DNA from: a virus
Virus record (IMG/VR): IMGVR_UViG_3300027762_000294
Location: 11,469-75,468 of that record
Length of the DNA stretch: 64,000 nt
Strand: one strand, 5' to 3'
In this document: in pieces, positions 1 through 64,000 of the stretch
Position numbering within the stretch: position 1 is the stretch's first letter
How the letters are laid out: every line of letters starts with the position of its first letter
The notes under the pieces: generated by a model
Databases searched by the model: none
Told to the model about the DNA's origin: nothing
The model's input: only the letters and a program-made list of their open reading frames with translations
Position numbers and translations under genes: made by a program

Positions 1-1
1 A

Positions 2-832
2 GGAGAACCGTTTATTTTATTCAGGGATAATGCGAATGATTTCGTTCCTAATAAAGTCACAACTAACCCGATCAACTTTGGGAATTTGTGCACAGAATTT
101 TTCGTTCCTCATTCCAGTCACAAGCCCGGGAAACCGGACCCAACATCGTTTTGTTTTTTAGGCTCCATTGTATTACCTAGTATGATGACCGCTCAAGGAT
201 ATATTGATTTTAATTTGTTAGAGGAGACGATTAAGAAAACTTTTTCAAAACTGAAAACGTTGTCGATTAATTTTTCGAGACAGACCAACACCCTTTATCC
301 CGTCGGCGTTGGTTTATGTGGGTTTTGGGACGCTTATTTTGTGTCAAATGAAATGTACACTCGCAGCACATTTACTATCGCTGTATTTGAGTTTATTCAC
401 CGCGTACTTCGTGATAATTATCCAGATCATTTCTTCAATTTCATGGTTGCCCCAACGTCGTCAGCTTCTCGCATCGCAAATGTATTGCCAGGAATAGATC
501 CCCCTTGGGGGGTTGTGGAGGAAACTGTCACAAACGACGGTCGCTTCACAAAGCCTAACCCATTAAGTAAGTCCGAAAAGTTTTTTACAGTTGATGAGTT
601 GAGTTTAGAAGAGCAAATTGCGTTAATGGCTATTCGAGAGCGATATGTGAACGGGGCAAGCAATACTCTTTATTTGAAAACTGAAGACCAAACAGTAGAG
701 AGAGTCAAGTGGGCAATTATGGAGTGTTGGCTAAAGGGAATTAAGAGTTTATACTATTGGCGATTGAAAACCGTTGTTGATGAGGATTTGTTTGACGACC
801 CTTTATGTACCGGCGGGGCTTGTGAGGTCTAA
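2..832 (+). CDS. nrdA: Ribonucleotide reductase class I alpha subunit, C-terminal part (5' truncated by window)
   Basis: Frame open from nt 2: GEPFILFRDNAN...NLCTE catalytic motif, APTSSAS, KSLYY tyrosine pair and C-terminal CxxxxC (LCTGGACEV). Confidence 0.93.
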   Translation, partial: GEPFILFRDNANDFVPNKVTTNPINFGNLCTEFFVPHSSHKPGKPDPTSFCFLGSIVLPSMMTAQGYIDFNLLEETIKKTFSKLKTLSINFSRQTNTLYPVGVGLCGFWDAYFVSNEMYTRSTFTIAVFEFIHRVLRDNYPDHFFNFMVAPTSSASRIANVLPGIDPPWGVVEETVTNDGRFTKPNPLSKSEKFFTVDELSLEEQIALMAIRERYVNGASNTLYLKTEDQTVERVKWAIMECWLKGIKSLYYWRLKTVVDEDLFDDPLCTGGACEV

Positions 833-1092
833 TGGAAATTTATGTGGACCGCCACGGCAAAGCGTGGAAAACAACATTGTTAAAGATCTCCAAGGCTGCT
901 AAAAAGAGATCGTTGTTAAACCTATCACTTTGGTTGAAAGATCGGGTCCCTGTCAGAACCGGGAGGTTACGGGACTCAATTGAACCTGATTACGCGAGGC
1001 GTTCTTTACGCATGGTGTATTACGGTCCCGAGGTTATTAGACGAAGGGGGTTGATGGGTCAATTAAGAATGGAGAGAGTGTATAATTTTTAA
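832..1092 (+). CDS. HK97 gp10-like neck/tail-completion protein (small, basic)
   Basis: PVRTGRLRDSI matches the PVxTGxLRxSI signature of the gp10-like family. Confidence 0.55.
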   Translation: MEIYVDRHGKAWKTTLLKISKAAKKRSLLNLSLWLKDRVPVRTGRLRDSIEPDYARRSLRMVYYGPEVIRRRGLMGQLRMERVYNF

Positions 1093-1133
1093 TCCAAGAA
1101 AACATAAACAAATTCTTCTTCCTTTTTTGGATT
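1091..1133. promoter_or_regulatory. Recurrent AATCCAAGAAAA...TTTTTTGGATT inverted motif
   Basis: Same motif recurs in other intergenic regions (8884, 15370, 41695, 45560, 50546 and others). Confidence 0.6.
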
Positions 1134-1158
1134 ATATTTCAACAATATCGAGGCAACT

Positions 1159-1824
1159 ATGAGAATTAAATTACCCGAAACCGTGTTTTCACTTTTGAAC
1201 TATGTGACGGCGTTGAGAATTAACAACGAGACTAAGCAATTAATCAACACTCATCGGTGGGGATTACAGGATTACTTCTATTTTAAGAGAATAGGACCGT
1301 TGATACCAGCACCTGTGAGTCTCAGTTTAACTATCCATATGCCAAACGATCGTTATAAAAGTGTCAACCCGTTTATTTTTTCAAAAACTTTGATTGACGT
1401 TTTGCAAGGTCGTCTTTACCGAAACGATAAAGATGTTTTTCACTTAGAAGTTCACATAGATGACACAACTGAGAACGAACTATATGTTGACATTGAGGGA
1501 AGTCCTTTCGTTCCTAAGAGTCATCGTTTGGATGGGTTAGATGTATTGCCGTTGTCACACACAGTAAATAAGTTGTATAAAGTGTCTGGAGGAGAACACC
1601 CTCATATTTATCGAGATCGGACGGTGTCTTATGGGAAAATTGATCTCCCGTTTTCAGACACAATTTATTTTTTATTCCCTGATACAGCTCGCCCAGATAT
1701 AGATAGCGTTCCTTATGTTTTTTGTGGGGACTGGAAAAACTATAACTTGCGTCATGTCTATGCTACTAAAGATTCTCAAGTTCCTCAGCATACGTTTTGT
1801 TATGGACTGAATAACCCATGTTGA
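1159..1824 (+). CDS. RusA-like Holliday junction resolvase, possibly two RusA-like halves
   Basis: PVSLSLTIHMP...KTLIDVLQGRLYRNDKDVFHLEV resembles the RusA KxxxDxL...DDxxV core; second half has TVNKLYK and RPDIDS. Confidence 0.55.
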   Translation: MRIKLPETVFSLLNYVTALRINNETKQLINTHRWGLQDYFYFKRIGPLIPAPVSLSLTIHMPNDRYKSVNPFIFSKTLIDVLQGRLYRNDKDVFHLEVHIDDTTENELYVDIEGSPFVPKSHRLDGLDVLPLSHTVNKLYKVSGGEHPHIYRDRTVSYGKIDLPFSDTIYFLFPDTARPDIDSVPYVFCGDWKNYNLRHVYATKDSQVPQHTFCYGLNNPC

Positions 1825-2129
1825 ATTTTACATATAGTCCTGCTGTGGGTAAACTATTGGATGCGTTTGACGATGAGCATCACAATTTACAAATTCTTTT
1901 TTCCAAAATCATCTTAGCAGTTACGGCTGGGTATCAAGATAGTTCACTACTACCAATTTGGTTGGAACTAAAAACTGTAGCAACTCAAATTATGGATGGG
2001 AATTTTGAAGATTCATTTACTCCTATGGCTGTTGCGATAGTTTATGACATGATTTTGTCTATGCAGGTGAAAAGCCCAGCCTTAGAATACATGTACACCT
2101 TGACGTCCGAGCCCGAGGGGTCTGTATGA
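1818..2129 (+). CDS. Hypothetical protein (acidic, 103 aa)
   Basis: ORF overlaps both neighbours in an operon-like arrangement. Confidence 0.65.
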   Translation: MLNFTYSPAVGKLLDAFDDEHHNLQILFSKIILAVTAGYQDSSLLPIWLELKTVATQIMDGNFEDSFTPMAVAIVYDMILSMQVKSPALEYMYTLTSEPEGSV

Positions 2130-3295
2130 AGTTTATACCCGTCTTATGTGATAACCCGCCTTATAATGTGATGATTGTGGGGGATGGTTTTGGGGATGTT
2201 GCAGTTTGTACACTTTGGAGCGAGCCCAGTCTAGTTTGGAAAATTTTACAGCACAAAGCCCCCGACATTGCCAAACGAATTTGCGTGTTGGGAATGTTGA
2301 GGGGTGTGGGATTACCGATCATAGAAAGCAACTTGTTGTACAACCCTCAAATCAAGTATTTATTGGTTTGTGGGACTAACATGGGAAAACTCACAGAAAA
2401 AGATTTTGAAAGTTTACCGGTAGAAACAATATTCATAGGAGAGTTGTCAATGTTGAATGTGCCTATGTTGAGACCGTTACAGGACAGCGATGAACCTAGA
2501 GTTAATAAAGTCCCTTTTGGGAATTATGAAGTAAAGGAACGGGATCATAACATCCCTGGACATTTAATAAGAGGGGATAACATTCGTGTTGTTTTGACTG
2601 AATTGAACAACTTGATAGTTAAATTTGGGACTCGAGAAACCAATGATAAAGGTGAGTTGAGGTTTGAAGTTTCAAATGTGACAACAGTGATTAAAAGCCC
2701 TGAATCAAATTTGAAATTTACAGATTATCACCTAAACTTAATGAGTAAACATGTACCGGATGGGATTAAATATACATACGGTAATAGATTGGGTGGTTTT
2801 ATCCAGCAAGTTACCACAACCTTGAAGGATAACCCACGTAGTAGGAAGTCGTTTCATTCATTGTGGAATAATTTTGTAGACGGGAAAGATAGTTCACCAT
2901 GTTTAGTGTCGCTGATGTTTGTGATAAGAAACTCTAAATTGAGGTTAACCGCTGTATTCAGGACCCATAATTTAAACATGGCTTACGAATACAATGTCAG
3001 CGGACTAAGTTTTCTTATGGAGCAGGTAGCCAACGGTGTGGGGGTAGAGGTAGGAGAGTTGATTATAACGTCCTTGGTTTTGACTTCACAGGTCCCTCTA
3101 CAGTATATCAAACCAAAGGGGTATGTTATGGATCCCGCAGATAGTCTAGTTGTTTCCGGTAAATATCACGCTACTGGAAACCGCGGGAGATTTACTGCAG
3201 ATTCGGCAAGTGAATTAATCCAAAAGTTAGAAGCTGCGGGAAGTGTATCTACTATTGGGCATGTTATATATTTACTTAATGAATTGGGAGTATAA
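2126..3295 (+). CDS. Thymidylate synthase-family protein fused to N-terminal MtrA-like and C-terminal DUF4346-like domains
   Basis: TS motifs YTYGNRL, SRK, SPCL (catalytic Cys), FRTHN...AYEYN; N-terminal VAVCTLWS...NLLYNPQIKYLLVCG; C-terminal MDPA...GHVIYLLNEL. Confidence 0.8.
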   Translation: MKFIPVLCDNPPYNVMIVGDGFGDVAVCTLWSEPSLVWKILQHKAPDIAKRICVLGMLRGVGLPIIESNLLYNPQIKYLLVCGTNMGKLTEKDFESLPVETIFIGELSMLNVPMLRPLQDSDEPRVNKVPFGNYEVKERDHNIPGHLIRGDNIRVVLTELNNLIVKFGTRETNDKGELRFEVSNVTTVIKSPESNLKFTDYHLNLMSKHVPDGIKYTYGNRLGGFIQQVTTTLKDNPRSRKSFHSLWNNFVDGKDSSPCLVSLMFVIRNSKLRLTAVFRTHNLNMAYEYNVSGLSFLMEQVANGVGVEVGELIITSLVLTSQVPLQYIKPKGYVMDPADSLVVSGKYHATGNRGRFTADSASELIQKLEAAGSVSTIGHVIYLLNELGV

Positions 3296-3297
3296 AT

Positions 3298-4125
3298 ATG
3301 GGGATACTCAAACCATTTACAAGGTGGGGTGGGGGAAAAACAATGTGGATGAAGCAAATTGTACCTTACTTCCCGCCAAAAATTAATTATTACATAGAAC
3401 CGTTTGTTGGGGCGGGAGGATCCTTACTTTACGTGATTGAAAATTATCATCCTGATAGAGTGTGTATTTCAGATTTAAATGCTGATTTAATTAGATGTTA
3501 TGAGGTTATTCGAGACACGCCTACTGAGTTATGTGAGGTGTTGGAGTGGTGGCAAAATTTTGAAATGGATAAGGATAGTTTCTTAAATTTACGTAAACTA
3601 TTTAACGATCGCAACTCATCTAAAATTGAGATGGCGGCTTACGTCATCGTATTAGGACGCAGAAGTTATTATGGTTTACTGCGTATAAATAAAGAAGGGT
3701 TGTATACAAATACATACGGCGATGCGAAAAACTATAAATTATATAGTTCTGTGAATATACATGGGCTTTCTAAGTTGTTTCAAAACATTGATATAACCCA
3801 CGGGTCTTACAAAGATTGTTTGACAAATATAGATCCCAACAGTTTCATTTATTTTGACCCACCCTATAGACCCACAAGTAAAACTGCTAAGTTCACAAGC
3901 TACAATAAAGAACCTTTTTTAATCAATGAACAAATTGAACTAGCAGAATTTTGTCTTGCCTTAGATTGTGATTGGGCAGTTAGCAATTCCTATATAAATG
4001 AGGATGACGATTTTTATCAAACTAATTACAAAGACTGTAAAATTAACATTATCGAGGTTTTTAGGGGACATGGTACGGGTCTTAAGCGTATGAAAGAGGT
4101 TGTTATTACCCCTAAGTATAGGTAG
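3298..4125 (+). CDS. dam: Dam-family N6-adenine DNA methyltransferase
   Basis: KPFTRWGGGK, YIEPFVGAGG (motif I), SDLN, FIYFDPPY (motif IV). Confidence 0.93.
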   Translation: MGILKPFTRWGGGKTMWMKQIVPYFPPKINYYIEPFVGAGGSLLYVIENYHPDRVCISDLNADLIRCYEVIRDTPTELCEVLEWWQNFEMDKDSFLNLRKLFNDRNSSKIEMAAYVIVLGRRSYYGLLRINKEGLYTNTYGDAKNYKLYSSVNIHGLSKLFQNIDITHGSYKDCLTNIDPNSFIYFDPPYRPTSKTAKFTSYNKEPFLINEQIELAEFCLALDCDWAVSNSYINEDDDFYQTNYKDCKINIIEVFRGHGTGLKRMKEVVITPKYR

Positions 4126-4132
4126 GTTGTTA

Positions 4133-4162
4133 TTGACTTTTGATTTAAAGCTATGATACAAT
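4133..4162 (+). promoter_or_regulatory. Sigma70-type promoter TTGACT-N18-TACAAT with extended -10 TG
   Basis: Consensus-like hexamers directly upstream of the L,D-transpeptidase RBS. Confidence 0.55.
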
Positions 4163-4194
4163 GGTTTCATCTTAACAAACGAGGTAACAACAAA

Positions 4195-4764
4195 ATGAAA
4201 TACCATATTATATGGGCAATGATATCGGCAATGCTATTTAGTGTAAGTGTTAACGCAGGGATCTCAGGAATTGCTGATGATGTTCCCCCGGGCATCTACC
4301 GGCTTTTGATAGATATAGACAAGCAACGGATGTATGTCGAGTTTGACCGCGTGATCATTAACGACTTCCCGGTGTCTACAGGTAAGGGAGGAACTAGCGA
4401 TCGTCATGGTAGTCATGGCACGCCTACAGGCGTGTTTCAGATTAAGCAAAAGGTTGGGGCGGGTGCCAAAATTTTAACCCGGTTTAAAGGGTTGAAAAAT
4501 GTGGGTATGGCAAAGCTAAATCAACCCGGGGATGCTATTACAACACGGGTAATGACTTTAAAGGACGCCCCTGGCAACCGTAGTAATGTCGAATCACGGC
4601 GTATTTATATTCACGGCACTTCAGATGAACTCAATATTGGAAAACCAGTTTCAATGGGTTGCATACGAATGTTAAACAAGGATGTTGTTTGGTTATTTGA
4701 CCGTGTTAAAGTTGGCACCACCGTGATCATTCAACAGAGTGTAATTGTAGAGGGGGTCGGATGA
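4195..4764 (+). CDS. L,D-transpeptidase (YkuD family) with signal peptide
   Basis: FPVSTG, GTPTG, IYIHGT...SMGCIRM catalytic His/Cys; start moved to MKYHIIW after GAGGT RBS; hydrophobic N-terminus ending VNA. Confidence 0.9.
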   Translation: MKYHIIWAMISAMLFSVSVNAGISGIADDVPPGIYRLLIDIDKQRMYVEFDRVIINDFPVSTGKGGTSDRHGSHGTPTGVFQIKQKVGAGAKILTRFKGLKNVGMAKLNQPGDAITTRVMTLKDAPGNRSNVESRRIYIHGTSDELNIGKPVSMGCIRMLNKDVVWLFDRVKVGTTVIIQQSVIVEGVG

Positions 4765-5873
4765 GAGGGTTCTTAGGACTTGTATTGTTGTTTATGACAC
4801 TCAACTCATATGGGGTTGGACCTCCTTTTAAGTTAGTAGATACTGTCAGTGACGATTTTTATGAAATATCTTCTGTTTGCTTGGATTTGTTAGGGTTTAA
4901 CGGTCCCACTAACCCTAATTATGATATAGCCCCTTTGTTTAACGAAATACGACACTTAGAGCAGGAAGTTCTAAGCAAATATGTTACACGTGAACCAGGT
5001 ATAGAAATGTTGAGGTTAAAGTTGGCTTGTTGGGCAATTGAACACGAACTTGTTGTTAGTAGACAAAATTGGGAGCATATAGTAGGATTAATTCATCAGG
5101 AGAGTCTCAACCGTACTACAGCTGTATCTAGGGTTGGCGCTATGGGATTGACTCAAGTGATGCCAGGTACCCACTTCAGCTATTGTCAAACAGACAATGA
5201 GTATAAGAAAACTAAGAAGTGGACTATCCAACAATACAAGGTAGAGTTGTTGTTGCATACCGTAAACAAGGAGAGACCGAAATATGTGGGAACTGGTAAA
5301 AATCGTAAGGTATATAAGATCCCAAAAGATTTTACAGTGTTGAAAGGTGATTACAAGCTGAAGGTTGCACAGTGCGGTGTATATTATTTACTGCGTATTT
5401 TGCCTAGAGAGATCACCATTATGCCCAATTCATCACATCTTTCTGCTGCGTTTAACGGTGGACCTGGCAAAGCAAAGTTTGTATTACTCAATGGTGATTG
5501 GACGGCTTTACATGATGAAACAGTCAACTACGTTATAAAAGTTAAGGAACATACAGCTCGTTTAACCGATAATGTCCCGACATTATCGGGCATGAAAGGG
5601 ATGGCGCAAGACGGTTATTTTGCAGAACTTAACCGGTTGGGTACCGTTGATCACCCGTATAAACCATGGTATACACGGTTTATGTGTAACCCAAATCCAA
5701 ATACATACAGGGAGTTCATAAGGAATTATGGAATTGATAACCCGTTTATGGTACATATAGGAAACGATCCGTTTTTGCATAGTAATCACGTAAATTGTTT
5801 ACAAGAATCATCGACATTGGCATGCAGTGTGTTGAGGGAAGCGATGAAATCAGGGAACCCGGTATGTAAATAA
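4761..5873 (+). CDS. Exported SLT-family lytic transglycosylase
   Basis: IHQES (catalytic Glu), GAMGLTQVMPGT, AAFNGGPG, ETVNYVIKV; N-terminal signal peptide. Confidence 0.9.
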   Translation: MRGFLGLVLLFMTLNSYGVGPPFKLVDTVSDDFYEISSVCLDLLGFNGPTNPNYDIAPLFNEIRHLEQEVLSKYVTREPGIEMLRLKLACWAIEHELVVSRQNWEHIVGLIHQESLNRTTAVSRVGAMGLTQVMPGTHFSYCQTDNEYKKTKKWTIQQYKVELLLHTVNKERPKYVGTGKNRKVYKIPKDFTVLKGDYKLKVAQCGVYYLLRILPREITIMPNSSHLSAAFNGGPGKAKFVLLNGDWTALHDETVNYVIKVKEHTARLTDNVPTLSGMKGMAQDGYFAELNRLGTVDHPYKPWYTRFMCNPNPNTYREFIRNYGIDNPFMVHIGNDPFLHSNHVNCLQESSTLACSVLREAMKSGNPVCK

Positions 5874-5883
5874 GCACTAACAA

Positions 5884-5905
5884 CCTGCCCCGCCTAAGGG
5901 GCAGG
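5884..5905 (+). other. GC-rich hairpin between stop codon and next RBS
   Basis: CCTGCCCC-GCCTAA-GGGGCAGG, no following U-tract; preceded by CAAC. Confidence 0.6.
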
Positions 5906-5916
5906 AGAAAAGGACC

Positions 5917-6081
5917 ATGATACTAAACTCGGTAATCCTACCCCTAATTATAGCATACTTGATAATTAGGTTTAAAATGTTCTTGACTTTGTTTGGTTTA
6001 TTAGCTATAATTTCTTTGTATATTCAAGGAGGAATTGAACTGTGTGGTTTCCTAAATTTTCTACCCTGGAACTTATTTTAA
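5917..6081 (+). CDS. Small membrane protein (54 aa, not in ORF track)
   Basis: MILNSVILPLIIAYLIIRFKMFLTLFGLLAIISLYIQGG...; AGGA upstream. Confidence 0.45.
   Translation: MILNSVILPLIIAYLIIRFKMFLTLFGLLAIISLYIQGGIELCGFLNFLPWNLF
5983..6011 (+). promoter_or_regulatory. Sigma70 promoter TTGACT-N17-TATAAT
   Basis: Same hexamers and 17-nt spacing as the three early promoters at 61.5-63.5 kb. Confidence 0.65.
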
Positions 6082-6125
6082 TTTTAATTGTGGTGATACT
6101 CATCATCTAACATAATAGAGGTCAA

Positions 6126-6764
6126 TTGTATATGTATGACAGAGCAGAGCTTGCGTTATTCGGGCATAGTCATTATCGTCATCTGGATAAACCCTTTTTC
6201 TCATTAGGAGAGATATTAACTACTTGTTATTGGCGGGGTAGTGTTGAGGATGCCTTAAATAAGATTGACTCAGAAAACGTAATGTGCTTACCTGGACTAA
6301 AGTGGTATGTTAGTGTAGAGGGCGTTATTGAGTTAGCACATTCATCTTCAAATTTGCGGTTAAACCTCTTTGAATATCGCACTATGTCCAACGTAGATTC
6401 TCTAGGGGTTGAAATTATGTTGTGGGATATTTTTAAGAAAGCGTTCCCTTATTTCAAATTTGTCCTTCACCCGTCCCCCGAGATGGGATTACCTGACATA
6501 ATGTGCTCGTATCAAGGAAAAGATGTTGTGGGGATTGTATTCCTGAAGCATCACCTTGACGCCTCTCTAGTGTTTTTTCGTGAAAAGGCAATCCGCGAGC
6601 GGTTTTCGGATATTGAGGTAGATAAGTTACACTTATATGAAGCCTCTCTGGATTTTTACTTAACACAATACTTGAGAAATGTTGCGTTTGTCCTGTCTAA
6701 ACGAATCAACATGAGTTACGATGAGTTTTTCAAAACCCATTTAAGATTGGAGGCAATATGTTAA
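6126..6764 (+). CDS. BRO-N-like DNA-binding protein with possible degenerate nuclease-like C-terminus
   Basis: PFFSLGEILTTCYW...ALNKIDSEN...WYVSVEGVIELAHSS resembles BRO-N. Confidence 0.5.
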   Translation: MYMYDRAELALFGHSHYRHLDKPFFSLGEILTTCYWRGSVEDALNKIDSENVMCLPGLKWYVSVEGVIELAHSSSNLRLNLFEYRTMSNVDSLGVEIMLWDIFKKAFPYFKFVLHPSPEMGLPDIMCSYQGKDVVGIVFLKHHLDASLVFFREKAIRERFSDIEVDKLHLYEASLDFYLTQYLRNVAFVLSKRINMSYDEFFKTHLRLEAIC

Positions 6765-7012
6765 ATTTTAAAACAAACGATGTTCGGTTGATTATGATTT
6801 CTATCCTGATAATGGTTGTGAGTTTTTTGTCTGCTATCTCAATACCCATATGGGTAGTTTTTTTTCTTGGAATAGTTTTAATTTTTGGTATGGCGATGGG
6901 TATGTTATTTATGGTAGAAAAACCCCATCCGGTAACACTCGGCGCTGTCATTACTGCGATGATGTTTGTAACAAACATGATTGTTTCATTACTAATCCCA
7001 GCCTTTAGTTAA
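6758..7012 (+). CDS. Membrane protein (about 3 TM segments)
   Basis: 84 aa, almost entirely hydrophobic. Confidence 0.7.
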   Translation: MLNFKTNDVRLIMISILIMVVSFLSAISIPIWVVFFLGIVLIFGMAMGMLFMVEKPHPVTLGAVITAMMFVTNMIVSLLIPAFS

Positions 7013-7021
7013 ACCCTTCAA

Positions 7022-7041
7022 CTGCCGGCTTAAGCCGGCAG
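7022..7041 (+). other. Perfect palindromic hairpin overlapping the next RBS
   Basis: CTGCCGGCTTAAGCCGGCAG preceded by TCAA; AGGAGG begins in its 3' arm. Confidence 0.6.
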
Positions 7042-7051
7042 GAGGTAAAAT

Positions 7052-7405
7052 ATGTTAGAATTAGTGTTGCTTATTGCATTGCACGTTCCTGCCAACACGA
7101 TATACGATACCCAAAATAACACGAATGCGCAAAATATGATCGCAATTCGTCGTATGATTGGAAAACTACACAGTTGTTTGAAGAATCCCAAATGTCCATA
7201 TTTGCATCAAGCTAGATTGTTCAACATTTTTGACGGTAACCCCACACCGACGTCATGGCGTGTGTTTGTGGCTTCTGCAACTAGGGGAGCCCCTAACAAT
7301 TTGGTAAAGGCAATACGCAAATGTGATGAGTTAAAAGCCGAATATACCGGTTGTCTCAATGGAGGTGTGCAGCAATGCGACACATTGCAAAAAGGGCTCT
7401 ACTAA
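7052..7405 (+). CDS. Exported Cys-containing hypothetical protein
   Basis: Strong RBS, hydrophobic N-terminus, several cysteines. Confidence 0.7.
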   Translation: MLELVLLIALHVPANTIYDTQNNTNAQNMIAIRRMIGKLHSCLKNPKCPYLHQARLFNIFDGNPTPTSWRVFVASATRGAPNNLVKAIRKCDELKAEYTGCLNGGVQQCDTLQKGLY

Positions 7406-7965
7406 TCTTCATCATTTTGCAAACATCTTGTACGGTAGTTGTTTCAAATAAGGAACAGCTACCTCCTATAGAACCCTTGTATCAAGAGCATGTAGAATGT
7501 GTTTTTAACTCAATACAAGCGGTCCTTCCTAATGTACGGGCAAGGATGGTTGTTGATGGTAGTGGACAAATGGGAAGTCAAGTAAGAGTAAATGAGCGCT
7601 TGATAATTATTAACCGGGGATTGATACACAAACCCGTGAATCAGTTAGCCGGGGTTATAGCTCACGAATTTGCACATTTAGCCATGCGTGATGAAAAGTT
7701 CTTGTCCGATTACTCGGGTTTATATGGGCGTAGGTTAAATGAGTTGTGGGCTGACAAACTGGCTGTGATGATAGTTCAGTGGGCGGGGTTTGACCCTTAT
7801 GGGCTTAGTGACTACATTACTAGCTGGGGTCCTGATTCAATCCCTGAATTCGCATCTACACATCCATCTAATATGAGGAGGGTACAGAATATACATTTTA
7901 AGATAGGGCAGGTTAAAGTGCCTGTTATTCGACAACATAACTGCGGGAGCTTAAATGACTTTTGA
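7375..7965 (+). CDS. M48-family zinc metallopeptidase (BepA/LoiP-like), possibly a lipoprotein
   Basis: AGVIAHEFAH (HExxH), ELWADKLA, AGFDP, STHPSNMRRV; start at MRHIAK after GGAGG; signal peptide ending TSC. Confidence 0.85.
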   Translation: MRHIAKRALLIFIILQTSCTVVVSNKEQLPPIEPLYQEHVECVFNSIQAVLPNVRARMVVDGSGQMGSQVRVNERLIIINRGLIHKPVNQLAGVIAHEFAHLAMRDEKFLSDYSGLYGRRLNELWADKLAVMIVQWAGFDPYGLSDYITSWGPDSIPEFASTHPSNMRRVQNIHFKIGQVKVPVIRQHNCGSLNDF

Positions 7966-8167
7966 ACAATTTCATTATTACAGTCACCTTTGGGTGACCG
8001 TATTTATACTTGTGGTAACCCTTTTTGGCGTTGGGAAGACGATTATAACAAGGAAAGAATATGTTTACCCACAATGGTTGGGTGTTGCAAATGGAATAGC
8101 GTCATTATATGCTATCGTTTTACTGTGGATGGCATTGCCTATGATAGCACAGGTTTATGGATTATGA
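7955..8167 (+). CDS. Two-TM membrane protein
   Basis: Two hydrophobic segments; overlaps both neighbours. Confidence 0.65.
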   Translation: MTFEQFHYYSHLWVTVFILVVTLFGVGKTIITRKEYVYPQWLGVANGIASLYAIVLLWMALPMIAQVYGL

Positions 8168-8559
8168 TCTACAATAATCAAGAAACAGGGGGGAGATTTA
8201 AACTCACAGAACACCATAACTCGGGGGATATAAAGCCTGTCCAGATTTTTGACAACGGCTCCTTTAACATTTTAGGAGACCCCATAGAACCTGTATATGC
8301 CCAGGTTAGGGTATTTGTCCTGTTTACCCCAAGTTGGCAAGTAGACAGTTATAGTGCGCTACATGACCCTCAATCAGGATTGTTTTTCATGACAGAGCGG
8401 ATGAGGTCTGTTGGAGATGGGACTAACAGCGCCTCTATATTTACCGCGGCTGTAAATGGGGAAGAGGTCATGCTTCAACCCTTACACTTTGATATACACG
8501 GATTTCTAATTTTAGGAGGAATAACCGATGAGCTATCAAGCGTTATCAGATTTAATTGA
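8164..8559 (+). CDS. Hypothetical protein (131 aa; start MIYNNQ)
   Basis: ATGA overlap with upstream stop suggests this start rather than 7990. Confidence 0.6.
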   Translation: MIYNNQETGGRFKLTEHHNSGDIKPVQIFDNGSFNILGDPIEPVYAQVRVFVLFTPSWQVDSYSALHDPQSGLFFMTERMRSVGDGTNSASIFTAAVNGEEVMLQPLHFDIHGFLILGGITDELSSVIRFN

Positions 8560-8707
8560 CCAACTTCTATACACCTTAACTGTGTTGATTGAACAATCGA
8601 TTAGTTATGTTGATGAAGGTGAGCTCAATCTTGAGGATTTTAGACTGCTGCTGTTAGAGGGTCTTACAAATTTAAAGAATGATGTTAAGCGAGAGGTATT
8701 ACAATGA
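8528..8707 (+). CDS. Small acidic helical protein (59 aa, not in ORF track)
   Basis: AGGAGG upstream; MSYQALSDLIDQLLYTL...; ATGA-coupled to next ORF. Confidence 0.6.
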   Translation: MSYQALSDLIDQLLYTLTVLIEQSISYVDEGELNLEDFRLLLLEGLTNLKNDVKREVLQ

Positions 8708-8874
8708 CCCCCGCAACAGCTTACTTTATATTGGACGAAATAGACCAAGCGTATATAGAATTTTTAACAACTTACGATGAGGAATATCCATTACCTCCAG
8801 AGGTAATATGTACTTTGTTGTTAGAACCTCTTGACGAAGCTATAGATACTGTAAATCACTGGAATCTATCTTAA
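8704..8874 (+). CDS. Small highly acidic protein (56 aa, no Lys/Arg; not in ORF track)
   Basis: GAGG upstream; MTPATATFILDEIDQAYIEFLTTYDEEYPLPPEV...; 12 D/E and 0 K/R. Confidence 0.6.
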   Translation: MTPATAYFILDEIDQAYIEFLTTYDEEYPLPPEVICTLLLEPLDEAIDTVNHWNLS

Positions 8875-8948
8875 CATCATAACAATCCAGGAAAAGAAGA
8901 AATCATTCCCTTCCTTTCTTGGATTTTTTTTAAAAAGGATTAGGTAGA

Positions 8949-11900
8949 ATGAACTTTGAGATTAAAGTAAAAGGGGTGGGATCAAAGATAATCATTGATT
9001 CTACCAACCCAAAATGGAACCTCCTTAGTAGTCCCAAGTATACCCACCCAGCATACACATATAGACTTTTTAAGGCAAACGGGGAAAGCACATGCGATTT
9101 GTCGGTATTATTAACCTCTAATGACAAACTCTTGTTATACCGTTATTCTAAAGGCTTTGAAAGCAGTGTGTATGAAGGTGTTCATCCGGGTTTATATGCC
9201 GAGGTAGAAGCCAGAGTAGGATCTGTGCCCACTATTAAGGTTGGGGAAACAATTTCAAAACCCGTAGGGGAGCCCTCCCATAACCATCAACTATTACATT
9301 GCCCAAACTCGATCCCTGAATCGGTGGTAGCGGATTTTAAGAAAAGAGGGGTTCCCTTAAGGTTGTTGGTTGAACTAGGGTATTATCTGATTGAGAAACG
9401 GCTTTATACACCTGCCTATATTATCGAAACGGGGGAGCTTTGTCCTTTTGTTTGTAGAGATCCTGGAAACGATAAACATCACAAACGTACTTTAAAAGGG
9501 AGTAAATTTGCGTCCTTTGCCTGGATAAAGTCTTCTGTTGAGGAGTGCGAAACCTTAATCGTTTGTGAGGGAATAATGACGGCTCTAGCAATTGCTAATT
9601 ATTTTCCCAACCAACATGTAGTTTCAGTAGGAGCCCATAACAATTACCCTAACCTTATTAACGATACCGCTTTAAGTAGATATTTTCCTGAGGTAACCAC
9701 GGTAGTCATAGTTCCCGATGTGGATTCTAATCATCATTCAACGGATAGTATTTCTAAACTCACTATAAATTCAGAAAAAGTGAGACTGGCTATTTTTCCT
9801 ATGAACCCGTCGACTTTGAAAGGGGATTTTGGTGATTTGAAAAGTAAGACTGCCCAGAGGGTTGCAGCTGCCTTGTTTGAGTTTATTGCCTTTGCATCAG
9901 GGAAAACTTTAGCAAACCGTCTTTACTATGAACGTAAAGTCACACCTTGCACTTTGAATAACAACCCCGGGGATTTACCCATGATTCAAGGGAGCAAAAC
10001 CACTTCGTTTTTAGAGCCCATGGGGTTTTTAAATAATTTTTTAAGGTTAGGTCCCAAGTCATTCTATTGCGTTCCTCATCAATTAGTAGTGAGCTTAGAG
10101 CAACTAACTTCTTTAATTGAATCACCAGCAACAATGATTCCTTATACCAGTGCATTAACCGATCTTATGGGAAACGAGCCTAAGGGTAGTGCCGTGTATA
10201 AAGAAGCACAAGCAGTTCTAGATAAAATCAAAAGATGGTCTACTGACACACTAATAAGTAACATACCTAATCATCCATTGCTTAGACTGGATATGTACGG
10301 TTTTGCATTTAAGAATGGGTACTTTATGCATGATGGTAGCAATCATTGGTTTGTTACAGATAACAAAACACGTCCAGCTGCCGTGAATTTACGATACCCA
10401 CCCATTCACTTAGAGTACGTTCCTGAAGCTATCGACGACATAGCTAAACAAGAAGTTGAGTTTGTTTTGGGTCACTGTATGTGTGGAGGGAGTCGTAAGT
10501 CAAAAGAATCTGTGGCGCGTATGTTGAGGTCATTGTTTTTTGGCAATGAAGACCATATAGCAACCCATGCAAGATCTATATATGTTGTTGAAGGCACGGG
10601 CGGGATTGGTAAATCGCAGCTAGGGTTATTAATAAAATCAATGGACCCTTATGCGGGTGACATTAACCCCATGAGTGTGGCTTCTAAAAACAAGTCTCAA
10701 TTTCATTTCACACATGAGGATGCGTTAAAATCAATAAAGATTTTAGATGATGCACCTCCTATATTTGGGGATGTTAGCTTTCTCAAAACCAGTGCTACCG
10801 GTGGTGAAATGCGAACAGAAGGCAAATTCCAGAATCCGGTATATGTAGAAACATGTGCCTCAATGGTATTTGTTTATAATGAAACTCCTAAATTTGACAA
10901 TGACACTGGATTAGAGCGTCGGTTGAGATATGTAACATTAGAGGGAAAACGTAACAATTCGATTAAAGTAGATACTTTGGGAACGCTGTCTAAACACTTA
11001 CCAGCCGTTTTCAACTGGATTTGCGAAAACATCAACACCGTGGTGTCTGATGAGGATTTTTATCGCAGCACCAAAACAGAAGTTCCCGCTGATGTTATGG
11101 CGTTTGCAGAAGCCGTATTTACACCGTCATTTAATTCCAATCCGGCACTATCAACTTCTGAACTCATGTTTTTCAAACGAGTTTTCATTCAGGACGAGAA
11201 CGAATGTAAAAAATTAAAGCCTAAGGAAAGGACAACACTTTGGCAAAATACCAATCGCAAACAAGAACCTCAATATTCTCTATTCGACGGCTATAAGCGA
11301 ACCTTAGGGTTGAAGAATAATATATCGCACAGTCAATTTGAAGATAAATTACGAATTGCTCTGTCGTATAGACAAGTACAACAACAGTTTTTGGGAGTTG
11401 AACCCACGCAGTCCCTGTATAATTACAGGGAATTGTTTTTCACTGTAAACTCCAAAACTCAATATGTGCGAATGAGATTAGAGCAAATTCATGAAAACCC
11501 AGATGACCAGGATCCTGTAACACCACCTCCTGAAAAACAGAATAAGGATATCGTTCCTATAAATCAAGTGAGTCCCGTCCCACAAAAACCTGTTATTGAT
11601 GGGTATTTCCAGGGAGAGGACAGTTTCTTAGATATAGTTTGGCACCTTCAGAATTTTAAAGAGTGGGAGAGATCTGAAGATTTACTTTGGATTGTGTATA
11701 ATCCAAACAAGGACAAAGAATTTGAAGGATTTTTAAAGACTAACTATCACGGGGATGAATTAACCAACTTACTTCGGTTGTTGAGAATGTATAGAGAGCC
11801 TCTTGTTGCTGTAAAATCAAACAACTTCCTCTCACCTGAATTACATACTGCTGTGTTGGATGACTTTGAATTCGCAACCCTCACGGATATGTTTCCTGAA

Positions 11901-13121
11901 AAATTATCTGAATTGAGTGATTTGAAAGATAAGGTCTTAAAAGCCAATCTCTTGTATGACCGCTGTTATGCACACTCGGATGTTAGTATTTTGAGTTTAG
12001 CCAATGACGCTGATAAAGCCGCAGCCCGGGAATTATCGAATTACATAACACCCCCACATAAGAGAGCAAAGTTTATCCCTTTCTTGGATAGCCTTAAGTT
12101 AGATGTGTCCCCCACTTTTGAGGAGTTGCCAACTGATGATGAGCATATGACGGTTTTGAAATTATATGCCCCATATGTGCCCAACACGGAAGAATATCTA
12201 ATATCCCAAGGTCGTAAAGTTGATAATTTGGCACGCCAACGGATCGACGATGTTGAGGGGGTAGTTTGTTTAAAGCCAACCGGAGAATCTCGTATTAACT
12301 TTGATGAAGTTCCTACACGGGTCACAAAGGGACTTACCGGAGTTGCGCCGAATAGAGCAATTCATGGGATAATTGAGGATTGTATTCTCCCTCAACCTAA
12401 AGATATTACATTGATGTATCTTAGTGGTGAATACCCAACTGATAAAAATGCATATCCTGAAATTCCAGGTAATTGCCCTAATCCTTCTTCAACTCTATAC
12501 ATGCGCGGACCTCGCCCTATTGGAGATATTTGTGAAGCTGTTGGAGATGAATATCAACCCGAAAAAAGTGACCGGTTTTTTGATCCTATAAAGGAGCACG
12601 TTCCTTATATGAAAGCCGCTTATTTAGAAGCTAAGACTGTAACCAATACTATTGAAAATCCAGGTAAGTCGGCGATTGCTAAAATGGCAATTAGTGAGAC
12701 AGCTTGTTATCACGGGTTAAGTTGGATGCATCATAACGACCGACTTCGTGAGTTCATGATTTCATTGGCTGCCCCCTTCATCACTGCTCGTGAGGCATAT
12801 AATCGTGGTGAATATGATCACCCGTTTCTTGTGGATTATGTGTATCCTTATGGTGAATTAACTGACAGTTTAGCCGAAGGGTTATTACAAAAGGAAGGGG
12901 AAGAATCTGTAGGGCAACTTATGGATATTTTGACTGGATTTAACCAAGCCCAAGCCATGGCAAATAAGTTAGAATCAGAACCCCAGCGGTTTGAAAAAGT
13001 GGTAAGCGATCTTAAAGCTAAGGATTATTTTTGGAAACGTGCCAATTTCATATCTGGAAAAGGTAGACGCTTCAGAATCATCAACCATGTTAAGTATCTC
13101 GAAGGAGAACAAAATAAATGA
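8949..13121 (+). CDS. TOPRIM primase fused to SF3 (D5-like) helicase, with a long unknown C-terminal region
   Basis: LIVCEG...VVIVPDVD...GDFGD (TOPRIM); Walker A GTGGIGKS, Walker B ILDD, GGEMRTEGKFQ, motif C FVYNETP, GLERRL. Confidence 0.88.
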   Translation: MNFEIKVKGVGSKIIIDSTNPKWNLLSSPKYTHPAYTYRLFKANGESTCDLSVLLTSNDKLLLYRYSKGFESSVYEGVHPGLYAEVEARVGSVPTIKVGETISKPVGEPSHNHQLLHCPNSIPESVVADFKKRGVPLRLLVELGYYLIEKRLYTPAYIIETGELCPFVCRDPGNDKHHKRTLKGSKFASFAWIKSSVEECETLIVCEGIMTALAIANYFPNQHVVSVGAHNNYPNLINDTALSRYFPEVTTVVIVPDVDSNHHSTDSISKLTINSEKVRLAIFPMNPSTLKGDFGDLKSKTAQRVAAALFEFIAFASGKTLANRLYYERKVTPCTLNNNPGDLPMIQGSKTTSFLEPMGFLNNFLRLGPKSFYCVPHQLVVSLEQLTSLIESPATMIPYTSALTDLMGNEPKGSAVYKEAQAVLDKIKRWSTDTLISNIPNHPLLRLDMYGFAFKNGYFMHDGSNHWFVTDNKTRPAAVNLRYPPIHLEYVPEAIDDIAKQEVEFVLGHCMCGGSRKSKESVARMLRSLFFGNEDHIATHARSIYVVEGTGGIGKSQLGLLIKSMDPYAGDINPMSVASKNKSQFHFTHEDALKSIKILDDAPPIFGDVSFLKTSATGGEMRTEGKFQNPVYVETCASMVFVYNETPKFDNDTGLERRLRYVTLEGKRNNSIKVDTLGTLSKHLPAVFNWICENINTVVSDEDFYRSTKTEVPADVMAFAEAVFTPSFNSNPALSTSELMFFKRVFIQDENECKKLKPKERTTLWQNTNRKQEPQYSLFDGYKRTLGLKNNISHSQFEDKLRIALSYRQVQQQFLGVEPTQSLYNYRELFFTVNSKTQYVRMRLEQIHENPDDQDPVTPPPEKQNKDIVPINQVSPVPQKPVIDGYFQGEDSFLDIVWHLQNFKEWERSEDLLWIVYNPNKDKEFEGFLKTNYHGDELTNLLRLLRMYREPLVAVKSNNFLSPELHTAVLDDFEFATLTDMFPEKLSELSDLKDKVLKANLLYDRCYAHSDVSILSLANDADKAAARELSNYITPPHKRAKFIPFLDSLKLDVSPTFEELPTDDEHMTVLKLYAPYVPNTEEYLISQGRKVDNLARQRIDDVEGVVCLKPTGESRINFDEVPTRVTKGLTGVAPNRAIHGIIEDCILPQPKDITLMYLSGEYPTDKNAYPEIPGNCPNPSSTLYMRGPRPIGDICEAVGDEYQPEKSDRFFDPIKEHVPYMKAAYLEAKTVTNTIENPGKSAIAKMAISETACYHGLSWMHHNDRLREFMISLAAPFITAREAYNRGEYDHPFLVDYVYPYGELTDSLAEGLLQKEGEESVGQLMDILTGFNQAQAMANKLESEPQRFEKVVSDLKAKDYFWKRANFISGKGRRFRIINHVKYLEGEQNK

Positions 13122-13603
13122 GCTTATTCCCAGAATTCGGTTTGACTGTTCAGACCGTTGAACCCACAACTAAAAGTTCATCTGAAGATGACGGGAAGCC
13201 CACTAAATCGGGGAAGAACAAAGATTTGTTTGACGGGGGATTTTCAAACATGAACCTAATTCAAGAAGAAGAGAATACAGGGGACTTTCCACTATATACT
13301 TACGATCCTGATAAACAATTCAAACACCCTTGTAATTGTGTGGAGATAACGTTTGAGAATCAGGTGTTTAATTGGGCATCTCCTAGTAATAAAAAGGTAG
13401 GGGTTGATTTTTCTAAAGGTGCTACACGCACAATACGGTTAACCCTGCCCAGCGAGGTCCCTATTGTTATACCTGAATCTGAGGATATTCGTGAAGTATT
13501 AGATCATGGGGTGCCTGATCTTTACCTTAGCAAACCCACTCTTGTATCTAAGGGTAAAGAATCACGTCGTAACATCCGGGGAGATTTAAGTAATTATGAG
13601 TAG
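13118..13603 (+). CDS. Hypothetical protein in replication operon
   Basis: Overlaps primase and polymerase genes; no recognised motif. Confidence 0.7.
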   Translation: MSLFPEFGLTVQTVEPTTKSSSEDDGKPTKSGKNKDLFDGGFSNMNLIQEEENTGDFPLYTYDPDKQFKHPCNCVEITFENQVFNWASPSNKKVGVDFSKGATRTIRLTLPSEVPIVIPESEDIREVLDHGVPDLYLSKPTLVSKGKESRRNIRGDLSNYE

Positions 13604-15356
13604 AGTAGTGTTATATGACATTGAGGTGTTTCCTAACGCCGCGTTTATGGTATTTTGTATTGACGGGGTGTATTATTACCGAGACTTACTTAAACTGACT
13701 CACGACGATCATTTTTTCAAATATGCAATGTGTCCAATGACAACATATTTAGGGTATAACTCGTTTCATTATGATAACATTGTGATCAACCGAGTTGTTG
13801 GAAAAGGTTTAACTTACTCACAGATCAAGGAATTGAGTGACTCCATTATTAAGGGTAATTTTAAGGATGAGAATTACCTGTTATTAGGAGGTGAGAAATT
13901 CACCAATGTAGCTGACTTTGCAGCGGTTATGAGATTACAACAAGTTTTTGGAAAAAAACGGTATCCTATCGGATTAAAAACAGTAGCGGAACTTGAACTC
14001 GGTCTCATTTATGACAGTCCTTTGAGTTTCAACTCTTTAATTGAAACAGAGAGCCATAAAAGAGCTGCAATCACATATTGCTACACGGATGTTAAAGTGA
14101 TGTATGAGATATTAGCAGGTAAAGGGGATTTGTTAGCACAAAATCTGTTTTGGTTTATGAAAACCAAAGGCGAAAATGCGTGGCTAAAACATAATGCTGG
14201 AATTACAAATAACCTATTTAGAAATGAATTGAAAAAGCCCAATTCATTAAGAGCTAATCCTAATGAAAATCTCCTGATTCCTTTGCCAGGTGTAAATTCA
14301 GTATTGGGCAAGGCAATATTGAACAATGGGTTGAAAAAGGATATTGAATTACCGGTACCATATGGGGTTTTAATGTTTGGGGTGGGCGGGGTTCATTTAA
14401 ATTATACACAACCCATTTGTTTTAACGGGCGAATTTTAGTAGCGGATATCAAAAGTTTTTACCCGTCTATGTTAGTACACCTCAGAAGCATGCCTGGGGG
14501 CTTGACTGCATTTGTGAAAATTTTAGGGGAGATGCTTGATCATAAACGAAGCGCCGAGATGAGCATTCCCAAAAAATCAACAGAATTTCAAAAGTTGGTT
14601 GTGAATTCTGCGTACGGTTTGTTGTTAGATAAGAACTCGGTAATTTTTTCTGTAGGTACCGCTAACAATATGATTTTTTGTTGTTTCTTATTAGTTGCGG
14701 AGGTGTTTTCAGATTTGACAGACGCGGGTTACCCTCCTATTTATGTAAATACGGACGGCTTTTTCATTCCTAGTCGGGGGGTTCGTGATGACGTTTATAT
14801 TAAACAAGTTATTAAAAGCACTTGTGAACGATTAACAGGGAAGGACGCAATTCAATGGAGTTACAAAACCTACAAAGGAGGTTACATAAAGGACACGTCT
14901 AATTACATTTTGAACACTCAAGAAGAACATTGGGCATTTGTTGCTAAAGGGTGTTTTGAAGGACCTAGTGTTTACCGATTGAATGGCAAGTGGCTTAACT
15001 TGTTAGCTGTAAATAATTTTCCCGGGGAGGTTACCGGGGAAAAACTGAAGGCGTTTTTTCTAGGGAATCCAAAAGAGCGATATAAATACTTTGTGCGTCA
15101 AGCAAATGCTGACTGGTTTGGCAATGGTAATGAATCAAAAACGTATATCTTTACTAAGAGTACCGATTTAGTAACATCTATTAGGAGAACACAAAAGGGG
15201 ATCCAGAGAATTACTAATTGGGTTTTGCAAGGTGCCGTTCCTTTAGGAAAAATTGATTTTACAGGGTATGCCGACTTGCCTATCGACTTCGATCGTTATG
15301 CAAAGGAAGTTAATGATTTAGTTGATAGAGAAAATTTAATATACCTTGATTGGTGA
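13596..15356 (+). CDS. Family B DNA polymerase with 3'-5' exonuclease
   Basis: ExoI YDIEVFPN, ExoII GYNSFHYD, ExoIII YCYTDV; polymerase motifs DIKSFYPS, KLVVNSAYG, YVNTDG. Confidence 0.92.
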   Translation: MSRVVLYDIEVFPNAAFMVFCIDGVYYYRDLLKLTHDDHFFKYAMCPMTTYLGYNSFHYDNIVINRVVGKGLTYSQIKELSDSIIKGNFKDENYLLLGGEKFTNVADFAAVMRLQQVFGKKRYPIGLKTVAELELGLIYDSPLSFNSLIETESHKRAAITYCYTDVKVMYEILAGKGDLLAQNLFWFMKTKGENAWLKHNAGITNNLFRNELKKPNSLRANPNENLLIPLPGVNSVLGKAILNNGLKKDIELPVPYGVLMFGVGGVHLNYTQPICFNGRILVADIKSFYPSMLVHLRSMPGGLTAFVKILGEMLDHKRSAEMSIPKKSTEFQKLVVNSAYGLLLDKNSVIFSVGTANNMIFCCFLLVAEVFSDLTDAGYPPIYVNTDGFFIPSRGVRDDVYIKQVIKSTCERLTGKDAIQWSYKTYKGGYIKDTSNYILNTQEEHWAFVAKGCFEGPSVYRLNGKWLNLLAVNNFPGEVTGEKLKAFFLGNPKERYKYFVRQANADWFGNGNESKTYIFTKSTDLVTSIRRTQKGIQRITNWVLQGAVPLGKIDFTGYADLPIDFDRYAKEVNDLVDRENLIYLDW

Positions 15357-15405
15357 AATGTAAATTTACTCCTTCCTGGATTATTTTTTTTTTGTTATTA
15401 TTAAT

Positions 15406-16740
15406 ATGGGAGGTTGCGTGAAATACAATCCTGTAAAATATGGAGAATATATTGCTAAAAAATTCGGAGACACACTAGACCCTTGGCAACGTGAAGAGTT
15501 GACTCGTTTTGGTAGAGTTTTAAACGGGGAGATACCTAACTTGAGAATCTCGTTGCCCGCAGCGCATGGGGTAGGAAAAACGTTTTTAGCAAGCCTAATA
15601 ATTACTTACGCCTTATCGGTTGTCCCACGTATAGCGGGAGTTGCCACATCTAATACCCGGCAACAATTAATCACTAAATTAGTGAGAGAAATTCAGAAAG
15701 TCATTCCTTATAATCCCGGTTTAAAATGCACCACTTACGGAGTTAGGAGGATTACAAAACCGTCTAACGTAGTCTCTTTTGTGACGTTTGATCCCACAAT
15801 GCCCGAGAGTTTTCAGGGGCTACATGAAGAATTTGTTCTTATTGTTATAGACGAGGCATCTGGATTACCGGATGATTTGTTTAGGGTATTAGAAGGCGCA
15901 TTATCCGGGGGAAGATTTTATTACTTGTTGTTGGGTAATCCCACTAAATTAGGGACGTATTTTCATAAAACAGTGACTGATTACAAACATATATGGCTAA
16001 GTCGTCCTATTTCTTGTTTTGATTCTCACAGAGTGTCTCCCTCATATTCTGAAAATATGGATACGCTGTATGGAAAAGACTCGGATATGTATAGAGTTAG
16101 GGTGTTGGGGTTGTTTCCAAAAATCTCAGGGGGTGATAGTAACCTTTTCAAAACTTCAGATTTTAAAAACGTGTTTGAAGAAAAGTTTGAAGGTTGTCTA
16201 GACGGTGAACGTAGCTTAGGAATGGACGTAGGCGCGGGGGGTGATAAAACGGTATTGGTTGATGTTACAGTCAATAAAGAATTAAAAATAATTTCGATAA
16301 ATTCCATAAACCCTTACGGAGAGGCGGATTTAGTTAAAGTGGCAAGATTGCCTATTGATTATATGCGGGATATTGATTTTTTTGACTTTGATTTGAATAT
16401 GGATAGCACAGGATTAGGGGCAGGGGTTTCTCATATGTTAGCAGAAATAATACGCAACAACAACCTATCGACTCGTTTAAACCCGTTTAACTTTTCATCA
16501 AAACCAATATACTTAGACGACCCCTATAATGCTAAAAATATTCGCACGATGTTATACACTAACTTGAAAAAACTACTTGTCCTAGGGTGGCGGATTTATG
16601 GAATGCCAGAAGATTTGGTGAAGTTGCTCTTGACAATTGTGTTTAGATCTGATACACTGTATTTAGAAATTGTGAATAAGTCTAAAGACCAAAATCATGA
16701 CGCTTTAGACGCCTTACTGTTAAGTATAATATTTGTTTGA
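15406..16740 (+). CDS. terL: Terminase large subunit
   Basis: LDPWQ adenine-binding motif, AAHGVGKT Walker A, VIDEASG Walker B, LGNP, nuclease GMDVGAGGDKT and HDALDAL. Confidence 0.92.
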   Translation: MGGCVKYNPVKYGEYIAKKFGDTLDPWQREELTRFGRVLNGEIPNLRISLPAAHGVGKTFLASLIITYALSVVPRIAGVATSNTRQQLITKLVREIQKVIPYNPGLKCTTYGVRRITKPSNVVSFVTFDPTMPESFQGLHEEFVLIVIDEASGLPDDLFRVLEGALSGGRFYYLLLGNPTKLGTYFHKTVTDYKHIWLSRPISCFDSHRVSPSYSENMDTLYGKDSDMYRVRVLGLFPKISGGDSNLFKTSDFKNVFEEKFEGCLDGERSLGMDVGAGGDKTVLVDVTVNKELKIISINSINPYGEADLVKVARLPIDYMRDIDFFDFDLNMDSTGLGAGVSHMLAEIIRNNNLSTRLNPFNFSSKPIYLDDPYNAKNIRTMLYTNLKKLLVLGWRIYGMPEDLVKLLLTIVFRSDTLYLEIVNKSKDQNHDALDALLLSIIFV

Positions 16741-16744
16741 TTAG

Positions 16745-17629
16745 GTGATTAATGTGAGTATAATCGAGTTTTTTAGATCCGAGGGGCTACCCACTAAAAA
16801 TGGGTGTGTTAAATGGACGTCATTACATCAATACTTCGGATTTGCATCAAAGAAGGCAGCGAACAAACCCCACGTGGCAGACATACCATCCCGGTATGGA
16901 ATTAACCGAGAAAACGTCATTACCTTCTCGAATGACAAAGGGCATTGGATAACTGAGCACGGGATCGCCGAACTTTGTTATAGGTCAAGAAACAAAACGG
17001 CAGTTTTACTTTGGGAAAACTATTTCGACAAAGGAAACAAAAAGTTAAATTTAGCTTTTGAGGAATTGTGTAATGCAGGGGTTAACACTCAAGGTCATTT
17101 GTTGAGGGCATTAGACGTGCAATCATTCTTTAGGATTCGCAATAATCCCACTTACGATTTGACTCAATTAGGAATACCCTACGTTTTGGTTAAAGATGGG
17201 ATACACCCTAACAATTTACCTGCCACTTATTTTGCCTTGGATTATTTGCCCAGATATTTGGGAGCGCGGCGTAACAAGTTAGTGTATGACTTTGTCCAAA
17301 ACTACGAGTTGTCGACTACAATAATGCCTATTGAAGTTGCTATTATATCTGAGTTAGAACGGGAGTTTCCTGATCTATGCTTTCAAAGGCAATACCGGAT
17401 TGGTAAGTATCGGGTAGACGCTGTAATTTTACAGGAGTCTATTCCAGTTATTGCTATCGAAATTGATGAATATCAACATAAGCGAACGAGAAGCAGTGAG
17501 TATGATAAATTGCGTGAAAATTACATCATCACGGCATATCCGGATCTGGTTATTTTGAGAATAGACACAACTGCCAAAGAGTTCTCTTTGGCACCGTACT
17601 TCAACATCATACAGGAGCTTTGCAAATGA
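16745..17629 (+). CDS. BRO-N-like domain plus DUF559/Vsr-like endonuclease
   Basis: HWITEHGIAELCYRSR; C-terminal FQRQYRIGKYRVDA...IAIEIDEYQH...YDKLRE...ILRI. Confidence 0.75.
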   Translation: MINVSIIEFFRSEGLPTKNGCVKWTSLHQYFGFASKKAANKPHVADIPSRYGINRENVITFSNDKGHWITEHGIAELCYRSRNKTAVLLWENYFDKGNKKLNLAFEELCNAGVNTQGHLLRALDVQSFFRIRNNPTYDLTQLGIPYVLVKDGIHPNNLPATYFALDYLPRYLGARRNKLVYDFVQNYELSTTIMPIEVAIISELEREFPDLCFQRQYRIGKYRVDAVILQESIPVIAIEIDEYQHKRTRSSEYDKLRENYIITAYPDLVILRIDTTAKEFSLAPYFNIIQELCK

Positions 17630-18321
17630 CAACCCTAACATTTACCCCAGTTTTTCTTCACAAGTTGTTGCATCAACATCGGTACAGTGCTAAAGAGAAT
17701 GGTGTGTTGTTCAAATTGGAGGACCATGTATTGCAAGTAGTGTCTACCAATAACCGACTTTTGACAGTTACAAAACTCACCATGCCTGAAATTGACACTA
17801 CGTTAAACGCAACCATTCATAACCGTGGAGTGATGTTTATCAAAGGGTATCTGCGTAAGCTAAAAGGCTTGGTTTCCTTATCGTTTTCTGAGAGTTATGT
17901 CGATTTGAAGCAAGGCGAATCTCAAATCGACAGAAATTATTTGGTCGGGGAAACATATCCCGATTATACAGCGGTAATTCAAAAGGAGGTAGGATACCAG
18001 ATTTGGGTTAGATATTCCTCTTTCAAGGATGCCGTTCAAAGTCAAGAAAATGAGCTGATTTTGAAAGAGTACCAACACCGTCTTTTGATCAATCAACATT
18101 CAATGTCCATTTACGACAGTCGATATGCTGAGGGTAATGCTGTTAAATTGTCAACGGCACCAATCCCCCTAGACACCGATTTATTAATGGGGGCTGTACT
18201 TTCCCTAAATGCTTTGCCCAACAAACATTTGATTTTGTCCTTTTATGAGGATAGTATAAACGTAGGGCTTGAATTAGAAGGACGCCCTGAAACTAAGGTT
18301 ATAATAGCCGCCAACCATTAA
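17620..18321 (+). CDS. DNA polymerase III beta-clamp-like protein (shortened)
   Basis: NGVLFKL...VVSTNNRLL (cf. VATDGHRL) and GETYPDYTAVI (cf. GxFPDYxxVI). Confidence 0.7.
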   Translation: MQMTTLTFTPVFLHKLLHQHRYSAKENGVLFKLEDHVLQVVSTNNRLLTVTKLTMPEIDTTLNATIHNRGVMFIKGYLRKLKGLVSLSFSESYVDLKQGESQIDRNYLVGETYPDYTAVIQKEVGYQIWVRYSSFKDAVQSQENELILKEYQHRLLINQHSMSIYDSRYAEGNAVKLSTAPIPLDTDLLMGAVLSLNALPNKHLILSFYEDSINVGLELEGRPETKVIIAANH

Positions 18322-18325
18322 TTAC

Positions 18326-18357
18326 AAAAAAAACCCCCAACTGTATTTGTTGGGGGT
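18326..18357 (-). terminator. Rho-independent terminator for the structural operon
   Basis: ACCCCCAAC/GTTGGGGGT stem with A8 on the left (U-tract on minus strand), downstream of the TMP stop. Confidence 0.8.
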
Positions 18358-18369
18358 AGGAGGAATAAC

Positions 18370-18477
18370 ATGAATAACAATATCAATCAAGCGGGAACTC
18401 TAATATTTATAGCTGTTATGCTGTGGTTAGTTACTCTTTTACTACCGCCGGATGCTTTTCACTTCCCTTGGTGGTAA
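18370..18477 (+). CDS. 35-aa single-TM peptide antisense to the TMP 3' end
   Basis: AGGAGG RBS; MNNNINQAGTLIFIAVMLWLVTLLLPPDAFHFPWW. Confidence 0.5.
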   Translation: MNNNINQAGTLIFIAVMLWLVTLLLPPDAFHFPWW

Positions 18478-21400
18478 TCTCTCAGAAGCCTTGGGCGCCC
18501 CAATTTTATTGGTAGCAACCAAGGTTTTTATTTGCACATCTAATTGCCGTTCTAACAAATTTTCTACCTTATTCAAGTTTAGGTTATCGCCCGGCTGATT
18601 GACTTTCATAGGTTCAACCTTAATGCCATATTTACGTAGGACCTCAGAAGATTTAGGATCTACAATAATCTCCCCTTTATGAATTTCGGCTACTTGGTTT
18701 TCTGCAACATAGCTAGTTCCTACCTCATAACTCCCCATTGCCTTTAAGCGCTTTTCAAGCTCGGCTATATATACGTTATTCTTTTCACGAGCTTCGACAG
18801 ACCCTCCGAATAACGTTTTTCCATAACGCTGGGCACGGTCTAACTCATTCTTTAAAGCAGCAACATCAGTTTGGATACTCTTTGGTATCTGTACTTGTGA
18901 ACTCATAACTGCGGGTTGTACCGGGGTAACCTTAGGAGCTACCGCTGTAGAGGTTTGTTGTATTGATGCAACCTTAGTGACTGCCGCTATAGAGGTTTGT
19001 TGTATTGATGCAACCTTAGTGACTGCTTCTGTAGGGATTGTTGCATTGACATTTATGATAGGTGATTTATCTGCAATAACCTTTAACAACGTTGTCATTT
19101 CACGCAATTGAGTTAATTGAGATAAATCCGCCGGCGTTTCTCTCAATATAGCGTTCTCCACAACTCTTCCAAAATTATCAGGTAATAAATTAATTGATTG
19201 AGTTGTCTCTTTGGCAGTAGTTATAAGACTCTCAAAATAACCCTGATTTAGCAACAATATATTGGTGTTATCGATTTGAGCTTGCAATTTCAACAACTCT
19301 AAATCGTAAACCTTTTTACTCTCTCCCAATAATAAATTTAACTCCCTGTCCGTTTCTAACTTTAAAACACTCTCTTGTCTTTCTTGGTTTTCTCTGGTCT
19401 GATCCCGTAAAGTTATTAGTTCAGTTTTTAAGATTTCATTAAGCCTAGCTTCCTCAACTTTCAAGCTCTCATCTAAGGCGGCTAAGGCTGCAACCAAGGC
19501 ATCTTTTTCAGTTTGAACCTCCAACTTAACCTCATCCATTTTGACGCCCATATGAGCCGTGCCGTTAATTAATTCACGCAAAGAAATTAACTGGGCAGCG
19601 TAAGCTTCATTTGCTTCCATTTTTTTAGCTTCTGCTAAAGTCACATCCCCGCTTAATTTAGTAACATTGTCCGCACTAGCTTGAACATTTTCTAATTCTC
19701 TTAAGCGGGCAATATTTGAATGAAACGCCTCTATGTACTTATCTCCGCTGGCATAACCCTCCCGCATCAACCCATTATACTCTTGAATAAAGTCTATCTC
19801 CTTAGAATAGTCTTTGTTAGCACGGGCTGTTTGAATTTCACTCTTAATATAAGCTTCACGCTCTCCAAAACTTAAAGCCGCGTCTTCACTCATTGTCATG
19901 TTGTGAATTGTCTCTTTGGCTTTAGCCGCTATATCCTCAAGCATTTGTTTGTAATCGTCAAGGGCTTGTTGCTTAGCTGATAACTCCTCATCAATCATCG
20001 CTAATTTCTCTTCATGTTCTTTCTGAAGAATGTTATAGTACTCACTATAATTTTCCTCTATGATGTTGGAATCCGATATATTTTGAATTGAACTCTTCAA
20101 AGCTTGATAAGCAGTATCTTTTGAAGGTTGCTGATTTCTCAATTCCATAATCTGTCTTGTCAAATCCTTGGTCTTTCCCGCAAACGAATCTAAGATAGAC
20201 CGAATGTTTTCCATTTCTTGTTCTAATATGGCGATTTTAGAGTCACTTGCGTTTTGCAAAGTTTCCTTTTCTTTTTCAAGTCCCTTTTGGAAGTCTGCAA
20301 GATTATCATCACGAATTTTCTTTAGATTATCCACAGGTGACAATACAGGATCTAACTCGTTAATTGCGTTATTTATGGAATCCATAACCTCTTTGTTTTT
20401 ATTAACTAAGTCAGTATAGGCATCCATTAAGGATTGAGCTTTATCTTCAATCGCCTTAAACGGATTACTATCTGGAGTATTGTTCAAGGTTTTCAAATGT
20501 CCCTCTATTACGCCCCGTGTATTCTCATATGAACTCGTCAATTCATCAATTTTTGCTTTAAGTTTCTCTAAATCTAATTTAATATTCTCTAAGAATCGTA
20601 TGGGGTTTTCTAGATAGCTAGGCTTGACTTCTTCTTTGGTAACGTTGGTTATTGAACTCCGTAAATCATTTATTTCTTGGGTTAATCTTTCAATTTCGCC
20701 AACTCTCTCGGACAAATCTATTTTCTTTGGCGCTGTGTAACTTTCAATAGTAGATATTAAGGTAGTGTTTTCCTCTGCTAATTCTACCCATGGCTTAAGC
20801 AACTCTTCAACGCCTAACTTTATCTGAGTACTATCCAGCCCATCTTTACTCATAGAATTGATAATTCCATTCAAATCGAAATTATTCTTACTTGTGTAGC
20901 TTTTATACATCGTGATATCAGGGGTTTGAGGTTTGATTAAAGCGTCTGTAACAAGCCCATTCATTTCTTCAAACCAACTTTTTGTCGATTCAATGGATGA
21001 CTTAACAGTGTCTAAACTCACGTTGTATTTTTCGCTTAAATTAACAATATCCGAATATTCAAGAAACTTTATGTCTTTTAGTTTGCTTGGGTCAATTAAC
21101 TCTTCTGAAGTTTTGAGAGATTTCAACCACTCAACGTGCCCTTTCTTAACTTCCAATATTTGTTGCCATTCTTGGAATTCTTCATTAGATGGCAGCGCCC
21201 CGTTAATCCAAGAAAGGAAAGTATTTTTAAAGCCTATGCCTATCAATTTTGGGTCGGTTGTGTCAAATTTAACCTCGTCGTTTATAAACCCTGCAAAGGA
21301 GTCTGTCACTGCACTTTTTATTTCATTGAATCTGTCTTTAGTGCGTGAAATTTCAGTCTGAACTTCCTCAATTGTTAAGTTTAACGTCTCGGCTAAATGA

Positions 21401-24400
21401 TGGATTCTTTCAATAGACAGATCACCAAAATCACGAACCGATTGGATAACCAAGTTATCATCTCCTGTTGACAACATGTCCTTTTTCCAGTTCTCAAATT
21501 CAACATTGAAAGAAAACGCTTCTGTAAGTTTATCAATTTCAGATTGAGTCGGCAGGTTATTTCTGAACTCAGTGGCTTTAGCTAAGAGGGCGTCTTTATC
21601 CAAAAGGGTGTATGTGTTAAACGCGTCATCCCCTTTAAACTCCTTAACAGCCTCATCTAAAGATTTAGTAGTGTCTAGCAGCCAAGTCAAATATGTATCG
21701 GTGGCAGAGCTCAAATCGTCTAAATTAGCATTTCCAAATTTTTCAATTACGTCAGTACCTTTCAAACTTTCAAGGCGATTTCGCATTTTGTCAACTGAGG
21801 TTATCCCCTCATTTCTGAAATACGTTTCAACTTCTGGGGGCTTATCACCCTTAAGTTTTTCTATTGATGTCGTTAAGAAGTCGTCAAATTGTTTTTGTCT
21901 TTCTAAAGCAACTTTAGCCTTATCTTGGATAAAATCATAAACCTCAACAGGAGTCTTCTCTAATGAATTGGCTAAATCGATTAACCCTAGCTCACTCAAA
22001 GACAGCGCATCTTTGAGAACTGTGAACCCGCCGCGCATATCCCAAGTCTCATCTAAAGATATTTTCCCATGGTCTTTCATTGATTTACGCAAATCGATTA
22101 AATCTTGGAAAGAAGCAATTTGTGTAGATGCTACCTCTTCTAAACTACTTTTCGCATTTTCGAGTTCAGTGGTTATGTTTTCTAGAGATATTCCATAAGT
22201 ATCTGAAACATATTTTATTTGTTCTAATGTAATAGTATTAAGTCTTTCCAAACTTGTGTAATCAAAATCGAATAATAGATTACTCACTTCAATCGGCTTT
22301 GGCTTTTTAAGGTTATCCAGTTTATTTTGTAAATCTTCTAATTCTGAATTATAATCCTTAACCACATTAATGACTGTAGTTGGGTCCAAACCTTTAGCAA
22401 GTAAAATGTTTAGGTTATCTGCAGTTGCTTCCCAGTTCAAACCTAATTCTTTTAAAGCGTCATCAATAACAGGAGGCTCTGTTTTTCTAAGTTCGTCTTG
22501 AATTTTTAACAGAGACAACTCAATAGGTTCTTTAAAATCTTCAAGTAATTTACCCCCTAACAAATCACTAAGTTTACCTTTATCAACAAAAGAAGAAGAT
22601 TCTATGTAATCAGTAATATTGTCAAATGATAGGTTGTCCTTGATCTGATAATAATAAGTTTCCATATCCGATTCTAATTTTTTAACATCACGATTTTCAA
22701 ATACCGAATTCAATTGAGTATAAGTTTCCTTCACAACTCCCACAAGCTCGCTTAATTCTCCACTATAATTTGAATCTATTTTGAACTGCTCCCATTCAAC
22801 CAATGACCAATCAGTCAACATACTTTGGAGTTGAGGAAGCCCTAAAGTTAGACTAAATTTAGGAGTGCCAAGTTTGCTATCGTCAATGACTTTCTGAGTG
22901 TCTTTAATCCAAGCATTCTTATCGTCTACAGCTGCGTTAAATCTTTCAATGTCACTGTTATAAAAATCTTTTAAAGTAGCCAACGCATCCAAGTTAAGGA
23001 ATTGTGAAGATGTTAAATTCTTTAAAGGATCTATCTCTTCTTTCTTGGGTTGAATTGACACTTTGCTTAAATCTGTATTCTTCAACACTTCTGTAAGTGA
23101 TGCAACATCATTATTGTAAACTTTCAACAACTCTGAGAAAGTCTCGTATGTCTTAGCATTACTCCATTTATTCAATAAATCTACCGGTAATACAACCGGC
23201 TCTTTAACCTCTGCAAAAATATCAGCTAAGGGATTATTAGTTAACAACTCCATATTATTTTTAGATGCCAACATGAATGCTTCAAAATTATCAATCGTTT
23301 TGTTGGTTGTGAACTCAAATAATTCTTTATAAGGTACTTCCTCAGTAACACTATCGCTTAATAATTTGTCTACCTCTTGTAAAGAGTCTTTAAACGTTCC
23401 CAGCACGGCATAATTGTCAAGAGTTTTATCTCTCATAAATGTGATCAAAGGTGACACATCCATCACTTTAGATTTGTTATATGCTAACCATTCTTGATTA
23501 ACACCCATTATTTTGTTGCTAGCATCCGAGATAAATGAACTAACATCTTCATAGGGAATTATGCCTTCATACATCAAATTGGTTAAGTTTAGAGCATCAT
23601 TTGCTAGGAAAGATTCTAACTCGGTTAAAGATTTAGATTCAGTCCATTGAGATCCCTTTAAAACACCTGTCTTTGAATCGCCGATATCAACTCTAGCCTT
23701 TTCTAAAGAAGCGTCTATTTCTTTCATTTGTTTGATAAAATCACCCAATTGTGTATTGAATTCCTCTAAGCTCACACTAACATCAACTTGCTCAATCTCG
23801 TCAACTTTAGCTACAACATTTTTGTTTGCTTTTAACCAATCTTCAAAAGTTGACATATCTACCGCCTCAGGCATGGCAACAGAAAATTCATTCCAGAATT
23901 CACCAAACCCTGCCAACACCACACTTTGATGTAAATTCAACTCTTTAATTTTCTTATTGTTCTCGTCTATCATTGCAAACTGGGAGTTATAATCACTTAT
24001 GGAAAATTCCTTAATTTGTTCAATGTGTTCAGTACCATAAGGAGTTTTTGTGACTTGTGTCATCCCACCCGTAGCCCGAGCTTTCTCAATCGTTTCATTT
24101 ATAGATGCATTTTGACTTTCTAGTCTAACTCTGCGTGCTTTAATTACTTCGGCTTCTTTCTGTAAAGGACTTAAATCGCGTCCTTGTATTGTAGTATTAT
24201 TACCTTCTTCTTTACGTGCGGCTTCTTGTAATTTTTTAAAATTAGATGACCAAGTGTTAACCAGAGGGGTTAATCCTGCTGACAAATCTATGGTTGGTCT
24301 CAATTGTTCCCAAAACTTTCTTTGTTGATTAACACCGGCATTCGTTATTTCTTTAAACGCGTTGATAAAAGCCTCATGATCGCTCTTAAGACGATCCGCT

Positions 24401-27400
24401 TCTTCTTTAGCCCGTGTTGCAGCGTCCTCTCTAGCTTGTTGGTCAGCTTCAGCCTGTTGTTGTCTCGCATCTTCAGCAGCTTCTCTAGCCTCTTCAGCCC
24501 GTTGTGTATCAGCCTCTGCCATATCAGATTGGTTAGACGCGGCTTGAGCTTCATCTAATTGTTTACGAGTACGGGCATCTATTCCCACACTTGTAGCTAC
24601 GGGGCGTAAATCATCCTTAATTGATGACACAGTTGTCGCAAATTCTAACATTTGCTTTTGAACTTCAGGGTCGTTTAAAACTTGTTGCGTTATACTAATT
24701 ACCCCTTTAACTTGGTCTACAATTGATGCCAGAGAATTAGCAGCGGCTAAACCACCTGTTGTTAAAGCAGTCCCAGCAACCTGTCCACCCATCATCATAT
24801 CGATATTACTACTCATCAACGGACTAATGAAATTATCTTGTATTATAGTAGATATTTGTTCAACACCTGCATTGAATATAGCCTGATTCATTTGTTGCGT
24901 TATAGCCTCTGGACCTGATTCTTCCCAGTTTGTTAACATCGCACCCCAATCTAAATTAGAAAGTGAAGATTGCATATTTGCAGTTAACTTTTGAGAAGTG
25001 GTACCATATTCACTTAAGGCATTAGTCAACCCTGGAGTCAAGGAGGACAATTCTTTGAATTCTAAAGATAATTGATTCCAGTCAGACAGAGAATCTATAC
25101 TGAAGTCTTGTCCTGTAAATGCTTCTGCTAAATTTTCATATTGTGTTAAAATTGAAGACGATGTTAAATTATCCTTAACTCCTAATTCACTCAAGTTTGC
25201 ATAAAATTGTTCAACATGATCGGCGGCGTTTATTAGCGAGTTTTGTCCGGTCTCATCTAAAGAGTTAAACACGTCTATAAACCCTGCCTTTGTTAAAGGT
25301 AACGATTGACCCAATGAAGAGAATAAGTCACTCAAATCTTGGAACGGTTTAATATTGTCGGTTGTTTTGAATACATCAATGAACTTATTTAATTTTTCAG
25401 TCCCAAAATTATCTAGATCCCCGGTTTCAAAATCACGGTTGAAATTGGTAGATTGATTGATCTCTTTCAACATATTCATTGATTCAAAATACTGTTTTAA
25501 TTCTGTACCTGCGTTAATAAGATTTTCTCTACCATCTGTAATTGTCTCAAAGAAACGACTCACATCCCCTATGCTCTTTGGTAACTCTTCACCAGCATCT
25601 TCAAAAATATCAGCTACAACTTTGTTGCTACGTGTATAATTTACATCCCCAGATTTACCCACAAGCTCTAAAAAATCAGTTAAGTTTTGTCCAGTGTCAA
25701 TATCATCTGGATTTATGTCTCCCATAGTTAACCCAATCTTTTGATAAAATTTACCTAAGTCCACAAGTCCTTTCAATTTCTCTTGCATGTCCTCTGCAGT
25801 CATCATTTCATCGTCAATCAAAGTTAGAGAATCGGTTATTGTTTTGTCGATTATTTTCTTTAACCCTGCGTCCATTATGTCGTATTCCCCACTTGTTAGG
25901 GATTCTGTTATAATAGCACGGCTAGTTTCTAATTGTTTAACAATAATCTCGGCAGTCTCTTGTCCTATATCACTATAACCAGCAGTTTTCATGGCTGCAA
26001 TTACCGAGTCCACATTAACCTCAGTTAAACCACCCAAGGCAGAGGAAAACTTCTGAACTAAGGCTTCGCCACGGGGCATCTTGGACAAGGCACCATCCCA
26101 AACTGACATTCTATTTTTGATTCCTAAAGTACCATCATTTAACTGTTGAGCAATGACGTTATATGTGTCAACCATACCGTTAGTCATATTCTCACCAGCA
26201 ACAGTCAAGTTATTGAAGTAATAGCTCAAAGCTGTAGCTTTAGATAATTCCTCCATTTTGTTATTCCAGGCGTCCTGCTCACTACCACGATCATACATAG
26301 ATGAGATTGTGAACGTATGCCCTTTTAACTTCTCATTAGCCTCACTGTAGCCTCCAATTAAAGATGAACCGAACTCCTCAATAGATTTTTTGAGAGCCTC
26401 AAATGACTTGTTAAGCTCTCTCATTTGCGCCCCAGATAACTCTTCATATTCCTCTTTTGTCTTTGTGCCTCCCAGTCCTTTTTTGCTCATTCGATTTACT
26501 GTCCGAGCAGTAACACCTTCGTCTGAAATTGTTTTCTCAGTCCATGAGGCTTCCTTCTCATATTTGGCTCCTAATTTTCCTAATAACGCATTACCTAAAA
26601 TTTGAATTGCAGGACCCGCTATTTCTTTAATTCCAGGCGGTAACATTGTTGCAGCAGCAGTACTTAAACCTGCAACAGCAATACCTCCAAATTTTTGAGT
26701 ATTACTGGCTCCAGATTGAGTGATAGATGATAATGCACCCAATGCAAAGTTTTGCCAAGCTCTTTTAACGTCTTCACCTCTTTGTAAGGATGCTGCTATT
26801 TCAGCATCTTGAGCTTGCTTAGATAATTCAGAATGTGTCAATGTACTTTCCAAGAAATTAGCATTCGCCTCACTGTGTGCCTCTAACACCGATTCTAAAG
26901 CCTTACCTTGATCCTGACCTACCTTATACAAAACCTCGTCTGATTTTTTCTTTTGGTCTTCTATCAGTTTCAACTGGTCATTCATTAAACTAGCTTGTTG
27001 CTCACCAGCCTCTCCTATACCTTTCATTTGTTCTTTGAACGGTGTTAAATCAACGTTTTTAAATGCGTCTATTGTGGGATCATTTACAGCTTTAACCATT
27101 GGATTGACAACAAACAACTTATTCTTTTCTTGTGCTTTCATCCAATCTTCTAAATCTGTTTTAATAACTCCCTTCTTAGAAGAAGAAGACTCCGTAACCA
27201 TCAATTTATTTGTAACTGCATCTTTAATGACCATGACAATGTGGTCAATATCTTTATCAATGTTGCTCCCTGCACGGGCACGACCCCGGCTATAAGCTCT
27301 ATCACCATTGTCAATTCCTATAATGTCGCCTTCTTTAAGTGTATTAGTTAAACTAGCATGTTGTCCCACATCGCTAATTTTAACATTACCTGTTGCGTCA

Positions 27401-30400
27401 GCAATATTTTGAATGATACCATGAGCTGAATCTTTTACTGCTTTAAAATCCTCAGGTCCAAACACCGTTTTCCCTGCTTGTGAATTAATAGTCTCAAAGC
27501 TCTTTTGTGCCAGCAAAGATACCCAACCACTGCAATCAATTTTCTTAACTTCTAATAGCTTCTCCATACTTTCGGGTTTGCTATAATTAGAAATAGCATT
27601 CTTACCTGCGTTGATAAAATAACCAACTTTAGCAGACATCGCTTTATCGACTTCTCCACTTAAGTTGTCTAACAATGCTGTTTTGGTATTGGTTACCACA
27701 ACAGGAGCTGCCGTTTGTATTGCCCCAACTGATTCTTTTAAGCCTGCCTCGTATTTCTTGAATTCGATAGGAACGGGCAATTTTTCCCATTTACCGCCCC
27801 ATGATTTTAACCAAGCGTCAGATAAAGCTCTAAGGTCACTCCCATACCCCAACTTATTTTGTTTCAAATATGCGGCGGGTATGTTTTTTATTAGATATTC
27901 TTTGGGCACTTTTCCTGTTCTACCCATTAATAAATTTACAATATTTTTAAATCCTCCAGGACCTTGGTTGTGCATTCCCCAAGCCATTTGACCTTCTTTA
28001 ATCCCCAAATTTCTAGCTTCAGACATCGTCTTTGTGCCAACTGTTTTTTGATTTTTGAAGTAATATTTCATGGCAGCTTCTGCACTTTTGTAAGGATCAT
28101 ACCGCCCACCGGCAAAGTCTCTCATGCCTACTTCTTCCCAAGCTGGTTTTCCCATTTGATACACACCATAATAACTACCCTTGCCACCCCCACTTCGTGC
28201 TTTTTTATTAAAACTAGATTCCAAAGATGCCTTTCTTGCAAATTCAATAGGATTGATTCCATAAGCCAATGAAACTTTTTCTATAGCTTTAATTACTTCA
28301 GGATCTATTCCTGATTTATAAACCACCTTACCTGTAATCCCAGCAACAGGTCCTCCTTGTGGTGTAAATTCACTATCACTTGATTCAGAACTTGATCCAG
28401 AGTAAGATGATGAAGAATTAGCTACATTAATAACCGCGTTTTGTATGTCAAAAGTTTTTGGTTTATTTCTTTCAATCTCTTCTAAAGTTTTTATCATTTC
28501 ATCTAAAGGATCAACTATATCAGCCGGTTTCATTTCTTCTAAAGGAGCTAAATATTTCTCTGTGTTTTTCAAAGGCTCCATTATAGCCTTATCGATTAAG
28601 TCCTTCACACCGCCAGTAGCTGCCCCAAAAGCATTTTTGATTGATGTTACATCTGGGTTAGCTTGTAATAATTTGGTAGCCTCGGCAATAACATCTTCTT
28701 GACCATTACCGAATTCTTTAAACCGCTTTTCGATTTCTGTGATGTTAAATTTAACCTTTTCCAAAGTCTTTGTGTTCAACGGGTTACCTTCAAATATCGC
28801 AACGTTTTTAAGTCTCTCTTCTATTACCTTTTTAGCACCTTCACTTGACGTTTCCAGGGCTTTACTTATAGATGTTAAGTCTGGATAAGCTGACATAATG
28901 TCATTTACTTCTTTTGTCAAGGCATCACTACCTTTAGCAACGTTTGTAAGTTCCGTTTTTGTTTTCTCAATTGGGTCTAATAAATTCGATTTCAAAACGT
29001 CTTGTAATTCTTTTGATGCTTTTGGTAAATTGTCAGTCATTGTTTTCATTGTGCCGTTTTCACTCAAAAACTTATTAGCTTCCTCAACAAGAGTCTTATT
29101 ATCACCAGCTACCTTTTGAATAATTTGATTCACAACCCCGGTGTTTACTTTTAAAGTCTCAATATCCTTAGGCTTGAGTAATGACGTGAATTCTTTAGTA
29201 TCAAATATCTTGTTAAAATCAATATCCATTTTGACTTGACCGGTTTCAATATTACCCAACTTAGATATATTGTTTTCTAATACTGACTTCATGTGTGCTG
29301 TTTGATTCTTTAAAGTTTCTAGCATAGCCGCTTGTTGGTCTTTTAGGGGATTTATGAAACTATCCTCCAATCCTTTATTACCTGCCTTTAAAGCTGCATT
29401 ACCGGCGCTTGCAATCTGTTCTCGTTCTTTAGTGAAACTGGTTAGAATTTTCTCACTACCTTGGTCACTAACTCCCTTCAAAGTAAGAAGTTGAGCATTG
29501 ATAAACTCGGTACTTTTTTCATTCAACGTTGTCAAATAATTCTGAAAATTAACTCGGTTTGTTTCAATCTCATTGGTAATTTCTTGTCCTCCGGACACAT
29601 CGTAAATTACAGGTTTCAATTGTTTCATCAAACCTTCTAACAAAAATGCGTTAAATTGTTTTTTGGTAAAATCATGAATAACTTTAACAGCGTCATCAAA
29701 ATTACCTGTGTCTAATAAGGTAGAGAAAAATGAAGAAACCGCTTCTGTAACTGAGTCAATCCAAGATCTGAACGATTCAATTCTACTTCCTAAGGAATTA
29801 TCTAACTCTGTGTTAAATTCTGCCCACGATTTAGTTAACTCATTTAACTTATTAAGGTCTTCACTTATGCTAGGGGCATGTTTTTTCTTGTTTTCATCTA
29901 ATTTTTCAAATTCGTCTGTGTACTCTTTCATCTTATTTCTAACATCTTTCACTGTTGCTGATTTACGCTCCGGTCTATCATCTGTTATATCCTTAACCGT
30001 TTTGAATATGTTAAGAGTATCCACTTCATTTACACCGGCTTTTAAGTCTTTCAACCCTTTGACAACATTCTTAACCTCGTCCCCATAAACTCGTGGGGCT
30101 TCCGGTTTGAATATTTCTGTGTTAAGTCTACCCATTCTAGACTTAAGCTGTTCAAATACATTCCCTATGTCTTCATCATTTTTACCTACATTCTTCAATT
30201 CTCGGATTAAATCAATCGTTTGTGTGATCTTGTCAACATCACCATCAACCTCAATTTTATAACTGAAAACGCGATCACTAAGCTCAAATATATCTTCTTC
30301 TTTAGTCATCCGTTTATTAGTAGCCTTCAAATGATCCTTCATTTTCTTGTATTCTTCAGATTGCCAACGCAACTGGTCATCCCACTTTTTAGACTCAAAT

Positions 30401-33400
30401 TTCTCAGTATCTTTGAGTTCAGTCAACAGAGATTTTCTCTTCTCATATTGCGCTGTAATTTGAGTTAAAGTGTTATACTGACGGGTCAATATTTCTGCAG
30501 ACTGCTTTTGGGCTTCGTTTAACTTAGATAAATCAACGTTGGGACCGAATAGTTGGGAGGATGTTTTTTCCCCATCGCGACTTTTACCGCTTAAATTTTG
30601 CTTCATATCCTCTAAAGAATTTTTTAAATTACCGCGCTCGGATATAAACTGGTCTATAAAGTTAGTTTCATTTTTTGCTAATGAGATCGTTTGGTTATTT
30701 AAGTATTCAGTTAACTCTATACGCTTTGAACTCAACTCATTAATCTCTTCTAATCGTGTCTTTTCCTTTTCCAGGATTTTGGTTTTCTTCTCTGCAACAT
30801 CTAAAGCTTGCTGTTGGCTTGCTGTCAGAAGCTCTCTGTTCAAAGCCATATCTCTAAGAATACCGGCGCCCTTCTCTTCTTCTCTACTAACAGCTAGGGC
30901 TCCTAATTCCCCCTGTGAAATCAAACCGGCTTTAAATCCTTGGTTTAAGTTAGTACCAACAGTATCTATAGGTTTAACTAACTCCTCTTGAAAAGCAGCT
31001 TTTTGTTTTAACAAATCGACGTCTTTAGTGCGAGCTTTATAATTTTGCAAAATTGCTTCTCGCTCTTCTTTGGTAGCCTTTACTAAATCAAGTTGGTAAT
31101 TTAATTCTCCGGCTTTTGTAGATAACCTTGCCTCCAATTCTGCTTTATCAAAACCAACGTCATTCAACTCGGCGATCATACCCACACTCCCGCCTTTCAA
31201 AGTGAGAATTTTGGTAAGTGAAGATCCTACTTCTGCTAAATTAAATTTCAACTCCTTAGCATACGAATTCTCTGCCTCGGACAACATAATCAATTGTTCA
31301 GTCTCTTCTTTTTTGGTTTGAATTGCTCTTATCTCCTCCTTAGATAAATTCAATCTGCCTGCCACTAACTCTAATAAAGCCCCTTCTCTTCCTAGTTGAA
31401 CGGCTGTTAATTTGTCAGTCTCTTCATTTAACATTTCTTGATAAATGACATTGCGAGCGTTATCGTCAACTGATAATTTAGGACTATTAAGTAGCGGCTT
31501 AAGATACTCTTGACTAACAGTTCTACCTAAAGAGGTTGTGGTAGACTGCTTATTTTCTAAATCCACAACTGACTTTAAAAATGACAACTCATCTTCTCTC
31601 AACTTAGCAGTTTGAATCAATTCTTCTGTTTTTTCCTTAGATAAATTCAAAGAATTAGCTTCAAATTTAATTAATCCAGTCAAAGAAGAAGTCATCGTTT
31701 TATACAAAACATTTGAGTGCTCTAATTCCTTTGTCCGTTCATAACTTTCAACATCAACAACCCCACTCTTAACCAAACCTGTCAGTTCATTCCCAACACC
31801 CTCGAAAATGTCAAAGTTTTTGAGTTTGGTTTGATATGCCTCTCTTAAATCCGCCTGATAAGATGATACTATTTCTTGAATCTCGTTTGCATCTTTTCCA
31901 AAGTTTGTTAACATGAGTTTTAATTTATCTAATTCACTCATTTTGTCGAAAACTTCAGATTTTATAGCGTTTCTCAATGTGGTCAGTTTATTTTGAATAA
32001 TGGTATTCTCTAATCCCGCGGCTTCGTCAGTAGATAAACCAGAATCTCCAATTGTATCTTTGTACAGAAAACTAGCTTTGACACTTTCATCACCAATGTA
32101 GTCGTATTCGCTATGCTTGAACTTGTTTGTTAGTTCGTATAACTCTTTTAATTTACCTTGAGACTCAATTTTTTGTTTAATTAAGTCAACTTCTTCTCTT
32201 GAAAACTTTAGTCGTTTAAAAATTAAGTCGTTAATGTTTGATTCGTTTGAAATGTAAGTTTTATAAGCATCTGCCGCCGACTCAATCATCATTGCCGAGC
32301 TTAAATCATATTTCAAACTTTCCCGTTCCTCATCGCTAAATATGTCCTTGTTTGTTAATTGGTTAGCTATGTTCAGTTTATCATTGTCAGATTCAACACG
32401 TTCTCGACTCATGTTTTTAGTTTTGTTTTTTAGTGTCATCATAGACCCTAAACTAAAAGCTTTAATTAAGCTATTCCTAAGCTCTTCCCCTTCCTTTTCA
32501 GTTCGGACCACCATATCCTTCATTTTTTCTGCTAAGAATTTCTCTTGCTCAGTGAGTCCCTCCATAACTTTCGATTGAATATGTTCAATCCCTATTTGCT
32601 GAGTTTTTTCGTATACCTTATAAACATCTTTGATATTTGTCAATGACGAGGGATCGACTTTAAACGTGGGTCTTAATACTAGATTCTCAGATAAAGATGT
32701 AATCTCCAGTTTGAAGAACTCCTTAACCGACTTTATTTTACCCAACATTTCGGCATGCACACCACCGGTCTCTCTTTTACCTACCCAATTATTTAAAAAT
32801 TTAGTGATTGGGTTGCTTTTGACTACTTCTGCCAGTTTTTCCAATTCCTTTTCAGAATCTTTTATCAACGTTGAACCGATCACTTGTTGAGAAGCCAATA
32901 ATGCTCGCTTTGTTTCAAGTTGTTTTAACTCCATTTGCTCTTCAATACTGTATTGCACACCTTTATATTCAATCACTTCTTTGAGATTTAAAATTTCGTC
33001 GTCTAACATCATTGTCATTTTCGCAACATTATCAACCCCCATCTTTGCTATTTTTAAAGATGCCGTGGGATCTATTTTAATCAAATCCTTTGCACTGGAG
33101 AATGAACTTGCTATTTTAGATTGAATATCTCCCATTACACCTAAAGAGAACTCTGTAGCACTTTCTAGTTTTTTCATCCCGTCTTCAATGCCCAAAAAAC
33201 CAACAACTTCCTCAACTGTTTTCCTGGATTGTAACTCAGTTAACTTAGCAGTTTGACTTTGAGTTTTTCTGCCCATAGAGGCAGTTTTTTTCAAAATAGC
33301 GTCTATCTCAAAATTGATTAAATTCTCCTGCTTTGTTATGGCATCCGCTGCATCATTTAAATCTTTGTACACTTTATCATCAAATCTTAAACCTGTTTTG

Positions 33401-36400
33401 ATCATATAGGTTAAGGTAACGTCAGTTTCTATTTGATTGACTTCACTAGCAGTCAACTGAGACCCTGCTTTTTTGATTGCCAATGAAACATCACTATTGA
33501 TAGACTTAAGGATATCCTCTACTTTCTTTTTTGTATCTCCTAAAAGAGTGTCAGCACTGAAATCACCATCTTTTAATGCTTCGTTAAATGCCTTTATGTC
33601 TATATCCGGTTGAATAGCATACTTAACTTTCATACCTTCATTAGCTAACTTACCTGCGACATACCCCTCATCTTTACTGAATAGTCTTGTAAAGAAATTA
33701 CCACTATCCTTAGTATTCACTTTAGTGTTGTGCTTTTGTAATTCAGAAGTTGCATTTGTAATATCCAAGAGTTTTGTCTTTCTCAGAAAATTATCCGTTA
33801 TTCTAACAGACGTACTTAGATTGTTTAAATCGAGCTTAGCATGATCCTTTTGAATGACCGTTTCTAATTTTCCCAACGTGGCTGCAGATATACGATCATA
33901 CTCGTCCAACAAAGACGTCATACTCAAATTGCCAACTTTTATAGCCTCTTGTTTAAGCACTCCCAACAGAGCTTGGTAACGTTTAGGTTCCTCAGTTTTA
34001 AGTTTGTCAATGTCAATATCAAAATCAATAGCAACCCCCACACTAGCCCCAGTCTTTGCGTATCGTGTATTAAGTTGGTTTTGAGTTTGGGTCATAGAGT
34101 CTCTAACTTGCTTAAACTCGCTTTCCTTACCTAAAATTTTACTTACAAGATTGGGATCTAACTTACTAATGTAGTTGTTAACCTCTGCTTTTAAGTTAGA
34201 CTCTACAGCCTTCTCTTTTTTGAACTCGGTCGCAAGGTTAATGAACTCTTTAGCATCATCATTACTTTTGCTGATTTCTTCTAAGAAAAAATCTTTAAAC
34301 TGTAAGACAGCTTTAGTTCTCAACATGCTCAAATTTTTATTAACATCTTCTTGTTTTAAATCCAGCCCTTCCCCACTCATGGGACTTTTCATTCTCTTTA
34401 ATTGAGTATTTAGTAAATGGTCGGCACTCTTAAACTTCTCAAACATCAATGTGTAAAATTCATCATTACTTATATCTAAAGATTTAACAAACCCTTTGAT
34501 TAAATTGTTGTTGACTTCGTAAGCAATTTTAGGATTTAAATCTAGACCAACTCCTTTTGCTTGCTTAGTCACCAAATCCCGCTCGTCCTTTAAAGATCTA
34601 ATTTGTCGTGTTGTGTCTATGCTTGCTTTGGTGTTTAAATACCCTGCTTTAATAAAATCCTCTAACTTGGTCAATTGGTCTGTTAGTTTAGTATATTGCT
34701 CAGTATATTCAACTCTTTTTATCCCTTGGACTTCTTCCTGTTTAGAAGCTTTCATTTTATTGTTGAGTTGGTATATGTCCTCAAATTGGTTTCTAGATTT
34801 TACAGGAGGTTCAACACTCACATCTACAGTTTTAACAAGTTGAGGTTCAACCAAAATTTCATAGCGCTTTTTTAGCATTTCTTTTTTAAGAATTGTGTCG
34901 TCTGCTATTAAGGTCACTGTTTGTGGAATGGGCTCCTCAAAATAAGACATGACGGCATTATAACCGCTGTATTCAAGGATTAAATTTTTTAAAGCTTCGC
35001 CATATTTTCCTAAACTTTCTGTTAATTGGTCAAACGACATATCCTCAATAACTTTAATAAAACTGTAAAATGCGGAGGCAACAGCTAAAACCAAAGTGGG
35101 TAATGTGGTTAACATGGTAAATAATTTGTTTCCCTTTTGAAAACCTACCATGGTTTTGTGCAAGAGAATAACAGCGGCAGTTAAAGCAGCCAGCAACATT
35201 AACACATTGGGAGTGTCTTTTAAGAATATTCCTGTAATTGCCCCTACAATCAAAAATATCATTTTGTATTTACCAAACATGACAGAGAGGTACCCACTTT
35301 GGGCAATGGTTAGTAAAGATAAACCCATGATCACTAACGATAAATTGTCTACCTGTTTGGCAAAATTAACAATTAAAGGGGACATAACAGAAAACAGAGC
35401 GGCTATGATTCCCAAAGGATTGCTCACTTTAAAAAAAGCCATTCCCACTACAGTGATAACTGACACTATATCCAAGAAACCTATATTTAAACTTTTGATT
35501 TTGTTGCTGATTGTGTCAAATAATTGCCCTACTCTTTCGAGCATAGTAACGTCTAAATTTTCTAAATCTACAGTTACAGTTTCCTGTAAATTATAAGAAA
35601 CGTATTTGTTAACTTCCTCTATAATTTGTGCACTATTCTTTTTATCTTTGAATTGTTGGTAATTCCTTAGTCCCATGTCCACGACACTATTGCCAGGGGC
35701 TGCACTTACAAATCCCAATTCAGAAGCATGGGCTTTATTCATTGTAGACTCTAAAGATAACCATCCCGTCATTACAGCTGCAATCCCCAATGTCCATTTA
35801 GCAAACGGGTTTAACGCTCCTAAACTCACAAAGGAAGATTTAACACTTCCCATTATTTGCACTATATAGGTTAAGGCAGAAATCAATGGGGTGAATTTCA
35901 ATCCCACGGTCGAAAACGTCATGCTCATTATGAGACCCAATACTTTTAGCACAGCTGTTAATTGAGATATTACTCCCATTAAACTTTTAGAATGTTGGGT
36001 GATTAGAACAATAGATTTCAAGAAATTCAAATGAATAGCATTGCGTATAATCAAGAACACTTGCGCTAAACTTTTACCTTGTCTTATCAGTGAATACGTT
36101 TGAAATGAAATTGTAGCAAAGAATAACATTAGTACCGCGATAGGCAGCGATTTCTCAAAACTGAGAACGGCTGTAACAAGCAATCCAATAGCAGACACTA
36201 AGGCTAATAAAGGCAACATTGTTGATAACATCCCTATTTTCAGTAATGCTAGGGCGGCGGTTAAAAATCCAATGTAAGTTAAAGATTGTGACCACGAATT
36301 ATTCAAAAGGATGATGACGTTCACAACTGCCAACACTGGACTTATGAATGCTGATAACACGATCAAAGCTAACGTCATACTGGGAATTACAGCGTTCATA

Positions 36401-39400
36401 ATGGTTGACGCCAACGCCTTTAAAATCTCAACAATGGGTCCCATCATATACATCACAGCCCCCATGATTGCGATAGAAACCATTTGACTTTTTACCATTC
36501 CCAAAATACCACTGGTTGCTGTAACAACCGATTGTCCAAATCCTTTAACTACAGCTCCGACTTGTGCAACAGCCCCTGAAAACACCCCAGTTGTTTTCAC
36601 ACTGTTTCCTATTGTGGAGTTGTATCTTTCTTGGACTTTGGAGTTTTCTTCTAATATTTTTCGCTCTTCTAACATAGACGCTAATTTAGCTTGTTGTGCC
36701 GCTATACTAGCCTTACCCTCATTGGTCTTTGGATCACTCACGTCTTTAGTAGCTGTTAAAACGCTGGTTTGCAATTTAATATCTAAAGATTTTTGCAATA
36801 ACTCCGCTTTGTAGTCTCTATAAAAATTAGCATTAAACTTTCCTGCTGTATCTCTAACAGAAGTCAGCGATTCTCCCGTAAGTGTTTTGAATGCATCCCT
36901 GATTATTTTAGGGTCTGTTAACAGTTTTATATCTCTACCGAATTCTTTGGACAACCCCTTCATTATTTTGTCTACATTCTTTGGGTTGTCTGCCATAACT
37001 TTGTCATAAACGTTTTGTGGAATTTTATAAAATTCCTTAAGAGAATTAGCTATTTTATTAACATCTTTCTCCGGGTATTGCCATATAGGTTTCCCTTGTC
37101 TGTCAAGACCTACATGAGGATGGATAGACCCTATTAGAGACTGAATTTTAGTCATGTCACCCTTGTAATTCAAAAGGTCTTTTGTTAATGCTGCCAATTT
37201 ACTATTATCAGGTCCTTTTAAAAATTCTCCTGCTTTAGCCTGCCCGCCAATAATATCCCTGTAACTGCCGGTCGAGGGCATAAGGATTGAACGTTGTGTC
37301 TCAAACGATTTATTAACCTTCTCAATATTAGCTGCACTGAATGAAGCTAATATTTTTTGACCCATTTCCCGTCGGTTATCTTCTAATGTCTTAGCTAATA
37401 ACGTATTTCCTGATTTATTAGCTGCGTTAATTTTGCTGGTAATATCTTTGTAATATGCCTCCATTCCCAAAGTTTTTATAGAAACTGAAGGGATGCTAGA
37501 ACTGAGAGCAGTTTTTAGCCCTATTGCACCTTTGTGGGTTTTTAGCAACGCCTGTCCTAACATTGCCAACGCTGCTATTAAAATGGTGATTGAGAGCGTA
37601 AAATTGTTATCTACAAATGAAGCAATGCCCTCTATTACATTGAATATGCTATTAAAAAAGCTTATTAAGGGACCGATGTAAGTGCTCACCTTTGCTACAA
37701 TGGCTGCTAGGGAATCCAACAAAAACACAATGATATTTGAAACGTCAGACAACCGCTTATGGAAAATTTCTACCACCTCAGCAGGTAACAAATTAGTATA
37801 AAAATCTTCAAAACTATCCGCTTTCTGATATAGGTCATTCATCCATAACGCTACGTATGTTAATACGGGAACGATTAAGGATTTTAAACCAAACCCAAAC
37901 TTCATCAACGCGGCAATGTACAACATTAATGACGTAAAGGCATTATTATCTATAAACTCCAGTTTACCTAAATCTTTTAAAACAAACAGCCCTACCAAAA
38001 GGGTTTTGTACATGTTTGCAAATGTTAACACCGGCTTTAAGAAACTAACAAAACGCCCCAATAACGTTATGGCAGGGGGTGTTACAGTTGTCATTTTGAT
38101 GAATATCCCAGCCACTATTAAGATGTATGCCCTGAAGTTCGTAAATCCTTCATAAAACCAAATCTGAAAATCTCTCAAGCCCGTGGTCAAACCACTAATA
38201 CCTTGGTTTATTCTGTAGATAGCTCCCACGGTTTGACCTAATAACATAGCTGGAGCTGATAGTGCTTTTCCACTAAGGGTAAAGAGTGTTTTTAATAACG
38301 CAGTTGTGGCAATCAATGAATTGCTTCCTGTCGATAACACAGTGTTTAACTCCCTAAACATGTTCATTATCACAGAGCCTAAAGCCTCAAGGGTATATAC
38401 ATCTTCGCCCATTGAGCTCAAATAACTAATGTTGGTTACCAACCCTCCCACGAGCAAAGAAGCGCCCCGAACATAACCTCCAAAATGTAACATTGCCACC
38501 CCGAGCAACGCCATTTTAGCAGGCAATCCTTCAAGAGCGTCACCATAATCCAATATACTAGATACAAAAAACATAGATATGCCGGTTGATGAAAAGGATG
38601 AGCTTATAATAAACAACCGTGTTAATGACGCTGCCAGCTCGTCAGATACTTTAATTACAAATAAAGATAGTCCTTTAGTATCTAACGCTTCGATACTTTT
38701 AATTAAACTGACGGGACCCCCTAACGCATTTAGCACGTCTATTGCTAATTTTTGAAAATTAGTTGATACAGACTCGACATCTGCCTTGAGACCTTCCTTA
38801 TCTTCTTTTAACATTAGGGTTGTATACAGCCCCCCGCGCAACAATGCTCTGGTATTGCTAAACACTACTCCTAAAAATTTCAGTTGTAGTGTTAAACTTT
38901 TTAAATCCTCTTCCGGAAACCACTTATCCACTGTAATAGGAGGATCTTTTAAGTTTGTCGAATATACCCCATGTAAAGATTTAATACTTAAGTCTACAGT
39001 AGACAAAATAAACGCTGTCTGTTTCGTGGCTTTGGACAAATTGTTAAATAACAACGTGTATAACGTCAACTTTTTTAAACTTTCCACAGGGACCGTCACA
39101 TTAGGATCGTAAGTTATAGCCCCTTGAACAGTATGTAGCTTTTTAAACTCAGAAAACAAAACGTTAATACCATCTGTGACCAATTTAGTATATGATAACA
39201 CTAGGTCTACCACAAACTTGTAAAACATCTCAATTTCAACAAATAGCGACAAAACGGTAGTTAAATTAAGCAGTTGTATAACTGTCGCAATCATCGCCCC
39301 GTAAGATAATATAGTATGAAGAGGTAGTGCGATTTTCGATAATGCTGTGAAACTACCTTGAATTTTAGTAATAACCGCAACAATATGTTGCCCCGACAAT

Positions 39401-41676
39401 TTAATTTTAAAAATCATCATGGTCAAATTATCATAAAACTGTTGATTTGCCTCCCTATTATGGTTTAACGCTTGATTATAAGAATTAGTTTGAGTTATAA
39501 CAGCTGCTATAATTGAAGGAAGCCGCTCTGCAAATACAGTCCCTAACTTAACATCAAATACCATCAACATTGAAGCAAATAATGAAGTTGCCCCTAACTT
39601 TGCTAAATTAAAAGCTTTTATTACGGGCATAAACCCGGCTAACCATGTAGATATAATAGCAACATCAAATGTTGATTTAAATTCCCCAAATTCAATTCCC
39701 AACAGTAAGAAATCAGTTATTAATGAGGATAATATAACACGTAGCAATATGAAATTTGTAAATATTTCATTCAGTGCCACTACTTCTTGTTTTGAATTAC
39801 GCATAAAAACGATAGGGGTTGCGTTAATCTTTTTGGCATTCTCTAAGATGTTGCCTTGAGCTAGTATCACTTTCAAAAAAGGACCTACATAATTGTCTTC
39901 ACTAAGATAGTTATTAAGTCTCATTAAGGTAAAAAACATTTTGATCTTTGACAAAACAACCATCATCAAAGCTGCTAACTTTGACATTTGCACACCCATC
40001 AACACTAAGAGTGAAACAGATGTTTTTTGGGAATGTATGATTTGGAGCCAGATTGTAACAATCGCAACTTTTTCATAAAATAGAAACATCGTTGACGACA
40101 AATCTAAGACACTCAAATGTAACAAATTTAATTGATGAAACAAATAAACTATGTTGTTATACATAGCATTGTTTAATACCAAAATTTTTGCAGTTGCACC
40201 CGGTATTGTGTAATAGAATAACACCAATTTACCGATAGTTGTTAAAGTGTTACCTACCCCAATTCCCAACTTTCTAAAATAGGTTTCAATACCGTCAGTT
40301 CGTCTGTAAAGTAAGTCCACCTTTTGCAATGCTGTAACATACGCTTGTAAATGGGTATTCATAGTTGAGGCATTAATAACCCAATTATCGATTAACGTCA
40401 TAGTCAGAAATCTGTTAATTCCAGTTTTGAAAATCTCTAAAGAATTATTCAATGACTCCAAACTTGATTTAACCCTATTTAAAGTTCTAGCCATCAAAAA
40501 CGTAGCATATATTGTATAGGTTCCTATGTTTTTCAACAACGTAACTATCATCAACCCTACTTGTCTAGCATCATTAGTAACCCCTCTCAAAATGATGGAA
40601 ATAATCCCATATTGGTGTTTAATAGGGTTTATAAATCCTGCAAAAAAAATCTTTGCGTCATTTTGAAGTCTGAGCATTGTTTTTTCACTAGCCGACAGAT
40701 TAACCCCGATGGGATTTTCTTCAAAATAATTTTCAATTACATCATTCAAGGCTTTGAGAGTATTCACATCAATCGGCATAACTCTTGGTAATAATCTGAT
40801 TCCATAATCTTTAATATTAGTTTTGAATTGTTGGTATTCATCCCGCTTTGTACTTTTAGATTCCCGACTCCGTATATAGTCTACCTTATCCTCTAATTCA
40901 TCCCAGTCAATAGGGTTAAAAAAACTTTTCTTAGTTGTCGATCGGTACTCTTCAATTAATTCCTTCAACCCTCCTTGGTAGTCATTAACAGATTTACCCG
41001 CCTTAAGCATATGATCCGTGAGACCCTCTACTTCATTATTGATTTTCTTTAAATCCGCGGATTGTTCTCTCAAATTAGTTAAATACGCCGTGATTAAGTC
41101 AGCATCAAAACCCAACGTATATGCCTTCATGAAATGTTCTTTGTTACGAACGTTTTCATCTTTTAAAATTAACATCAATAGTCTAAATTCTTTGATGTGC
41201 TCAGATGCAACGTTTATACTCCTCACTATGGAGTCATCTAAGTATGATGAGTTTTTTACGGTTTCTCTAATAGAATACCCAAAAGTCTTACTAAATGTAC
41301 TCAACTCTTTAATATATTCCCCTATATCCCCAACACTATCCTCAACTCTTAAATCGGTTGTTAACTCTTTGATGATGTCCGCATACGACATGCCTGTTTT
41401 GGACTTAATCTGGTCTACTAAATCTACAATAACACTACGTTCTTTTTGGTATATTTTCGCAAGTTTGTCAATTTCTTTGTGTATATCAAAAAATCCCAAA
41501 GCCTCTACCGAGGGTGACATCAATTGGGTTAAAGATTTTTTAGCATTTTTCAACGCTGTTAAATCAAAATCAAATTTTATTTTAAACTCATTATCAAAGA
41601 TAGACGACAAAGACTTGCCGATTTTATCAAGCCCTCGCTCCTCAAAATTAAGCCTTACACTTTCGGTTATTAACAT
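18442..41676 (-). CDS. Giant tape measure protein (7,744 aa) with internal lytic transglycosylase and NlpC/P60 domains
   Basis: Long helical/coiled-coil composition, many hydrophobic segments in the first ~2,300 aa; LESS...YGVYQMG...HNQGPGG; IDCSGWVS...DHIVMV; C-terminal YEVGTSYV...AEIHKGEIIV typical of TMPs; AAGGAGG RBS. Confidence 0.85.
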   Translation of the reverse strand: MLITESVRLNFEERGLDKIGKSLSSIFDNEFKIKFDFDLTALKNAKKSLTQLMSPSVEALGFFDIHKEIDKLAKIYQKERSVIVDLVDQIKSKTGMSYADIIKELTTDLRVEDSVGDIGEYIKELSTFSKTFGYSIRETVKNSSYLDDSIVRSINVASEHIKEFRLLMLILKDENVRNKEHFMKAYTLGFDADLITAYLTNLREQSADLKKINNEVEGLTDHMLKAGKSVNDYQGGLKELIEEYRSTTKKSFFNPIDWDELEDKVDYIRSRESKSTKRDEYQQFKTNIKDYGIRLLPRVMPIDVNTLKALNDVIENYFEENPIGVNLSASEKTMLRLQNDAKIFFAGFINPIKHQYGIISIILRGVTNDARQVGLMIVTLLKNIGTYTIYATFLMARTLNRVKSSLESLNNSLEIFKTGINRFLTMTLIDNWVINASTMNTHLQAYVTALQKVDLLYRRTDGIETYFRKLGIGVGNTLTTIGKLVLFYYTIPGATAKILVLNNAMYNNIVYLFHQLNLLHLSVLDLSSTMFLFYEKVAIVTIWLQIIHSQKTSVSLLVLMGVQMSKLAALMMVVLSKIKMFFTLMRLNNYLSEDNYVGPFLKVILAQGNILENAKKINATPIVFMRNSKQEVVALNEIFTNFILLRVILSSLITDFLLLGIEFGEFKSTFDVAIISTWLAGFMPVIKAFNLAKLGATSLFASMLMVFDVKLGTVFAERLPSIIAAVITQTNSYNQALNHNREANQQFYDNLTMMIFKIKLSGQHIVAVITKIQGSFTALSKIALPLHTILSYGAMIATVIQLLNLTTVLSLFVEIEMFYKFVVDLVLSYTKLVTDGINVLFSEFKKLHTVQGAITYDPNVTVPVESLKKLTLYTLLFNNLSKATKQTAFILSTVDLSIKSLHGVYSTNLKDPPITVDKWFPEEDLKSLTLQLKFLGVVFSNTRALLRGGLYTTLMLKEDKEGLKADVESVSTNFQKLAIDVLNALGGPVSLIKSIEALDTKGLSLFVIKVSDELAASLTRLFIISSSFSSTGISMFFVSSILDYGDALEGLPAKMALLGVAMLHFGGYVRGASLLVGGLVTNISYLSSMGEDVYTLEALGSVIMNMFRELNTVLSTGSNSLIATTALLKTLFTLSGKALSAPAMLLGQTVGAIYRINQGISGLTTGLRDFQIWFYEGFTNFRAYILIVAGIFIKMTTVTPPAITLLGRFVSFLKPVLTFANMYKTLLVGLFVLKDLGKLEFIDNNAFTSLMLYIAALMKFGFGLKSLIVPVLTYVALWMNDLYQKADSFEDFYTNLLPAEVVEIFHKRLSDVSNIIVFLLDSLAAIVAKVSTYIGPLISFFNSIFNVIEGIASFVDNNFTLSITILIAALAMLGQALLKTHKGAIGLKTALSSSIPSVSIKTLGMEAYYKDITSKINAANKSGNTLLAKTLEDNRREMGQKILASFSAANIEKVNKSFETQRSILMPSTGSYRDIIGGQAKAGEFLKGPDNSKLAALTKDLLNYKGDMTKIQSLIGSIHPHVGLDRQGKPIWQYPEKDVNKIANSLKEFYKIPQNVYDKVMADNPKNVDKIMKGLSKEFGRDIKLLTDPKIIRDAFKTLTGESLTSVRDTAGKFNANFYRDYKAELLQKSLDIKLQTSVLTATKDVSDPKTNEGKASIAAQQAKLASMLEERKILEENSKVQERYNSTIGNSVKTTGVFSGAVAQVGAVVKGFGQSVVTATSGILGMVKSQMVSIAIMGAVMYMMGPIVEILKALASTIMNAVIPSMTLALIVLSAFISPVLAVVNVIILLNNSWSQSLTYIGFLTAALALLKIGMLSTMLPLLALVSAIGLLVTAVLSFEKSLPIAVLMLFFATISFQTYSLIRQGKSLAQVFLIIRNAIHLNFLKSIVLITQHSKSLMGVISQLTAVLKVLGLIMSMTFSTVGLKFTPLISALTYIVQIMGSVKSSFVSLGALNPFAKWTLGIAAVMTGWLSLESTMNKAHASELGFVSAAPGNSVVDMGLRNYQQFKDKKNSAQIIEEVNKYVSYNLQETVTVDLENLDVTMLERVGQLFDTISNKIKSLNIGFLDIVSVITVVGMAFFKVSNPLGIIAALFSVMSPLIVNFAKQVDNLSLVIMGLSLLTIAQSGYLSVMFGKYKMIFLIVGAITGIFLKDTPNVLMLLAALTAAVILLHKTMVGFQKGNKLFTMLTTLPTLVLAVASAFYSFIKVIEDMSFDQLTESLGKYGEALKNLILEYSGYNAVMSYFEEPIPQTVTLIADDTILKKEMLKKRYEILVEPQLVKTVDVSVEPPVKSRNQFEDIYQLNNKMKASKQEEVQGIKRVEYTEQYTKLTDQLTKLEDFIKAGYLNTKASIDTTRQIRSLKDERDLVTKQAKGVGLDLNPKIAYEVNNNLIKGFVKSLDISNDEFYTLMFEKFKSADHLLNTQLKRMKSPMSGEGLDLKQEDVNKNLSMLRTKAVLQFKDFFLEEISKSNDDAKEFINLATEFKKEKAVESNLKAEVNNYISKLDPNLVSKILGKESEFKQVRDSMTQTQNQLNTRYAKTGASVGVAIDFDIDIDKLKTEEPKRYQALLGVLKQEAIKVGNLSMTSLLDEYDRISAATLGKLETVIQKDHAKLDLNNLSTSVRITDNFLRKTKLLDITNATSELQKHNTKVNTKDSGNFFTRLFSKDEGYVAGKLANEGMKVKYAIQPDIDIKAFNEALKDGDFSADTLLGDTKKKVEDILKSINSDVSLAIKKAGSQLTASEVNQIETDVTLTYMIKTGLRFDDKVYKDLNDAADAITKQENLINFEIDAILKKTASMGRKTQSQTAKLTELQSRKTVEEVVGFLGIEDGMKKLESATEFSLGVMGDIQSKIASSFSSAKDLIKIDPTASLKIAKMGVDNVAKMTMMLDDEILNLKEVIEYKGVQYSIEEQMELKQLETKRALLASQQVIGSTLIKDSEKELEKLAEVVKSNPITKFLNNWVGKRETGGVHAEMLGKIKSVKEFFKLEITSLSENLVLRPTFKVDPSSLTNIKDVYKVYEKTQQIGIEHIQSKVMEGLTEQEKFLAEKMKDMVVRTEKEGEELRNSLIKAFSLGSMMTLKNKTKNMSRERVESDNDKLNIANQLTNKDIFSDEERESLKYDLSSAMMIESAADAYKTYISNESNINDLIFKRLKFSREEVDLIKQKIESQGKLKELYELTNKFKHSEYDYIGDESVKASFLYKDTIGDSGLSTDEAAGLENTIIQNKLTTLRNAIKSEVFDKMSELDKLKLMLTNFGKDANEIQEIVSSYQADLREAYQTKLKNFDIFEGVGNELTGLVKSGVVDVESYERTKELEHSNVLYKTMTSSLTGLIKFEANSLNLSKEKTEELIQTAKLREDELSFLKSVVDLENKQSTTTSLGRTVSQEYLKPLLNSPKLSVDDNARNVIYQEMLNEETDKLTAVQLGREGALLELVAGRLNLSKEEIRAIQTKKEETEQLIMLSEAENSYAKELKFNLAEVGSSLTKILTLKGGSVGMIAELNDVGFDKAELEARLSTKAGELNYQLDLVKATKEEREAILQNYKARTKDVDLLKQKAAFQEELVKPIDTVGTNLNQGFKAGLISQGELGALAVSREEEKGAGILRDMALNRELLTASQQQALDVAEKKTKILEKEKTRLEEINELSSKRIELTEYLNNQTISLAKNETNFIDQFISERGNLKNSLEDMKQNLSGKSRDGEKTSSQLFGPNVDLSKLNEAQKQSAEILTRQYNTLTQITAQYEKRKSLLTELKDTEKFESKKWDDQLRWQSEEYKKMKDHLKATNKRMTKEEDIFELSDRVFSYKIEVDGDVDKITQTIDLIRELKNVGKNDEDIGNVFEQLKSRMGRLNTEIFKPEAPRVYGDEVKNVVKGLKDLKAGVNEVDTLNIFKTVKDITDDRPERKSATVKDVRNKMKEYTDEFEKLDENKKKHAPSISEDLNKLNELTKSWAEFNTELDNSLGSRIESFRSWIDSVTEAVSSFFSTLLDTGNFDDAVKVIHDFTKKQFNAFLLEGLMKQLKPVIYDVSGGQEITNEIETNRVNFQNYLTTLNEKSTEFINAQLLTLKGVSDQGSEKILTSFTKEREQIASAGNAALKAGNKGLEDSFINPLKDQQAAMLETLKNQTAHMKSVLENNISKLGNIETGQVKMDIDFNKIFDTKEFTSLLKPKDIETLKVNTGVVNQIIQKVAGDNKTLVEEANKFLSENGTMKTMTDNLPKASKELQDVLKSNLLDPIEKTKTELTNVAKGSDALTKEVNDIMSAYPDLTSISKALETSSEGAKKVIEERLKNVAIFEGNPLNTKTLEKVKFNITEIEKRFKEFGNGQEDVIAEATKLLQANPDVTSIKNAFGAATGGVKDLIDKAIMEPLKNTEKYLAPLEEMKPADIVDPLDEMIKTLEEIERNKPKTFDIQNAVINVANSSSSYSGSSSESSDSEFTPQGGPVAGITGKVVYKSGIDPEVIKAIEKVSLAYGINPIEFARKASLESSFNKKARSGGGKGSYYGVYQMGKPAWEEVGMRDFAGGRYDPYKSAEAAMKYYFKNQKTVGTKTMSEARNLGIKEGQMAWGMHNQGPGGFKNIVNLLMGRTGKVPKEYLIKNIPAAYLKQNKLGYGSDLRALSDAWLKSWGGKWEKLPVPIEFKKYEAGLKESVGAIQTAAPVVVTNTKTALLDNLSGEVDKAMSAKVGYFINAGKNAISNYSKPESMEKLLEVKKIDCSGWVSLLAQKSFETINSQAGKTVFGPEDFKAVKDSAHGIIQNIADATGNVKISDVGQHASLTNTLKEGDIIGIDNGDRAYSRGRARAGSNIDKDIDHIVMVIKDAVTNKLMVTESSSSKKGVIKTDLEDWMKAQEKNKLFVVNPMVKAVNDPTIDAFKNVDLTPFKEQMKGIGEAGEQQASLMNDQLKLIEDQKKKSDEVLYKVGQDQGKALESVLEAHSEANANFLESTLTHSELSKQAQDAEIAASLQRGEDVKRAWQNFALGALSSITQSGASNTQKFGGIAVAGLSTAAATMLPPGIKEIAGPAIQILGNALLGKLGAKYEKEASWTEKTISDEGVTARTVNRMSKKGLGGTKTKEEYEELSGAQMRELNKSFEALKKSIEEFGSSLIGGYSEANEKLKGHTFTISSMYDRGSEQDAWNNKMEELSKATALSYYFNNLTVAGENMTNGMVDTYNVIAQQLNDGTLGIKNRMSVWDGALSKMPRGEALVQKFSSALGGLTEVNVDSVIAAMKTAGYSDIGQETAEIIVKQLETSRAIITESLTSGEYDIMDAGLKKIIDKTITDSLTLIDDEMMTAEDMQEKLKGLVDLGKFYQKIGLTMGDINPDDIDTGQNLTDFLELVGKSGDVNYTRSNKVVADIFEDAGEELPKSIGDVSRFFETITDGRENLINAGTELKQYFESMNMLKEINQSTNFNRDFETGDLDNFGTEKLNKFIDVFKTTDNIKPFQDLSDLFSSLGQSLPLTKAGFIDVFNSLDETGQNSLINAADHVEQFYANLSELGVKDNLTSSSILTQYENLAEAFTGQDFSIDSLSDWNQLSLEFKELSSLTPGLTNALSEYGTTSQKLTANMQSSLSNLDWGAMLTNWEESGPEAITQQMNQAIFNAGVEQISTIIQDNFISPLMSSNIDMMMGGQVAGTALTTGGLAAANSLASIVDQVKGVISITQQVLNDPEVQKQMLEFATTVSSIKDDLRPVATSVGIDARTRKQLDEAQAASNQSDMAEADTQRAEEAREAAEDARQQQAEADQQAREDAATRAKEEADRLKSDHEAFINAFKEITNAGVNQQRKFWEQLRPTIDLSAGLTPLVNTWSSNFKKLQEAARKEEGNNTTIQGRDLSPLQKEAEVIKARRVRLESQNASINETIEKARATGGMTQVTKTPYGTEHIEQIKEFSISDYNSQFAMIDENNKKIKELNLHQSVVLAGFGEFWNEFSVAMPEAVDMSTFEDWLKANKNVVAKVDEIEQVDVSVSLEEFNTQLGDFIKQMKEIDASLEKARVDIGDSKTGVLKGSQWTESKSLTELESFLANDALNLTNLMYEGIIPYEDVSSFISDASNKIMGVNQEWLAYNKSKVMDVSPLITFMRDKTLDNYAVLGTFKDSLQEVDKLLSDSVTEEVPYKELFEFTTNKTIDNFEAFMLASKNNMELLTNNPLADIFAEVKEPVVLPVDLLNKWSNAKTYETFSELLKVYNNDVASLTEVLKNTDLSKVSIQPKKEEIDPLKNLTSSQFLNLDALATLKDFYNSDIERFNAAVDDKNAWIKDTQKVIDDSKLGTPKFSLTLGLPQLQSMLTDWSLVEWEQFKIDSNYSGELSELVGVVKETYTQLNSVFENRDVKKLESDMETYYYQIKDNLSFDNITDYIESSSFVDKGKLSDLLGGKLLEDFKEPIELSLLKIQDELRKTEPPVIDDALKELGLNWEATADNLNILLAKGLDPTTVINVVKDYNSELEDLQNKLDNLKKPKPIEVSNLLFDFDYTSLERLNTITLEQIKYVSDTYGISLENITTELENAKSSLEEVASTQIASFQDLIDLRKSMKDHGKISLDETWDMRGGFTVLKDALSLSELGLIDLANSLEKTPVEVYDFIQDKAKVALERQKQFDDFLTTSIEKLKGDKPPEVETYFRNEGITSVDKMRNRLESLKGTDVIEKFGNANLDDLSSATDTYLTWLLDTTKSLDEAVKEFKGDDAFNTYTLLDKDALLAKATEFRNNLPTQSEIDKLTEAFSFNVEFENWKKDMLSTGDDNLVIQSVRDFGDLSIERIHHLAETLNLTIEEVQTEISRTKDRFNEIKSAVTDSFAGFINDEVKFDTTDPKLIGIGFKNTFLSWINGALPSNEEFQEWQQILEVKKGHVEWLKSLKTSEELIDPSKLKDIKFLEYSDIVNLSEKYNVSLDTVKSSIESTKSWFEEMNGLVTDALIKPQTPDITMYKSYTSKNNFDLNGIINSMSKDGLDSTQIKLGVEELLKPWVELAEENTTLISTIESYTAPKKIDLSERVGEIERLTQEINDLRSSITNVTKEEVKPSYLENPIRFLENIKLDLEKLKAKIDELTSSYENTRGVIEGHLKTLNNTPDSNPFKAIEDKAQSLMDAYTDLVNKNKEVMDSINNAINELDPVLSPVDNLKKIRDDNLADFQKGLEKEKETLQNASDSKIAILEQEMENIRSILDSFAGKTKDLTRQIMELRNQQPSKDTAYQALKSSIQNISDSNIIEENYSEYYNILQKEHEEKLAMIDEELSAKQQALDDYKQMLEDIAAKAKETIHNMTMSEDAALSFGEREAYIKSEIQTARANKDYSKEIDFIQEYNGLMREGYASGDKYIEAFHSNIARLRELENVQASADNVTKLSGDVTLAEAKKMEANEAYAAQLISLRELINGTAHMGVKMDEVKLEVQTEKDALVAALAALDESLKVEEARLNEILKTELITLRDQTRENQERQESVLKLETDRELNLLLGESKKVYDLELLKLQAQIDNTNILLLNQGYFESLITTAKETTQSINLLPDNFGRVVENAILRETPADLSQLTQLREMTTLLKVIADKSPIINVNATIPTEAVTKVASIQQTSIAAVTKVASIQQTSTAVAPKVTPVQPAVMSSQVQIPKSIQTDVAALKNELDRAQRYGKTLFGGSVEAREKNNVYIAELEKRLKAMGSYEVGTSYVAENQVAEIHKGEIIVDPKSSEVLRKYGIKVEPMKVNQPGDNLNLNKVENLLERQLDVQIKTLVATNKIGAPKASERLPPREVKSIRR
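18948..19026 (-). repeat. 42-bp period in-frame duplication (AVTKVASIQQTS twice) near the TMP C-terminus
   Basis: TAGAGGTTTGTTGTATTGATGCAACCTTAGTGACTGC at 18948 and 18990. Confidence 0.9.
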
Positions 41677-41717
41677 AAAATTAGCCTCCTTCTTAATCCA
41701 AGAAAAGAAAAAAAATA

Positions 41718-42197
41718 TTATACATAGTTTTTAGCATCAACCGACAATTCTAGTTTGTTGATGTTGTCTCCTGTCACTGTCAATTTACGAGACTTTATGA
41801 CACCGTAGAGATAAGGGGATACAAATATTCGCTTTCCTACATTCAATTCAGGGACGTTCATGATAACAACATCCACATCCAAAATAATCACGGTCATCTC
41901 ATTTTTCCAGGCTAGAATTCGGTAATCATACATTGTCGATTCAGACCAGTCCTGGTGTAAATTGAAATCAGGTTCGTAATATCCCACATAAGGCAACTCA
42001 AGCATGTATTCTACTGAAAACATCGGACCCGTGCTCTCTAAATCATAACCCCCTAATTGAGACTCATTAACATTCAAAAATTTAGCAGTCTTGCTCTTTT
42101 CCATAGGAAACATTGAAAATGGAAAAAAGAACAATGGGACCGTATAATTACCGGGTCTTGGTTTATCTGCTATCGCATAAATTTTACCGTTTATCAT
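41718..42197 (-). CDS. Putative tail protein (159 aa)
   Basis: Position in the tail operon and beta-rich composition; no motif. Confidence 0.45.
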   Translation of the reverse strand: MINGKIYAIADKPRPGNYTVPLFFFPFSMFPMEKSKTAKFLNVNESQLGGYDLESTGPMFSVEYMLELPYVGYYEPDFNLHQDWSESTMYDYRILAWKNEMTVIILDVDVVIMNVPELNVGKRIFVSPYLYGVIKSRKLTVTGDNINKLELSVDAKNYV

Positions 42198-44725
42198 ATT
42201 AAATACCTAACCATTTTGTAAGTCATATCTCTTGTGAATGGGTTCATTGAATAACCCGTAACATCATAATATTCCCCACCCGCCCCCTCAACATGCCAAG
42301 TCAACTCATAAGGTTCGTATAACGGGTTTATCATTTTACAGGTATAATGTTTAGCTGGAGCATAATAACTAAAAGCTGTACTACTTGCACTACCACCGTG
42401 TGTAATTTCATTAGCCGGGGTTGTTACTGTTGAAATATCCCTCGGTGTGAGAGTTACCGTGGCAGTATCCGCGCGTTCTTTTTCCATAACCAACGTATTT
42501 ATAGATGAATACTTAGCGTCGGTATTTATTGTATATCTGACATATCGTTTTGTGAGTGTCCAATGTGATTGAGTTCCTACAGGTATACTTGTTGCTAATG
42601 TTGAGGGTGAAGTATTTGCATAATAACTGACTGCTAAAATGCTTTTATACCCCTCGTTTAAATGTACTAGCTTGATGTAAGGCGCGTCAGTTATACCTGT
42701 GGGACGCGTAACTTTTCTGCATGTATAAAAATGTATACCATAGAACGAACTTATAGGAACCCTGTAGACTGCCGAAACCAACCCATGAAGGTAAAGTTGA
42801 GAAACTTTAGCCAAAGCTAACATTTTATGTCGGGTTGAGTTTATAATCTCTAACACGTTGGTTGTTTCTCTATATATGTTGTTACGGAGATAATGGCTGT
42901 CTTCGTTAACGATAAACGCGGTATCCATTTCTGTAATTCGCTTTATGAAATCCCAATCTTTAGAGGGATGATTTTTAAGTAAGTAGGCTTTAAGTGCAAT
43001 AAAATTGTCGATTTTGGTAGGAATTTCATATCGATACACACTATTATAAGTCGCCGAATTTGAAGAAGCCCCCTCAACAGAACACAATAAATAATTTATG
43101 TAAAGAGAAGATAACCCTGATAAAAAGGTTGTTAACCCGGTGCCACTCCCACTCGTAAAGCTATAAATTTTATTGACCCCTAATGTAAGGTCCCAATAAT
43201 ACGCCTCTCCGGCGGTAACCCACCCTGCTAAAATTTCCATCCTCCCTGATAAAACAGCGGTTGCTGTCGTGTAGTTATTCTCTCCTTTAGCCCAATTCAA
43301 GGGACTAACCAGTAAATACTCCCTACTATTAAACCCCGCACCAGCAGGACTTCTAAGAGCTTGTAATTCAGGGGTTACTTTTATAACTCTTCCACCGGGT
43401 TTAAGAAAATTGTCTGATGAATTTCCCGGAATATACGCTGTTTCATAACCAGAACAAGCGGTATACGAAACCGTTCCAGCGGGTTTACTATAAAGACTTA
43501 TTTGATAAGCGTTTATCTTCAGCCAACCGGTAGACGCAGAGGAAAGCTTAATGCCATTATCATATACACATAAAGCCTTATCGTGGTTCGTAGAACCTGG
43601 TATACATCCATACCAACTAATGGTACCTTCTGGAAAATCAAAAGAATAAACATATCGCCCCCCCGTTATTCCCACATATTTTGCCTCATGAACCTGGTGC
43701 CCTGATAAATAAGCTAACTCTGGAAAGTTTTGATTATAAACTTCTAAAGAAGGCAACAACTCTAGAGTGTACTCGGCATTTTCAGTGCCTAAATCATCAC
43801 TGGACAACCCCTGTATTAAATAAAACCGTTCATAATTCATCATATAATGACTGGGATACTCACACCTTCTGAAACCCTCATTTACAGGATAATAATGAAA
43901 CTGATTTTTTTGCACAAAGTCAAAAGGAAACCTATTATTAGATTGCCATAACGAATTCGATAAATTTACATAACTTCTGTAGTTGTTTGAGTCTCCAATA
44001 ATACCTAACGGTAAAGGATTATACCAATAGTTATATGTAGTTACGGTTCCGCCATCATAAGGATTACCATAATCCACAAATTTAAAGCCCAACCCAAAGT
44101 TTTCCTTTGATAACTCAAAATTGGGGATTTTAGACTCGAAAGTAATCGAAAATCCTGAATATGTCACTGCCCGAGTTTCAGGATCCATGTAATTATAACT
44201 TTCCTCCCCATTTACACTCAATAACACCCCTAAAGTGTAGGGAACGTTTATCGAATTTACAGTGGTGTTTTTAGCTCTATAGCTAGCATCTGTTGCAATT
44301 CTGAAATTGACAAACGTTGAGGTGTGTACCAAAGTATCAATGTCATACGTGCGGGGAATACTAGGGGTGCCTCTAATAATCAAGTCCACAAAACAAGGGC
44401 ATCTGACATTGTCAGTAGTTGTGTCATAACAATTTAAACGGGGAGATATAAACCCCTCGTTTCCCAGCCGCTTTTGAAAAAAGATTGTGGTCTCAATCAA
44501 CCCGTTGAAATTGTCATTATGAAGCGAGCCTGCTTTAAACCCCCGAAAAAAATATTTAACTCCTGTTGTTGGATGAGTCCATTCCCTATATTGAATTGAC
44601 ACTCGAAAACCCATCCATAGATCTTGTAATTGCCAATATGTAAGTAAACAGGTAACATCTAACCTCTGCTCCCCACAACGTGGATTCTCACCTAAATCAC
44701 TCACCTCTTCTTTCAAAATAATCAT
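42194..44725 (-). CDS. Putative tail tip/hub protein (843 aa)
   Basis: Tyr/Thr/Gly-rich, beta-strand-like large protein in the tail operon. Confidence 0.5.
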   Translation of the reverse strand: MIILKEEVSDLGENPRCGEQRLDVTCLLTYWQLQDLWMGFRVSIQYREWTHPTTGVKYFFRGFKAGSLHNDNFNGLIETTIFFQKRLGNEGFISPRLNCYDTTTDNVRCPCFVDLIIRGTPSIPRTYDIDTLVHTSTFVNFRIATDASYRAKNTTVNSINVPYTLGVLLSVNGEESYNYMDPETRAVTYSGFSITFESKIPNFELSKENFGLGFKFVDYGNPYDGGTVTTYNYWYNPLPLGIIGDSNNYRSYVNLSNSLWQSNNRFPFDFVQKNQFHYYPVNEGFRRCEYPSHYMMNYERFYLIQGLSSDDLGTENAEYTLELLPSLEVYNQNFPELAYLSGHQVHEAKYVGITGGRYVYSFDFPEGTISWYGCIPGSTNHDKALCVYDNGIKLSSASTGWLKINAYQISLYSKPAGTVSYTACSGYETAYIPGNSSDNFLKPGGRVIKVTPELQALRSPAGAGFNSREYLLVSPLNWAKGENNYTTATAVLSGRMEILAGWVTAGEAYYWDLTLGVNKIYSFTSGSGTGLTTFLSGLSSLYINYLLCSVEGASSNSATYNSVYRYEIPTKIDNFIALKAYLLKNHPSKDWDFIKRITEMDTAFIVNEDSHYLRNNIYRETTNVLEIINSTRHKMLALAKVSQLYLHGLVSAVYRVPISSFYGIHFYTCRKVTRPTGITDAPYIKLVHLNEGYKSILAVSYYANTSPSTLATSIPVGTQSHWTLTKRYVRYTINTDAKYSSINTLVMEKERADTATVTLTPRDISTVTTPANEITHGGSASSTAFSYYAPAKHYTCKMINPLYEPYELTWHVEGAGGEYYDVTGYSMNPFTRDMTYKMVRYLI

Positions 44726-44967
44726 GGTTTTGCAATCTCCCCTATGACAGATTCCGGATGAAGTTTATCCACTAAAATATTCCCCCCTTTATCTCCTAAC
44801 AAAAAAACAACAACTAATACTAAACCATACCTTTTGAATGTAGTTAACTCCTCTTTTAAACTCCTGATTTCATAAGTCATTCCCTCGAGTTTACTTCTAA
44901 TGTCCCTATGATCCTGAAGAAGACTATCCACTGTATCTGACAATTCTTTAACTGTTAAGTTTCCCAT
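44722..44967 (-). CDS. Holin-like protein (coiled coil plus one TM)
   Basis: Directly follows the endolysin; heptad region then YGLVLVVVFLLG. Confidence 0.55.
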   Translation of the reverse strand: MGNLTVKELSDTVDSLLQDHRDIRSKLEGMTYEIRSLKEELTTFKRYGLVLVVVFLLGDKGGNILVDKLHPESVIGEIAKP

Positions 44968-45545
44968 GGCACTTCCTTAGTTATATAATAACGTGGTTGT
45001 AGATATTGGGCGTCATATTCTCTCACGTCTAAATGGACCCAAGTCGGGGATAACTCTCTAGGCTCTACAGATTTCATATTGCGCTTTCCCCACCCTATTT
45101 GACAATTACACTTAGAAATAATAGTCTCCCTATTTTTAGCGACAAAATCAACAGCGTTACCCATATGATTTGTTGTGCGACGTCCGTGTTTTTTGTTGTT
45201 TAATTTACATCTATAACCCGACGTGATTATAACATCCCCCACATAAAACTGAATTGCTTTTAAAGTGTAAATCAAAACCTCGTGAATACCCTTACCATCA
45301 AACCCTCCACACGAACAGTTAGGGCATTTTAACTTCTCAAAATCAACGGGATATTTTGTTATGAACTCACACATCGCGGCTTTAGTCTTAGGTCCCGCAA
45401 CACCATCAGGATGTTCATCTCCCATGTAATCATGTTGAAACTGTTTGATTTGTTTTATTGTTTTCGGTCCCATAACACCATCCCAGGTTGTCCCGCCAAA
45501 CCCTGCTAAAATTATTTGTATTCTTTCCACATTCATGAATTCCAC
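44955..45545 (-). CDS. Endolysin: peptidoglycan-binding domain plus M15 Zn peptidase
   Basis: DGVMGPKT...DGVAGPKT; ITSGYRC, HMGNAVDF, WVHLDVR. Confidence 0.9.
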   Translation of the reverse strand: MEFMNVERIQIILAGFGGTTWDGVMGPKTIKQIKQFQHDYMGDEHPDGVAGPKTKAAMCEFITKYPVDFEKLKCPNCSCGGFDGKGIHEVLIYTLKAIQFYVGDVIITSGYRCKLNNKKHGRRTTNHMGNAVDFVAKNRETIISKCNCQIGWGKRNMKSVEPRELSPTWVHLDVREYDAQYLQPRYYITKEVPWET

Positions 45546-45606
45546 TCCTCTGGAAAATTAATCCAAGAAAAGGGAATATTTATCTTTTCTTGGATCGGGT
45601 GTAAAA

Positions 45607-46805
45607 TTACTTATTCTTGTCCATACTTCTCTTAATCTCCTTAGAGATCGGTTGATCTAGTTGGCGATCTAAGTTAAACAAAACCTCAACAACACTCAAT
45701 TTGTTAAAGTAACTTGCCCATGGGGCAATGTCAACCAAGCGGATGAAAGCGTCGATAGGAACCGGGTTGAAATGGGCACCCCATTCACCTAAAATAATTG
45801 GATATGAGGATCGTGCCATTGAATATAAATTCAAAACCAAGACGTCAAAAAAAGCCAAGTCATGAGTTTTGGACTCAAGAGCTTGGCTTTGGGTTTTCAA
45901 TTCAGGTGGTAGCTCTAGTCCGCTTTCTGTATAGAAATTTATAGCGTCTTGAATAAGGCTTAAATCTGAACCGCCTCCTGTATATGTTTTAACAACCTGT
46001 TCATTCACAGCCTCGATATTGAGATAGTCTCGAATATTGAGCTTTGTGTTTTCACTTCCTAAAGTTGACACTCGGTCTCTAAACACGTCGTCATCCTTTA
46101 AAAATGGAATTAGCTCCTCGGGGGCTGTGAATTCTCCGCCTTCAATTCTAATGAGCAAACTCAAGGCTTCTTCATACGAAACCCCTTCCTGCAATGCTTC
46201 CTGGAAAAAGGGGTTATCAAAAGAGGATACCGAAAAACGAATTAATCCAGTTTTTTTTGGGCTAAATAGTAACGATCCGTTGAACTAAATGACGAGATTA
46301 AGGGGTATAGGTTATCGTGCTGACTTAGAGCCAACTTTAGACCTGGTTTGTCTTTGATCGTCAATTCTTGACCTTGATAATGAATGCCGGATGACATGTC
46401 AACAATCAGATGGTCTACCATCATGTCAATTTGATGGCTGCGGGATTCTTCTGCACTTGGGAGTTTCACTCCCGCATTGGTTGACGATCCTGATAAACCT
46501 CGTTTCTTTGAACCTTTGTCATCATTGATAATTCGCTGCGTGTAAAAATTTTGAATCCCATCTCGATATGGTTGATAACTAACATGACGCAGAATAAACC
46601 AAGGTAACTCGGAAGCTAACTGATTAGCCTCTTCAGAAGATCCCATTGATTTGACTAAGTCCTCATATGAACAAAGATCAAGATCGCGTTCTGCTTGACC
46701 ATCATATTCGACAGCCACGAGATATCCCTTTACTCCCTCAACTAATAGTTGTTTGGAGATATACATCGTTTCCACATCTTTGTTGGGTTTTCCATATTTA
46801 GCCAT
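45607..46805 (-). CDS. Tail assembly chaperone, long (GT-like) form made by -1 frameshift at 46251-46258
   Basis: CAA AAA AAA CTG at the end of 46242..46805; -1 frame reads KTGLIRFSVSSFDNPFFQEALQEG directly into ORF 45607..46194. Confidence 0.75.
46242..46805 (-). CDS. Tail assembly chaperone, short (G-like) form
   Basis: Downstream of tail tube genes and ends in a slippery A8 run. Confidence 0.7.
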   Translation of the reverse strand: MAKYGKPNKDVETMYISKQLLVEGVKGYLVAVEYDGQAERDLDLCSYEDLVKSMGSSEEANQLASELPWFILRHVSYQPYRDGIQNFYTQRIINDDKGSKKRGLSGSSTNAGVKLPSAEESRSHQIDMMVDHLIVDMSSGIHYQGQELTIKDKPGLKLALSQHDNLYPLISSFSSTDRYYLAQKKLD

Positions 46806-47391
46806 TGCGTTTTCCTCTTTTAGTGGTAGTTGAGACCTTAGTCTCTGTTGGTTGAACAGGTGGGGTAATGAGCTCTAATGCTGCCTTCTGAAAATCTCGA
46901 TAAAACATTCTACTGAACGTTTCATTATCAGATACAACATACTCTCGTTTAACCGCACGGGCGGACGGTGTGTTGGTTTCATTGGGCTTAACCAAATCCC
47001 AAGAAATGGGTTTGGCATAATAAACGACTAATGGGTCTACAATTTCAGTAATGGCAACCAGCACATTGTGTTTCATAGCTGAATATAAACGATGATGCCC
47101 ATCGGCAACATACAAATCACCATTTGAATTACGTTCGCAAACAACGGGAATTCTAACAACCCCGTTTATAATTTCAATTCGATTCGACATTAACTCCAAA
47201 GGACTGTTAACACAAATATTGTCCCAAAATTCCAGTTTTCGATTATCTAAATAGAACTGGGTCGGTCTTACGTTCTCTTTTATTTCACGGGAATTGTAAA
47301 GAGATGTTGTTATGCGCCGTCCTTTGTAGGGTTTGATATCCGGATAATCTTTTAACCCCACATTTTGTAAAAAGGCAATTAAAGAAGTCAC
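46798..47391 (-). CDS. ParB/Srx-like domain protein
   Basis: IPVVCE...LYVADGHHRLYSA signature. Confidence 0.65.
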   Translation of the reverse strand: MTSLIAFLQNVGLKDYPDIKPYKGRRITTSLYNSREIKENVRPTQFYLDNRKLEFWDNICVNSPLELMSNRIEIINGVVRIPVVCERNSNGDLYVADGHHRLYSAMKHNVLVAITEIVDPLVVYYAKPISWDLVKPNETNTPSARAVKREYVVSDNETFSRMFYRDFQKAALELITPPVQPTETKVSTTTKRGKRNG

Positions 47392-47392
47392 T

Positions 47393-48986
47393 TCAGTTTA
47401 TTCTCCATGTTGAATTTGAATTGAGGGTAAATATAGAGGTGGACAGGTCTATTGAAAACTCTCCAAACCCATCCACAACATCGGTACACGCATATTTAAT
47501 GCCTAGCTGGACATTGAACAGCCCTGTTGAGGGGGGCACAGGTCCTATGCCGCTAATTGAATATTCGTAAGTTTCAACTCCTTTCACAATAGAAGTTGTC
47601 GAGTCGAAATTTGTAACCTGTGAATATATGTTTTTTTTAACAAACGAAAATTCAGTAACAAAATAATTTTTTGGGAATGTCAGCTTATAAAAGCCATCCT
47701 CAAGTTGAATATATCCATTTCTAACAACGCCACTACGATCAATTATCTCTCTAGTGGAATTGTTTGAAATATACTTTATTCTTTCCAGGACGCGGTTTGA
47801 GCTTTGATCCCAAGAATACCCAATCTCATTTATGTGGGCATCTTCAAATGTATATTTGACAATAGATCGGGATACTCCTGGAATAACATGCTCGTTTAAT
47901 GTGTAAAGACTTAAGGTCAGTCCGCTATTAAAAAATACATCGGGGTTAAAATGGATATTTTCTACAGTTAAAGCATACCTTGGGAACTGCCTAACAACTC
48001 TATCAGTTTTCCCTAATGTAACATCAATATAACCTTCATTTGCAAGACCTGTTAAATCGTGAACCTCAGTCCTTATTGGACACCATACTGAACTATTACT
48101 CTGTAATGGTGATAGAAATACGGATCTTCGTGAGATTAGCCGCACCCCCCACCCCAAACCGTGCGGGACACTTTCGCGTCACACGGCTTTCAAAGTCTTA
48201 TGGCTAGGTTCTGTGACCTATGCCAACATTCAGTTCTATTTGGAAGTCAAGAAGTGTCATTTTGTCCATAGGCACCTCCTTTATTAAGTTAAGTTTTACA
48301 TCTGAATTGATCTTAACTTCCAATTTTCCCTAAATGCTCTAAATAAAGTTGTTTGCAAATACTCAACATGTTTTCGAGCCTTTTTAATTAAGCCCGGTGT
48401 AAATTGCCATTTCTTACGAGGATCGTAAGCTCTGACGGCTTTTTTACTCACCTTGGTATCCAAAGTTTATTCTTTATCTAGATAGACTCCTAGCGTACTT
48501 CTGCCCCTAACTCCCTTGGGTCGTTGCGTTTCTGTCTGCCAACGTATTGTTCGTCGTCCCTTACTCGCATATTATTACGCCTCTGTGAGATTAAGGTTAA
48601 CTCTCTATAAAGTTGATCTACCTTGACCTAATCTTAACCTCATCCCTAATTTTGATTAATCCGAATATATTAACTGATTTAGACTGAGACTTTACCCCTT
48701 ACACTTTTAGATGATTATGCAGTTGTATGCACTGTTGCATATAAGTGTCTTAACTCTGTTGGGATTTAGAGGCTTCAATCGTCTCTTCGCATATTGCTAG
48801 TCATGTCAGTTTCTGCTCAGGCTAAGGTTTTAAACAGAGTTTCCTAATTCCTTAAATACGCCCTTTTGTCCCTTCGCTATACACCCTGATCCTGTTATAG
48901 CAAGTCAGAGGTCTGAAGGTAAGCACACCACGTCTCATCAGTGGCGAGGGAATTGCACCCCATTTCAGATTATCTTTCGTAACCAT
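47393..48986 (-). CDS. Intron-split tail-region protein (exon 1 48959-48986, exon 2 47393-48105; 246 aa spliced)
   Basis: Removing 48106-48958 gives the in-frame MVTKDNLKWVQSNSSVWCPIRTE...; the ATG lies 17 nt after the tail tube stop. Confidence 0.7.
48106..48958 (-). mobile_element. ORF-less group II intron (IIB-like), 853 nt
   Basis: Domain V AGCCGTGTGACGCGAAAGTGTCCCGCACGGTTT (about 48156-48189); D6 with bulged A 8 nt before the AT 3' end; 5' GTGCA; TCCCT/AGGGA D1 stem; 10-bp D2 stem; AGA J2/3. Confidence 0.88.
48296..48451 (-). pseudogene. Remnant N-terminus of the intron-encoded reverse transcriptase (51 aa)
   Basis: KWQFTPGLIKKARKHVEYLQTTLFRAFRENWKLRSIQ resembles the RT N-terminal W..K....V..LQ..I..A pattern; lies in domain IV. 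Confidence 0.6.
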
Positions 48987-49003
48987 TTGAGTTGGCTACT
49001 TAT

Positions 49004-50512
49004 TTAGGCACACGCATACATCCCAAACATAACAGTATAACCCATATTAGATTTACCGGCTGAGAACTCAACATTAACAGCTGTTGGGGTATTAAGAGCG
49101 GGGTTATCATCGTTTGCAATCAATGTTACAGAGGGCAAATGAATAGTCAAATATTGAGTTTTCCCGTTTGAACCTTCGCAACCCTTAACACTTTGCAAAA
49201 CCACAAATAGATTTGCCACACAAGAATTAGCCGACGCCATAATCAATCTTAAAGTTTTGTCATCTAAAAAGCTCTTAAAAGTCCCACCGATTTGTGATAA
49301 GTTGTTCACGCTTATTTTGTTAGGATATAGAGCGTCATTGTGTTCTTCAGAAGTTCTCCCTGATTTTTCAACCATATATGTTTCCCCTGTCTTCAATGTA
49401 AACTCAGACACGGGGTACACCTTCCCATTGAGATAGAGAAAAGACTTAGACCCAATGAACGGCAATCCGATACTGTTATCTTTAACCAGCTTTGAATAGG
49501 GGGGCGTTCCTATCTCGGTAGGATCCGTTGTGGTTGGGCTGATATAAAAGTCGCCTCCACATAACGCGCCAAAATTCATAGTGACTAATTCATTGGATGG
49601 GGATGATAAATCAAGCGAGTGAATTACAGCCCCTCGTAAACCTTTGTAATATTTCAATGCCTCGTTTGCAACAACCAAGTTAAATGAGCTGACTTTTGTA
49701 CCATTCTTAACAGTGTCAAACATATCAAGTGACCAAGAAGACAGGTCTGTCACTTCAAAATTTCGAGTTGTTTTGAAAGTAAAATTATTGACTCCCACGG
49801 AATCAACATAAAAGATTCCGCTAGTTGCAAGTTTTTGAGAAGTTCCTTTGATGATAAATGGCTGCCCTACTTCCATAGACGAGCCACCTGTAAAAGTGTA
49901 AGTGTATAGGTTAGTTAGAGGATCAAACAATTTAGACCCTGTAAACCCAGTTACATTTAGAGTTGACCCATATTTAACTTCCCCGTGTAATACAGAAGCT
50001 ATAGCATTCTTTGCAAAATCAGTCCCTGTGTAATTTGTTTCTAGAGTAGTGGTTACAGTGAACCCTGTGATTTGCTTATTAGCTACCTGCCCATCATCAC
50101 TTAAACAAACAGCTTCCGCCGATTCGGCAGCCCGTTGAATTCCTCCTGCCTTGAAGCAAATTTGTGTAAATTCAGGGAGAATGTACCACTCAGAATAGTT
50201 ACCTGCTAAAGCCGCAACTAAATCAATGTTAGTAGACGGTGTCAATAATGCACTAAAGCTCCCATTCGTCTCGGTAATAATAGAATCAAAACCGAATTCA
50301 TAATCCACACCATTTACTTTAACCCACACAGGTTGCCCAACAGAATATGTTGAAAAAATTTCTTTGTCAGTTATCCGTTTTAGCTTGACTTTATCAGCTG
50401 ACATTTCTAAGGTATTAACTGGAGTGACTCGATATCGTTCATAAGGCGGCTCCCCAAAAATTTCTTCAGATGCATACCCCATACTTACGTTACTATTTAC
50501 TAATGTTGGCAT
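49004..50512 (-). CDS. Tail tube (major tail) protein, 502 aa
   Basis: N-terminal SNVSMGYASEEIFGEPP typical of tube proteins; upstream of chaperones; paralog of 50608..53103. Confidence 0.7.
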   Translation of the reverse strand: MPTLVNSNVSMGYASEEIFGEPPYERYRVTPVNTLEMSADKVKLKRITDKEIFSTYSVGQPVWVKVNGVDYEFGFDSIITETNGSFSALLTPSTNIDLVAALAGNYSEWYILPEFTQICFKAGGIQRAAESAEAVCLSDDGQVANKQITGFTVTTTLETNYTGTDFAKNAIASVLHGEVKYGSTLNVTGFTGSKLFDPLTNLYTYTFTGGSSMEVGQPFIIKGTSQKLATSGIFYVDSVGVNNFTFKTTRNFEVTDLSSWSLDMFDTVKNGTKVSSFNLVVANEALKYYKGLRGAVIHSLDLSSPSNELVTMNFGALCGGDFYISPTTTDPTEIGTPPYSKLVKDNSIGLPFIGSKSFLYLNGKVYPVSEFTLKTGETYMVEKSGRTSEEHNDALYPNKISVNNLSQIGGTFKSFLDDKTLRLIMASANSCVANLFVVLQSVKGCEGSNGKTQYLTIHLPSVTLIANDDNPALNTPTAVNVEFSAGKSNMGYTVMFGMYACA

Positions 50513-50607
50513 ATGTTTATTCCTCTCTTGTTATAGTGTTAAAACAATCCAAAAAAAATAAAAGATTAATTTATCTCTCCCGTTTTCTTGGATTGGTTTG
50601 GTTTTTT

Positions 50608-53103
50608 TTATCCTTTCCAGTAATTTAAACTATATGTGTAATCGTATAATGGGGAATAAGCGGCACTATATTCCATTGTGACAGCCGTTGGGGTGTTTGA
50701 TGCCGGGTTATCAACTGTAGCTACAACCGTTACATTGGGAATATGAATCAAGAATTCATCACGGATATTTGAACCATCGTTTAAGCATGTAGCTGCACTA
50801 GACCCCCTTAAAATCAAACTGCCGGTGCAATTATTGTTAAACTTTTCAATTTGTTGAATCATCGATTGAGACAAGAATCCCTTAGTACTCCCACTGACTC
50901 CACTAAAAGAATTCAAGTTGACAATCCCCGGGTATTCTCCGCTGGTATCTGTTAAATCGTCTGAACCTGCATTTACGTAATCGGTAGCAACTAAATCGCC
51001 CGTTCTGAAACTGAATTCGCTAACTGGGAATACCTTGCCATTCAAATAAATGATGGAATTAGACCCCGTAAAGGAATGATTAAACCCTGAATCAATTAAG
51101 GTTGAATGATAGGGGTGTGGGGTGGGGTCTGTTAAACTTGGATTAGACTCATAACCCCCAACACCATCTACAGTCGTGTTGAGACTCATCATTTCGGTGA
51201 GGTTTGATGTAATTTCAAACGACTTGGTTAAGCAGCCGGGCAATCGAATGTAATAACCAATTCCTGTATTTACTTGGGTTAGTGTATAAGGAATAACATC
51301 CTTTCCATTATGTACGTGCGCCATCACTTTAATATTCATTAAAACTGTTATTGTTGAAGACGGCACACTAGCAAGGTGGGAAAAACGGATGCCCCCACTC
51401 GTCCCGGTACATAAAAGAGGTTTATTTGCGATTTTGGTATTAGGATAATCGCTAATCATAAAAAACACGCCCTTCGTAACCCCTGGAATCGGATATGGAA
51501 TTAAATAATCAAATAACCCTGTGGTAGAATTTTGACCTAAATTAGTCAATTGAGCAGTTATAGCCACTGACGATTGGGAACTCCAAGTCGACCTACTCGC
51601 ACTGGACAACATTAATAATGCAGGGTCGGATAAAGATAGAAACATATTTACTGTCGTGGCTAAACTATACCGAGTTCTGATCTTGGGACCGACCTGTCCC
51701 TCAATAGTCATACAAGGCTGTTCTACCGCTTCAGGCGTTCTTTGAATACCGCCATCTTTATAACAAATCTTAGTAAATGAGGGATAAACTTTTAACTCAC
51801 CTGCTAAAACAGTCACGGGCTCTGTAGACCCATCCGACCGAACGTATTGATCATCTCCAACTTTAATAAACTCAATTCCCGCGGCGTCTAAAGATGAGCC
51901 CACGGGCAAATTCTTGAGTAACTCTAAGTCTGGCTCCCCAAAGCTAAATAAGCCTTGCGGTGGGGTTACAGTTTCAAATGTCACATTTACTTTCTGAATA
52001 GGGCTTGGGATGAAAACCCCTTGGGTAATATCTTCAAGTGCACTCACTGTGAAGGTCAGTGGGTTTACAACTGTAACGGCAAAACCAGATTCCTCAAGTT
52101 TAGACTTAACTTTATCTTTAAAATTAGTATACGTATTCCCTTGAGTTAAATACACATAACGAGTCAAACCGTCTTTTGAATCGTCTTGATATGTGGATGT
52201 GACAATAAAGTCATAACCAACACCCCCTCTCACAAAACGCAATCGATCTCCGTCTGAAATATTAATATTCTCTAGGATATCTTGATTCTCAAAGCTTAAA
52301 GTGCGACGGCGGCTTACAGGTAACGCCCCTTCAATTATAACAGCATTCTCACTTAAAAGCTCTAACCGAGTTGGGTTGTAAGCTTTGGCTGTGATTACAA
52401 ATTTACTATTGGGAGTATCGATTGTAGTCGTGTAATCAGTCAATATTAAATTCATTTTAGCCACAAGATTAGGTTTGTAATCCACTCCATCATCATAAGA
52501 GTAATACACCCGTGTTAATGGGTTGTCGGGCGGAGGTGGTAACGTGGTGCTTGTGTTGAATTGGTAGGTATTACCGTCTAAAGCAATGTCAATAGGATTA
52601 TGCCAATCAAAGGTCTGTTGTTCATATACCCCGGGCACTGCCGGGACGTCAATAATGTCTGCCCACCAACTACTACTTTGAAACAGAGTACCCGATCCTG
52701 GCACAAAATCGTAAAGTTTGAGTTCAATGGTGTTGTCGTCTGTATAGGTGTAAGGTCCGGAAGTAATCTCAACATTATCAACTAAATCTTTGAGTGTCCA
52801 AATGCCGGATGTGTTATTATGAGGTCCCATCCCTGAAATAGACCCCACATAAAGCTCATCAACATCCGCCCACTCACTTCTGAAAATTTTACCTACAACT
52901 GCAATTCCATTTAAAAGTCCAGGTGTGATGTTAATTGTCGCCTTCGTATATTCCAATTCATTTGCCGCAGTGTAAGTGAACTGGTTAGATGCCCCTGTAA
53001 TAATCACGGGGATTGTGTTGGGTGTGCCAAACAAAGTTTCAGGTCCGTTGATAGCTAAACTTACATTTGAACTTAATCCCGTAAAATTATAATTATCTGC
53101 CAT
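50608..53103 (-). CDS. Second, larger tail-tube-like paralog, 831 aa
   Basis: Shares FTxICxKxGGIQR, YLNGKVxPVSEF and DNPAxNTPTAV blocks with the 502-aa protein. Confidence 0.7.
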   Translation of the reverse strand: MADNYNFTGLSSNVSLAINGPETLFGTPNTIPVIITGASNQFTYTAANELEYTKATINITPGLLNGIAVVGKIFRSEWADVDELYVGSISGMGPHNNTSGIWTLKDLVDNVEITSGPYTYTDDNTIELKLYDFVPGSGTLFQSSSWWADIIDVPAVPGVYEQQTFDWHNPIDIALDGNTYQFNTSTTLPPPPDNPLTRVYYSYDDGVDYKPNLVAKMNLILTDYTTTIDTPNSKFVITAKAYNPTRLELLSENAVIIEGALPVSRRRTLSFENQDILENINISDGDRLRFVRGGVGYDFIVTSTYQDDSKDGLTRYVYLTQGNTYTNFKDKVKSKLEESGFAVTVVNPLTFTVSALEDITQGVFIPSPIQKVNVTFETVTPPQGLFSFGEPDLELLKNLPVGSSLDAAGIEFIKVGDDQYVRSDGSTEPVTVLAGELKVYPSFTKICYKDGGIQRTPEAVEQPCMTIEGQVGPKIRTRYSLATTVNMFLSLSDPALLMLSSASRSTWSSQSSVAITAQLTNLGQNSTTGLFDYLIPYPIPGVTKGVFFMISDYPNTKIANKPLLCTGTSGGIRFSHLASVPSSTITVLMNIKVMAHVHNGKDVIPYTLTQVNTGIGYYIRLPGCLTKSFEITSNLTEMMSLNTTVDGVGGYESNPSLTDPTPHPYHSTLIDSGFNHSFTGSNSIIYLNGKVFPVSEFSFRTGDLVATDYVNAGSDDLTDTSGEYPGIVNLNSFSGVSGSTKGFLSQSMIQQIEKFNNNCTGSLILRGSSAATCLNDGSNIRDEFLIHIPNVTVVATVDNPASNTPTAVTMEYSAAYSPLYDYTYSLNYWKG

Positions 53104-53109
53104 AATAAA

Positions 53110-53661
53110 TTATCCTCGGTAGACGCGGGTTGTATAGCCCCCGTATTTTTCACACAAAAGACCTTCAATTTGTAACAATCGTCTAACATAATTGGACAAA
53201 TAGGTCTCGTCCTTATAAGACACTGAAAAAGAGTCATTAAGAGTCACAGAGGAGGCGTCTCTCTCAATTTCAGAAATGTTTGAACGTGTATCCAAGATAC
53301 TTAATAATGTGGTGTGGGATGACCACACAACAAGTCTATGTATAATCATGCTTATGAGGCGTTTGACTTTAGTCTCGTATTCTTCTTGTGTCAATTGCGC
53401 AGGTTTAGGGCAAAGACTTTCCAGGATCAACCCCTCTGTAAACTCAGTTAAATTATTGAAAAGTTCGGACATTACCCAAAAACAACAATAATTTTCTGAG
53501 CTTGTTGATGAGGAAAACAACAGCTCGCCTTTAAAATAAACTTCATATACATATCTGTTTGTGGCGTCAAAGGTTACAAAGTTATGTGTAAAGTCCCAAG
53601 TGTACCCTTCGTCTATGTAAGTTTCAAGATCTGGACTAGATTTGAAGGTTAATTGACTCAC
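53110..53661 (-). CDS. Putative head-tail adaptor/neck protein
   Basis: Size and position between capsid and tail tube genes. Confidence 0.45.
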   Translation of the reverse strand: MSQLTFKSSPDLETYIDEGYTWDFTHNFVTFDATNRYVYEVYFKGELLFSSSTSSENYCCFWVMSELFNNLTEFTEGLILESLCPKPAQLTQEEYETKVKRLISMIIHRLVVWSSHTTLLSILDTRSNISEIERDASSVTLNDSFSVSYKDETYLSNYVRRLLQIEGLLCEKYGGYTTRVYRG

Positions 53662-54184
53662 GAGACAATTCCCCGTCTAACAAAATAGAGGCTGCTATAA
53701 ACCAATACACCCGGTCTCCCAATTCAACAACTCCAAGCTCTGTCACAGGCGATGTGATTGGTGCCATGGTAAGAGGTAACTTTGTGAGTTGATTTTGAAC
53801 CTTAAGCAACATTTTATCTTCATGATTAGTGAGATATATCATCACCTTATCTAAAATTTTCATCAGGGTAGCCATGGCTTCTGAATCTGTGATTGTGGGG
53901 GTTAATTTTTCAGTTCTAGTCACCCCATTTGGATTGAAAAAGGTTTGACCTTCAGGCAACACTTCTTCAACCGAAGCTAAATTGTTGTTGATCAGAAAGT
54001 TTAAACCTGCTCGGACACAATCGAATACATACCCTTTAGGTTGTCCAATTCCTGAAGTCACCTCTAAACTCGTGCTATCTGTAAATGACGATGGTACTGT
54101 TGCAGGAGTTCCCCCATTCAGATAAACAACTCGAGTGTCTTGACTGACATTAAAAATTACAGGATTTACAAGAAATTTAATCAC
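53636..54184 (-). CDS. Putative head completion protein (GTG start at 54184)
   Basis: GGAG RBS right after the capsid stop; position. Confidence 0.5.
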   Translation of the reverse strand: MIKFLVNPVIFNVSQDTRVVYLNGGTPATVPSSFTDSTSLEVTSGIGQPKGYVFDCVRAGLNFLINNNLASVEEVLPEGQTFFNPNGVTRTEKLTPTITDSEAMATLMKILDKVMIYLTNHEDKMLLKVQNQLTKLPLTMAPITSPVTELGVVELGDRVYWFIAASILLDGELSRESINLQI

Positions 54185-54197
54185 GTTATAGTCTCCT

Positions 54198-55358
54198 TTA
54201 TCCACCGATGATTTGGATAGCAGGTTGAACTGCCACAATACCATAAAAAACATCTAAGGCTAATATCTTCTTAGCTGAATCAGGATCCATATATTCACGC
54301 AATCGCAAACTTAATCCTGTCTTAGGATCGCTGACTGTGCTCATAATGCCACCGCCATAACCTTGATCTACAACTGGCGGGACCATAGTGGCATAAACCA
54401 AGGACGTTTTGGAATAAAACAGGCTGCGGTTGCCGCCATAATCTTGTACCATAACCACATCATTTAACACTAGATCATCTTGTAAAGGAGGATTAATAGT
54501 TAAGCCTCGATACCCGGTAGTTGGTGATGTTACATTTGTAATGGTGTGCCAACTATCTGATTTAGGAACGTAAATAGAATCTCCATTTACCAATGTGGTG
54601 TTGTTGGCATTATAAATGACAAGAAAAGTAGAACCCTTAGTTAAAATACTCCCGTATAGGTTAGAAGCTGTCCACGTTGGGATAACAGTAGTTCCTTTCG
54701 TTTTAACAGGAATATTGTGAGACCGCGTAACCTCAAATCCCAAAGTTTGTCCAATTGAACCGGTGCGCAATGCTTCTTGAGTTTGTGCATTAGCAAATCC
54801 TAAAATATTAGCCGAATTCATTAAGCTCATATGCGCTGTAGATAATGTGCAATACATAGGATGAGCTTCTTGACTATAGCCCATCTTTTCCATAGCATTC
54901 ATTCCTGTAATCATATCTTGAAAACTGAATTCAGTAGAAACTTTAGTTGCATATTGAATTGGAGTTTGACACATAACAGCCACGGCATCATCTTCAATTT
55001 TTGAAGCAATTGCGGAAACCGCAGGCTTTAAATGTGAGTCTAAAAGTTCTGCCATTGAATAATCAGTTGCTAAACTAGACGCTCCGATTCTCACAGAAGC
55101 ATATTTGTTTATTTGACCCTCAACAGCATTAGGTTGTAGATCCTGAACCGTCGGGGCATTAATATCATATACAATAATGTTGTTAGGAATTGGAATTGGA
55201 AAACGATTAGTTCCTTGTGGAAACACCCCTGCTGTGGTTGATCTTTGTAAGATAGGAGTTCTGGTCTCGAGCTCGAGAAGCAAATTCCACATTATAACTT
55301 TTAAGGCTAGTGGTTGACTACCTGAATTGAAATAATTAACTTGTTTGATAGCTGGCAT
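54198..55358 (-). CDS. Major capsid protein, P22 coat (gene 5)-like
   Basis: LKPAVSAIASKIEDD, ALRTGSIGQTLGFEVTRSHNIP, GLSLRLRE...ALDVFYG. Confidence 0.85.
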   Translation of the reverse strand: MPAIKQVNYFNSGSQPLALKVIMWNLLLELETRTPILQRSTTAGVFPQGTNRFPIPIPNNIIVYDINAPTVQDLQPNAVEGQINKYASVRIGASSLATDYSMAELLDSHLKPAVSAIASKIEDDAVAVMCQTPIQYATKVSTEFSFQDMITGMNAMEKMGYSQEAHPMYCTLSTAHMSLMNSANILGFANAQTQEALRTGSIGQTLGFEVTRSHNIPVKTKGTTVIPTWTASNLYGSILTKGSTFLVIYNANNTTLVNGDSIYVPKSDSWHTITNVTSPTTGYRGLTINPPLQDDLVLNDVVMVQDYGGNRSLFYSKTSLVYATMVPPVVDQGYGGGIMSTVSDPKTGLSLRLREYMDPDSAKKILALDVFYGIVAVQPAIQIIGG

Positions 55359-55361
55359 AGA

Positions 55362-55892
55362 TTATACTCCCTTTACTAGGTTTTTAAATTCTTCATACGT
55401 TTTTGGCTCGGGGCTCGCTTCTTCAACAACAGGCTCTTCAGCTTTTGGGGTCAAGGTTTGTAAAAAAGTGGTAAGTACAGCGACCGGGACTTTGAGACTT
55501 AACTCCCCACCCGTTTGATAAAATCCCTCATAATCGATATATTGAGCAAACGGATCTTTGTGAGCTCCCAACTCTAACTCTCCAAGTCTCATGATTGCAG
55601 CTCTAAATTTTTCAGGGACTTCACTACTAGGAGGCACAGACACTTCTGCATCGGCTGTAAGCAGCGGTGGGGGAATAACTGACGCCGAGGGATCAACGAC
55701 CACCGGGGCGGGCAATTCTTCCACAACAGGGGCAACCGACTCAATAACTTCCTCAATGTTAGTTACAATACCATCAGGGGGAACGTCAACCACTACAACC
55801 TCTTCATTTGAAGTTGGAGGGACAATACCTTCCTCAATAAGCTTCTTTTCTTCTTCTTCGTCATTTGTTACTATGTTAGTGGTATCAACCAT
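55362..55892 (-). CDS. Capsid scaffolding-like protein
   Basis: Very acidic, Pro/Val-rich, immediately upstream of the capsid gene. Confidence 0.55.
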   Translation of the reverse strand: MVDTTNIVTNDEEEEKKLIEEGIVPPTSNEEVVVVDVPPDGIVTNIEEVIESVAPVVEELPAPVVVDPSASVIPPPLLTADAEVSVPPSSEVPEKFRAAIMRLGELELGAHKDPFAQYIDYEGFYQTGGELSLKVPVAVLTTFLQTLTPKAEEPVVEEASPEPKTYEEFKNLVKGV

Positions 55893-55913
55893 TTTGAATT
55901 CTCCTTTTTAAGG

Positions 55914-56915
55914 TTAAATTTCTTTTACTAAAGACATGACTTTCTCAACCTTGTCATATTCGTTTTCGATTAACTCGCATCTCAACACATTTGCGATATC
56001 CGTGGCTAGTCTAAAAATACGAGACTGTTGACTATTGTGACTGACCAAAGTTGTGATTGCCCCTTGATTCGACTCCAAACCTCCCGGCAGCAACAACCCC
56101 AACTCTTCAAAGATGCTATCTTTATGATTTTTGATGATAGTCTCCGTCACCATCAACAGATTACCATCATGAGTAACCCAACTGACCTCACCTTCACCTC
56201 TAAACTCAAATACCGTCGTTGGGGATAATGTAAAATCTTCGGTTGATAATCCTTTACGGGTAAACATTGGGAACGATGAAATGGTAAGGGATAAGTTGTG
56301 TGTTGATGCGATTGTATAATACGAAGCAATTGTTGCTAAATACTTGGAAAACACTGATCTTGTTGGAGTTAAAAAACTTTCTCCCTCATACGCAATAAAT
56401 CGCAAGTAATCCCGTTCCCATAAATTGATAATTTGTTGTTTATTTTTTGGATTAACATCCATAAGAAATATATCTGAAGAAACAACGTCATTCCCAACTA
56501 AATAAACACTCCCTGAAATCATGATTTCTTTCACGATCCCAGCAATGTATTTAGATGAGACCACGGACCCATCATCACGTTTGAACGTAAACGAATTTAA
56601 CATATAATCGACGCGGTTGTTAATCACGGTTGCTATGATGTTAGGTGCCACAAGTACACTTAACCGACCCCGATAAGTTTTTTGATCTTCATCCTCGAAC
56701 GGAGGACACAGGTATAATAACGTGTCTAAACAAATCCCATCTTGATATATCATTCTTACAATGTCATTCCCACCGTGCTGGTTTGTAGTAAATGTGATCA
56801 TTAAATTCTCTCCTCTATATAATAAATATACCACACTCCCCTTTAGAATACCAGCGGTATTCCCCTGAGTGTAGCCAAAGGTCCGACCAACGGTACTTTC
56901 GTAGGGCAATTTCAT
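55914..56915 (-). CDS. Portal protein (DUF4055-like, compact 333 aa)
   Basis: YLCPPFEDEDQKTYRGRLSVLVAPN and EVSWVTHDGN resemble DUF4055-type portals; first gene of the head operon. Confidence 0.6.
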   Translation of the reverse strand: MKLPYESTVGRTFGYTQGNTAGILKGSVVYLLYRGENLMITFTTNQHGGNDIVRMIYQDGICLDTLLYLCPPFEDEDQKTYRGRLSVLVAPNIIATVINNRVDYMLNSFTFKRDDGSVVSSKYIAGIVKEIMISGSVYLVGNDVVSSDIFLMDVNPKNKQQIINLWERDYLRFIAYEGESFLTPTRSVFSKYLATIASYYTIASTHNLSLTISSFPMFTRKGLSTEDFTLSPTTVFEFRGEGEVSWVTHDGNLLMVTETIIKNHKDSIFEELGLLLPGGLESNQGAITTLVSHNSQQSRIFRLATDIANVLRCELIENEYDKVEKVMSLVKEI

Positions 56916-56922
56916 TATGGAA

Positions 56923-57007
56923 TGGGAATTGGAATGAGGGCGACTTACCACTATCGTAATGTTAACCTCCTACTACGTAGTGGGAATTGGAATGAGGGCG
57001 ACTTACC
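56923..57007. repeat. Two exact 27-bp direct repeats separated by 31 bp
   Basis: TGGGAATTGGAATGAGGGCGACTTACC at 56923-56949 and 56981-57007. Confidence 0.9.
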
Positions 57008-57287
57008 CTCCAAACGAGCGATGGGAACGATACTACACCCCCCCCCTCCTTCAAATGCGTGAATACGCCTGCCTTAGTCCTGTATCAAAAAAATTCTAAA
57101 AATGCCCACGCCCCCTCAAATCATAAAGAAGGGGTGTAATAGCCCCGTGGTAAAGAGATCTCAGTTAAGCCGGATCATTATGCCTAGGGATGTAATCGTT
57201 TAAGGGTGGGGCGATTAGGACGTTGTAGGGCAAAATCAATCCAATAAAAGAAGAAAGGTTGATTAGGGCAGAAGCGCAGCCAAAGAT

Positions 57288-57434
57288 AATCTTCACAAAC
57301 AGGGAAAAACGTAACTAAAACATCAATCAAAGTATCACTTTTGACCGCGCTTAAGTTATTGATTTATAACGATACAGACTTTTTTAGACATTGGAAGATG
57401 AATCTTCACAAACAGGGGAAAAACGTAACCAAAA
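57288..57434. repeat. Iteron-like direct repeat pair
   Basis: AATCTTCACAAACAGGG(G)AAAAACGTAACYAAAA at 57288 and 57401. Confidence 0.85.
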
Positions 57435-57785
57435 CCCCAATATATCGCCAGCAATAACCCCACTTCCAAAGGGTCAAAAAAGATTAACATTTATTATTAG
57501 TGTGGGTATTCAAGTTATAGAGGAAAGTGGCTTGTTTATTTAGGAAAACTTAAGATCGCGTCAACGGCGCAGTTTAAGGTACATTGGAAGTTTACTTTGA
57601 AACACGTCAAACCCCGCCATATTTTACTACATTGAAGTATCTTTCATACGACGTATAATACCCATTTATTATAAAAATTCTTCTTATATATTAATAGCTT
57701 ACATAGTTTAAGATCACTTATATTATATTTTTTAAAAAAGTTTAAGATTTAAAATATATATATATTTAAGGGTAGTAACATCTTA

Positions 57786-58413
57786 TTTCATTTCCTTGAA
57801 TTGCTTTAACGTAGTATAGGGTAGGGGATGGTATTTAATACGTCATAAGAAACTGTCAAAGTGTCGAAAAAGATTGAGAGAGATAAGTGTGAATAATCAA
57901 TAACTTAAGAAGTTTTAAATTTGAAGAAGAGAGATAATAGGAAAATTTAGTCTAAGTGATCTGAAATCACGTAAGCCCTTGATTGATAGGAATAATTTTC
58001 ATAATAAACTTGTATGTATACTCTATATGGCGGTAAATTCTAAACACAAGTATACACTTACAAGATGTAATTGAACTTAGCCCGGTAAAGAAGATCCTTT
58101 CATTTCCTTGAATTGCTTTAACGTAGTATAGGGTAGGGGATGGTATTTAATACGTCATAAGAAACTGTCAAAGTGTCGAAAAAGATTGAGAGAGATAAGT
58201 GTGAATAATCAATAACTTAAGAAGTTTTAAATTTGAAGAAGAGAGATAATAGGAAAATTTAGTCTAAGTGATCTGAAATCACGTAAGCCCTTGATTGATA
58301 GGAATAATTTTCATAATAAACTTGTATGTATACTCTATATGGCGGTAAATTCTAAACACAAGTATACACTTACAAGATGTAATTGAACTTAGCCCGGTAA
58401 AGAAGATCCTTTC
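57786..58413. repeat. Tandem duplication of a 312-bp unit
   Basis: 57786-58097 repeated at 58098-58409, no differences seen by eye, with TTTC microhomology at the junctions. Confidence 0.92.
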
Positions 58414-58483
58414 CTTCCCTTTGGATTGCCCTAGGAGCCCCAAGGTTGAACGATCGTATATACCCCATGCCATATAGCCAGGC

Positions 58484-58515
58484 AAAAAAAACCCGGCGTA
58501 AACACTTGCCGGGTT
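58484..58515 (-). terminator. Rho-independent terminator ending the early array
   Basis: AACCCGGC/GCCGGGTT stem with a T-tract on the minus strand. Confidence 0.85.
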
Positions 58516-58542
58516 GTGGTTAGGTTACTTTACTTTACAGCG

Positions 58543-58893
58543 TTATAGATCGCGTAGCCAAGGAAGCCAGGTTAAATAAGGGATAAATCTATCTAGATAC
58601 TGCTGGTGTATCTGAGGGTCTGAGTCCAGATATAACTGCATAGTGGACCCGGGTTCATCCCCTTCAAAAATCAAGCAGCCATCCATCAGATCAAATTTGA
58701 ATAGGCAAGTTTTATACCCAAACAGAATGCAGTTCTTACGGGGCGAGCATTCAGTCAAGAGCCACGAGTAAGACTCGTCATACTCAACTCGATTGTTTAG
58801 GATAATGCCAGCCGCTTCATGTAATGTAAACTTAGTGACCATCAACAACCGTAATTCTTTTGCAACAGATAAGCACATAACTTCTTTCCTCAT
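58543..58893 (-). CDS. Early hypothetical protein, paralog family A
   Basis: FGYKTCLFKFDLMDGCLIF resembles blocks in ORFs at 60716, 61137 and 63070. Confidence 0.7.
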   Translation of the reverse strand: MRKEVMCLSVAKELRLLMVTKFTLHEAAGIILNNRVEYDESYSWLLTECSPRKNCILFGYKTCLFKFDLMDGCLIFEGDEPGSTMQLYLDSDPQIHQQYLDRFIPYLTWLPWLRDL

Positions 58894-58934
58894 TCTTGAA
58901 TTAATAAAGCGCCCCTTTCAGGGCGCGGTTGATT

Positions 58935-59507
58935 TTACTTCTGTCCTATGTCCCATGCCCCATTTAGAGCACGATTCTTATACCGCGGGTTTGCCCGTGG
59001 GTATGTGACTTGTATCATAGACGACAACATGTTGAACACAGAAGTGTTGATGGGTATGGGCACAAAATCATCAGTAAGATAATCCATTATGATGTTACCC
59101 TCGAGTTCACTGAGAATCCGCCCAGCCAATTCATCAGGAGTATCACCCCCATCATAAATAAGTCTGAACAGTATGTCCTCAAAACACAGTAACTCACTTA
59201 ATTCTATAGGATACTGCAGGGGATCACTCATGATTCTTTTTATACCGACCTCTAAAAAATGGTACTTATGTGCTAATGGAAAATAACACATATAATCAGG
59301 ATAAACCTCTGACTCTAAATCACGGGTGAAATCACGTAATGCCATGACCTCTCCAATATTCATGAAGGAATTCGAGCATGGTATGACTGGGCAATAAAAC
59401 TTGACCTTGCATCCCGTTCCTAGAATTGCAGTCACCATATTACCAACCGCCTCAACAAGTCTTACACCCTTAAAAAACGTGTACGGTTTATATAAAAGAT
59501 GAGCCAT
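58935..59507 (-). CDS. Early hypothetical protein, paralog family B
   Basis: LLYKPYT...YPDY...TSVFNM pattern shared with ORFs at 59993 and 61580. Confidence 0.7.
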   Translation of the reverse strand: MAHLLYKPYTFFKGVRLVEAVGNMVTAILGTGCKVKFYCPVIPCSNSFMNIGEVMALRDFTRDLESEVYPDYMCYFPLAHKYHFLEVGIKRIMSDPLQYPIELSELLCFEDILFRLIYDGGDTPDELAGRILSELEGNIIMDYLTDDFVPIPINTSVFNMLSSMIQVTYPRANPRYKNRALNGAWDIGQK

Positions 59508-59587
59508 TTATTCTGCCTCCCAATTCTGCATGTCTTTCAAATTTTGACCCGGGGTAAACAAACGTTCTTTCTGTTTTAAGAAAGACT

Positions 59588-59950
59588 TCATTTACGGTCT
59601 TCTTCAATCATATTCCCTCTCTTTATTGGATTGCAGGGCGCAGTTAATGTTAATGTATTAAAGACCAACTCCATCTTAAACCGTGGGTTGCCATACGGGT
59701 GGATACCTTTGTCTTTTAAAAAATCTACGAGACCACTATGACCCAATTTATAAATAAGGTCTAAAATACCTCCTATCGAAATATACCAACTCCCATTAAC
59801 AAACTGTTTGTTGTTTTCATCAATTACAGACAAGGCTTTTTCAAAATAATCAGGTGTTGATGTATCCACCCCTGAAACACAATTAGGAAAATTGTGCAAT
59901 AAAGTACGAAGTCCATATACCATAATAGGATTTACTTCAGGTAATGACAT
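59588..59950 (-). CDS. Early protein with BRO-N-like motif
   Basis: ALSVIDENN...WYISIGGILDL, similar to ORF 6126. Confidence 0.6.
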   Translation of the reverse strand: MSLPEVNPIMVYGLRTLLHNFPNCVSGVDTSTPDYFEKALSVIDENNKQFVNGSWYISIGGILDLIYKLGHSGLVDFLKDKGIHPYGNPRFKMELVFNTLTLTAPCNPIKRGNMIEEDRK

Positions 59951-59992
59951 TTATTCTCTCCTTTCTTTGCGCCCCTTTCAGGGCGCGGTTGA

Positions 59993-60661
59993 TTAACGTT
60001 TGAAATCACGCTGTTTGTTTAAAGGCTCAATATGGCGTTCTTTGGGGCGTTCGCTAATTGTTGATAACCCATAAAGCCGTGGGCGTAAGGCATTCATCAA
60101 AACTAAGATGTAATCAAACAGTGACATACTACCAGTGTTCGTCGTTGCCCATACATTAGATGGGAAGTCAGTACGATAACTTTCAATCTTAGTGTTGCGT
60201 AGTTGGTTAAACAACAATTCTATAACAAAATTATGCACCCCTAAGTTATCACGAAACGGGGAAGTGGTTTGTAAAAACTTCAACAGACGGTCAACATCAT
60301 TGATAGGCAATTCTATTGTTGAGTCAGAAAGTATTCTTGTAAGGTCAAACAGTAAGTACATATATTCAGGATTAACATCTCTCGGTTGTAGGTATCCTGG
60401 GTAAGGGGAAAGCCATAAATCATCATCAGTTGCTAAGGCACTAAGCTCATACGGGGTCAATACATGTTCAGGGTACAAGATGTTTTCAAAGGGTACTGTT
60501 GTAAACGAATGATCGCTAAATTTGCCAGTAATACCGTTTTTGTTCAACATTGTAGTGGTATAATAATCACCTGAATGAAATTCACTGAATAACAACCGGT
60601 AAGTTTCTCCTTCATTATCATATATAGTGTTGGGTCTATACCAATAACGATTGTCGCTCAT
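59993..60661 (-). CDS. Early hypothetical protein, paralog family B
   Basis: YWYRPNT...VLTPYEL...YPGYL...MSLFDY. Confidence 0.75.
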   Translation of the reverse strand: MSDNRYWYRPNTIYDNEGETYRLLFSEFHSGDYYTTTMLNKNGITGKFSDHSFTTVPFENILYPEHVLTPYELSALATDDDLWLSPYPGYLQPRDVNPEYMYLLFDLTRILSDSTIELPINDVDRLLKFLQTTSPFRDNLGVHNFVIELLFNQLRNTKIESYRTDFPSNVWATTNTGSMSLFDYILVLMNALRPRLYGLSTISERPKERHIEPLNKQRDFKR

Positions 60662-60715
60662 ACATTTATCTCCTTTCTTTGGATTGATTGAGCGCCCCTT
60701 GCAGGGCGCGGTTGA

Positions 60716-61084
60716 TTATTTGAGGCTATCACGAATTAACTTGGCTGGTTCAGGGTCGATTAAGAATGTTAGCATGACGCCGGGCATGACAACCATAAAC
60801 AACGTCCCAGAATCCAGTTCGTAAAACGTTGGGAACTTCACGGTTGTTGTGATTAAGAAATTCCCGCGGTCTAACAACGGGAACTCATCATGCAAGTGGT
60901 TTGACCAATGGGTTACCTCTTCCTCACTATAGCCACCGCCGTAAATGGGGACATGCATCATTTTAAGAAAACTATTACGCCCCTCATCACTGTTCGTCTG
61001 ATCTACTAACAACAGCCCGGCAAAGAACGCCATATTGAGCAAGCCTTGGTTATTATCTGGTAACAAGTGATCTGTATACAACAT
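60716..61084 (-). CDS. Early hypothetical protein, paralog family A
   Basis: PTFYELDSGTLFMVV. Confidence 0.7.
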   Translation of the reverse strand: MLYTDHLLPDNNQGLLNMAFFAGLLLVDQTNSDEGRNSFLKMMHVPIYGGGYSEEEVTHWSNHLHDEFPLLDRGNFLITTTVKFPTFYELDSGTLFMVVMPGVMLTFLIDPEPAKLIRDSLK

Positions 61085-61136
61085 ATTTTTTTCCTTTCTT
61101 TGGATTGATTGAGCGCCCCTTGCAGGGCGCGGTTGA

Positions 61137-61448
61137 TTAATAGGACTGTAATTCTAACTCGTCATTAACGCCCGTTATTCCCTCTTCTGGGATCTCCTTA
61201 CTCAAGATAAAACCGTCATCAATAACAGCATACAAAATCCAACGATCTAAATCAAGTACATACACGCATTCTTGGTATTTAAAGAATACCGCGTTTTTTA
61301 AACCCCATATGAAGTCACAATCCACCAAGCCAGAAGCGGCATTATCAGCGGCGGCATCTAAATGTTTAACAAAAGTTTCGGGGTCGATCAACGTCATGGT
61401 GATCAAGTCATTCATGGCTTTACTAGCCAATTCATACGTGTTGCTCAT
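61137..61448 (-). CDS. Early hypothetical protein, paralog family A (acidic)
   Basis: FFKYQECVYVLDLDRWILYAVIDD; AAGGAG RBS. Confidence 0.72.
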   Translation of the reverse strand: MSNTYELASKAMNDLITMTLIDPETFVKHLDAAADNAASGLVDCDFIWGLKNAVFFKYQECVYVLDLDRWILYAVIDDGFILSKEIPEEGITGVNDELELQSY

Positions 61449-61480
61449 TTATTACTCCTTTGTTCAGTTTGTATAATGTA

Positions 61481-61509
61481 ATTATAGCCAGGTTATGGAA
61501 AGAAGTCAA
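61481..61509 (-). promoter_or_regulatory. Strong sigma70 early promoter TTGACT-N17-TATAAT
   Basis: Near-consensus with an A/T-rich UP region; one of three near-identical copies. Confidence 0.88.
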
Positions 61510-61579
61510 GGGTCTTTGAAAAAAAAGTTGTAGAGTGTTTTCCTTTCTAGCGCCCCTTTCAGGGCGCACCTGTTATGGA

Positions 61580-62143
61580 CTAACCATTAACCACCGCGTG
61601 TATGATTCGCATAAGTTTGAGTCTATATTCAAAAAGCGACATTTCAACTTCTGTCGATTCGGCTGACGTTTTAGTTGGCAAAAGAGAAATGCGTAATTGC
61701 GATTGAGATATATAACCCAACACGTGATCAATAAACTCGTCAATTGTCATATCCGATTTCACAAGGACCCGGTATAGAAAACATTGGAGCTCTCTCAAGG
61801 GCATGTGAGCACTAAAATCTAAACCTAAGGTTTGAACCTGTTGAATCAGAAAGTTCAAAACCTCGTTCTGATATTGAGTAAGAAGATCCCGCTCTATGTA
61901 GCGGGGATAATGCGTTACTACGCATAAATCTAAAAGTCCCAGTCTGAGAGTCCCAAGATCAAACGAGGTTAGTATTTGTTCTGGCAACGGCAATTCTAGA
62001 GCTACCTCTTCTATATAACCCGGGTAGTCGTTTGCGGGATTCTTTTTCGTAATTACATAACCACATTCTGTTTTCACAGCGTGGACTAAAAGGTTTCCTT
62101 TGTCGTCAAGGGTATGGGGTGTATAAAATAAAGTGTTAGACAT
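61580..62143 (-). CDS. Early hypothetical protein, paralog family B
   Basis: LFYTPHT...ILTSFDL...YPRYI...MSLFEY. Confidence 0.75.
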   Translation of the reverse strand: MSNTLFYTPHTLDDKGNLLVHAVKTECGYVITKKNPANDYPGYIEEVALELPLPEQILTSFDLGTLRLGLLDLCVVTHYPRYIERDLLTQYQNEVLNFLIQQVQTLGLDFSAHMPLRELQCFLYRVLVKSDMTIDEFIDHVLGYISQSQLRISLLPTKTSAESTEVEMSLFEYRLKLMRIIHAVVNG

Positions 62144-62198
62144 ACATCAATTCCTCTTTCTTTGGGTTGATAAAGCGCCCCTTGCAGGGCGCGTGATG

Positions 62199-62945
62199 TT
62201 AATATCGTAAGTACCAGGTACAACCTTCGATACCGTTGATGATGATCTTGTTAGACCGCACATTATTATCAAACACTAGACATAGTGGTTGCATAGCCTT
62301 GAGTATGGTAGTTAGGGTAGAAAGCTCAAGATGGATAGAGTAGATGGGGGCGTTTGGCATACCCAATCTAACAAAGCCCGGATACTTGTCACCAGCACAA
62401 TCACCATGTATCAGATACTCTTCTTCTGCACCAATCATTCTGCCAAGGGTTGTTTTATCCGGATAAAGCCGCAAAACCACTGTGGGGGTTTTTTCAGTTA
62501 CGTTCTCTGTCTTCACATTTTCAACTGCTTTACAAAGAGAACCATACTCCAATTTAACAGGGGCACCGGGAGTGGACAGTTCAAATCTCTCAGTGTCATA
62601 TGGGGCTTGACTTGAGATCGATGTTTCTTTTACGCCAACCGTTGCGTTATACAATACGAAACTCAACGAGTTGGCAGGATGAGCGTCATAATAACATTTG
62701 ACAAGTTTGTTGTTTTTACCAACTTCGGATTTTAACCGCTTAACAGTATCTTGGGAGACCGCTAACCAAAAACCTTCACCTTCATAATAAGAGGGCACGG
62801 TATACTCAAAACAAATCCCGTATTTGTCAACCATTAACGACACATTCTTGCTAGTAACTTGGATCAGTAATTTACTTCCCTTCGTATACTGATCTAGTGC
62901 GATTTTTAATCGCCGTTGTGAGATTTCAAACACCTTAATTGCCAT
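62199..62945 (-). CDS. Divergent beta-clamp-like protein (early)
   Basis: Similar size and alternating strand/helix pattern to 17620..18321, sharing an API...L...L block; weak call. Confidence 0.4.
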   Translation of the reverse strand: MAIKVFEISQRRLKIALDQYTKGSKLLIQVTSKNVSLMVDKYGICFEYTVPSYYEGEGFWLAVSQDTVKRLKSEVGKNNKLVKCYYDAHPANSLSFVLYNATVGVKETSISSQAPYDTERFELSTPGAPVKLEYGSLCKAVENVKTENVTEKTPTVVLRLYPDKTTLGRMIGAEEEYLIHGDCAGDKYPGFVRLGMPNAPIYSIHLELSTLTTILKAMQPLCLVFDNNVRSNKIIINGIEGCTWYLRY

Positions 62946-62978
62946 ACAACTTTTCCTTTGTTTAGTTTTGATGATGTA

Positions 62979-63007
62979 ATTATAGCTCGGTTGTGGACAG
63001 AAGTCAA
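62979..63007 (-). promoter_or_regulatory. Strong sigma70 early promoter TTGACT-N17-TATAAT
   Basis: Second copy. Confidence 0.88.
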
Positions 63008-63069
63008 GGTTTTTTTTCTTTTTTTTGGAGGGGTCAGTGATTGTGCCCCTTACAGGGCACAGTTAAAGG

Positions 63070-63426
63070 TTAATACGAGATGGTCATGGCTTCCATAACG
63101 GCTTGGGTGCCTTCAGGTGTGAAGGTTATTGACATAGTCACATCATTGTCAATAATCATCACTAGATAACCGGTATCCAGATCATAGAAAAAGGGATCGC
63201 CCTGGTGTAAAAACCCTATGGCGCAATCCATTTGCTGTAGCTCTACATGGACCTTCACAAACTTCTCATAATCCTCCGGCAGTGGTTGCTTGGTCATAAT
63301 TTTCACTAACTCAGTCACACCTCCCAAACCCTCATATTCAGTGGAATTGTTGCTCATAGCTTTTAATTCGATGAGTAACATATGGCTGAGAAGTAGTTGT
63401 GTGCCCAAATCGTGTTGTTGTTTCAT
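63070..63426 (-). CDS. Early hypothetical protein, paralog family A (118 aa; start MKQQHD)
   Basis: FLHQGDPFFYDLDTGYLVMIIDN; the longer start in the ORF track coincides with the promoter -35 box. Confidence 0.72.
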   Translation of the reverse strand: MKQQHDLGTQLLLSHMLLIELKAMSNNSTEYEGLGGVTELVKIMTKQPLPEDYEKFVKVHVELQQMDCAIGFLHQGDPFFYDLDTGYLVMIIDNDVTMSITFTPEGTQAVMEAMTISY

Positions 63427-63460
63427 GTTAAACCGCCCTTTGTTTAGTTTTGATAATGTA

Positions 63461-63489
63461 ATTATAGCTCGGTTGTGGAAAGAAGTCAA
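63461..63489 (-). promoter_or_regulatory. Strong sigma70 early promoter TTGACT-N17-TATAAT
   Basis: Third copy, first promoter inward from the palindrome. Confidence 0.88.
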
Positions 63490-63667
63490 GGTTTTTTTGA
63501 AAAAAAGTTATAGATTTTTTTCCTTTTTTTGGATTAATTTGTCAAACGTTATCTTAATGAATTCCTTTTTGGCATCCCCGCCGGTTTTTTTCCATAGGAA
63601 TAGCAGATTACATTCCCAAAAGGGAACGGTATGACAGGTAAAAATCCCAAAGACCCCGAAAAACGGA

Positions 63668-64000
63668 TTATTGTCACCTTTAGAGAACGAGGCGTTCAAC
63701 CAATATTTGTTACTTTTGCACTGAAAATAAAATTTTAATCAATTCTCATCGCTATTTTTTAATCAATTCCCATTGGGAACGGTAAAAAATTAATGAATAC
63801 GCTCAATTGGGTATTAGTTAATGTATGCAAAACGCCGTTTTTCAATTAGTAACTAATACTCAATTTGACGTATTCTCTATCTTTACCGTTCCCAATGGGA
63901 ATTGATTAAAAAATAGCGATGAGAATTGATTAAAATTTTATTTTCAGTGCAAAAGTAACAAATATTGGTTGAACGCCTCGTTCTCTAAAGGTGACAATAA
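63668..64000. repeat. Large inverted repeat with imperfect palindromic centre (runs to window edge)
   Basis: 63668-63786 is the reverse complement of 63882-64000 (119 bp); centre 63787-63881 pairs only partially, apex near 63835. Confidence 0.93.

Follow-up and report, generated by a model that had tools for sequence, protein, structure and literature searches.

The stretch of DNA analysed here (the window, 64,000 nucleotides) corresponds to bases 11469-75468 of a single contig of 75,468 bp which is, judging from the genes it carries, the genome of an uncultured tailed phage of freshwater and sediment. The GC content of the window is 36-40%. Convergent with a late operon on the minus strand, the plus strand encodes a ribonucleotide reductase, a thymidylate synthase, a Dam methylase, an L,D-transpeptidase, an SLT protein, a primase-helicase, a family-B DNA polymerase, the large terminase, a nuclease and a clamp-like protein. 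For the DNA polymerase (13596-15356), the match to PF03175, the family of protein-primed PolB enzymes, stays below threshold (22.2 versus 25.8 bits). Far from the lysis cassette, at 4153-5873 on the plus strand, the gene for the YkuD L,D-transpeptidase (PF03734, E 5e-23) directly precedes that for the second SLT-domain protein of the genome, a combination of cell-wall-remodelling enzymes that is unusual in a phage. Because cell-wall enzymes are encoded, the gene content points to a bacterium with murein as the host; the window contains no tRNA genes and no prophage relatives were found, so that no particular host is predicted. The contig ends in a perfect inverted terminal repeat of 7,167 bp (window 56834-64000 and genome 1-7167) that may have been built by the assembler, and that places the same array of small, early-type ORFs at both ends. 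Its outermost 333 nt (window 63668-64000; genome 1-333) are palindromic, with the first 100 nt inverted at 234-333, and could represent either a hairpin telomere or the read-through by the assembler of a fold-back end.

In order of transcription, the minus strand starts with a 345-aa ORF, a 176-aa acidic protein in the usual position of the scaffold, the capsid gene, two small ORFs and the genes for proteins of 831 and 502 aa. The 345-aa ORF (55914-56951) lies in the portal position and gives a weak match to phrog_145 (E 0.007, profile positions 268-372 of 493, C-terminal two thirds). Its first 39 codons fall inside the inverted terminal repeat, and the 1.6 kb upstream hold no ORF of more than 70 aa. 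No full-length portal gene turned up in the genome, which may mean that it is split or has diverged strongly. The major capsid protein (54198..55358) is of the P22-coat type (phrog_283, E 1e-34; PF11651), its nearest relatives being those of the Nanhaivirus siphophages R5C and Pan1, at ~25% identity. After the 502-aa gene comes a group II intron, whose domain V/VI is found at 48106-48191 (Rfam RF00029, 56.8 bits, E 1.7e-8) and which probably reaches to about 49013, followed by ORFs of 254, 197, 187 and 195 aa. The called TTG start of the 254-aa ORF falls within the intron, and the 197-aa ORF (46798-47391) encodes a protein with a ParB-like nuclease domain (a weak match, E 4e-4) amid tail and lysis genes. 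The lysis genes consist of an endolysin (44955..45545) with PG_binding_1 and Peptidase_M15_3 domains and an overlapping 81-aa membrane protein (44722-44967) that is a possible holin. The operon then continues with an 843-aa protein (42194..44725), beta-rich by its composition and with no significant family match, which is a candidate tail-tip or receptor-binding protein, and with a 159-aa ORF (41718..42197). The latter adjoins, and the former lies two genes upstream of, the giant ORF that is the main subject of this work. Searches of the PDB by sequence with the 831-, 843- and 345-aa proteins, and with the enzyme region of the giant protein described below, were uninformative.

The clearest tail genes are those of the 502- and 831-aa proteins. 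The first (49004..50512) is a tail tube protein of the Phage_tube_2 type, as indicated by phrog_290 and by language-model features: all 30 of its 30 nearest clusters in the ESM Atlas are Phage_tube_2 tail-tube proteins (0.97), and its Atlas model (pTM 0.75) superimposes on one such cluster with TM scores of 0.67/0.79 over 389 residues. An AlphaFold2 model made from five sequences was poor (pLDDT 46.4), and its top PDB match in Foldseek was the tail tube of P74-26 (8ed0, E 2.7e-4); T5 pb6 (rank 5), T1 and Hcp-type tubes were also among the matches of this weak model. A portal identity for the same protein, suggested by a weak PDB match (E 0.22), was discarded as noise given the tail-tube clusters and the alignment to its paralogue. 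This second tail-tube paralogue is the 831-aa protein (50608..53103), in which residues 437-819 align to the 502-aa protein (hhalign 99.9%, E 6e-34, 32% identity) after an N-terminal extension of 436 aa. The tube protein has relatives with identities of 66%, 42% and 36%; pattern scans of viral, metagenome and genome collections found none of the contigs that carry them. None of the proteins scanned matched a sheath family, so the tail is probably non-contractile; as far as its genes can tell, the phage is a long-tailed one.

The last gene of the operon occupies 18442..41676 on the minus strand. The uninterrupted ORF of 23.2 kb, 36% of the window, described by the first-pass annotation is borne out: it is a single frame of 7,744 codons, from an ATG start to a TAG stop with zero internal stops, that takes up 31% of the 75,468-bp genome and encodes a protein of 7,744 aa and 863 kDa with a pI of 5.2. 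A Shine-Dalgarno sequence (AAGGAGG, 41685..41691) lies 8 nt 5' of the ATG, and a hairpin followed by a T-run, resembling an intrinsic terminator (18333..18357; nine pairs, six of them GC), lies ~85 nt 3' of the stop. The protein contains 2.1% proline. When compared with itself by BLAST it shows one weak internal repeat only, and the frame is therefore not an expansion by tandem copies.

A frame of this length could be an artefact or chimera of assembly, all the more so as it comes from a metagenome contig with a perfect 7.2-kb inverted terminal repeat, a structure that assemblers can mis-build, and as two contigs of another sequencing run (X4) imply skips of 10,254 and 2,560 nt. However, the joints of these two contigs have just 20-21 nt on their shorter side and a depth ~4x that of the phage, a pattern typical of other organisms or repeats, and the assemblies of four other studies give the same order without indels. 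Near-identical DNA is present in public runs of about eleven studies, which sampled lake water, the subsurface, wetland, soil, aquatic sites and freshwater sediment, the last being the probable source (runs with shares below 0.2 were not aligned and carry little weight); no RNA runs are listed among them. We aligned contigs of four runs, from four studies independent of the source, to window positions 21750-41749, and they are colinear over these 20 kb at 95-100% identity. In run X2, seven end-to-end contigs span the whole 20 kb at ~99% identity, and the bins covered amount to 30 of 30 in X4, 29 in X6 and 23 in X5. None of the four runs has an insertion or deletion inside the giant ORF over this interval, the sole indel of the alignment being at the intergenic position 41706. 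The remaining part of the ORF (18442-21749), outside the contig alignment, is covered by C-terminal protein fragments: the exact 7,744-aa protein is recorded from two JGI contigs, a separate ENA assembly encodes the C-terminal 1,010 aa at 99% identity, and shorter fragments are found on two more JGI contigs. Synonymous-codon choice in the giant ORF also correlates with that of the rest of the genome, as sampled in nine genes (r 0.78), and the thirds of the ORF correlate with one another (0.76-0.93). The giant ORF is real and intact; the chimera that the first-pass annotation had named as an objection to its own reading was looked for, and four independent colinear studies, an ORF free of indels and mostly synonymous changes leave it with a negligible probability.

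The same alignment informs on selection. Among the 40 best-supported substitutions in the giant ORF, 29 fall in third codon positions, and 26 are synonymous versus 14 non-synonymous; even the codon of the only Cys of the protein varies synonymously in other populations. This predominance of third-position and synonymous changes, which also speaks against a chimera, indicates that the giant reading frame is under purifying selection. In metagenomes from two other studies, one block of 201 nt (26589-26791, minus strand; aa 4962-5029), which codes for a hydrophobic segment rich in Gly and Ala, is too diverged to align and yet identical in length, with flanks that are ~99% identical. It is not a DGR target, because the genome holds no template copy of it elsewhere.

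The giant protein has a modular layout. Its first 500 residues are soluble and rich in heptads. At aa 70-192 (41101..41469) they match PhageMin_Tail (PF10145), the domain that forms the N-terminal core of TP901-type tape measure proteins (TMPs), at a level below threshold (E 0.17, 12.1 bits versus a cut-off of 33.2, not significant). Two blocks of transmembrane-like hydrophobic segments follow on the Kyte-Doolittle scale, one at aa ~550-1380 (37537..40029) and a denser one at aa ~1720-2210 (35047..36519; mean value 1.14 over aa 1751-2000). Together they comprise ~16 such segments, counted as sixteen clusters of 19-residue windows with values above 1.6. The stretch from aa ~2250 to 4400 is a long coiled coil, charged and with matches of the SMC type, in which Tape_meas_lam_C (PF09718) gives a sub-threshold match at aa 3947-4011 (29644..29838; E 0.03, 14.8 bits versus a cut-off of 23). 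The enzyme region comes next. It starts with an SLT lytic transglycosylase domain (PF01464) at aa 4465-4548 (28033..28284), whose 22.5-24.3 bits are above the gathering score of 21.3 and which is overlapped by a weak match to Phage_lysozyme2. It continues at aa ~4700-4830 (27187..27579) with the motif IDCSGW, which includes the single Cys of the whole protein (Cys4715), and a downstream DIDHIV whose His lies 96 aa after the Cys. These motifs may mark a putative Cys-His peptidase of the NlpC/P60-like kind; this stretch has no HMM match at E values up to 5 and no sequence match in the PDB. An AlphaFold2 model of the SLT/Cys region, made with no alignment, was unusable (pLDDT 37.8). After the enzyme region, the chain continues for 2,900 helix-biased residues with a heptad-dense end at aa 7001-7500.

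Composition and periodicity favour helix along this chain. Hydrophobic periodicity of the helix type exceeds that of the strand type in 64% of the windows of the giant protein, versus 27-47% in the capsid, tube and 843-aa proteins, and strict heptad windows make up 17% of it, versus 1.5-4% in shuffled sequences and 0% in the same three kinds of protein. The predicted helical and coiled-coil character is drawn from composition, periodicity, heptads and SMC-type matches.

Is this protein the tape measure? The search for families gave a blank answer at the level of significance. None of the TMP family models that we tested, including PF10145, PF09718, PF06791, PF05017 and TIGR01760, reached its curated cut-off; the two matches given above (E 0.17 and 0.03) were the best, and neither NCBIfam nor PHROGs yielded a TMP family. 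There are about 50 weak Pfam matches along the protein, and the two that are specific of TMPs, PF10145 in the N-terminal part and PF09718 in the coiled coil, fall in plausible positions. For aa 1-2040, the nearest clusters by language-model features bear the names minor tail protein or tape measure protein (0.93-0.94), with a recognition value (1882) that is low and under the level for strong evidence. No homologues were found among proteins of 4,259-13,552 aa, nor by tblastn of three 3,000-aa pieces against 50,697 GenBank phages, nor in pattern scans of IMG/VR with two 5,000-aa pieces, and a search for shorter homologues returned a near-identical fragment only. A phmmer search with aa 1-1200 against 1.84 billion representatives was blank too, a weak negative given that in its 90% cluster the giant protein is stood for by the 1,010-aa C-terminal fragment, which is probably why the query did not even match itself. 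In these collections the giant gene thus appears as a sequence orphan.

Another argument comes from the rest of the genome. A phage with a tail tube needs a tape measure, and the presence of tail-tube proteins therefore implies that this phage needs a ruler. No second candidate for this role is encoded, because every other protein of more than 300 aa is accounted for: ribonucleotide reductase, ThyA, the SLT protein, primase-helicase, DNA polymerase, terminase, capsid and the tube paralogues are assigned, and the two that remain are the beta-rich 843-aa protein and the weakly portal-like 345-aa protein. The giant protein is the only long, helix-biased protein of the genome. Transmembrane and peptidase domains are characteristic of many TMPs (PMC10770324), and the giant protein shows this trait in its hydrophobic segments and in an SLT domain above the gathering score.

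Gene order speaks against this reading. The canonical TMP gene sits between the tail assembly chaperones, expressed through the G/GT frameshift, and the genes for the distal tail and hub. The giant ORF lies outside this chaperone-TMP-Dit position. It comes at the end of the late operon, with the convergent replication genes downstream, and between it and the tube genes lie the group II intron, five small ORFs and the lysis cassette. Neither a tail assembly chaperone ahead of it nor a distal-tail or hub gene behind it was recognised. The TMP hallmarks claimed by the first-pass annotation hence stand in part, with helix bias, hydrophobic segments, the SLT domain and the tube genes on one side, and an atypical gene order and the lack of a significant TMP family on the other.

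A rival reading is that the protein is not a tape measure at all, but a giant capsid-internal or ejected protein akin to the virion RNA polymerase of N4 or to a fusion of the T7 ejectosome proteins gp14/15/16, the true ruler being small or having escaped recognition. T7 gp16 is an expelled, membrane-spanning virion protein with SLT activity, and the vRNAP of N4 has 3,500 aa. An SLT domain and membrane-inserting segments would also fit podovirus proteins such as gp16, the gene is away from the tube genes and near the lysis genes, and all TMP HMMs stay below significance. Yet the T7 ejectosome and the N4 polymerase are stored in the capsids of short-tailed phages without tube proteins, whereas the phage described here has clear tube proteins and is not a podovirus. 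Its 75-kb genome would be left without any other helical protein of TMP size, and the language-model neighbours of the giant protein are tail and tape-measure clusters. Nor is a polymerase motif of the DxDGD type present in a convincing context: the giant protein lacks the pattern [DN]xD[GA]D altogether, and its DxDxD motifs, at aa 2551, 2553, 3811 and 4807, all lie within helical or enzyme contexts. We consider this explanation quite improbable. The absence of significant TMP-family matches, the orphan status, the gene order and the unusual number of hydrophobic segments lower the case for membership in a named family without supplying a better explanation, and the giant ORF is probably the gene for the tape measure of an uncultured phage with a long and probably non-contractile tail.

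A tape measure of this size has to be compared with the largest ones studied. Gp96 of the Thermus phage P23-45 has 5,002 aa for a tail of 800 nm, that is 0.16 nm per residue (PMC10770324), in agreement with the first-pass annotation, which had given ~0.15 nm per residue and Thermus TMPs of about 5,000 aa. It contains membrane and metallopeptidase domains, and its residues 327-1124 fold as an RNA polymerase (PMC10770324). As in gp96 and in the TMP of P74-26, we would have here the giant, single-gene ruler of a non-contractile phage, in which domains for the membrane and for peptidoglycan cleavage are embedded (PMC10770324), and the tail tube of P74-26 is, with a weak model, the best PDB match of the tube protein. 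The differences are substantial as well. No sequence similarity to P23-45 is detectable by tblastn; the metal-binding motif DFDGD of the two-barrel RNA polymerase domain that P23-45 bears in the N-terminal part is absent; where P23-45 has a metallopeptidase, the protein described here has an SLT domain; it has many more hydrophobic segments; and the phage has two tube paralogues. P23-45 and P74-26 come from hot springs, whereas this phage comes from freshwater, sediment and subsurface samples. Their proteins have 5,002 aa and their tails measure from 800 nm to nearly 1 µm; the protein presented here is 55% longer. A second comparison is with the TMPs of TP901-1-type and staphylococcal siphophages, which presumably share the same order of parts: a PhageMin_Tail-like domain, hydrophobic segments, a coiled coil and a lytic transglycosylase. 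Unlike them, the giant protein is 4-8 times longer and continues for ~2,900 aa after the enzyme region, and its PF10145 match (E 0.17) is not significant.

By extrapolation, at 0.15-0.16 nm per residue the 7,744 residues would predict a tail of 1.16-1.24 µm, or of at least ~0.85 µm if ~2,100 aa, those of the hydrophobic blocks and of the enzyme region, do not contribute. A ring of a tail tube measures ~4 nm, so the prediction from the full chain would amount to ~290 rings. That the first-pass annotation placed such a tail among the longest of phages is fair; its idea that the length serves to cross a thick sheath or capsule is speculative. The tail could also be clearly shorter than 1 µm, for instance 0.4-0.8 µm, if the protein resides in the tail lumen and is ejected, with only part of the chain acting as a ruler. 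This could come about through a polyprotein-like cleavage, or if some part of the chain, such as its hydrophobic N-terminal 2,200 aa, were folded or housed in the capsid or neck. The modular build, with soluble residues 1-500, two hydrophobic blocks, a coiled coil, an enzyme region and a helical part of 2,900 aa, would suit such a division, and lambda gpH and T5 pb2 both undergo processing. The ~16 hydrophobic segments are moreover, to our knowledge, far above the few of characterised TMPs, and we know of no other TMP with so many transmembrane-like segments. On the other hand, the frame is conserved over all of the 20 kb aligned, which shows that its whole length is needed, whatever the purpose, and the whole 5,002-aa TMP of P23-45, folded RNA polymerase included, scales at 0.16 nm per residue (PMC10770324). 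We therefore hold a ruler that measures with only part of its chain to be unlikely, although less so than a protein with no measuring function.

If the giant protein is the tape measure, its mode of action can be proposed by analogy with lambda gpH, T5 pb2 and P23-45 gp96. In the growing tube the chain, mostly alpha-helical, would be extended and present in a few copies, and the tube proteins (the 502-aa one, and perhaps that of 831 aa) would polymerise around these. Growth would end once the chain is covered, in such a way that the length of the tail would track the length of the chain. At infection, the giant protein would be expelled first; the SLT domain, and possibly the Cys-His peptidase, would cut peptidoglycan, and the ~16 hydrophobic segments would insert in the membrane and line a channel for the DNA. 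That the protein acts as a ruler, sets a tail of this length and is ejected is in each case an inference. In its fullest form, our proposal is that the whole chain of 7,744 aa rules a non-contractile tail of ~1.2 µm, made from two tube paralogues, in a widespread 75-kb phage of freshwater and sediment, and that this ruler is at the same time a large ejected machine for crossing the envelope, whose C-terminal 2,900 aa may hide further activities. Taken in its entirety this is a tentative proposal, to which we grant somewhat less than an even chance. There is a precedent for such hidden activities in the RNA polymerase carried by the ruler of P23-45 (PMC10770324).

Giant TMPs are already a known kind, studied up to 5,002 aa in thermophilic phages. 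What sets this one apart is the 31% share of the genome that it takes up, its wide environmental occurrence and its orphan sequence, in a genome that is itself notable for its terminal hairpin-like palindromes, its 7.2-kb inverted repeats, its two tube paralogues and the intron in its tail module. Should our reading be true, this tail would be the longest of any virus measured, and a ruler of 7,744 aa in a small phage of non-thermal samples would extend the known range by half. It would also raise a question of assembly, namely how some 290 tube rings are polymerised faithfully, and one of cost, as almost a third of the genome would be spent on reach. Micrometre tails, if the reading is true, would be no oddity of hot springs.

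Follow-up and report, generated by a model that had tools for sequence, protein, structure and literature searches.

Background

In T-even and other phages, group I introns (td, nrdB and others) are of the self-splicing type, reside in expressed genes, occur sporadically among close relatives and have an in-frame stop soon after the 5' splice site. Among group II introns, that of the Azotobacter vinelandii groEL gene carries an ORF and is inserted at the stop codon, where splicing alters the terminus only.

Matches to group II introns have been reported for about 9,229 IMG/VR genomes, a number that weakens the statement of an earlier note on the present DNA that such introns are uncommon in phage structural genes, and the same survey holds 6,703 D5/D6 matches (PMC12350094). 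As an IMG/VR record, the genome studied here may be among those it covers. ORF-less group II introns in phages were already described there in 2025, and the intron presented here is another case. For the ORF-less TeI3 introns of Thermosynechococcus elongatus, a related full-length intron present in that cell supplies the IEP for splicing and mobility (Mohr, Ghanem & Lambowitz 2010, PMC2882425).

We analysed a stretch of 64,000 nt (the window, positions 11,469 to 75,468 of IMG/VR record IMGVR_UViG_3300027762_000294) from a phage genome of 75,468 bp. We propose, with a probability of about 0.8, that an ORF-less group II intron of 908 nt is inserted in the late operon of this tailed phage, exactly in the overlap of two genes. 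The core idea of the earlier note, an RT-less intron in a late phage gene, is retained and extends to an RT-less phage; its splice model is replaced, and the two overlapping genes had been missed.

Results

Intron borders

A covariance search with Rfam RF00029 found the D5/D6 region named in the earlier note, on the minus strand at 48191..48106 (56.8 bits, the gathering score being 40; E-value of 1.7e-08, model positions 1-77 fully covered). In contigs of three independent DNA metagenomes from three studies, position 49014 is joined directly to 48105. This joint skips 908 nt, is unambiguous ('both' = 0) and has no added letters between its sides. The intron borders were set from these intron-less alleles independently of the end consensus, and the resulting ends, 5' GUGUG and 3' CACCAU, fit the consensus GUGYG / AY. 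The homology to L005, a metagenome contig that carries a full-length intron with the same 5' and 3' ends, opens precisely at intron position 49013 and closes at the common ...CUAUCACCAU. Around the insertion, the stretch 47393-49300 had no blastn match among GenBank phages, and a scan for promoters and terminators near the intron gave sites not above the number expected by chance. No tRNAs were found in the phage.

Two overlapping late genes

The insertion point is located inside a 14-nt overlap (AUGC/UACAGAGUAA) of a 502-aa and a 238-aa late gene. The 502-aa protein has a weak match to phrog_290, a minor tail protein. Its unspliced frame enters the intron by 9 nt, stops at the TAA 49006-49004 and ends in ...MYACA, and five relatives end in ...MYATE. 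Exon 2 contains the last 10 nt of this gene (..T ACA GAG TAA; stop 48098-48096) together with the body of the 238-aa gene (C/TA CAG AGT ...). The exon 1 part of the 238-aa gene is ATGC only, the start codon plus one base, so the protein nearly starts within exon 2, which the earlier note had named as an observation that would speak against its reading. Splicing in silico yields a 502-aa protein ending in ...MYATE and a 238-aa protein starting with MLQSNSS..., the same as in the intron-less relatives.

The downstream protein is 94-95 % conserved in its relatives, six of which start with MLQSNSS (237 aa), and a distant homologue with 32 % identity starts with MLYS at the same position. In the unspliced RNA the downstream AUG opens 5 codons in total. 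Because the intron sits in the overlap, the start codon of the downstream gene can be obtained by splicing only. The frame upstream of exon 2 offers an in-frame TTG at 48157, in the 3' strand of D5, and the GTG at 48145 in D6 that is the database call; the open reading frame 47393..48157 does start in D5/D6, as had been remarked.

No family was found for the 238-aa protein in Pfam or PHROGs and a sequence search of the PDB returned nothing significant. The ESM Atlas gave weak leads only (0.81), viral proteins, one of them from a tail-tube family. For neither the 236-aa exon 2 protein (pLDDT 34) nor the 502-aa protein (pLDDT 42) was the AlphaFold model good enough for a fold search. The viral and metagenome contig collections, which may not contain near relatives, yielded no locus encoding the 237-aa relative.

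Table 1 Features of the intron and its exons (window coordinates)
Feature	Position	Strand	Basis or remark
Exon 1 (502-aa tail-like gene without its stop and final 2 1/3 codons)	49014..50512	-	Frame; ends of relatives
IBS2 UUGGGAU	49026-49020	-	Complement of EBS2
IBS1 GUAUGC	49019-49014	-	Complement of EBS1
Whole ORF-less group II intron	48106..49013	-	Intron-less joints and L005 homology
Domain 1	48645..49008	-	RNAalifold consensus with L005, compensatory pairs
EBS2 AUCCCAA	48765-48759	-	D1d loop
EBS1 GCAUAC	48730-48725	-	Terminal loop of hairpin 48741-48716
Domain 2	48587..48641	-	5 compensatory pairs in helix
Domain 3	48492..48581	-	RNAalifold consensus with L005
DIVa-like hairpin	48483-48458	-	Retained upstream of the RT remnant
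RT remnant in domain 4	48296..48451	-	GTG 48451, 51 codons, TAA 48298-48296
Domain 4, conserved 3' part	48204..48269	-	Common to L005, downstream of the RT stop
Domain 5	48156..48189	-	Rfam alignment; 34 nt, AGC triad, internal bulge, GAAA loop
Domain 6	48109..48152	-	Rfam alignment
Exon 2	47393..48105	-	Intron-less joints; starts of relatives

Ribozyme fold

The fold of the 5' part of the ribozyme rests on a comparison of two sequences, the phage intron and L005, whose consensus contains 140 pairs, 22 of them compensatory and none broken; slid controls gave 0-1 compensatory pairs. The Rfam models for D1-D4 had no match to the intron at E <= 1. Domain 1 has a basal stem CCUAA/UUAGG and branches a-d. 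A possible alpha-alpha' pairing (UGAGAC/GUCUCA) was noticed in the intron. The D2 and D3 stems noticed earlier are present and covary with the relative. Likewise the AGA reported for J2/3 is found after Domain 2, where J2/3 reads ACAGA (48586-48582) and could supply an A for the terminal U of the intron. D5 is almost the same in L005, with pairing kept at both of the two differences. The Rfam alignment agrees with the earlier assignment of the branch point and of the AT 3' end: A48113 is bulged in D6, at a distance of 7 nt from the last intron nucleotide, 48106. The conserved 3' part of Domain 4 carries AAGGAGG and an ORF of 21 codons and could represent either a mini-ORF or part of the D4 stem.

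The lambda-epsilon' motif, used to assign subclass IIA/IIB, was not recognised in the intron. Subclass IIC is unlikely in view of the presence of EBS2, the D5 length of 34 nt and the HNH domain in the RTs of the relatives.

Exon recognition

All 13 of the final 13 nt of exon 1 form Watson-Crick pairs with the intron (7/7 for EBS2-IBS2 and 6/6 for EBS1-IBS1), and the two EBS follow each other in the correct order, 35 nt apart. Such an arrangement arose in 90 of 200000 shuffles. Both complements are found at two registers only, 49014 and the neighbouring 49015; the latter is excluded by the intron-less joint, and 49014 is the sole candidate site that combines a GUGYG-type 5' end with both complements in order. 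The loop CCCAAC had earlier been taken for EBS1, with 4 of 6 bases matching IBS1; it turns out to belong to EBS2, and EBS1 is a different loop (Table 1). In L005 the loop homologous to EBS2 reads UUCAU and pairs with AUGAA of L005's own unrelated 5' exon. The same 13 nt (49014..49026) hold the ATG of the downstream gene (49017-49015) and a weak GGGA Shine-Dalgarno-like motif.

Loss of the RT gene and full-length relatives

The RT remnant has exactly the 51 codons counted in the earlier note and is 74-84 % identical to the N-termini (residues 1 to ~50) of the RTs P0012-P0016; with the RT of L005 included, the range is 60-84 %. P0012-P0016 are group II RTs of 523-542 aa with domains RVT_N, RVT_1, GIIM and HNH; one of them comes from Thiotrichaceae bacterium IS1, and the closest RTs are from sediment metagenomes and a Thiotrichaceae MAG. 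Their best match is TIGR04416 with 241 bits, which is under its cut-off of 300 bits. The L005 RT belongs to the 542-aa class with the same four domains.

The L005 intron, the closest full-length relative found, is only 78 % identical to the phage intron over intron positions 1-703 (D1-D4a) and 85 % over 720-882 (D4-D5), and its flanking exons are unrelated to the phage exons. It has a longer D6, other EBS1/EBS2 and another target site. About 1.5 kb, corresponding to L005 positions ~809-2308, are deleted in the phage intron; beyond this gap the two introns align again in the 3' part of D4.

RVT_1 is absent from the whole 75,468-bp phage genome. A cognate maturase elsewhere in the phage, as envisaged before, was not found: the match of P0012 to the phage is limited to residues 2-54, with no further RT. 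On sequence grounds, the phage intron is an ORF-less derivative of an RT-bearing lineage and not an autonomous mobile intron, because 51 RT codons are all that the phage has kept and no other RT match is seen in it.

Genome contigs searched with the RT P0014 contained only distant cyanobacterial RTs (28-42 % identity) and no close host copy. A tblastn search of plasmids with P0012 gave a best identity of about 33 %, from which no class is assigned. Exact and near-exact scans of viral contigs for D5 and for a conserved D1 block returned 0 matches.

Intron-less alleles and RNA in metagenomes

The search for intron-less homologues proposed in the earlier note was successful: intron-less alleles are found in all three of the other DNA runs examined, on at least five contigs. 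All sightings of the intron-bearing allele may go back to one sample, and run X1 may be the source. The protein N-terminus derived from D6 is also found on another contig, 37,867 nt in length (P0010). Two DNA runs (X2 and X4) contain the intron-less phage allele plus separate contigs that are 90-98 % identical to pieces of the intron, and 0 of these intron-like contigs cross the deletion junction 48284-48307.

One contig of an RNA library is identical to intron positions 11-697 (48317..49003) without cover of the exons. An identical copy of the intron at another place, in the host for instance, could be its source. Its ends at 48317 and 49003 were considered as a sign of a lariat or of a full-length variant, a reading that was dropped since contigs cannot decide it. 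No ligated-exon RNA or lariat junction was present among the Logan contigs, the sole RNA contig being internal to the intron; the RNA runs have no exon cover and are counted neither for nor against splicing.

Discussion

Proposed mechanism

We hypothesize that an intron family resident in the host gave rise to the phage intron by retrohoming or retrotransposition. As an RT-less intron in a late gene of an RT-less phage, it should make the expression of this gene dependent on splicing. In infected cells splicing would most likely proceed with the trans-acting maturase of a full-length intron relative that the host carries. It would create the RNA junction ...GGGAUGUAUGC/UACAGAGUAAUAG... and a lariat joining G49013 to A48113. 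The pairing of EBS1 and EBS2 with IBS1 and IBS2 would sequester the downstream AUG and the Shine-Dalgarno-like motif, which exon ligation would then free. Without splicing, the upstream protein would still be full length, ACA replacing ATE at its end, and the downstream start codon would be followed by four codons only.

It is conceivable, though we regard it as doubtful, that the 238-aa late protein requires the maturase of a cognate full-length intron in the host chromosome, in which case the intron would be a hidden determinant of host range. Given the frequency of intron-less alleles, a sporadic selfish insertion is a better reading than an evolved regulator. The earlier suggestion that splicing gates virion assembly is unsupported, intron-less alleles being common.

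Alternative explanations

One alternative is that the intron splices in vivo by itself, needing neither a protein helper nor a host maturase. In its favour, the ribozyme is complete and compact, no source of maturase was found, and some group II introns self-splice in vitro. Bacterial group II introns, however, generally do not splice efficiently at physiological Mg2+ unless the IEP assists. The phage intron has kept the DIVa-like region around the RT start, as expected if a protein still binds there, DIVa being the usual primary binding site of the IEP, and close, apparently full-length copies co-occur in the same habitats. We therefore consider autonomous splicing improbable.

Slightly less probable still is a splicing-dead relic, with the downstream gene either silent or translated from the GTG or TTG in D6/D5 as a protein of 250 or 254 aa with a junk N-terminus, which would read VRLISRR... 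from inside D6. This would be in line with the deletion of the maturase gene in a phage without RT, with the choice of GTG 48145 by gene callers, a G-rich run preceding it, and with spliced RNA not being seen in contigs. Yet all elements for catalysis and exon recognition are intact, including the full EBS/IBS complementarity and a D5 near-identical to that of the full-length relative, D1-D3 retain all 140 consensus pairs, and the candidate starts are buried in the stable D5/D6 helices. The interrupted protein is moreover conserved, in close relatives and in the distant homologue, and a complete 75-kb genome is thus unlikely to have been assembled with a knock-out allele as its majority form.

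The splice model of the earlier note placed the 5' end at GUGCA of 48958, with an 853-nt intron (48958..48106), a 28-nt exon 1 (48986..48959), the junction AAATGGG/TACAGAGT and a 246-aa product. The frame arithmetic (28 + 713 nt) is correct and an ATG is present at 48986, but the splice site is almost certainly misplaced: the intron-less alleles miss 48106..49013 and not 48106..48958, and they and L005 set the true end at the GUGUG of 49013, 55 nt upstream, with the exon border at 49014/49013. The first 55 nt of the L005 intron have their homologous counterpart at 49013-48959, the relatives start without the MVTKDNLKW extension, the proposed site is without any EBS1 complement, and GUGCA sits in a small conserved D1 hairpin (48961-48947, GGGG-UGCAAUU-CCCU).

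An assembly artefact, in which a bacterial intron was stitched into a phage contig, might be suspected of a metagenome assembly whose intron-less alleles dominate elsewhere, but is hardly credible given that the insertion is base-exact at GUGUG...AU, that EBS1 and EBS2 match the phage exon throughout and that the D6-derived N-terminus recurs on a second contig.

Significance

With the locus read as a 908-nt ORF-less intron, the annotation of two phage late genes has to be corrected: the database start of the downstream protein falls in intron domain 6, and the last two residues annotated for the upstream protein are intron-encoded read-through. If the doubtful reading of the intron as a host-range determinant is true, productive infection would be limited to cells with a driver intron, a single splicing event would unmask the start codon and Shine-Dalgarno-like motif of a translationally coupled downstream gene, and the phage would ferry an ORF-less intron between hosts. 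The locus is a clean natural test case, having intron-plus and intron-minus alleles of the same phage, EBS tuned to the phage target, a full-length relative with RT and intron RNA in a metatranscriptome. Should splicing need a host maturase, phage late-gene expression would be tied to the mobile-element content of the host in an experimentally tractable way; should it not, the intron would add one more case to those of the 2025 survey of phage group II introns.

Comparison with known systems

Like the phage group I introns, the present intron is sporadic and has a stop soon after the 5' splice site; it differs in ribozyme class and chemistry, and the mobility of group I introns relies on DNA-based homing endonucleases instead of an RT. 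Unlike the groEL intron of A. vinelandii, it also parts a downstream gene from its start codon.

In its setting the intron resembles the phage introns described in 2025, which likewise interrupt a conserved phage coding region while related phages are intron-less, are recognised by the Rfam D5/D6 model and are ORF-less with an RT presumed to act in trans for mobility and splicing (PMC12350094). The present intron differs from them in having no Rfam D1-D4 match, in lying in a two-gene overlap and not within one ORF, and in its remnant and full-length relative, which show that the ORF was lost by deletion; LPJP1 has an RT-bearing intron of its own, whereas the present phage has none (PMC12350094).

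With the TeI3 introns it shares the loss of some 1.5 kb from domain IV, recognisable ORF remnants being left, and a good EBS/IBS pairing to the flanks, which points to retrohoming (PMC2882425). The RT lineage is a different one, however, annotated cyanobacterial RTs being about 31-33 % identical to it. TeI3 introns are chromosomal, multi-copy and mostly outside genes, in contrast to the single copy in phage coding sequence found here, and their driver IEP is encoded in the genome of the same cell, whereas the presumed driver of the phage intron would reside in another genome, that of the host (PMC2882425).

Borders of the intron

We placed contigs from public runs on positions 46800-50500 of the window. 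In three DNA metagenomes, each from a different study, one contig runs straight from 48105 into 49014, skipping 908 nt at an unambiguous position with zero inserted letters. The intron therefore occupies 49013..48106, with a canonical GUGYG 5' end (GUGUG) and a 3' AU. Two independent lines agree with these borders, so that the 908-nt element is supported by the DNA joint, by homology to a full-length relative (L005) and by pairing between exon- and intron-binding sites (EBS/IBS).

L005, a metagenome contig of 2,530 nt with an RT-bearing intron, was found via RT proteins related to the RT remnant in D4. Its alignment to the phage intron starts exactly at 49013, with 78% identity over intron positions 1-703 and 85% over positions 720-882, and the terminal CUAUCACCAU is common to both. 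The exons flanking L005 are unrelated to the phage exons.

The last 13 nt of exon 1, UUGGGAU-GUAUGC (49026-49014), are perfectly complementary to AUCCCAA and GCAUAC in D1. Of all possible 5' sites between 49080 and 48931, both complements occur in order only for 49014 and the adjacent register 49015, of which only 49014 precedes GUGUG and fits the intron-less joint. By chance, both motifs appeared in that order in 90 of 200,000 shuffles.

The Rfam Intron_gpII model (D5/D6) matches 48191..48106 on the minus strand with 56.8 bits (gathering score 40), the sole Rfam match in the 64-kb window and in the whole genome, an IMG/VR virus record of 75,468 bp whose terminal repeats are inverted. The earlier note had the 3' half of the intron right, including the bulged A at 48113 and the 3' end at 48106. 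The GUGCA (48958) that it took for the 5' end lies inside a small conserved D1 hairpin, and its poor EBS1, CCCAAC, is actually EBS2. Overall, its observation is partly confirmed and its interpretation partly supported.

Features of the intron and its neighbourhood (window coordinates)
Feature	Position	Strand	Remarks
Major head protein	54198-55358		phrog_283, E 1e-34
831-aa protein	50608-53103	-	downstream of major head; weak phrog_290 'minor tail protein' match
502-aa protein	49004-50512	-	downstream of major head; weak phrog_290 'minor tail protein' match
D1	49008-48645	-	RNAalifold consensus with L005
EBS2 (AUCCCAA)	48765-48759	-	full complement of UUGGGAU in exon 1 end
EBS1 (GCAUAC)	48730-48725	-	full complement of GUAUGC in exon 1 end
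D2	48641-48587	-	RNAalifold consensus with L005
J2/3 (ACAGA)	48586-48582	-	domain map from consensus fold
D3	48581-48492	-	RNAalifold consensus with L005
D5	48189-48156	-	AGC triad, GAAA loop
D6	48152-48109	-	bulged A at 48113, 7 nt from 3' end ...CACCAU (48106)
ParB-like nuclease gene	46798-47391	-	weak, sub-threshold PF24392, PF08857, phrog_1033; directly after interrupted gene
PG_binding_1 + Peptidase_M15_3 protein (endolysin-like)	44955-45545	-	phrog_894, E 7e-12
7,744-aa ORF	18442-41676	-	single, unbroken; ~31% of 75.5-kb genome; downstream of tail-like genes

A ribozyme without its reverse transcriptase

A consensus fold of D1-D3 plus the first D4 hairpin was obtained with RNAalifold from two sequences, the phage intron and L005. 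All 140 pairs (140/140) are kept in both, with both-sided changes in 22; sliding the partners by 1-3 columns leaves 0-1 such pairs, and the observed values were reached in 0/500 shuffles. Because the structure was derived from the same two sequences, this covariation is supportive of the fold rather than definitive. The Rfam D1-D4 models gave zero matches to the intron even at E <= 1, which places the 5' part in a lineage without representation in Rfam. The D6 of L005 (L005:2455-2500) is ~35-45 nt longer than that of the phage intron via an extended hairpin; the D6 base, branch region and 3' end are conserved between the two.

The D4 ORF starts with GTG at 48451 and stops after 51 codons, the number of RT codons previously reported, and matches RT N-termini. 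Proteins of 523-542 aa with RVT_N, RVT_1, GIIM and HNH domains, one of them annotated from a Thiotrichaceae MAG, share 74-84% identity with it over their residues 1 to ~50. Their best NCBIfam model is TIGR04416 (group II RT/maturase; 241 bits, under the 300-bit cut-off), and their identity to annotated group II RTs from plasmids is only ~31-33%. Relative to L005, ~1.5 kb (roughly L005 809-2308) is absent from the phage intron. RT residues 2-54 are the only ones matching anywhere in the phage, and a search of its genome for RVT_1 gave zero matches. These results show an intact, target-matched ribozyme without its own protein, inserted in a phage devoid of any RT.

In the 3' part of D4 (window 48204-48269, minus strand), a strong AAGGAGG precedes an ORF of 21 codons (MDKMTLLDFQIELNVGIGHRT), a layout also found downstream of the RT stop in L005 (L005:2309-2400). 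Phage and L005 differ there at both synonymous and non-synonymous positions, and this element may be a mini-ORF or just D4 stem sequence.

Effect on the interrupted genes

Intron-less alleles read ...GGG AUG UAU GC|U ACA GAG UAA..., where the upstream 502-aa gene ends ...MYATE* and the downstream gene opens with the last four bases ahead of the insertion (AUG C|UA CAG AGU, MLQS). The insertion falls within the 14-nt overlap of the two genes. In-silico splicing of the window yields 502 aa ending ...MYATE and 238 aa starting MLQSNSS, exactly as in the intron-less alleles. The upstream protein as called in the window has the C-terminus ...MYACA, against ...MYATE in five relatives from the databases. 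In unspliced RNA, translation of the upstream gene continues for 9 nt of intron, to a UAA at intron positions 8-10, for a protein of unchanged length with two residues altered, and the downstream AUG gives MRVPK*. Therefore only the downstream gene needs splicing.

Exon 2 translates into 236 aa. Its close relatives (94-95% identical) are 237 aa long and all start MLQSNSS, a misfit with the 28-nt exon 1 proposed earlier, and a 32%-identical homologue starts MLYS at the same position. As an alternative to splicing, the downstream gene might be translated from an in-frame GTG (48145) or TTG (48157) inside D6/D5, the starts used by automatic calls; the earlier note had seen the call from 48157. 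Three single bases at window 47935-47939 are missing in relatives, one codon net, hence 238 aa in the window versus 237 aa; the short patch is variable (HFNPDVFFN versus HYNQEI-FD).

Downstream of the major head gene lie two paralogues of 831 and 502 aa (31% identity over 412 aa, E 1e-46), the intron with the 238-aa gene, the ParB-nuclease-like gene, the PG_binding + M15 peptidase gene and the 7,744-aa ORF, and the label 'late structural/tail operon' is reasonable. The 831-aa paralogue has ~330 extra N-terminal residues. The ParB-nuclease-like match is unexpected within a structural operon, and the peptidase gene lies among genes of the tail region, upstream of the 7,744-aa ORF.

Proposed origin and splicing, and comparison with known introns

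The intron probably came from a family resident in the host, by retrohoming or retrotransposition, and would be spliced during infection. EBS pairing should hide the downstream AUG and a GGGA motif in the precursor because both lie within IBS1/IBS2; exon ligation would then expose both.

DNA runs with the intron-less phage allele also contain separate contigs that match pieces of the intron at 90-98% identity. The deletion junction is crossed by none of them, which would be expected if the same communities harbour full-length relatives. A small SOLiD metatranscriptome of sediment (42 Mb) contains a 687-nt contig, at word depth 16.5, that matches intron positions 11-697 (window 48317-49003) without a difference; therefore RNA of the phage intron, or of an identical copy located elsewhere, is abundant, which is not in itself a sign of splicing. 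Phage exons and flanking genes have zero cover in that metatranscriptome. Another run of that study also contains part of the contig.

The DIVa-like segment that surrounds the RT start, usually the primary site of maturase binding, is still present in the phage intron. This would fit splicing in trans, as shown for TeI3, ORF-less introns of Thermosynechococcus elongatus that originated by a roughly 1.5-kb DIVb deletion (PMC2882425); the phage intron arose by the same kind of deletion. A 2025 survey by Merk, Jones and Eddy curated 20 group II introns of phages, among them six without an ORF, and found group II intron hits in ~9,229 IMG/VR genomes (PMC12350094). ORF-less phage group II introns are therefore already a known kind, and this IMG/VR record may already be in the survey table. 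Particular to the present intron are its insertion in a two-gene overlap, a demonstrable origin by deletion, EBS sequences that match a phage target perfectly, the lack of any phage-borne RT, a natural plus/minus polymorphism and a divergent lineage, ribozyme and RT alike.

Follow-up and report, generated by a model that had tools for sequence, protein, structure and literature searches.

The right end of an uncultured tailed phage of 75.5 kb (IMG/VR record IMGVR_UViG_3300027762_000294, classed with inverted terminal repeats) raises the question of why seven of nine early genes are closed by one and the same GC-rich hairpin, and whether this hairpin acts on the mRNA, on the DNA or in gene exchange. 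The phage has a 7,744-aa tape-measure-like ORF in its genome of about 75 kb and is not T4-like. The window analysed is 64,000 nt of this record, and coordinates are window positions unless marked as genome positions.

The early gene array and its hairpins

The array is listed in the direction of transcription after the repeat that contains it.

56834-64000 (genome 68302-75468), no strand: inverted terminal repeat, right copy, perfect, 7,167 bp, containing the whole hairpin array
63461-63489, minus: P1, promoter TTGACT-17-TATAAT upstream of g1; 90-nt repeat family D3
63070-63426, minus: g1, 118 aa, counted from the ATG with a Shine-Dalgarno sequence (SD); weakly in family B with g4 and g5; no Pfam or PHROG family
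63043-63060, minus: hairpin 1, GUGCCCU-GUAA-GGGGCAC, compensatory variant; then an A-rich stretch and P2
62979-63007, minus: P2, promoter repeat (repeat analysis)
62199-62945, minus: g2, 248 aa, sliding-clamp-like candidate (a lead only, from an Atlas structural model)
62175-62192, minus: hairpin 2, GCAA loop; then UUUAUCAACCCAAAGAAAGAGGA and the g3 start
61580-62143, minus: g3, 187 aa, family A (with g6 and g8)
61550-61567, minus: hairpin 3, GAAA loop; then P3
61481-61509, minus: P3, promoter repeat (repeat analysis)
61137-61448, minus: g4, 103 aa, family B
61113-61130, minus: hairpin 4, GCAA loop, in a 55-nt junction 96% identical to the next junction; repeat family D2
60716-61084, minus: g5, 122 aa, family B
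60692-60709, minus: hairpin 5, GCAA loop; repeat family D2
59993-60661, minus: g6, 222 aa, family A
59969-59986, minus: hairpin 6, GAAA loop; directly 3' of it AAAGAAAGGAG and the g7 start
59588-59950, minus: g7, 120 aa; then a weak AU-rich hairpin (-6.4 kcal/mol, z-score 0.24) that is not the element
58935-59507, minus: g8, 190 aa, family A
58909-58926, minus: hairpin 7, GAAA loop; then UUUAUUAAUU
58543-58893, minus: g9; as read from the sequence, the true start is probably ATG 58878, with a GAGGA SD
58484-58515, minus: canonical intrinsic terminator closing the array after g9, AACCCGGC...GCCGGGUU then a U run; -13.9 kcal/mol

When the genome was compared with its own reverse complement, the first mismatch was base 7168. 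As the array lies inside this perfect repeat, each hairpin is mirrored at the opposite genome end, giving 14 copies per genome, of which only seven are independent. Unique-side contigs from independent metagenomes (X3 and X4) stop at 56860-56863, as would be expected for the repeat boundary at k=31. None of the cassette proteins matched a Pfam or PHROG family (ORFans), and family A has only two further relatives among 1.84 billion representatives. The Atlas model of g2 matched a DnaN-family cluster at a TM of 0.74, and its feature neighbours lie close to gp45/PCNA clusters, but AF2 (pLDDT 40) and a PDB sequence search, which gave no match, did not confirm this sliding-clamp lead. The program-listed ORF of g1 begins at TTG 63489, inside P1.

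The motif GYGCCCCTNNCAGGGCRC was found seven times on the plus strand (58909, 59969, 60692, 61113, 61550, 62175 and 63043), each time with 0 mismatches and against 0.03 copies expected by chance (100 shuffles), which confirmed the observation of a first-pass annotation that seven of nine early genes are followed by this element; the two genes without it are g7 and g9. The array genes lie on the minus strand, so the element reads GYGCCCU-GNAA-GGGGCRC on the mRNA strand (main form GCGCCCU-GNAA-GGGGCGC), a seven-pair stem whose U.G pair closes a GNRA tetraloop. All copies are intergenic and in a single orientation, 6-12 nt past the stop codon (9, 6, 12, 6, 6, 6 and 8 nt after g1 to g6 and g8), and UCAACC stands immediately 5' of the four copies after g4, g5, g6 and g8, as had been described. 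The reported confinement of loop changes to the N of GNRA was also borne out (GAAA three times, GCAA three times, GUAA once). The minimum-energy fold retains the hairpin in every 88-nt context, the folding energy is -13.2 kcal/mol for the sense strand versus -11.4 for the antisense strand, and the U.G-closed GNRA loop forms from the sense strand only. At the level of sequence, the element is best read as a putative RNA structure of the mRNA strand, and this reading is supported.

In the copy after g1 (GUGCCC...GGGCAC) a C-G pair is replaced by U-A on both sides of the stem, which had been taken to indicate RNA-level selection. The double change itself stands, but it is the only covariation inside the hairpin family, and a single compensatory pair was matched by 85 of 500 shuffles and is not significant alone. 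A variant on a loose-end contig (X5) has a 4-nt UGAA loop in place of U-GNAA-G, so the GNRA loop is not strictly required. Two intergenic GC hairpins of unrelated sequence in the unique region have other stems in a common layout (stop +9-12, CAAC(C), hairpin, SD), which argues that structure and position matter rather than the specific sequence.

5884-5905, plus: hairpin CCUGCCCC-GCCUAA-GGGGCAGG; stop +10, AACAACC, hairpin, GGAG; -18.8 kcal/mol, z-score -4.0
5983-6011: fourth consensus promoter, in the unique region, 78 nt downstream of the preceding hairpin
7022-7041, plus: hairpin CUGCCGGC-UUAA-GCCGGCAG; stop +9, UUCAAC, hairpin, GAGG, ATG; -19.4 kcal/mol, z-score -4.5

Transcription and probable gene exchange across the junctions

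The consensus promoter TTGACT-17-TATAAT has four exact matches in the window versus 0.02 expected; P1, P2 and P3 are near-identical and all lie within the terminal repeat. A hairpin is located 36-78 nt upstream of three of the four promoters, an arrangement in agreement with the composite of stem-loop and promoter in PeSLs (PMC2839356). Five of the seven hairpins are followed by a conserved SD leader and the other two by a promoter (P2 or P3). The three repeated promoters and the true terminator after g9 were absent from the first-pass annotation. Its statement that most copies lack a U-tract was correct, as five have none and run into purine-rich leaders instead, while two tails start with UUUAU. 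It had also set plain terminators against its own proposal; here, a loose hairpin-plus-U terminator scan of the mRNA strand was passed by a single copy (58909), and g3, g5, g6, g7 and g9 need read-through because they have no promoter of their own. U-tract terminators are used by the phage at real operon ends. The hairpins are thus probably not ordinary terminators, and efficient termination by them seems improbable.

Overall, the hairpins form an island of conservation. Pairwise identity is about 0.25 (background) in the coding flanks, 0.52 at positions -9 to -1, 0.89-0.97 across the hairpin and about 0.4 over the next 27 nt, and six of the seven hairpin copies do not differ from one another while the DNA of the paralogs is at background identity. 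Such hairpins between diverged flanks and paralogs suggest that the junctions are under selection or homogenised. Gene-order breakpoints also fell mainly at the hairpins, as had been proposed: of the 34 joint endpoints inside the array, 27 were found in intergenic units that carry a hairpin (±10 nt), against an expected 13%, the joints being aligned at 80% likeness on contigs of four other metagenomes (two studies), with endpoints that are not independent events and with many short sides (21-42 nt) that may reflect nothing but the repeated junction aligned in split form. Since the joints come from metagenome contigs and not from a complete related genome, crossover points are placed at a resolution coarser than single nucleotides. 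One contig (X4; 174-nt side) joins g9 and its hairpin to a g1-like gene at the stop codon of the latter, and in X2 (114-nt side) 371 other letters replace genes 4-6, exactly from the g4 leader (61455) to the g6 stop (59995). The junctions appear to be points where related phages have exchanged genes.

Alternative explanations and known systems

It is unlikely that a specific protein or RNase, of phage or host, cuts or binds the UCAACC-hairpin unit, so that it would serve in single-gene mRNA processing, as an antiterminator site or in translational regulation. The hairpin core is invariant and a single-stranded CAAC(C) is conserved on its 5' side, also at the two hairpins of different sequence, and GNRA loops are common docking sites for proteins and RNA, but the stems and loops of the look-alike junctions (GCCUAA, UUAA) would be unacceptable to a sequence-specific binder. 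None of the phage proteins scanned matched an RNA-binding, RNase or N-like family, and a search for a ribozyme or an antisense partner of at least 12 nt found neither. The RNase III sites between the early genes of T7 and T3 form irregular duplexes that span about 20 bp or more and contain internal loops, and the left-over 3' hairpins stabilise single-gene mRNAs. Similar to these phages, a structured element follows each early cistron of a transcript made by host RNA polymerase, which was the functional picture of the first-pass annotation; however, RNase III needs a longer stem than the 7 bp present here, and membership of this class is not supported. Nor do the features compared support a lambda boxB, with which the element has a small GC stem, a GAAA-type loop, a place in early mRNA and the string GCCCUGAAA, which we take to be common to both: boxB carries a pentaloop on 5 bp and occurs once behind a promoter, whereas a tetraloop on 7 bp is found here seven times per array after stop codons, with no boxA-like partner seen. 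Tuerk et al. reportedly described the C(UUCG)G hairpins of T4 as intercistronic in 1988, and REP/BIME sequences are 3' stabilisers in E. coli operons. Both resemble the element in being small tetraloop hairpins of high stability that stand between cistrons and lack U-tracts, with a role as local folding nuclei or 3' exonuclease barriers. The loop here is GNRA and not UNCG as in the stable hairpins of T4 mRNA (PMC4371310); unlike in either class, one sequence is repeated with conserved flanks and tied to cassette exchange, and no host-genome (REP/BIME-like) family of the element was found in the GTDB scan. As low a probability as for protein or RNase sites is given to weak or host-specific intrinsic terminators or attenuators that grade operon expression, as is said of PeSL stem-loops, with no role in RNA stability and only incidental recombination. 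Terminators typically contain hairpins of this kind with a GNRA loop, in other IMG/VR phages the same core mostly precedes a U run, and PeSL stem-loops terminate in reporter assays (PMC2839356). While the two UUUAU tails and the copy that passed the scan would fit, the purine-rich leaders of the five other copies, the five genes relying on read-through and the U-tract terminators at real operon ends do not.

A DNA-level element, either an 18-bp palindromic operator for a dimeric DNA-binding protein ('stoperator'-like) or a hairpin site for a dedicated recombinase (integron attC, REP/RAYT-like), is quite improbable, although the perfect 6+6 palindrome with its 6-bp spacer and the clustering of rearrangement endpoints would suit one. 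The spacer is asymmetrically conserved and in every copy follows the direction of transcription, copy 1 has a double change that preserves a pairing that a protein half-site does not need, no integrase, transposase or HUH family was detected among the proteins scanned, and scans of GTDB and IMG/VR returned single copies only and thus no REP-like family. The layout does resemble integron cassettes, in which promoter-less single genes each carry a 3' hairpin-forming site and are reordered at those sites; attC membership is nevertheless not supported by the features compared, as the element has 18 nt compared to 57-141 nt, neither R''/L''/L'/R' boxes nor extrahelical bases, and a strand logic that points to mRNA. 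Less probable still are non-functional leftovers of tandem duplication: the two diverged paralog families imply that duplication built the array, but the near-identical hairpins lie between paralogs with merely 22-30% protein identity, and the element also follows g2, a member of neither family. We give the lowest probability to mimicry of type I-C CRISPR repeats by solitary, Racr-like repeat units titrating Cas5d or Cascade subunits. The plus strand, GCGCCCC...GGGCGCG-GTTGATT, resembles the P. aeruginosa I-C repeat GCGCCCC-GCAC-GGGCGCG-TGGATTGAAAC (PMC7761518), with an identical 6-bp stem (GCGCCC/GGGCGC), a GATT-containing 3' flank and 20 of 27 columns matching with gaps, and there is a known case of a type I-C Racr (RacrIC1) that shares its transcript with an acr gene (PMC10651486). 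However, this strand is antisense to every array gene and promoter, loop and 3' handle differ, the longest contiguous identity of 7 nt is far under the SRUFinder cut-off of 41.1 bits (PMC10651486), and the different stems of the two look-alike junctions speak against it, so the features compared do not support membership of the type I-C repeats or Racrs.

A PeSL-like cassette design

The suggestion of an undescribed system proved too strong, as PeSLs, conserved promoter/stem-loop/SD junctions that mediate ORFan shuffling in the T4-type phages RB49/phi1, PST/T4 and nt-1/KVP40, were described before (Arbiol et al. 2010, PMC2839356; Comeau et al. 2014, PMC4122927). In both systems a GC-rich stem-loop is combined with an SD and with an early promoter of sigma70 consensus that has A/T-rich sequence upstream; the genes on either side are small ORFans, and the junctions are points (here, probable points) of homologous exchange at which single genes are deleted, inserted or replaced between related phages. 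In contrast to PeSLs, only two of the seven junctions here contain a promoter, the other five consisting of just a hairpin and an SD; a distance of 36-41 nt (78 nt in the unique region) separates the hairpin from the -35 box downstream of it, whereas PeSL stem-loops lie within the promoter or overlap it; a GNRA hairpin that hardly varies, probably not efficient in termination, replaces variable polyG/polyC stems; and the array is part of an inverted terminal repeat of 7.2 kb in a phage that is not T4-like.

Our preferred explanation, for which we see a somewhat better than even chance, is that of read-through intercistronic RNA hairpins (a 3' decay barrier or weak attenuator) in PeSL-like junction modules that are homology points for cassette exchange. 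Host RNA polymerase of the sigma70 type would make polycistronic early mRNAs from the three repeated promoters in the terminal repeat, with each hairpin capping its cistron 6-12 nt past the stop and most transcription reading through. We infer that the hairpin is a barrier to 3'-to-5' exonucleases and/or a weak attenuator, which would set the stability and dosage of the upstream cistron, and that it may give the next ribosome-binding site uniform surroundings that are insulated locally. The conserved UCAACC flank is given no role by this explanation, which counts against it. The junction module would comprise about 45-55 nt, namely (A)AUCAACC, the hairpin, and then a UCAAUCAAUCC-AAAGAAAGGAG leader or else A/T-rich sequence with a promoter. 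As the sole sequence common to unrelated or very diverged genes, it may be the homology point at which general recombination machinery, rather than a dedicated enzyme, deletes, inserts and reorders single-gene cassettes. The array is a variant of the PeSL cassette design and not a new kind of system, and the PeSL principle would operate in this phage mostly without a promoter in the junction.

Early-gene junctions and their conserved hairpin

The hairpin pattern GYGCCCCTNNCAGGGCRC matched the plus strand seven times without a mismatch, compared to 0.03 matches expected. As all nine genes of the region (the early genes g1 to g9) lie on the minus strand, its mRNA form is GCGCCCU-GNAA-GGGGCGC, a GNRA tetraloop on seven pairs when the closing U.G pair is counted in. 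The element was located 6-12 nt 3' of the stop codon of g1, g2, g3, g4, g5, g6 and g8 and was absent after g7 and g9; UCAACC stood immediately 5' of four of the seven copies, and the loops read GAAA (n = 3), GCAA (n = 3) or GUAA (n = 1). We thus confirmed the description of the element in the first-pass annotation. The compensatory stem change that it had taken to indicate selection on the RNA is present, as a C-G to U-A double change in one copy, but 85 of 500 shuffles equalled this single pair, which alone is not significant. A covariance model (R1) recovered the seven copies, with their mirror images in the other terminal repeat, and no diverged ones.

Three near-identical promoters (P1, P2 and P3; TTGACT-17-TATAAT), overlooked in the first pass, were found before g1, g2 and g4, with A/T runs directly 5' of all three TTGACT boxes (repeat family D3). 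The exact consensus promoter occurs four times in the window, compared to 0.02 expected. The array is arranged as follows (hp, hairpin):

P1-g1-hp / P2-g2-hp-g3-hp / P3-g4-hp-g5-hp-g6-hp-g7-g8-hp-g9, then terminator
58484-58515, canonical terminator closing the array, AACCCGGC...GCCGGGUU followed by a U run
62199-62945, minus strand, g2

The conserved unit exceeds the hairpin and consists of the stop codon, (A)AUCAACC, the hairpin and then one of two downstream parts, either UCAAUCAAUCC-AAAGAAAGGAG followed by the next start or an A/T-rich stretch followed by a promoter. Two of these junctions share 96% identity across 55 nt, and the pairwise identity profile was highest over the hairpin itself.

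Pairwise identity between junctions, computed in register on the hairpin
Coding flanks: about 0.25
Positions -9 to -1 relative to the hairpin: 0.52
Hairpin: 0.89-0.97
27 nt after the hairpin: about 0.4
Beyond those 27 nt: back at background

One like-built junction was also seen in an unrelated IMG/VR contig of 41% GC (L011:8230-8312), in the order stop, first small hairpin, GCGCCCUGCAAGGGGCGC, UUAUUAUCACAAACUAAGAGGA leader, start; over 43 nt it matches the junction after g2 at 86% identity, with no homology otherwise.

The genes themselves have no Pfam or PHROG family for any of the nine early proteins. Two paralog groups were recognised, g3/g6/g8 (22-27% identity) and a second, weaker one, g1/g4/g5, and both are very diverged. 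A profile of g3/g6/g8 found 2 other proteins only among 1.84 billion representatives, and g2 has only two close homologues. In the ESM Atlas, g2 resembled a two-domain sliding clamp (TM 0.74 to a DnaN-family cluster) and its feature neighbours lay near gp45/PCNA clusters; its AF2 model (pLDDT 40) was too poor for a fold search, and a PDB sequence search returned no match. We therefore treat the predicted sliding clamp as a lead; g6 gave no usable ESM Atlas result. As near-identical junctions separate genes whose divergence has reached background, these junctions must have been kept by selection or by repeated homogenisation, and not by recent duplication alone.

Perfect GC-rich hairpins were also listed genome-wide, which added two intergenic hairpins in the unique region with stems unlike those of the array:

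5884, first look-alike hairpin, CCUGCCCC-GCCUAA-GGGGCAGG, z-score -4.0 compared to shuffles
7022, second look-alike hairpin, CUGCCGGC-UUAA-GCCGGCAG, z-score -4.5 compared to shuffles
5983-6011, fourth consensus promoter, downstream of the 5884 hairpin
5917-6080, plus strand, small hydrophobic ORF beginning right after the 5884 hairpin

Both look-alikes were far more stable than shuffles and share the layout of the array, with the stop codon 9-12 nt away, CAAC(C), the hairpin and an SD. The fourth promoter falls inside the small ORF, so that either this ORF is spurious or it contains an internal promoter.

Read-through, termination and other possible roles

The hairpin was retained in the minimum-energy fold of each 88-nt context and its orientation is constant relative to transcription. 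The sense form is more stable than the antisense form (-13.2 vs -11.4 kcal/mol), since the U.G pair closes the GNRA loop on that strand only. Its spacing is tight relative to the stop but ranges between 15 and 101 nt relative to the next start, so the end of the upstream cistron sets the position of the hairpin. As the first-pass annotation had remarked, most copies lack a U-tract: only one of the seven passed a loose terminator scan of the mRNA strand, which required 5 or more T in an 8-base window after the stem. Membership among intrinsic (Rho-independent) terminators was therefore rejected, the hairpin being present but followed directly by a U-tract in this one case only. The operon ends of the phage carry hairpins with U runs. 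Elsewhere among IMG/VR phages a U run usually comes after this same core, which is therefore a terminator-type hairpin whose tract is missing here. Five genes without a promoter of their own must be expressed by read-through. Taken from the sequence, this suggests that termination at the hairpins is weak.

We consider the element almost certainly functional, and hold it to be somewhat more probable than the reverse that it is a read-through intercistronic RNA hairpin capping early cistrons, within a conserved junction module that doubles as a homology handle for cassette exchange. At the 3' end of each early cistron the hairpin would form a cap, acting as a decay barrier and/or, with read-through, as a weak attenuator, and the junction module would also serve in the exchange of cassettes. 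Plain attenuation we regard as unlikely. An alternative explanation is that a dedicated processing or binding factor acts on the element, which would agree with its near-invariance within the array and which we also find rather improbable; the recurrence of the layout with a different sequence in the unique region favours a structural, positional role in the mRNA and speaks against both sequence-specific binding and mimicry of a CRISPR repeat. It is more doubtful still that processing or docking is the dedicated function of the CAAC(C)-hairpin unit, at which a host or phage endoribonuclease or RNA-binding factor cuts or coats the transcript cistron by cistron; in the extreme form, this factor would be a Cas5d/Cas6-like repeat-binding protein. 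If such a docking signal were true, the array in the terminal repeat would be a 'one signal per cassette' expression system, and the same signal would also define the recombination unit.

Several known systems were compared to the element and rejected. The lambda nut site has a boxB with a 5-bp stem and a GNRA-like pentaloop, a boxA upstream, and lies as one site just downstream of an early promoter, while the element has a 7-bp stem and a 4-nt loop and occurs after stop codons, seven per array. No boxA was found, the sole conserved upstream word being UCAACC, and the nine early proteins gave no family match to an N-like protein and no obvious N-terminal arginine-rich motif. The likeness to lambda boxB claimed in the first pass therefore did not extend to membership, as loop size, stem length, position and copy number are all wrong. 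A T7-type RNase III site is a duplex of roughly two helical turns, compared to the 7-bp stem here, and wider folds brought no conserved helix. Integron attC sites carry R''-L''/L'-R' boxes (RYYYAAC / GTTRRRY), span 57-141 nt with extrahelical bases and have IntI nearby; the element is a perfectly paired hairpin of 18 nt, neither AATCAAC nor GTTGATT fits the consensus, and the scanned proteins gave no match to an integrase family. Pairing of UCAACC with GGUUGG near the 3' end of 16S rRNA was rejected because that segment is paired in helix 45.

The opposite strand had been likened to type I-C CRISPR repeats. The P. aeruginosa I-C consensus (PMC7761518), used here as a stand-in that may not be the host's repeat, has a 6-bp stem identical to that of the array hairpin. 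Loop and handle are different, however, identical stretches reach 7 nt at most, and the match is far below the SRUFinder cut-off of 41.1 bits for calling viral solitary repeats (PMC10651486). For a Racr-type repeat, transcription would start at a promoter no more than 250 bp away and run in the sense of the repeat; here, the strand that resembles the repeat is antisense to each of the nine genes, and all three consensus promoters lie on the opposite one. Judged against this stand-in, the element does not qualify as a CRISPR repeat mimic (SRU/Racr, I-C). A REP/BIME-like host repeat would be present in many copies per bacterial genome, but among the matches listed, those of the GTDB pattern scan were single within each stretch and came mostly from GC-rich genomes. 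Searches of IMG/VR and GTDB with the exact hairpin pattern and with relaxed forms of it likewise returned single, mostly unrelated copies among the matches listed. Rfam gave nothing in the array at E values up to 5 and, at gathering thresholds, only a group II intron outside it; no ribozyme, and no antisense or guide partner of 12 nt or more, was found.

The inverted terminal repeat and rearrangements in related strains

The full record is 75,468 bp long (the window being its bases 11469-75468) with a GC content of 38%. It represents a tailed phage encoding a large terminase, a major head protein (MCP), a DNA polymerase and an endolysin, along with a primase/helicase-like protein of 1,390 aa, a ribonucleotide reductase, a thymidylate synthase, a Dam-type methylase and a 7,744-aa ORF. 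Compared to its own reverse complement, the genome is identical for exactly 7,167 bases at each end, which places the whole early array within a perfect inverted terminal repeat of 7.2 kb and the same early genes at both genome ends. All 14 matches of the hairpin pattern in the genome are in the repeats, seven per copy and mirrored, and only seven are therefore independent. Cassette exchange at one end must be copied to the other. Features of the repeat and of the rest of the genome are:

56834-64000, right copy of the inverted terminal repeat; from here and from genome positions 1-7167, transcription of the early genes is directed inward
63668-64000, outermost ~333 bases, palindrome with perfect ~119-bp arms around an AT-rich centre of ~95 nt
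57786-58397, two tandem 300-nt copies (100% identical, spacing 312) in a ~1.6-kb non-coding block between the array terminator and the inner repeat boundary
13596-15356, plus strand, DNA polymerase with a strong match to PHROG 1252 (1e-34) and a weak one to Pfam DNA_pol_B_2 (E 7.6e-5, below cut-off)
18442-41676, minus strand, the 7,744-aa protein as a single ORF, ~31% of the genome
48106-48191, minus strand, group II intron domain V/VI according to Rfam (56.8 bits, compared to a gathering score of 40), located between two ORFs of the tail region

The contig ends exactly at the finish of the outer palindrome arm, and this sequence would fit a genome end folded back into a hairpin or, alternatively, the middle of a head-to-head junction. 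DNA_pol_B_2 is a family of protein-primed organellar and viral family B polymerases; a protein-primed polymerase, if real, would be in keeping with a linear genome whose ends are inverted terminal repeats.

Relatives were not found with MCP, g6 or P0004 queries of IMG/VR, nor among JGI metagenome contigs, for which P0002 and an alignment of the MCP were used. A blastn search against GenBank phages gave no match, and tblastn with the MCP only siphophages of Dinoroseobacter and Pseudanabaena at ~25% identity. A run search identified the source sample, a sediment from freshwater, together with four further metagenomes (two studies) that contain 21-35% of the words of the region. The contigs of these four, which are short, were aligned to window 50000-63650 at a low threshold of 80% likeness. 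The structural genes were covered colinearly by contigs of 1-4 kb. In two runs, unique-side contigs ended at 56860-56863, ~30 nt within the repeat boundary, as would be expected of a k=31 graph at a true repeat. The contigs of relatives also omit 454-612 nt at the tandem 300-nt copies.

The first-pass annotation had asked whether breakpoints in relatives fall on the hairpins, and in these contigs they largely appeared to do so. The hairpin-bearing intergenic intervals contained 21 of the 34 joint endpoints within the array (10% expected), or 27 of 34 when extended by 10 nt to each side (13% expected), and 14 of 34 lay at most 12 nt from a hairpin (6% expected), these endpoints not being independent of each other. 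Many joints have sides of just 21-42 nt and may be the repeated junction aligning elsewhere; two have long sides of 174 and 114 nt. A contig from one metagenome (X4) ran through g9 and its hairpin to 58924 and, after 11 other letters, continued for 174 nt from 63072, the stop codon of a g1-like gene. In another metagenome (X2), genes 4-6 were exchanged for 371 other letters, with 61455 (immediately 5' of the g4 start) and 59995 (the g6 stop) as the exact limits; hairpin 3 was likewise followed by unrelated sequence, and the g8 hairpin adjoined the g1 leader. Together with the X4 contig, this last joint suggests the order g8-g1-g9 in that population, with hairpins on both sides of g1.

Relation to the PeSL cassettes of T4-type phages

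The closest described design is the PeSL (promoter-early stem-loop) of T4-type phages, an intergenic composite that reaches from the upstream stop to the downstream start and comprises an A/T-rich region, an early promoter of sigma70 consensus, a stem-loop and an SD (PMC2839356, PMC4122927). PeSLs are concentrated among ORFans, and both indels and excised mini-circles were demonstrated to have their crossovers in them (PMC2839356, PMC4122927); in reporter assays the stem-loop was an effective terminator and the promoter strong (PMC2839356). The array resembles them in the A/T-rich stretch upstream of its promoters, in its association with small ORFan genes in a plastic region and in having endpoints of indels or replacements between related phages within its motifs, here from metagenome contigs. 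The combination of promoter, stem-loop and SD is present after g1 and g3 and at the 5884 hairpin with its 5983 promoter. Unlike in PeSLs, five of the seven junctions have the hairpin and SD without a promoter, and the hairpin lies upstream of the promoter, whereas the PeSL stem-loop lies inside it. The array hairpin further differs in being one almost invariant GNRA hairpin that probably reads through, and in belonging to a phage that is not T4-like, within an inverted terminal repeat.

The array may thus be seen as a stripped-down form of PeSL, consisting of a hairpin and a ribosome-binding site and mostly promoter-less. It extends the underlying idea, in which regulatory junctions double as recombination handles for orphan early genes, past T4-like myoviruses to an unrelated long-tailed phage from freshwater and subsurface samples. 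The junction unit is a compact natural 'cistron adaptor' and a candidate part for mRNA stability or insulation, and it offers a handle for tracing how phages in nature trade early genes, which are probably involved in host takeover or counter-defence.

Follow-up and report, generated by a model that had tools for sequence, protein, structure and literature searches.

The window that we analysed is a stretch of 64,000 nucleotides corresponding to positions 11469–75468 of a 75,468-nt viral record (contig C1), and its base 64000 is at the same time the end of the contig. The earlier note on this DNA had described the arms of the terminal fold-back as cut by the window edge; they are instead bounded by the end of the assembled molecule. 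The inner arm (63668–63786, plus strand) is 119 nt long and 100% complementary to the outer arm (63882–64000, minus strand), which returns along the complementary strand and stops at the contig end after 119 nt. This outer-arm length may correspond to the word size of the assembler. The two arms flank a 95-nt AT-rich imperfect palindrome (63787–63881) with a GC content of 0.295, compared with 0.38–0.39 for the genome, and a self-complementarity of 73%; we propose that it represents the tip of a hairpin or the centre of a replicative junction. In the assembly, the strand runs continuously from arm to centre to arm. The perfect arms of at least 119 bp and the bulged AT-rich centre of 95 nt reported in the earlier note were both confirmed by these comparisons.

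When folded as single-stranded DNA, the 149 nt of 63760–63908 reached −46.4 kcal/mol, compared with −10.8 ± 2.7 for 200 shuffled sequences (z −13.3), none of which folded as well. Folding of the complete 333 nt paired 68 of the 95 bases of the centre (34 pairs, two of them G-T). The remaining 27 are distributed over a basal 8/6 internal loop, several bulges of 1–2 nt and a 3-nt apex at 63834–63836. The axis of the arms falls at 63834.0 and the apex of the centre lies on the same axis. All the paired blocks listed in the earlier note are present, with the qualification that TTGGGTATTAGTTA/TAACTAATACTCAA includes one G-T pair; the proposed apex AAAACG-C-CGTTTT is present as well, but it would have a 1-nt loop and is better drawn as 5 bp closed by a 3-nt loop. 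At the sequence level, the terminal palindrome is accordingly AT-rich, incompletely paired and continuous with both strands. Since the centre is mismatched yet coaxial with perfect arms, we reason that the arm-centre-arm order was templated and is inherited sequence. The centre is documented in the source sample alone (freshwater sediment, run X1). Because its flanks are identical, reverse-complementing the centre turns flip into flop, and duplex or unstranded reads will always show both, so that the read test for such isomers suggested in the earlier note is uninformative on reads of this kind; in ungapped comparison the two forms are identical at 18 of 95 positions.

Two families of short motifs accompany the fold-back. 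A 17-nt motif, TTTTAATCAATTCYCAT, occurs in two copies 24 nt apart at 63733–63773 (plus strand) and is mirrored at 63895–63935; its four matches in 64 kb all lie at the fold-back, with 0.13 expected by chance. The second motif, TTCCC-N4-GGGAACGGTA, is found at 63613–63631 (plus strand), just inside the palindrome, and again at 63766–63784, mirrored at 63884–63902, so that within the arms it occupies the centre-proximal end of each. It has three matches in 64 kb, all within the last 400 nt (0.13 expected). The 17-mer repeats are candidate protein-binding or resolution sites and, judged by position, both families are candidate counterparts of the poxvirus concatemer resolution site. The last 510 nt of the contig are non-coding, and an Rfam search at the terminus returned no RNA family. 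A sigma-70-like promoter (11/12) directed inward is located at 63461–63489 (minus strand) and has a twin at 62979–63007; both lie within a 62-nt repeat unit whose copies are 97% identical.

The inverted terminal repeat and the genome it bounds

The 333-nt fold-back is mirrored at the other end of the contig, where it likewise forms the tip of a perfect inverted terminal repeat (ITR). Counted from either end, the contig and its reverse complement agree over 7,167 nt, with the first mismatch at base 7168, and IMG/VR places the record in its class of inverted terminal repeats. In the right copy of the ITR (56834–64000), minus-strand early ORFan genes and 1.6 kb of non-coding DNA accompany the terminal fold-back. 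The identity of the two copies may itself come from the assembly, should the assembler have passed through a single graph node twice. The earlier note had asked how far the repeat extends past 64000: there is no further sequence, but the fold-back tips a 7,167-nt ITR at both ends. An internal locus, which would have spoken against the note's reading, was not seen, the fold-back being terminal at both ends of the assembled molecule.

The ITR boundary can be followed in Logan contigs from four independent studies, namely the source run X1 (freshwater sediment), X2, X3 (subsurface) and X6 (lake water). In X1, a 37.9-kb unitig of the right unique arm enters the repeat for 30 nt and ends at 56863, and the loose end that precedes 56834 is the exact reverse complement of C1:7168-7197, the left flank. 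The ITR junctions are therefore not a product of the assembler. The unitigs of all four runs end at 56860–56864, and the strains in X2, X3 and X6, which are 1–10% diverged, break at the same ITR boundary. This boundary is a conserved property of the phage population. In X2, X3 and X6, the last 272 nt are almost uncovered, which has no bearing either way. We found no direct terminal repeat or other end in this phage genome. The contig and the read junctions both describe a genome bounded by ITRs, from which we infer that it is linear. In the assembly graph, both unique flanks enter one repeat whose outer end loops through the centre. This graph fits three forms, which look alike in short-read contigs: a linear genome with hairpin ends together with its dimers, a circle or concatemer, and an open or capped linear genome with a terminal palindrome.

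In the source run, contig depth is 35.2 in the right unique arm, 43–51 in the ITR and ~16 in the last 272 nt, contig depth not being equivalent to copy number. With the same reservation, the ratio of ITR to right unique arm is ~1.35 rather than 2. Flow conservation at the ITR boundary then gives a left-flank junction depth of ~13 against 35 on the right (~1/3), unless the contig depths mislead. The two genome halves could be unequally represented because the strains are mosaic, or because one end is replicated in excess, as described for SIRV2 (PMC5062984); contig depths could also simply be misleading.

All ITR genes are ORFans with no database relatives, and they form a shuffling array of early-gene cassettes: across 58900–63250, related strains skip, repeat or swap whole cassettes. 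One cassette joint, 58924 to 63072, carries the identical 11 inserted letters in X1 and X2; other joints connect 58896 to 61113 and 61107 to 61550. The non-coding block of 1.6 kb, which lies on the inner edge of the ITR, harbours a perfect direct repeat: two copies of 300 nt stand 312 nt apart (57786–58397), with short repeats around them. Contig depth in X1 climbs to 62–127 here, and the 300-nt repeats may exist in copies beyond those assembled. This region is a candidate origin, present once per ITR.

All genes of the window are directed inward, on the plus strand from 1 to 18321 and on the minus strand from 18442 to 56951, and the two halves meet within ~120 nt near 18.4 kb. The GC skew shows a single sign change, near 18 kb, where the gene halves meet. 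Inward genes and the skew flip together fit forks entering from both ends, a reading confounded by transcription and gene orientation. The genome encodes a terminase large subunit (15406–16740, plus strand; phrog_2, E 2.9e-29; homologues with PF03237/PF05127), a capsid protein of the P22-coat/HK97 type and tail proteins, and is that of a tailed phage. The terminase gene is situated in the replication arm, between the polymerase gene and a clamp-like gene and ~38 kb from the capsid gene; it is followed by a gene whose 294-aa product is DUF559/PD-(D/E)XK-like at the C-terminus. A single ORF of 7,744 aa (18442–41676, minus strand) takes up 23.2 kb, or ~31% of the genome. Between 254-aa and 502-aa ORFs of the tail region, Rfam identified a group II intron match (RF00029; 48106–48191, minus strand; 56.8 bits, E 1.7e-8). 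Genes for a YkuD L,D-transpeptidase, an SLT transglycosylase and an M48 peptidase form a group at 4153–7965, apart from the endolysin at 44955–45545.

Replication proteins and candidate resolving enzymes

The family B DNA polymerase noted earlier was recovered with a clear match (586 aa; 13596–15356, plus strand; phrog_1252, E 1.2e-34). A profile of 39 family members searched against the PDB matched archaeal PolB, E. coli Pol II and pol alpha best. The AF2 model of the polymerase (pLDDT 79.2) had 9N, KOD, Pol II and pol alpha as its top Foldseek matches, and the phi29 polymerase was absent among the top 50. Within the family (n = 39), 15 members match PF00136 and eight match PF03175; the polymerase itself matches PF03175 with 22 bits and E 7.6e-5, below the cut-off. 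By profile and by predicted fold, it most resembles primer-dependent PolBs and does not fall into the protein-primed subclass. It is also isolated, being a singleton at 90% clustering with its best full-length relatives 28% identical among 1.8 billion representatives.

Upstream of the polymerase gene, a 1,390-aa protein (8949–13121, plus strand) combines a Toprim domain with a P4/D5-type C-terminal domain (Toprim_3, E 0.002; DUF5906, E 4.6e-5). It also matches PHROG DNA primase families at ~1e-6 and the TIGR01613 P4-family primase model at E 1.1e-8, below the cut-off. The D5-like SF3 helicase of the earlier note is thus recognisable as a P4/D5-type primase-helicase, through matches that remain sub-threshold. 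This protein had no match among cultured phages or in the PDB. A 233-aa sliding-clamp-like protein is encoded at 17620–18321 (plus strand; DNA_pol3_beta_2, E 3.9e-4; TIGR00663 dnaN, E 1.5e-7, below the cut-off). Taken at their predicted functions, polymerase, primase-helicase and clamp-like protein make up an RNA-primed replisome. For such a replisome, a linear ITR genome that lacks direct repeats needs hairpin-type ends or a non-protein equivalent.

A 221-aa protein (1159–1824, plus strand) is a weak candidate for a RusA-family Holliday junction resolvase: it matches PF05866 with 13.2 bits and E 0.006, below the cut-off. Its Atlas feature matches (0.86–0.87) are all to RusA clusters, with a structural TM of 0.49 to a RusA cluster. 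PHROG and NCBIfam gave no match for it, and a word-based homologue search returned only the protein itself. The RusA-like match pointed out in the earlier note therefore exists at sub-threshold strength, and we treat it as a lead and not as an identification. Further nuclease-like products are the DUF559/PD-(D/E)XK-like protein and a ParB-nuclease-like protein. A six-frame search of the complete record (75.5 kb) with the protelomerase model PF16684 (ResT/TelK catalytic domain) gave nothing at E<=1, in agreement with the earlier observation that no protelomerase is visible in the window and extending it to the remainder of the genome. Six-frame searches of the whole record likewise gave no tyrosine recombinase (PF00589) or poxvirus A22 (PF04848), and PHROG, Pfam and NCBIfam scans of the ORFs detected no protelomerase, tyrosine recombinase or A22-like gene. 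We recognised no terminal protein among the products, such proteins being poorly conserved.

The same polymerase and capsid genes are present on other contigs, including a 58.9-kb ENA/JGI contig. Searches of IMG/VR with an ITR protein, the polymerase and the capsid protein returned no relatives, and the polymerase alignment was too diverged for scanning. The closest terminase has 51% identity (P0165) and is absent from IMG/VR; of 160 loci whose terminases are 30% identical, none has another gene in common with this phage, apart from one Dam-like match. Exact-pattern scans with the arm and the sub-terminal motifs found nothing in viral or metagenome contigs, where near records were possibly masked. 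For the nearest cultured phages by capsid protein (Nanhaivirus, ~25% identity), the records carry no inverted or direct terminal repeat. These searches yielded no relative whose ends would be informative on conservation or covariation.

A proposed telomere and its rivals

Based on these features, we propose that the 333 nt represent one telomere of a linear tailed-phage genome of ~75.1 kb with ITRs of ~7.0 kb. At each tip, the strands would be continuous through the 95-nt AT-rich, incompletely paired palindrome, and the contig would follow one strand outward to the tip, turn there and return on the other for 119 nt. What it represents would then be a hairpin end or the duplex head-to-head junction into which replication converts such an end. 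The RNA-primed replisome of primase-helicase, family B polymerase and clamp would copy round the tips and generate inverted dimers. Their junction would extrude as a cruciform or be nicked in the perfect arms, and a structure-specific nuclease would resolve it beyond the limits of the mismatched centre, a role for which we saw no candidate other than the RusA-like protein. Resolution outside the centre would let the mismatches persist from one genome to the next, as happens in poxviruses and rudiviruses. The recognition sites would be the two motif families of the last 400 nt. A protelomerase mechanism is excluded by the lack of a detectable gene and by a junction that is not a perfect palindrome, as a protelomerase junction is by construction (PMC13685816).

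The sequence itself supports a fold-back telomere at this locus, and we regard a hairpin-type telomere or head-to-head replicative junction, resolved outside its mismatched centre in the manner of poxviruses and rudiviruses, as somewhat probable. The ordinary terminase, the contig depths of the source run, the possible k-mer length of the outer arm and a centre that comes from one sample weigh against it. We infer the covalent closure of the ends, the resolving enzyme and the form of the packaged DNA. The reading in the earlier note, a hairpin terminus or a head-to-head junction, is partly supported: the fold-back is terminal on the assembled molecule, caps the ITRs, is mismatched and comes with no detectable protelomerase and with a polymerase of the primer-dependent kind; the RusA-like and D5-like assignments stay below threshold.

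The explanation that survives best among the rivals is that the fold-back is an artefact, formed as chimeric molecules during amplification or library preparation or by an assembler passing through a palindromic node, with the real ends elsewhere or at the base of the palindrome. The centre comes from the source sample alone, for which the library type is not on record, and 119 is a plausible k-mer size, k119_ contig names occurring among unrelated MAG records. The structure of the pivot argues against this origin. Random chimeras pivot on a few bases, and they and snap-back synthesis would give a perfect centre, so that by this reasoning neither made the structured, mismatched 95-nt pivot that is coaxial with the arms. 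An assembler, for its part, chooses a stopping point and cannot invent such a centre. The fold-back moreover tips an ITR whose inner junctions recur in four independent studies, and the terminus-specific motifs are symmetric around the centre. We consider an artefactual origin unlikely.

A second rival accepts the sequence and denies that the ends are physical. The genome would then be a circle or a head-to-tail concatemer of ~75.1 kb with a giant internal inverted repeat, arranged in plastid-like fashion as unique region, 7-kb repeat, 95-nt spacer, inverted 7-kb repeat and unique region, and opened by the assembler at the spacer. Such a molecule has the same assembly graph as the proposed hairpin genome, and the ordinary terminase of this phage would suit it, as in concatemer-packaging phages. 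Of the marks of a plastid-like graph artefact, the outer arm of 119 nt is possibly k-sized; the ITR of 7,167 nt is not, and the 95-nt centre is present. Nothing is missing between the arms, and on this reading the "small single copy" region would amount to just 95 nt, itself a palindrome. The circle would also need a near-perfect palindrome of 14 kb, and palindromes of this kind are not known to be stably maintained in bacteria with SbcCD. A circular form further predicts equal depth, against the ~16 of the last 272 nt and the 35 of the unique arm, a weak argument given that contig depth does not equal copy number, and neither a direct terminal repeat nor an alternative end was found in this genome. 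We therefore rate a circular or concatemeric genome as quite improbable.

In the third rival, the genome is linear with open or protein-capped ends, and its ITR finishes in a terminal palindrome of the Streptomyces or parvovirus fold-back type, in duplex form; a protein primer or a self-priming 3' end would start replication, and the virion ends would not be covalently closed. Kilobase-scale ITRs are a hallmark of terminal-protein replicons (PMC13685816). The weak match of the polymerase to PF03175, shared by 8 of the 39 family members, points the same way, as does a 161-aa ORF that overlaps the polymerase start, a frequent site of terminal-protein genes. At an open end, fold-back priming of the 95-nt palindrome in vivo or during library preparation could also give the same arm-centre-arm strand. 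Against protein-capped ends, the polymerase groups with primer-dependent PolBs in profile and fold searches, its family members match PF00136 more often than PF03175, no terminal protein was recognised among the products, and a primase-helicase and a clamp-like protein are present that are absent from phi29/PRD1-type systems. The self-priming variant of an open end is still a hairpin-telomere mechanism and shades into our preferred explanation. We judge this third rival the least probable of all.

Comparison with known viral telomeres

A hairpin-type telomere as proposed here would closely recall the ends of poxviruses, which have linear dsDNA with kilobase-scale ITRs and a ~100-nt AT-rich, incompletely paired tip with extrahelical bases (PMC8956199). 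The duplex junction of poxviruses is an imperfect palindrome between perfect arms, conserved short motifs lie beside the hairpin, and a Holliday junction resolvase is the expected resolving activity; in vaccinia, flip/flop hairpins, the concatemer resolution site and the A22 resolvase have been described (PMC8956199). By contrast, the present virus has a bacterial host and is a tailed, terminase-packaging phage of the HK97 type with a P22-coat-like capsid protein. It has no A22/RuvC-like gene and only the weak RusA-like candidate, and its terminal motifs show no sequence relationship to the resolution site of poxviruses.

The Rudiviridae are, like this phage, prokaryotic viruses with kilobase-scale ITRs, and they share with our proposal hairpin ends and head-to-head intermediates; they encode a junction resolvase of their own. 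They differ in being archaeal, rod-shaped and without a terminase, and in relying on a nickase of the Rep type and a resolvase of the Hjc type; we saw no counterpart of either in this phage. There is no sequence similarity between the two. The linear dsDNA of SIRV1 and SIRV2 carries ~2-kb ITRs and covalently closed hairpins, its replication starts at the termini, and resolution of the hairpin junctions involves a nickase (PMC5062984).

Among tailed phages, N15, PY54 and phiKO2 have an intracellular genome that is linear with hairpin ends (PMC12624138, PMC13685816). These phages need TelN or TelK, their telRL site is a short perfect palindrome, they have no kilobase-scale ITR and their virion DNA has cos ends. 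The phage described here has no detectable protelomerase domain, and its centre is mismatched, with bulges and the self-complementarity given above. The genomes of phi29, PRD1 and Cp-1 resemble it in being linear and in combining ITRs with a family B polymerase (PMC4974454, PMC13685816); their ITRs range from 6 nt to a few hundred nt, they have no terminal fold-back and their polymerase is protein-primed, with no primase or clamp. The same graph shape as that observed here has been reported as "paired terminal repeats" for the cultured, tailed Burkholderia jumbo phage Matilda, each end of which consists of an inverted repeat, a segment in both orientations and an inverted repeat (bioRxiv 10.64898/2026.10.21.760668). 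In Matilda, however, the segments are gene-bearing, with lengths of 1.3 and 25 kb, and one end is unlike the other. The preprint invokes no hairpins, and the words "hairpin" and "telomere" are absent from its text (bioRxiv 10.64898/2026.10.21.760668).

In the literature that we searched, we found no tailed phage with mismatched hairpins on kilobase-scale ITRs and no terminase-packaged genome that combines hairpin ends with such ITRs. A 2026 review recognises only two kinds of telomere in bacteria and phages, protelomerase-made hairpins and terminal-protein ITRs (PMC13685816). We tentatively suggest, as a possibility that we hold with less confidence than the telomere itself, that this phage belongs to a tailed, terminase-packaging lineage with 7-kb ITRs and mismatched, covalently closed hairpins that uses a junction nuclease instead of a protelomerase. 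If true, poxvirus-style mismatched hairpins on kilobase-scale ITRs would add a third kind of telomere for bacteria and phages, and would represent a convergent reinvention of the poxvirus, rudivirus and chlorovirus strategy inside Caudoviricetes. Such ends would raise the questions of how a terminase packages hairpin-ended DNA, how long palindromic junctions are shielded from SbcCD and whether a RusA-type enzyme can act as a telomere resolvase. Some viral contigs classed as "ITR", which pipelines treat as noise or as a mere completeness flag, would hold real information on genome ends. The phage would thereby offer a bacterial model of a replication mode that has so far been studied in eukaryotic and archaeal viruses.
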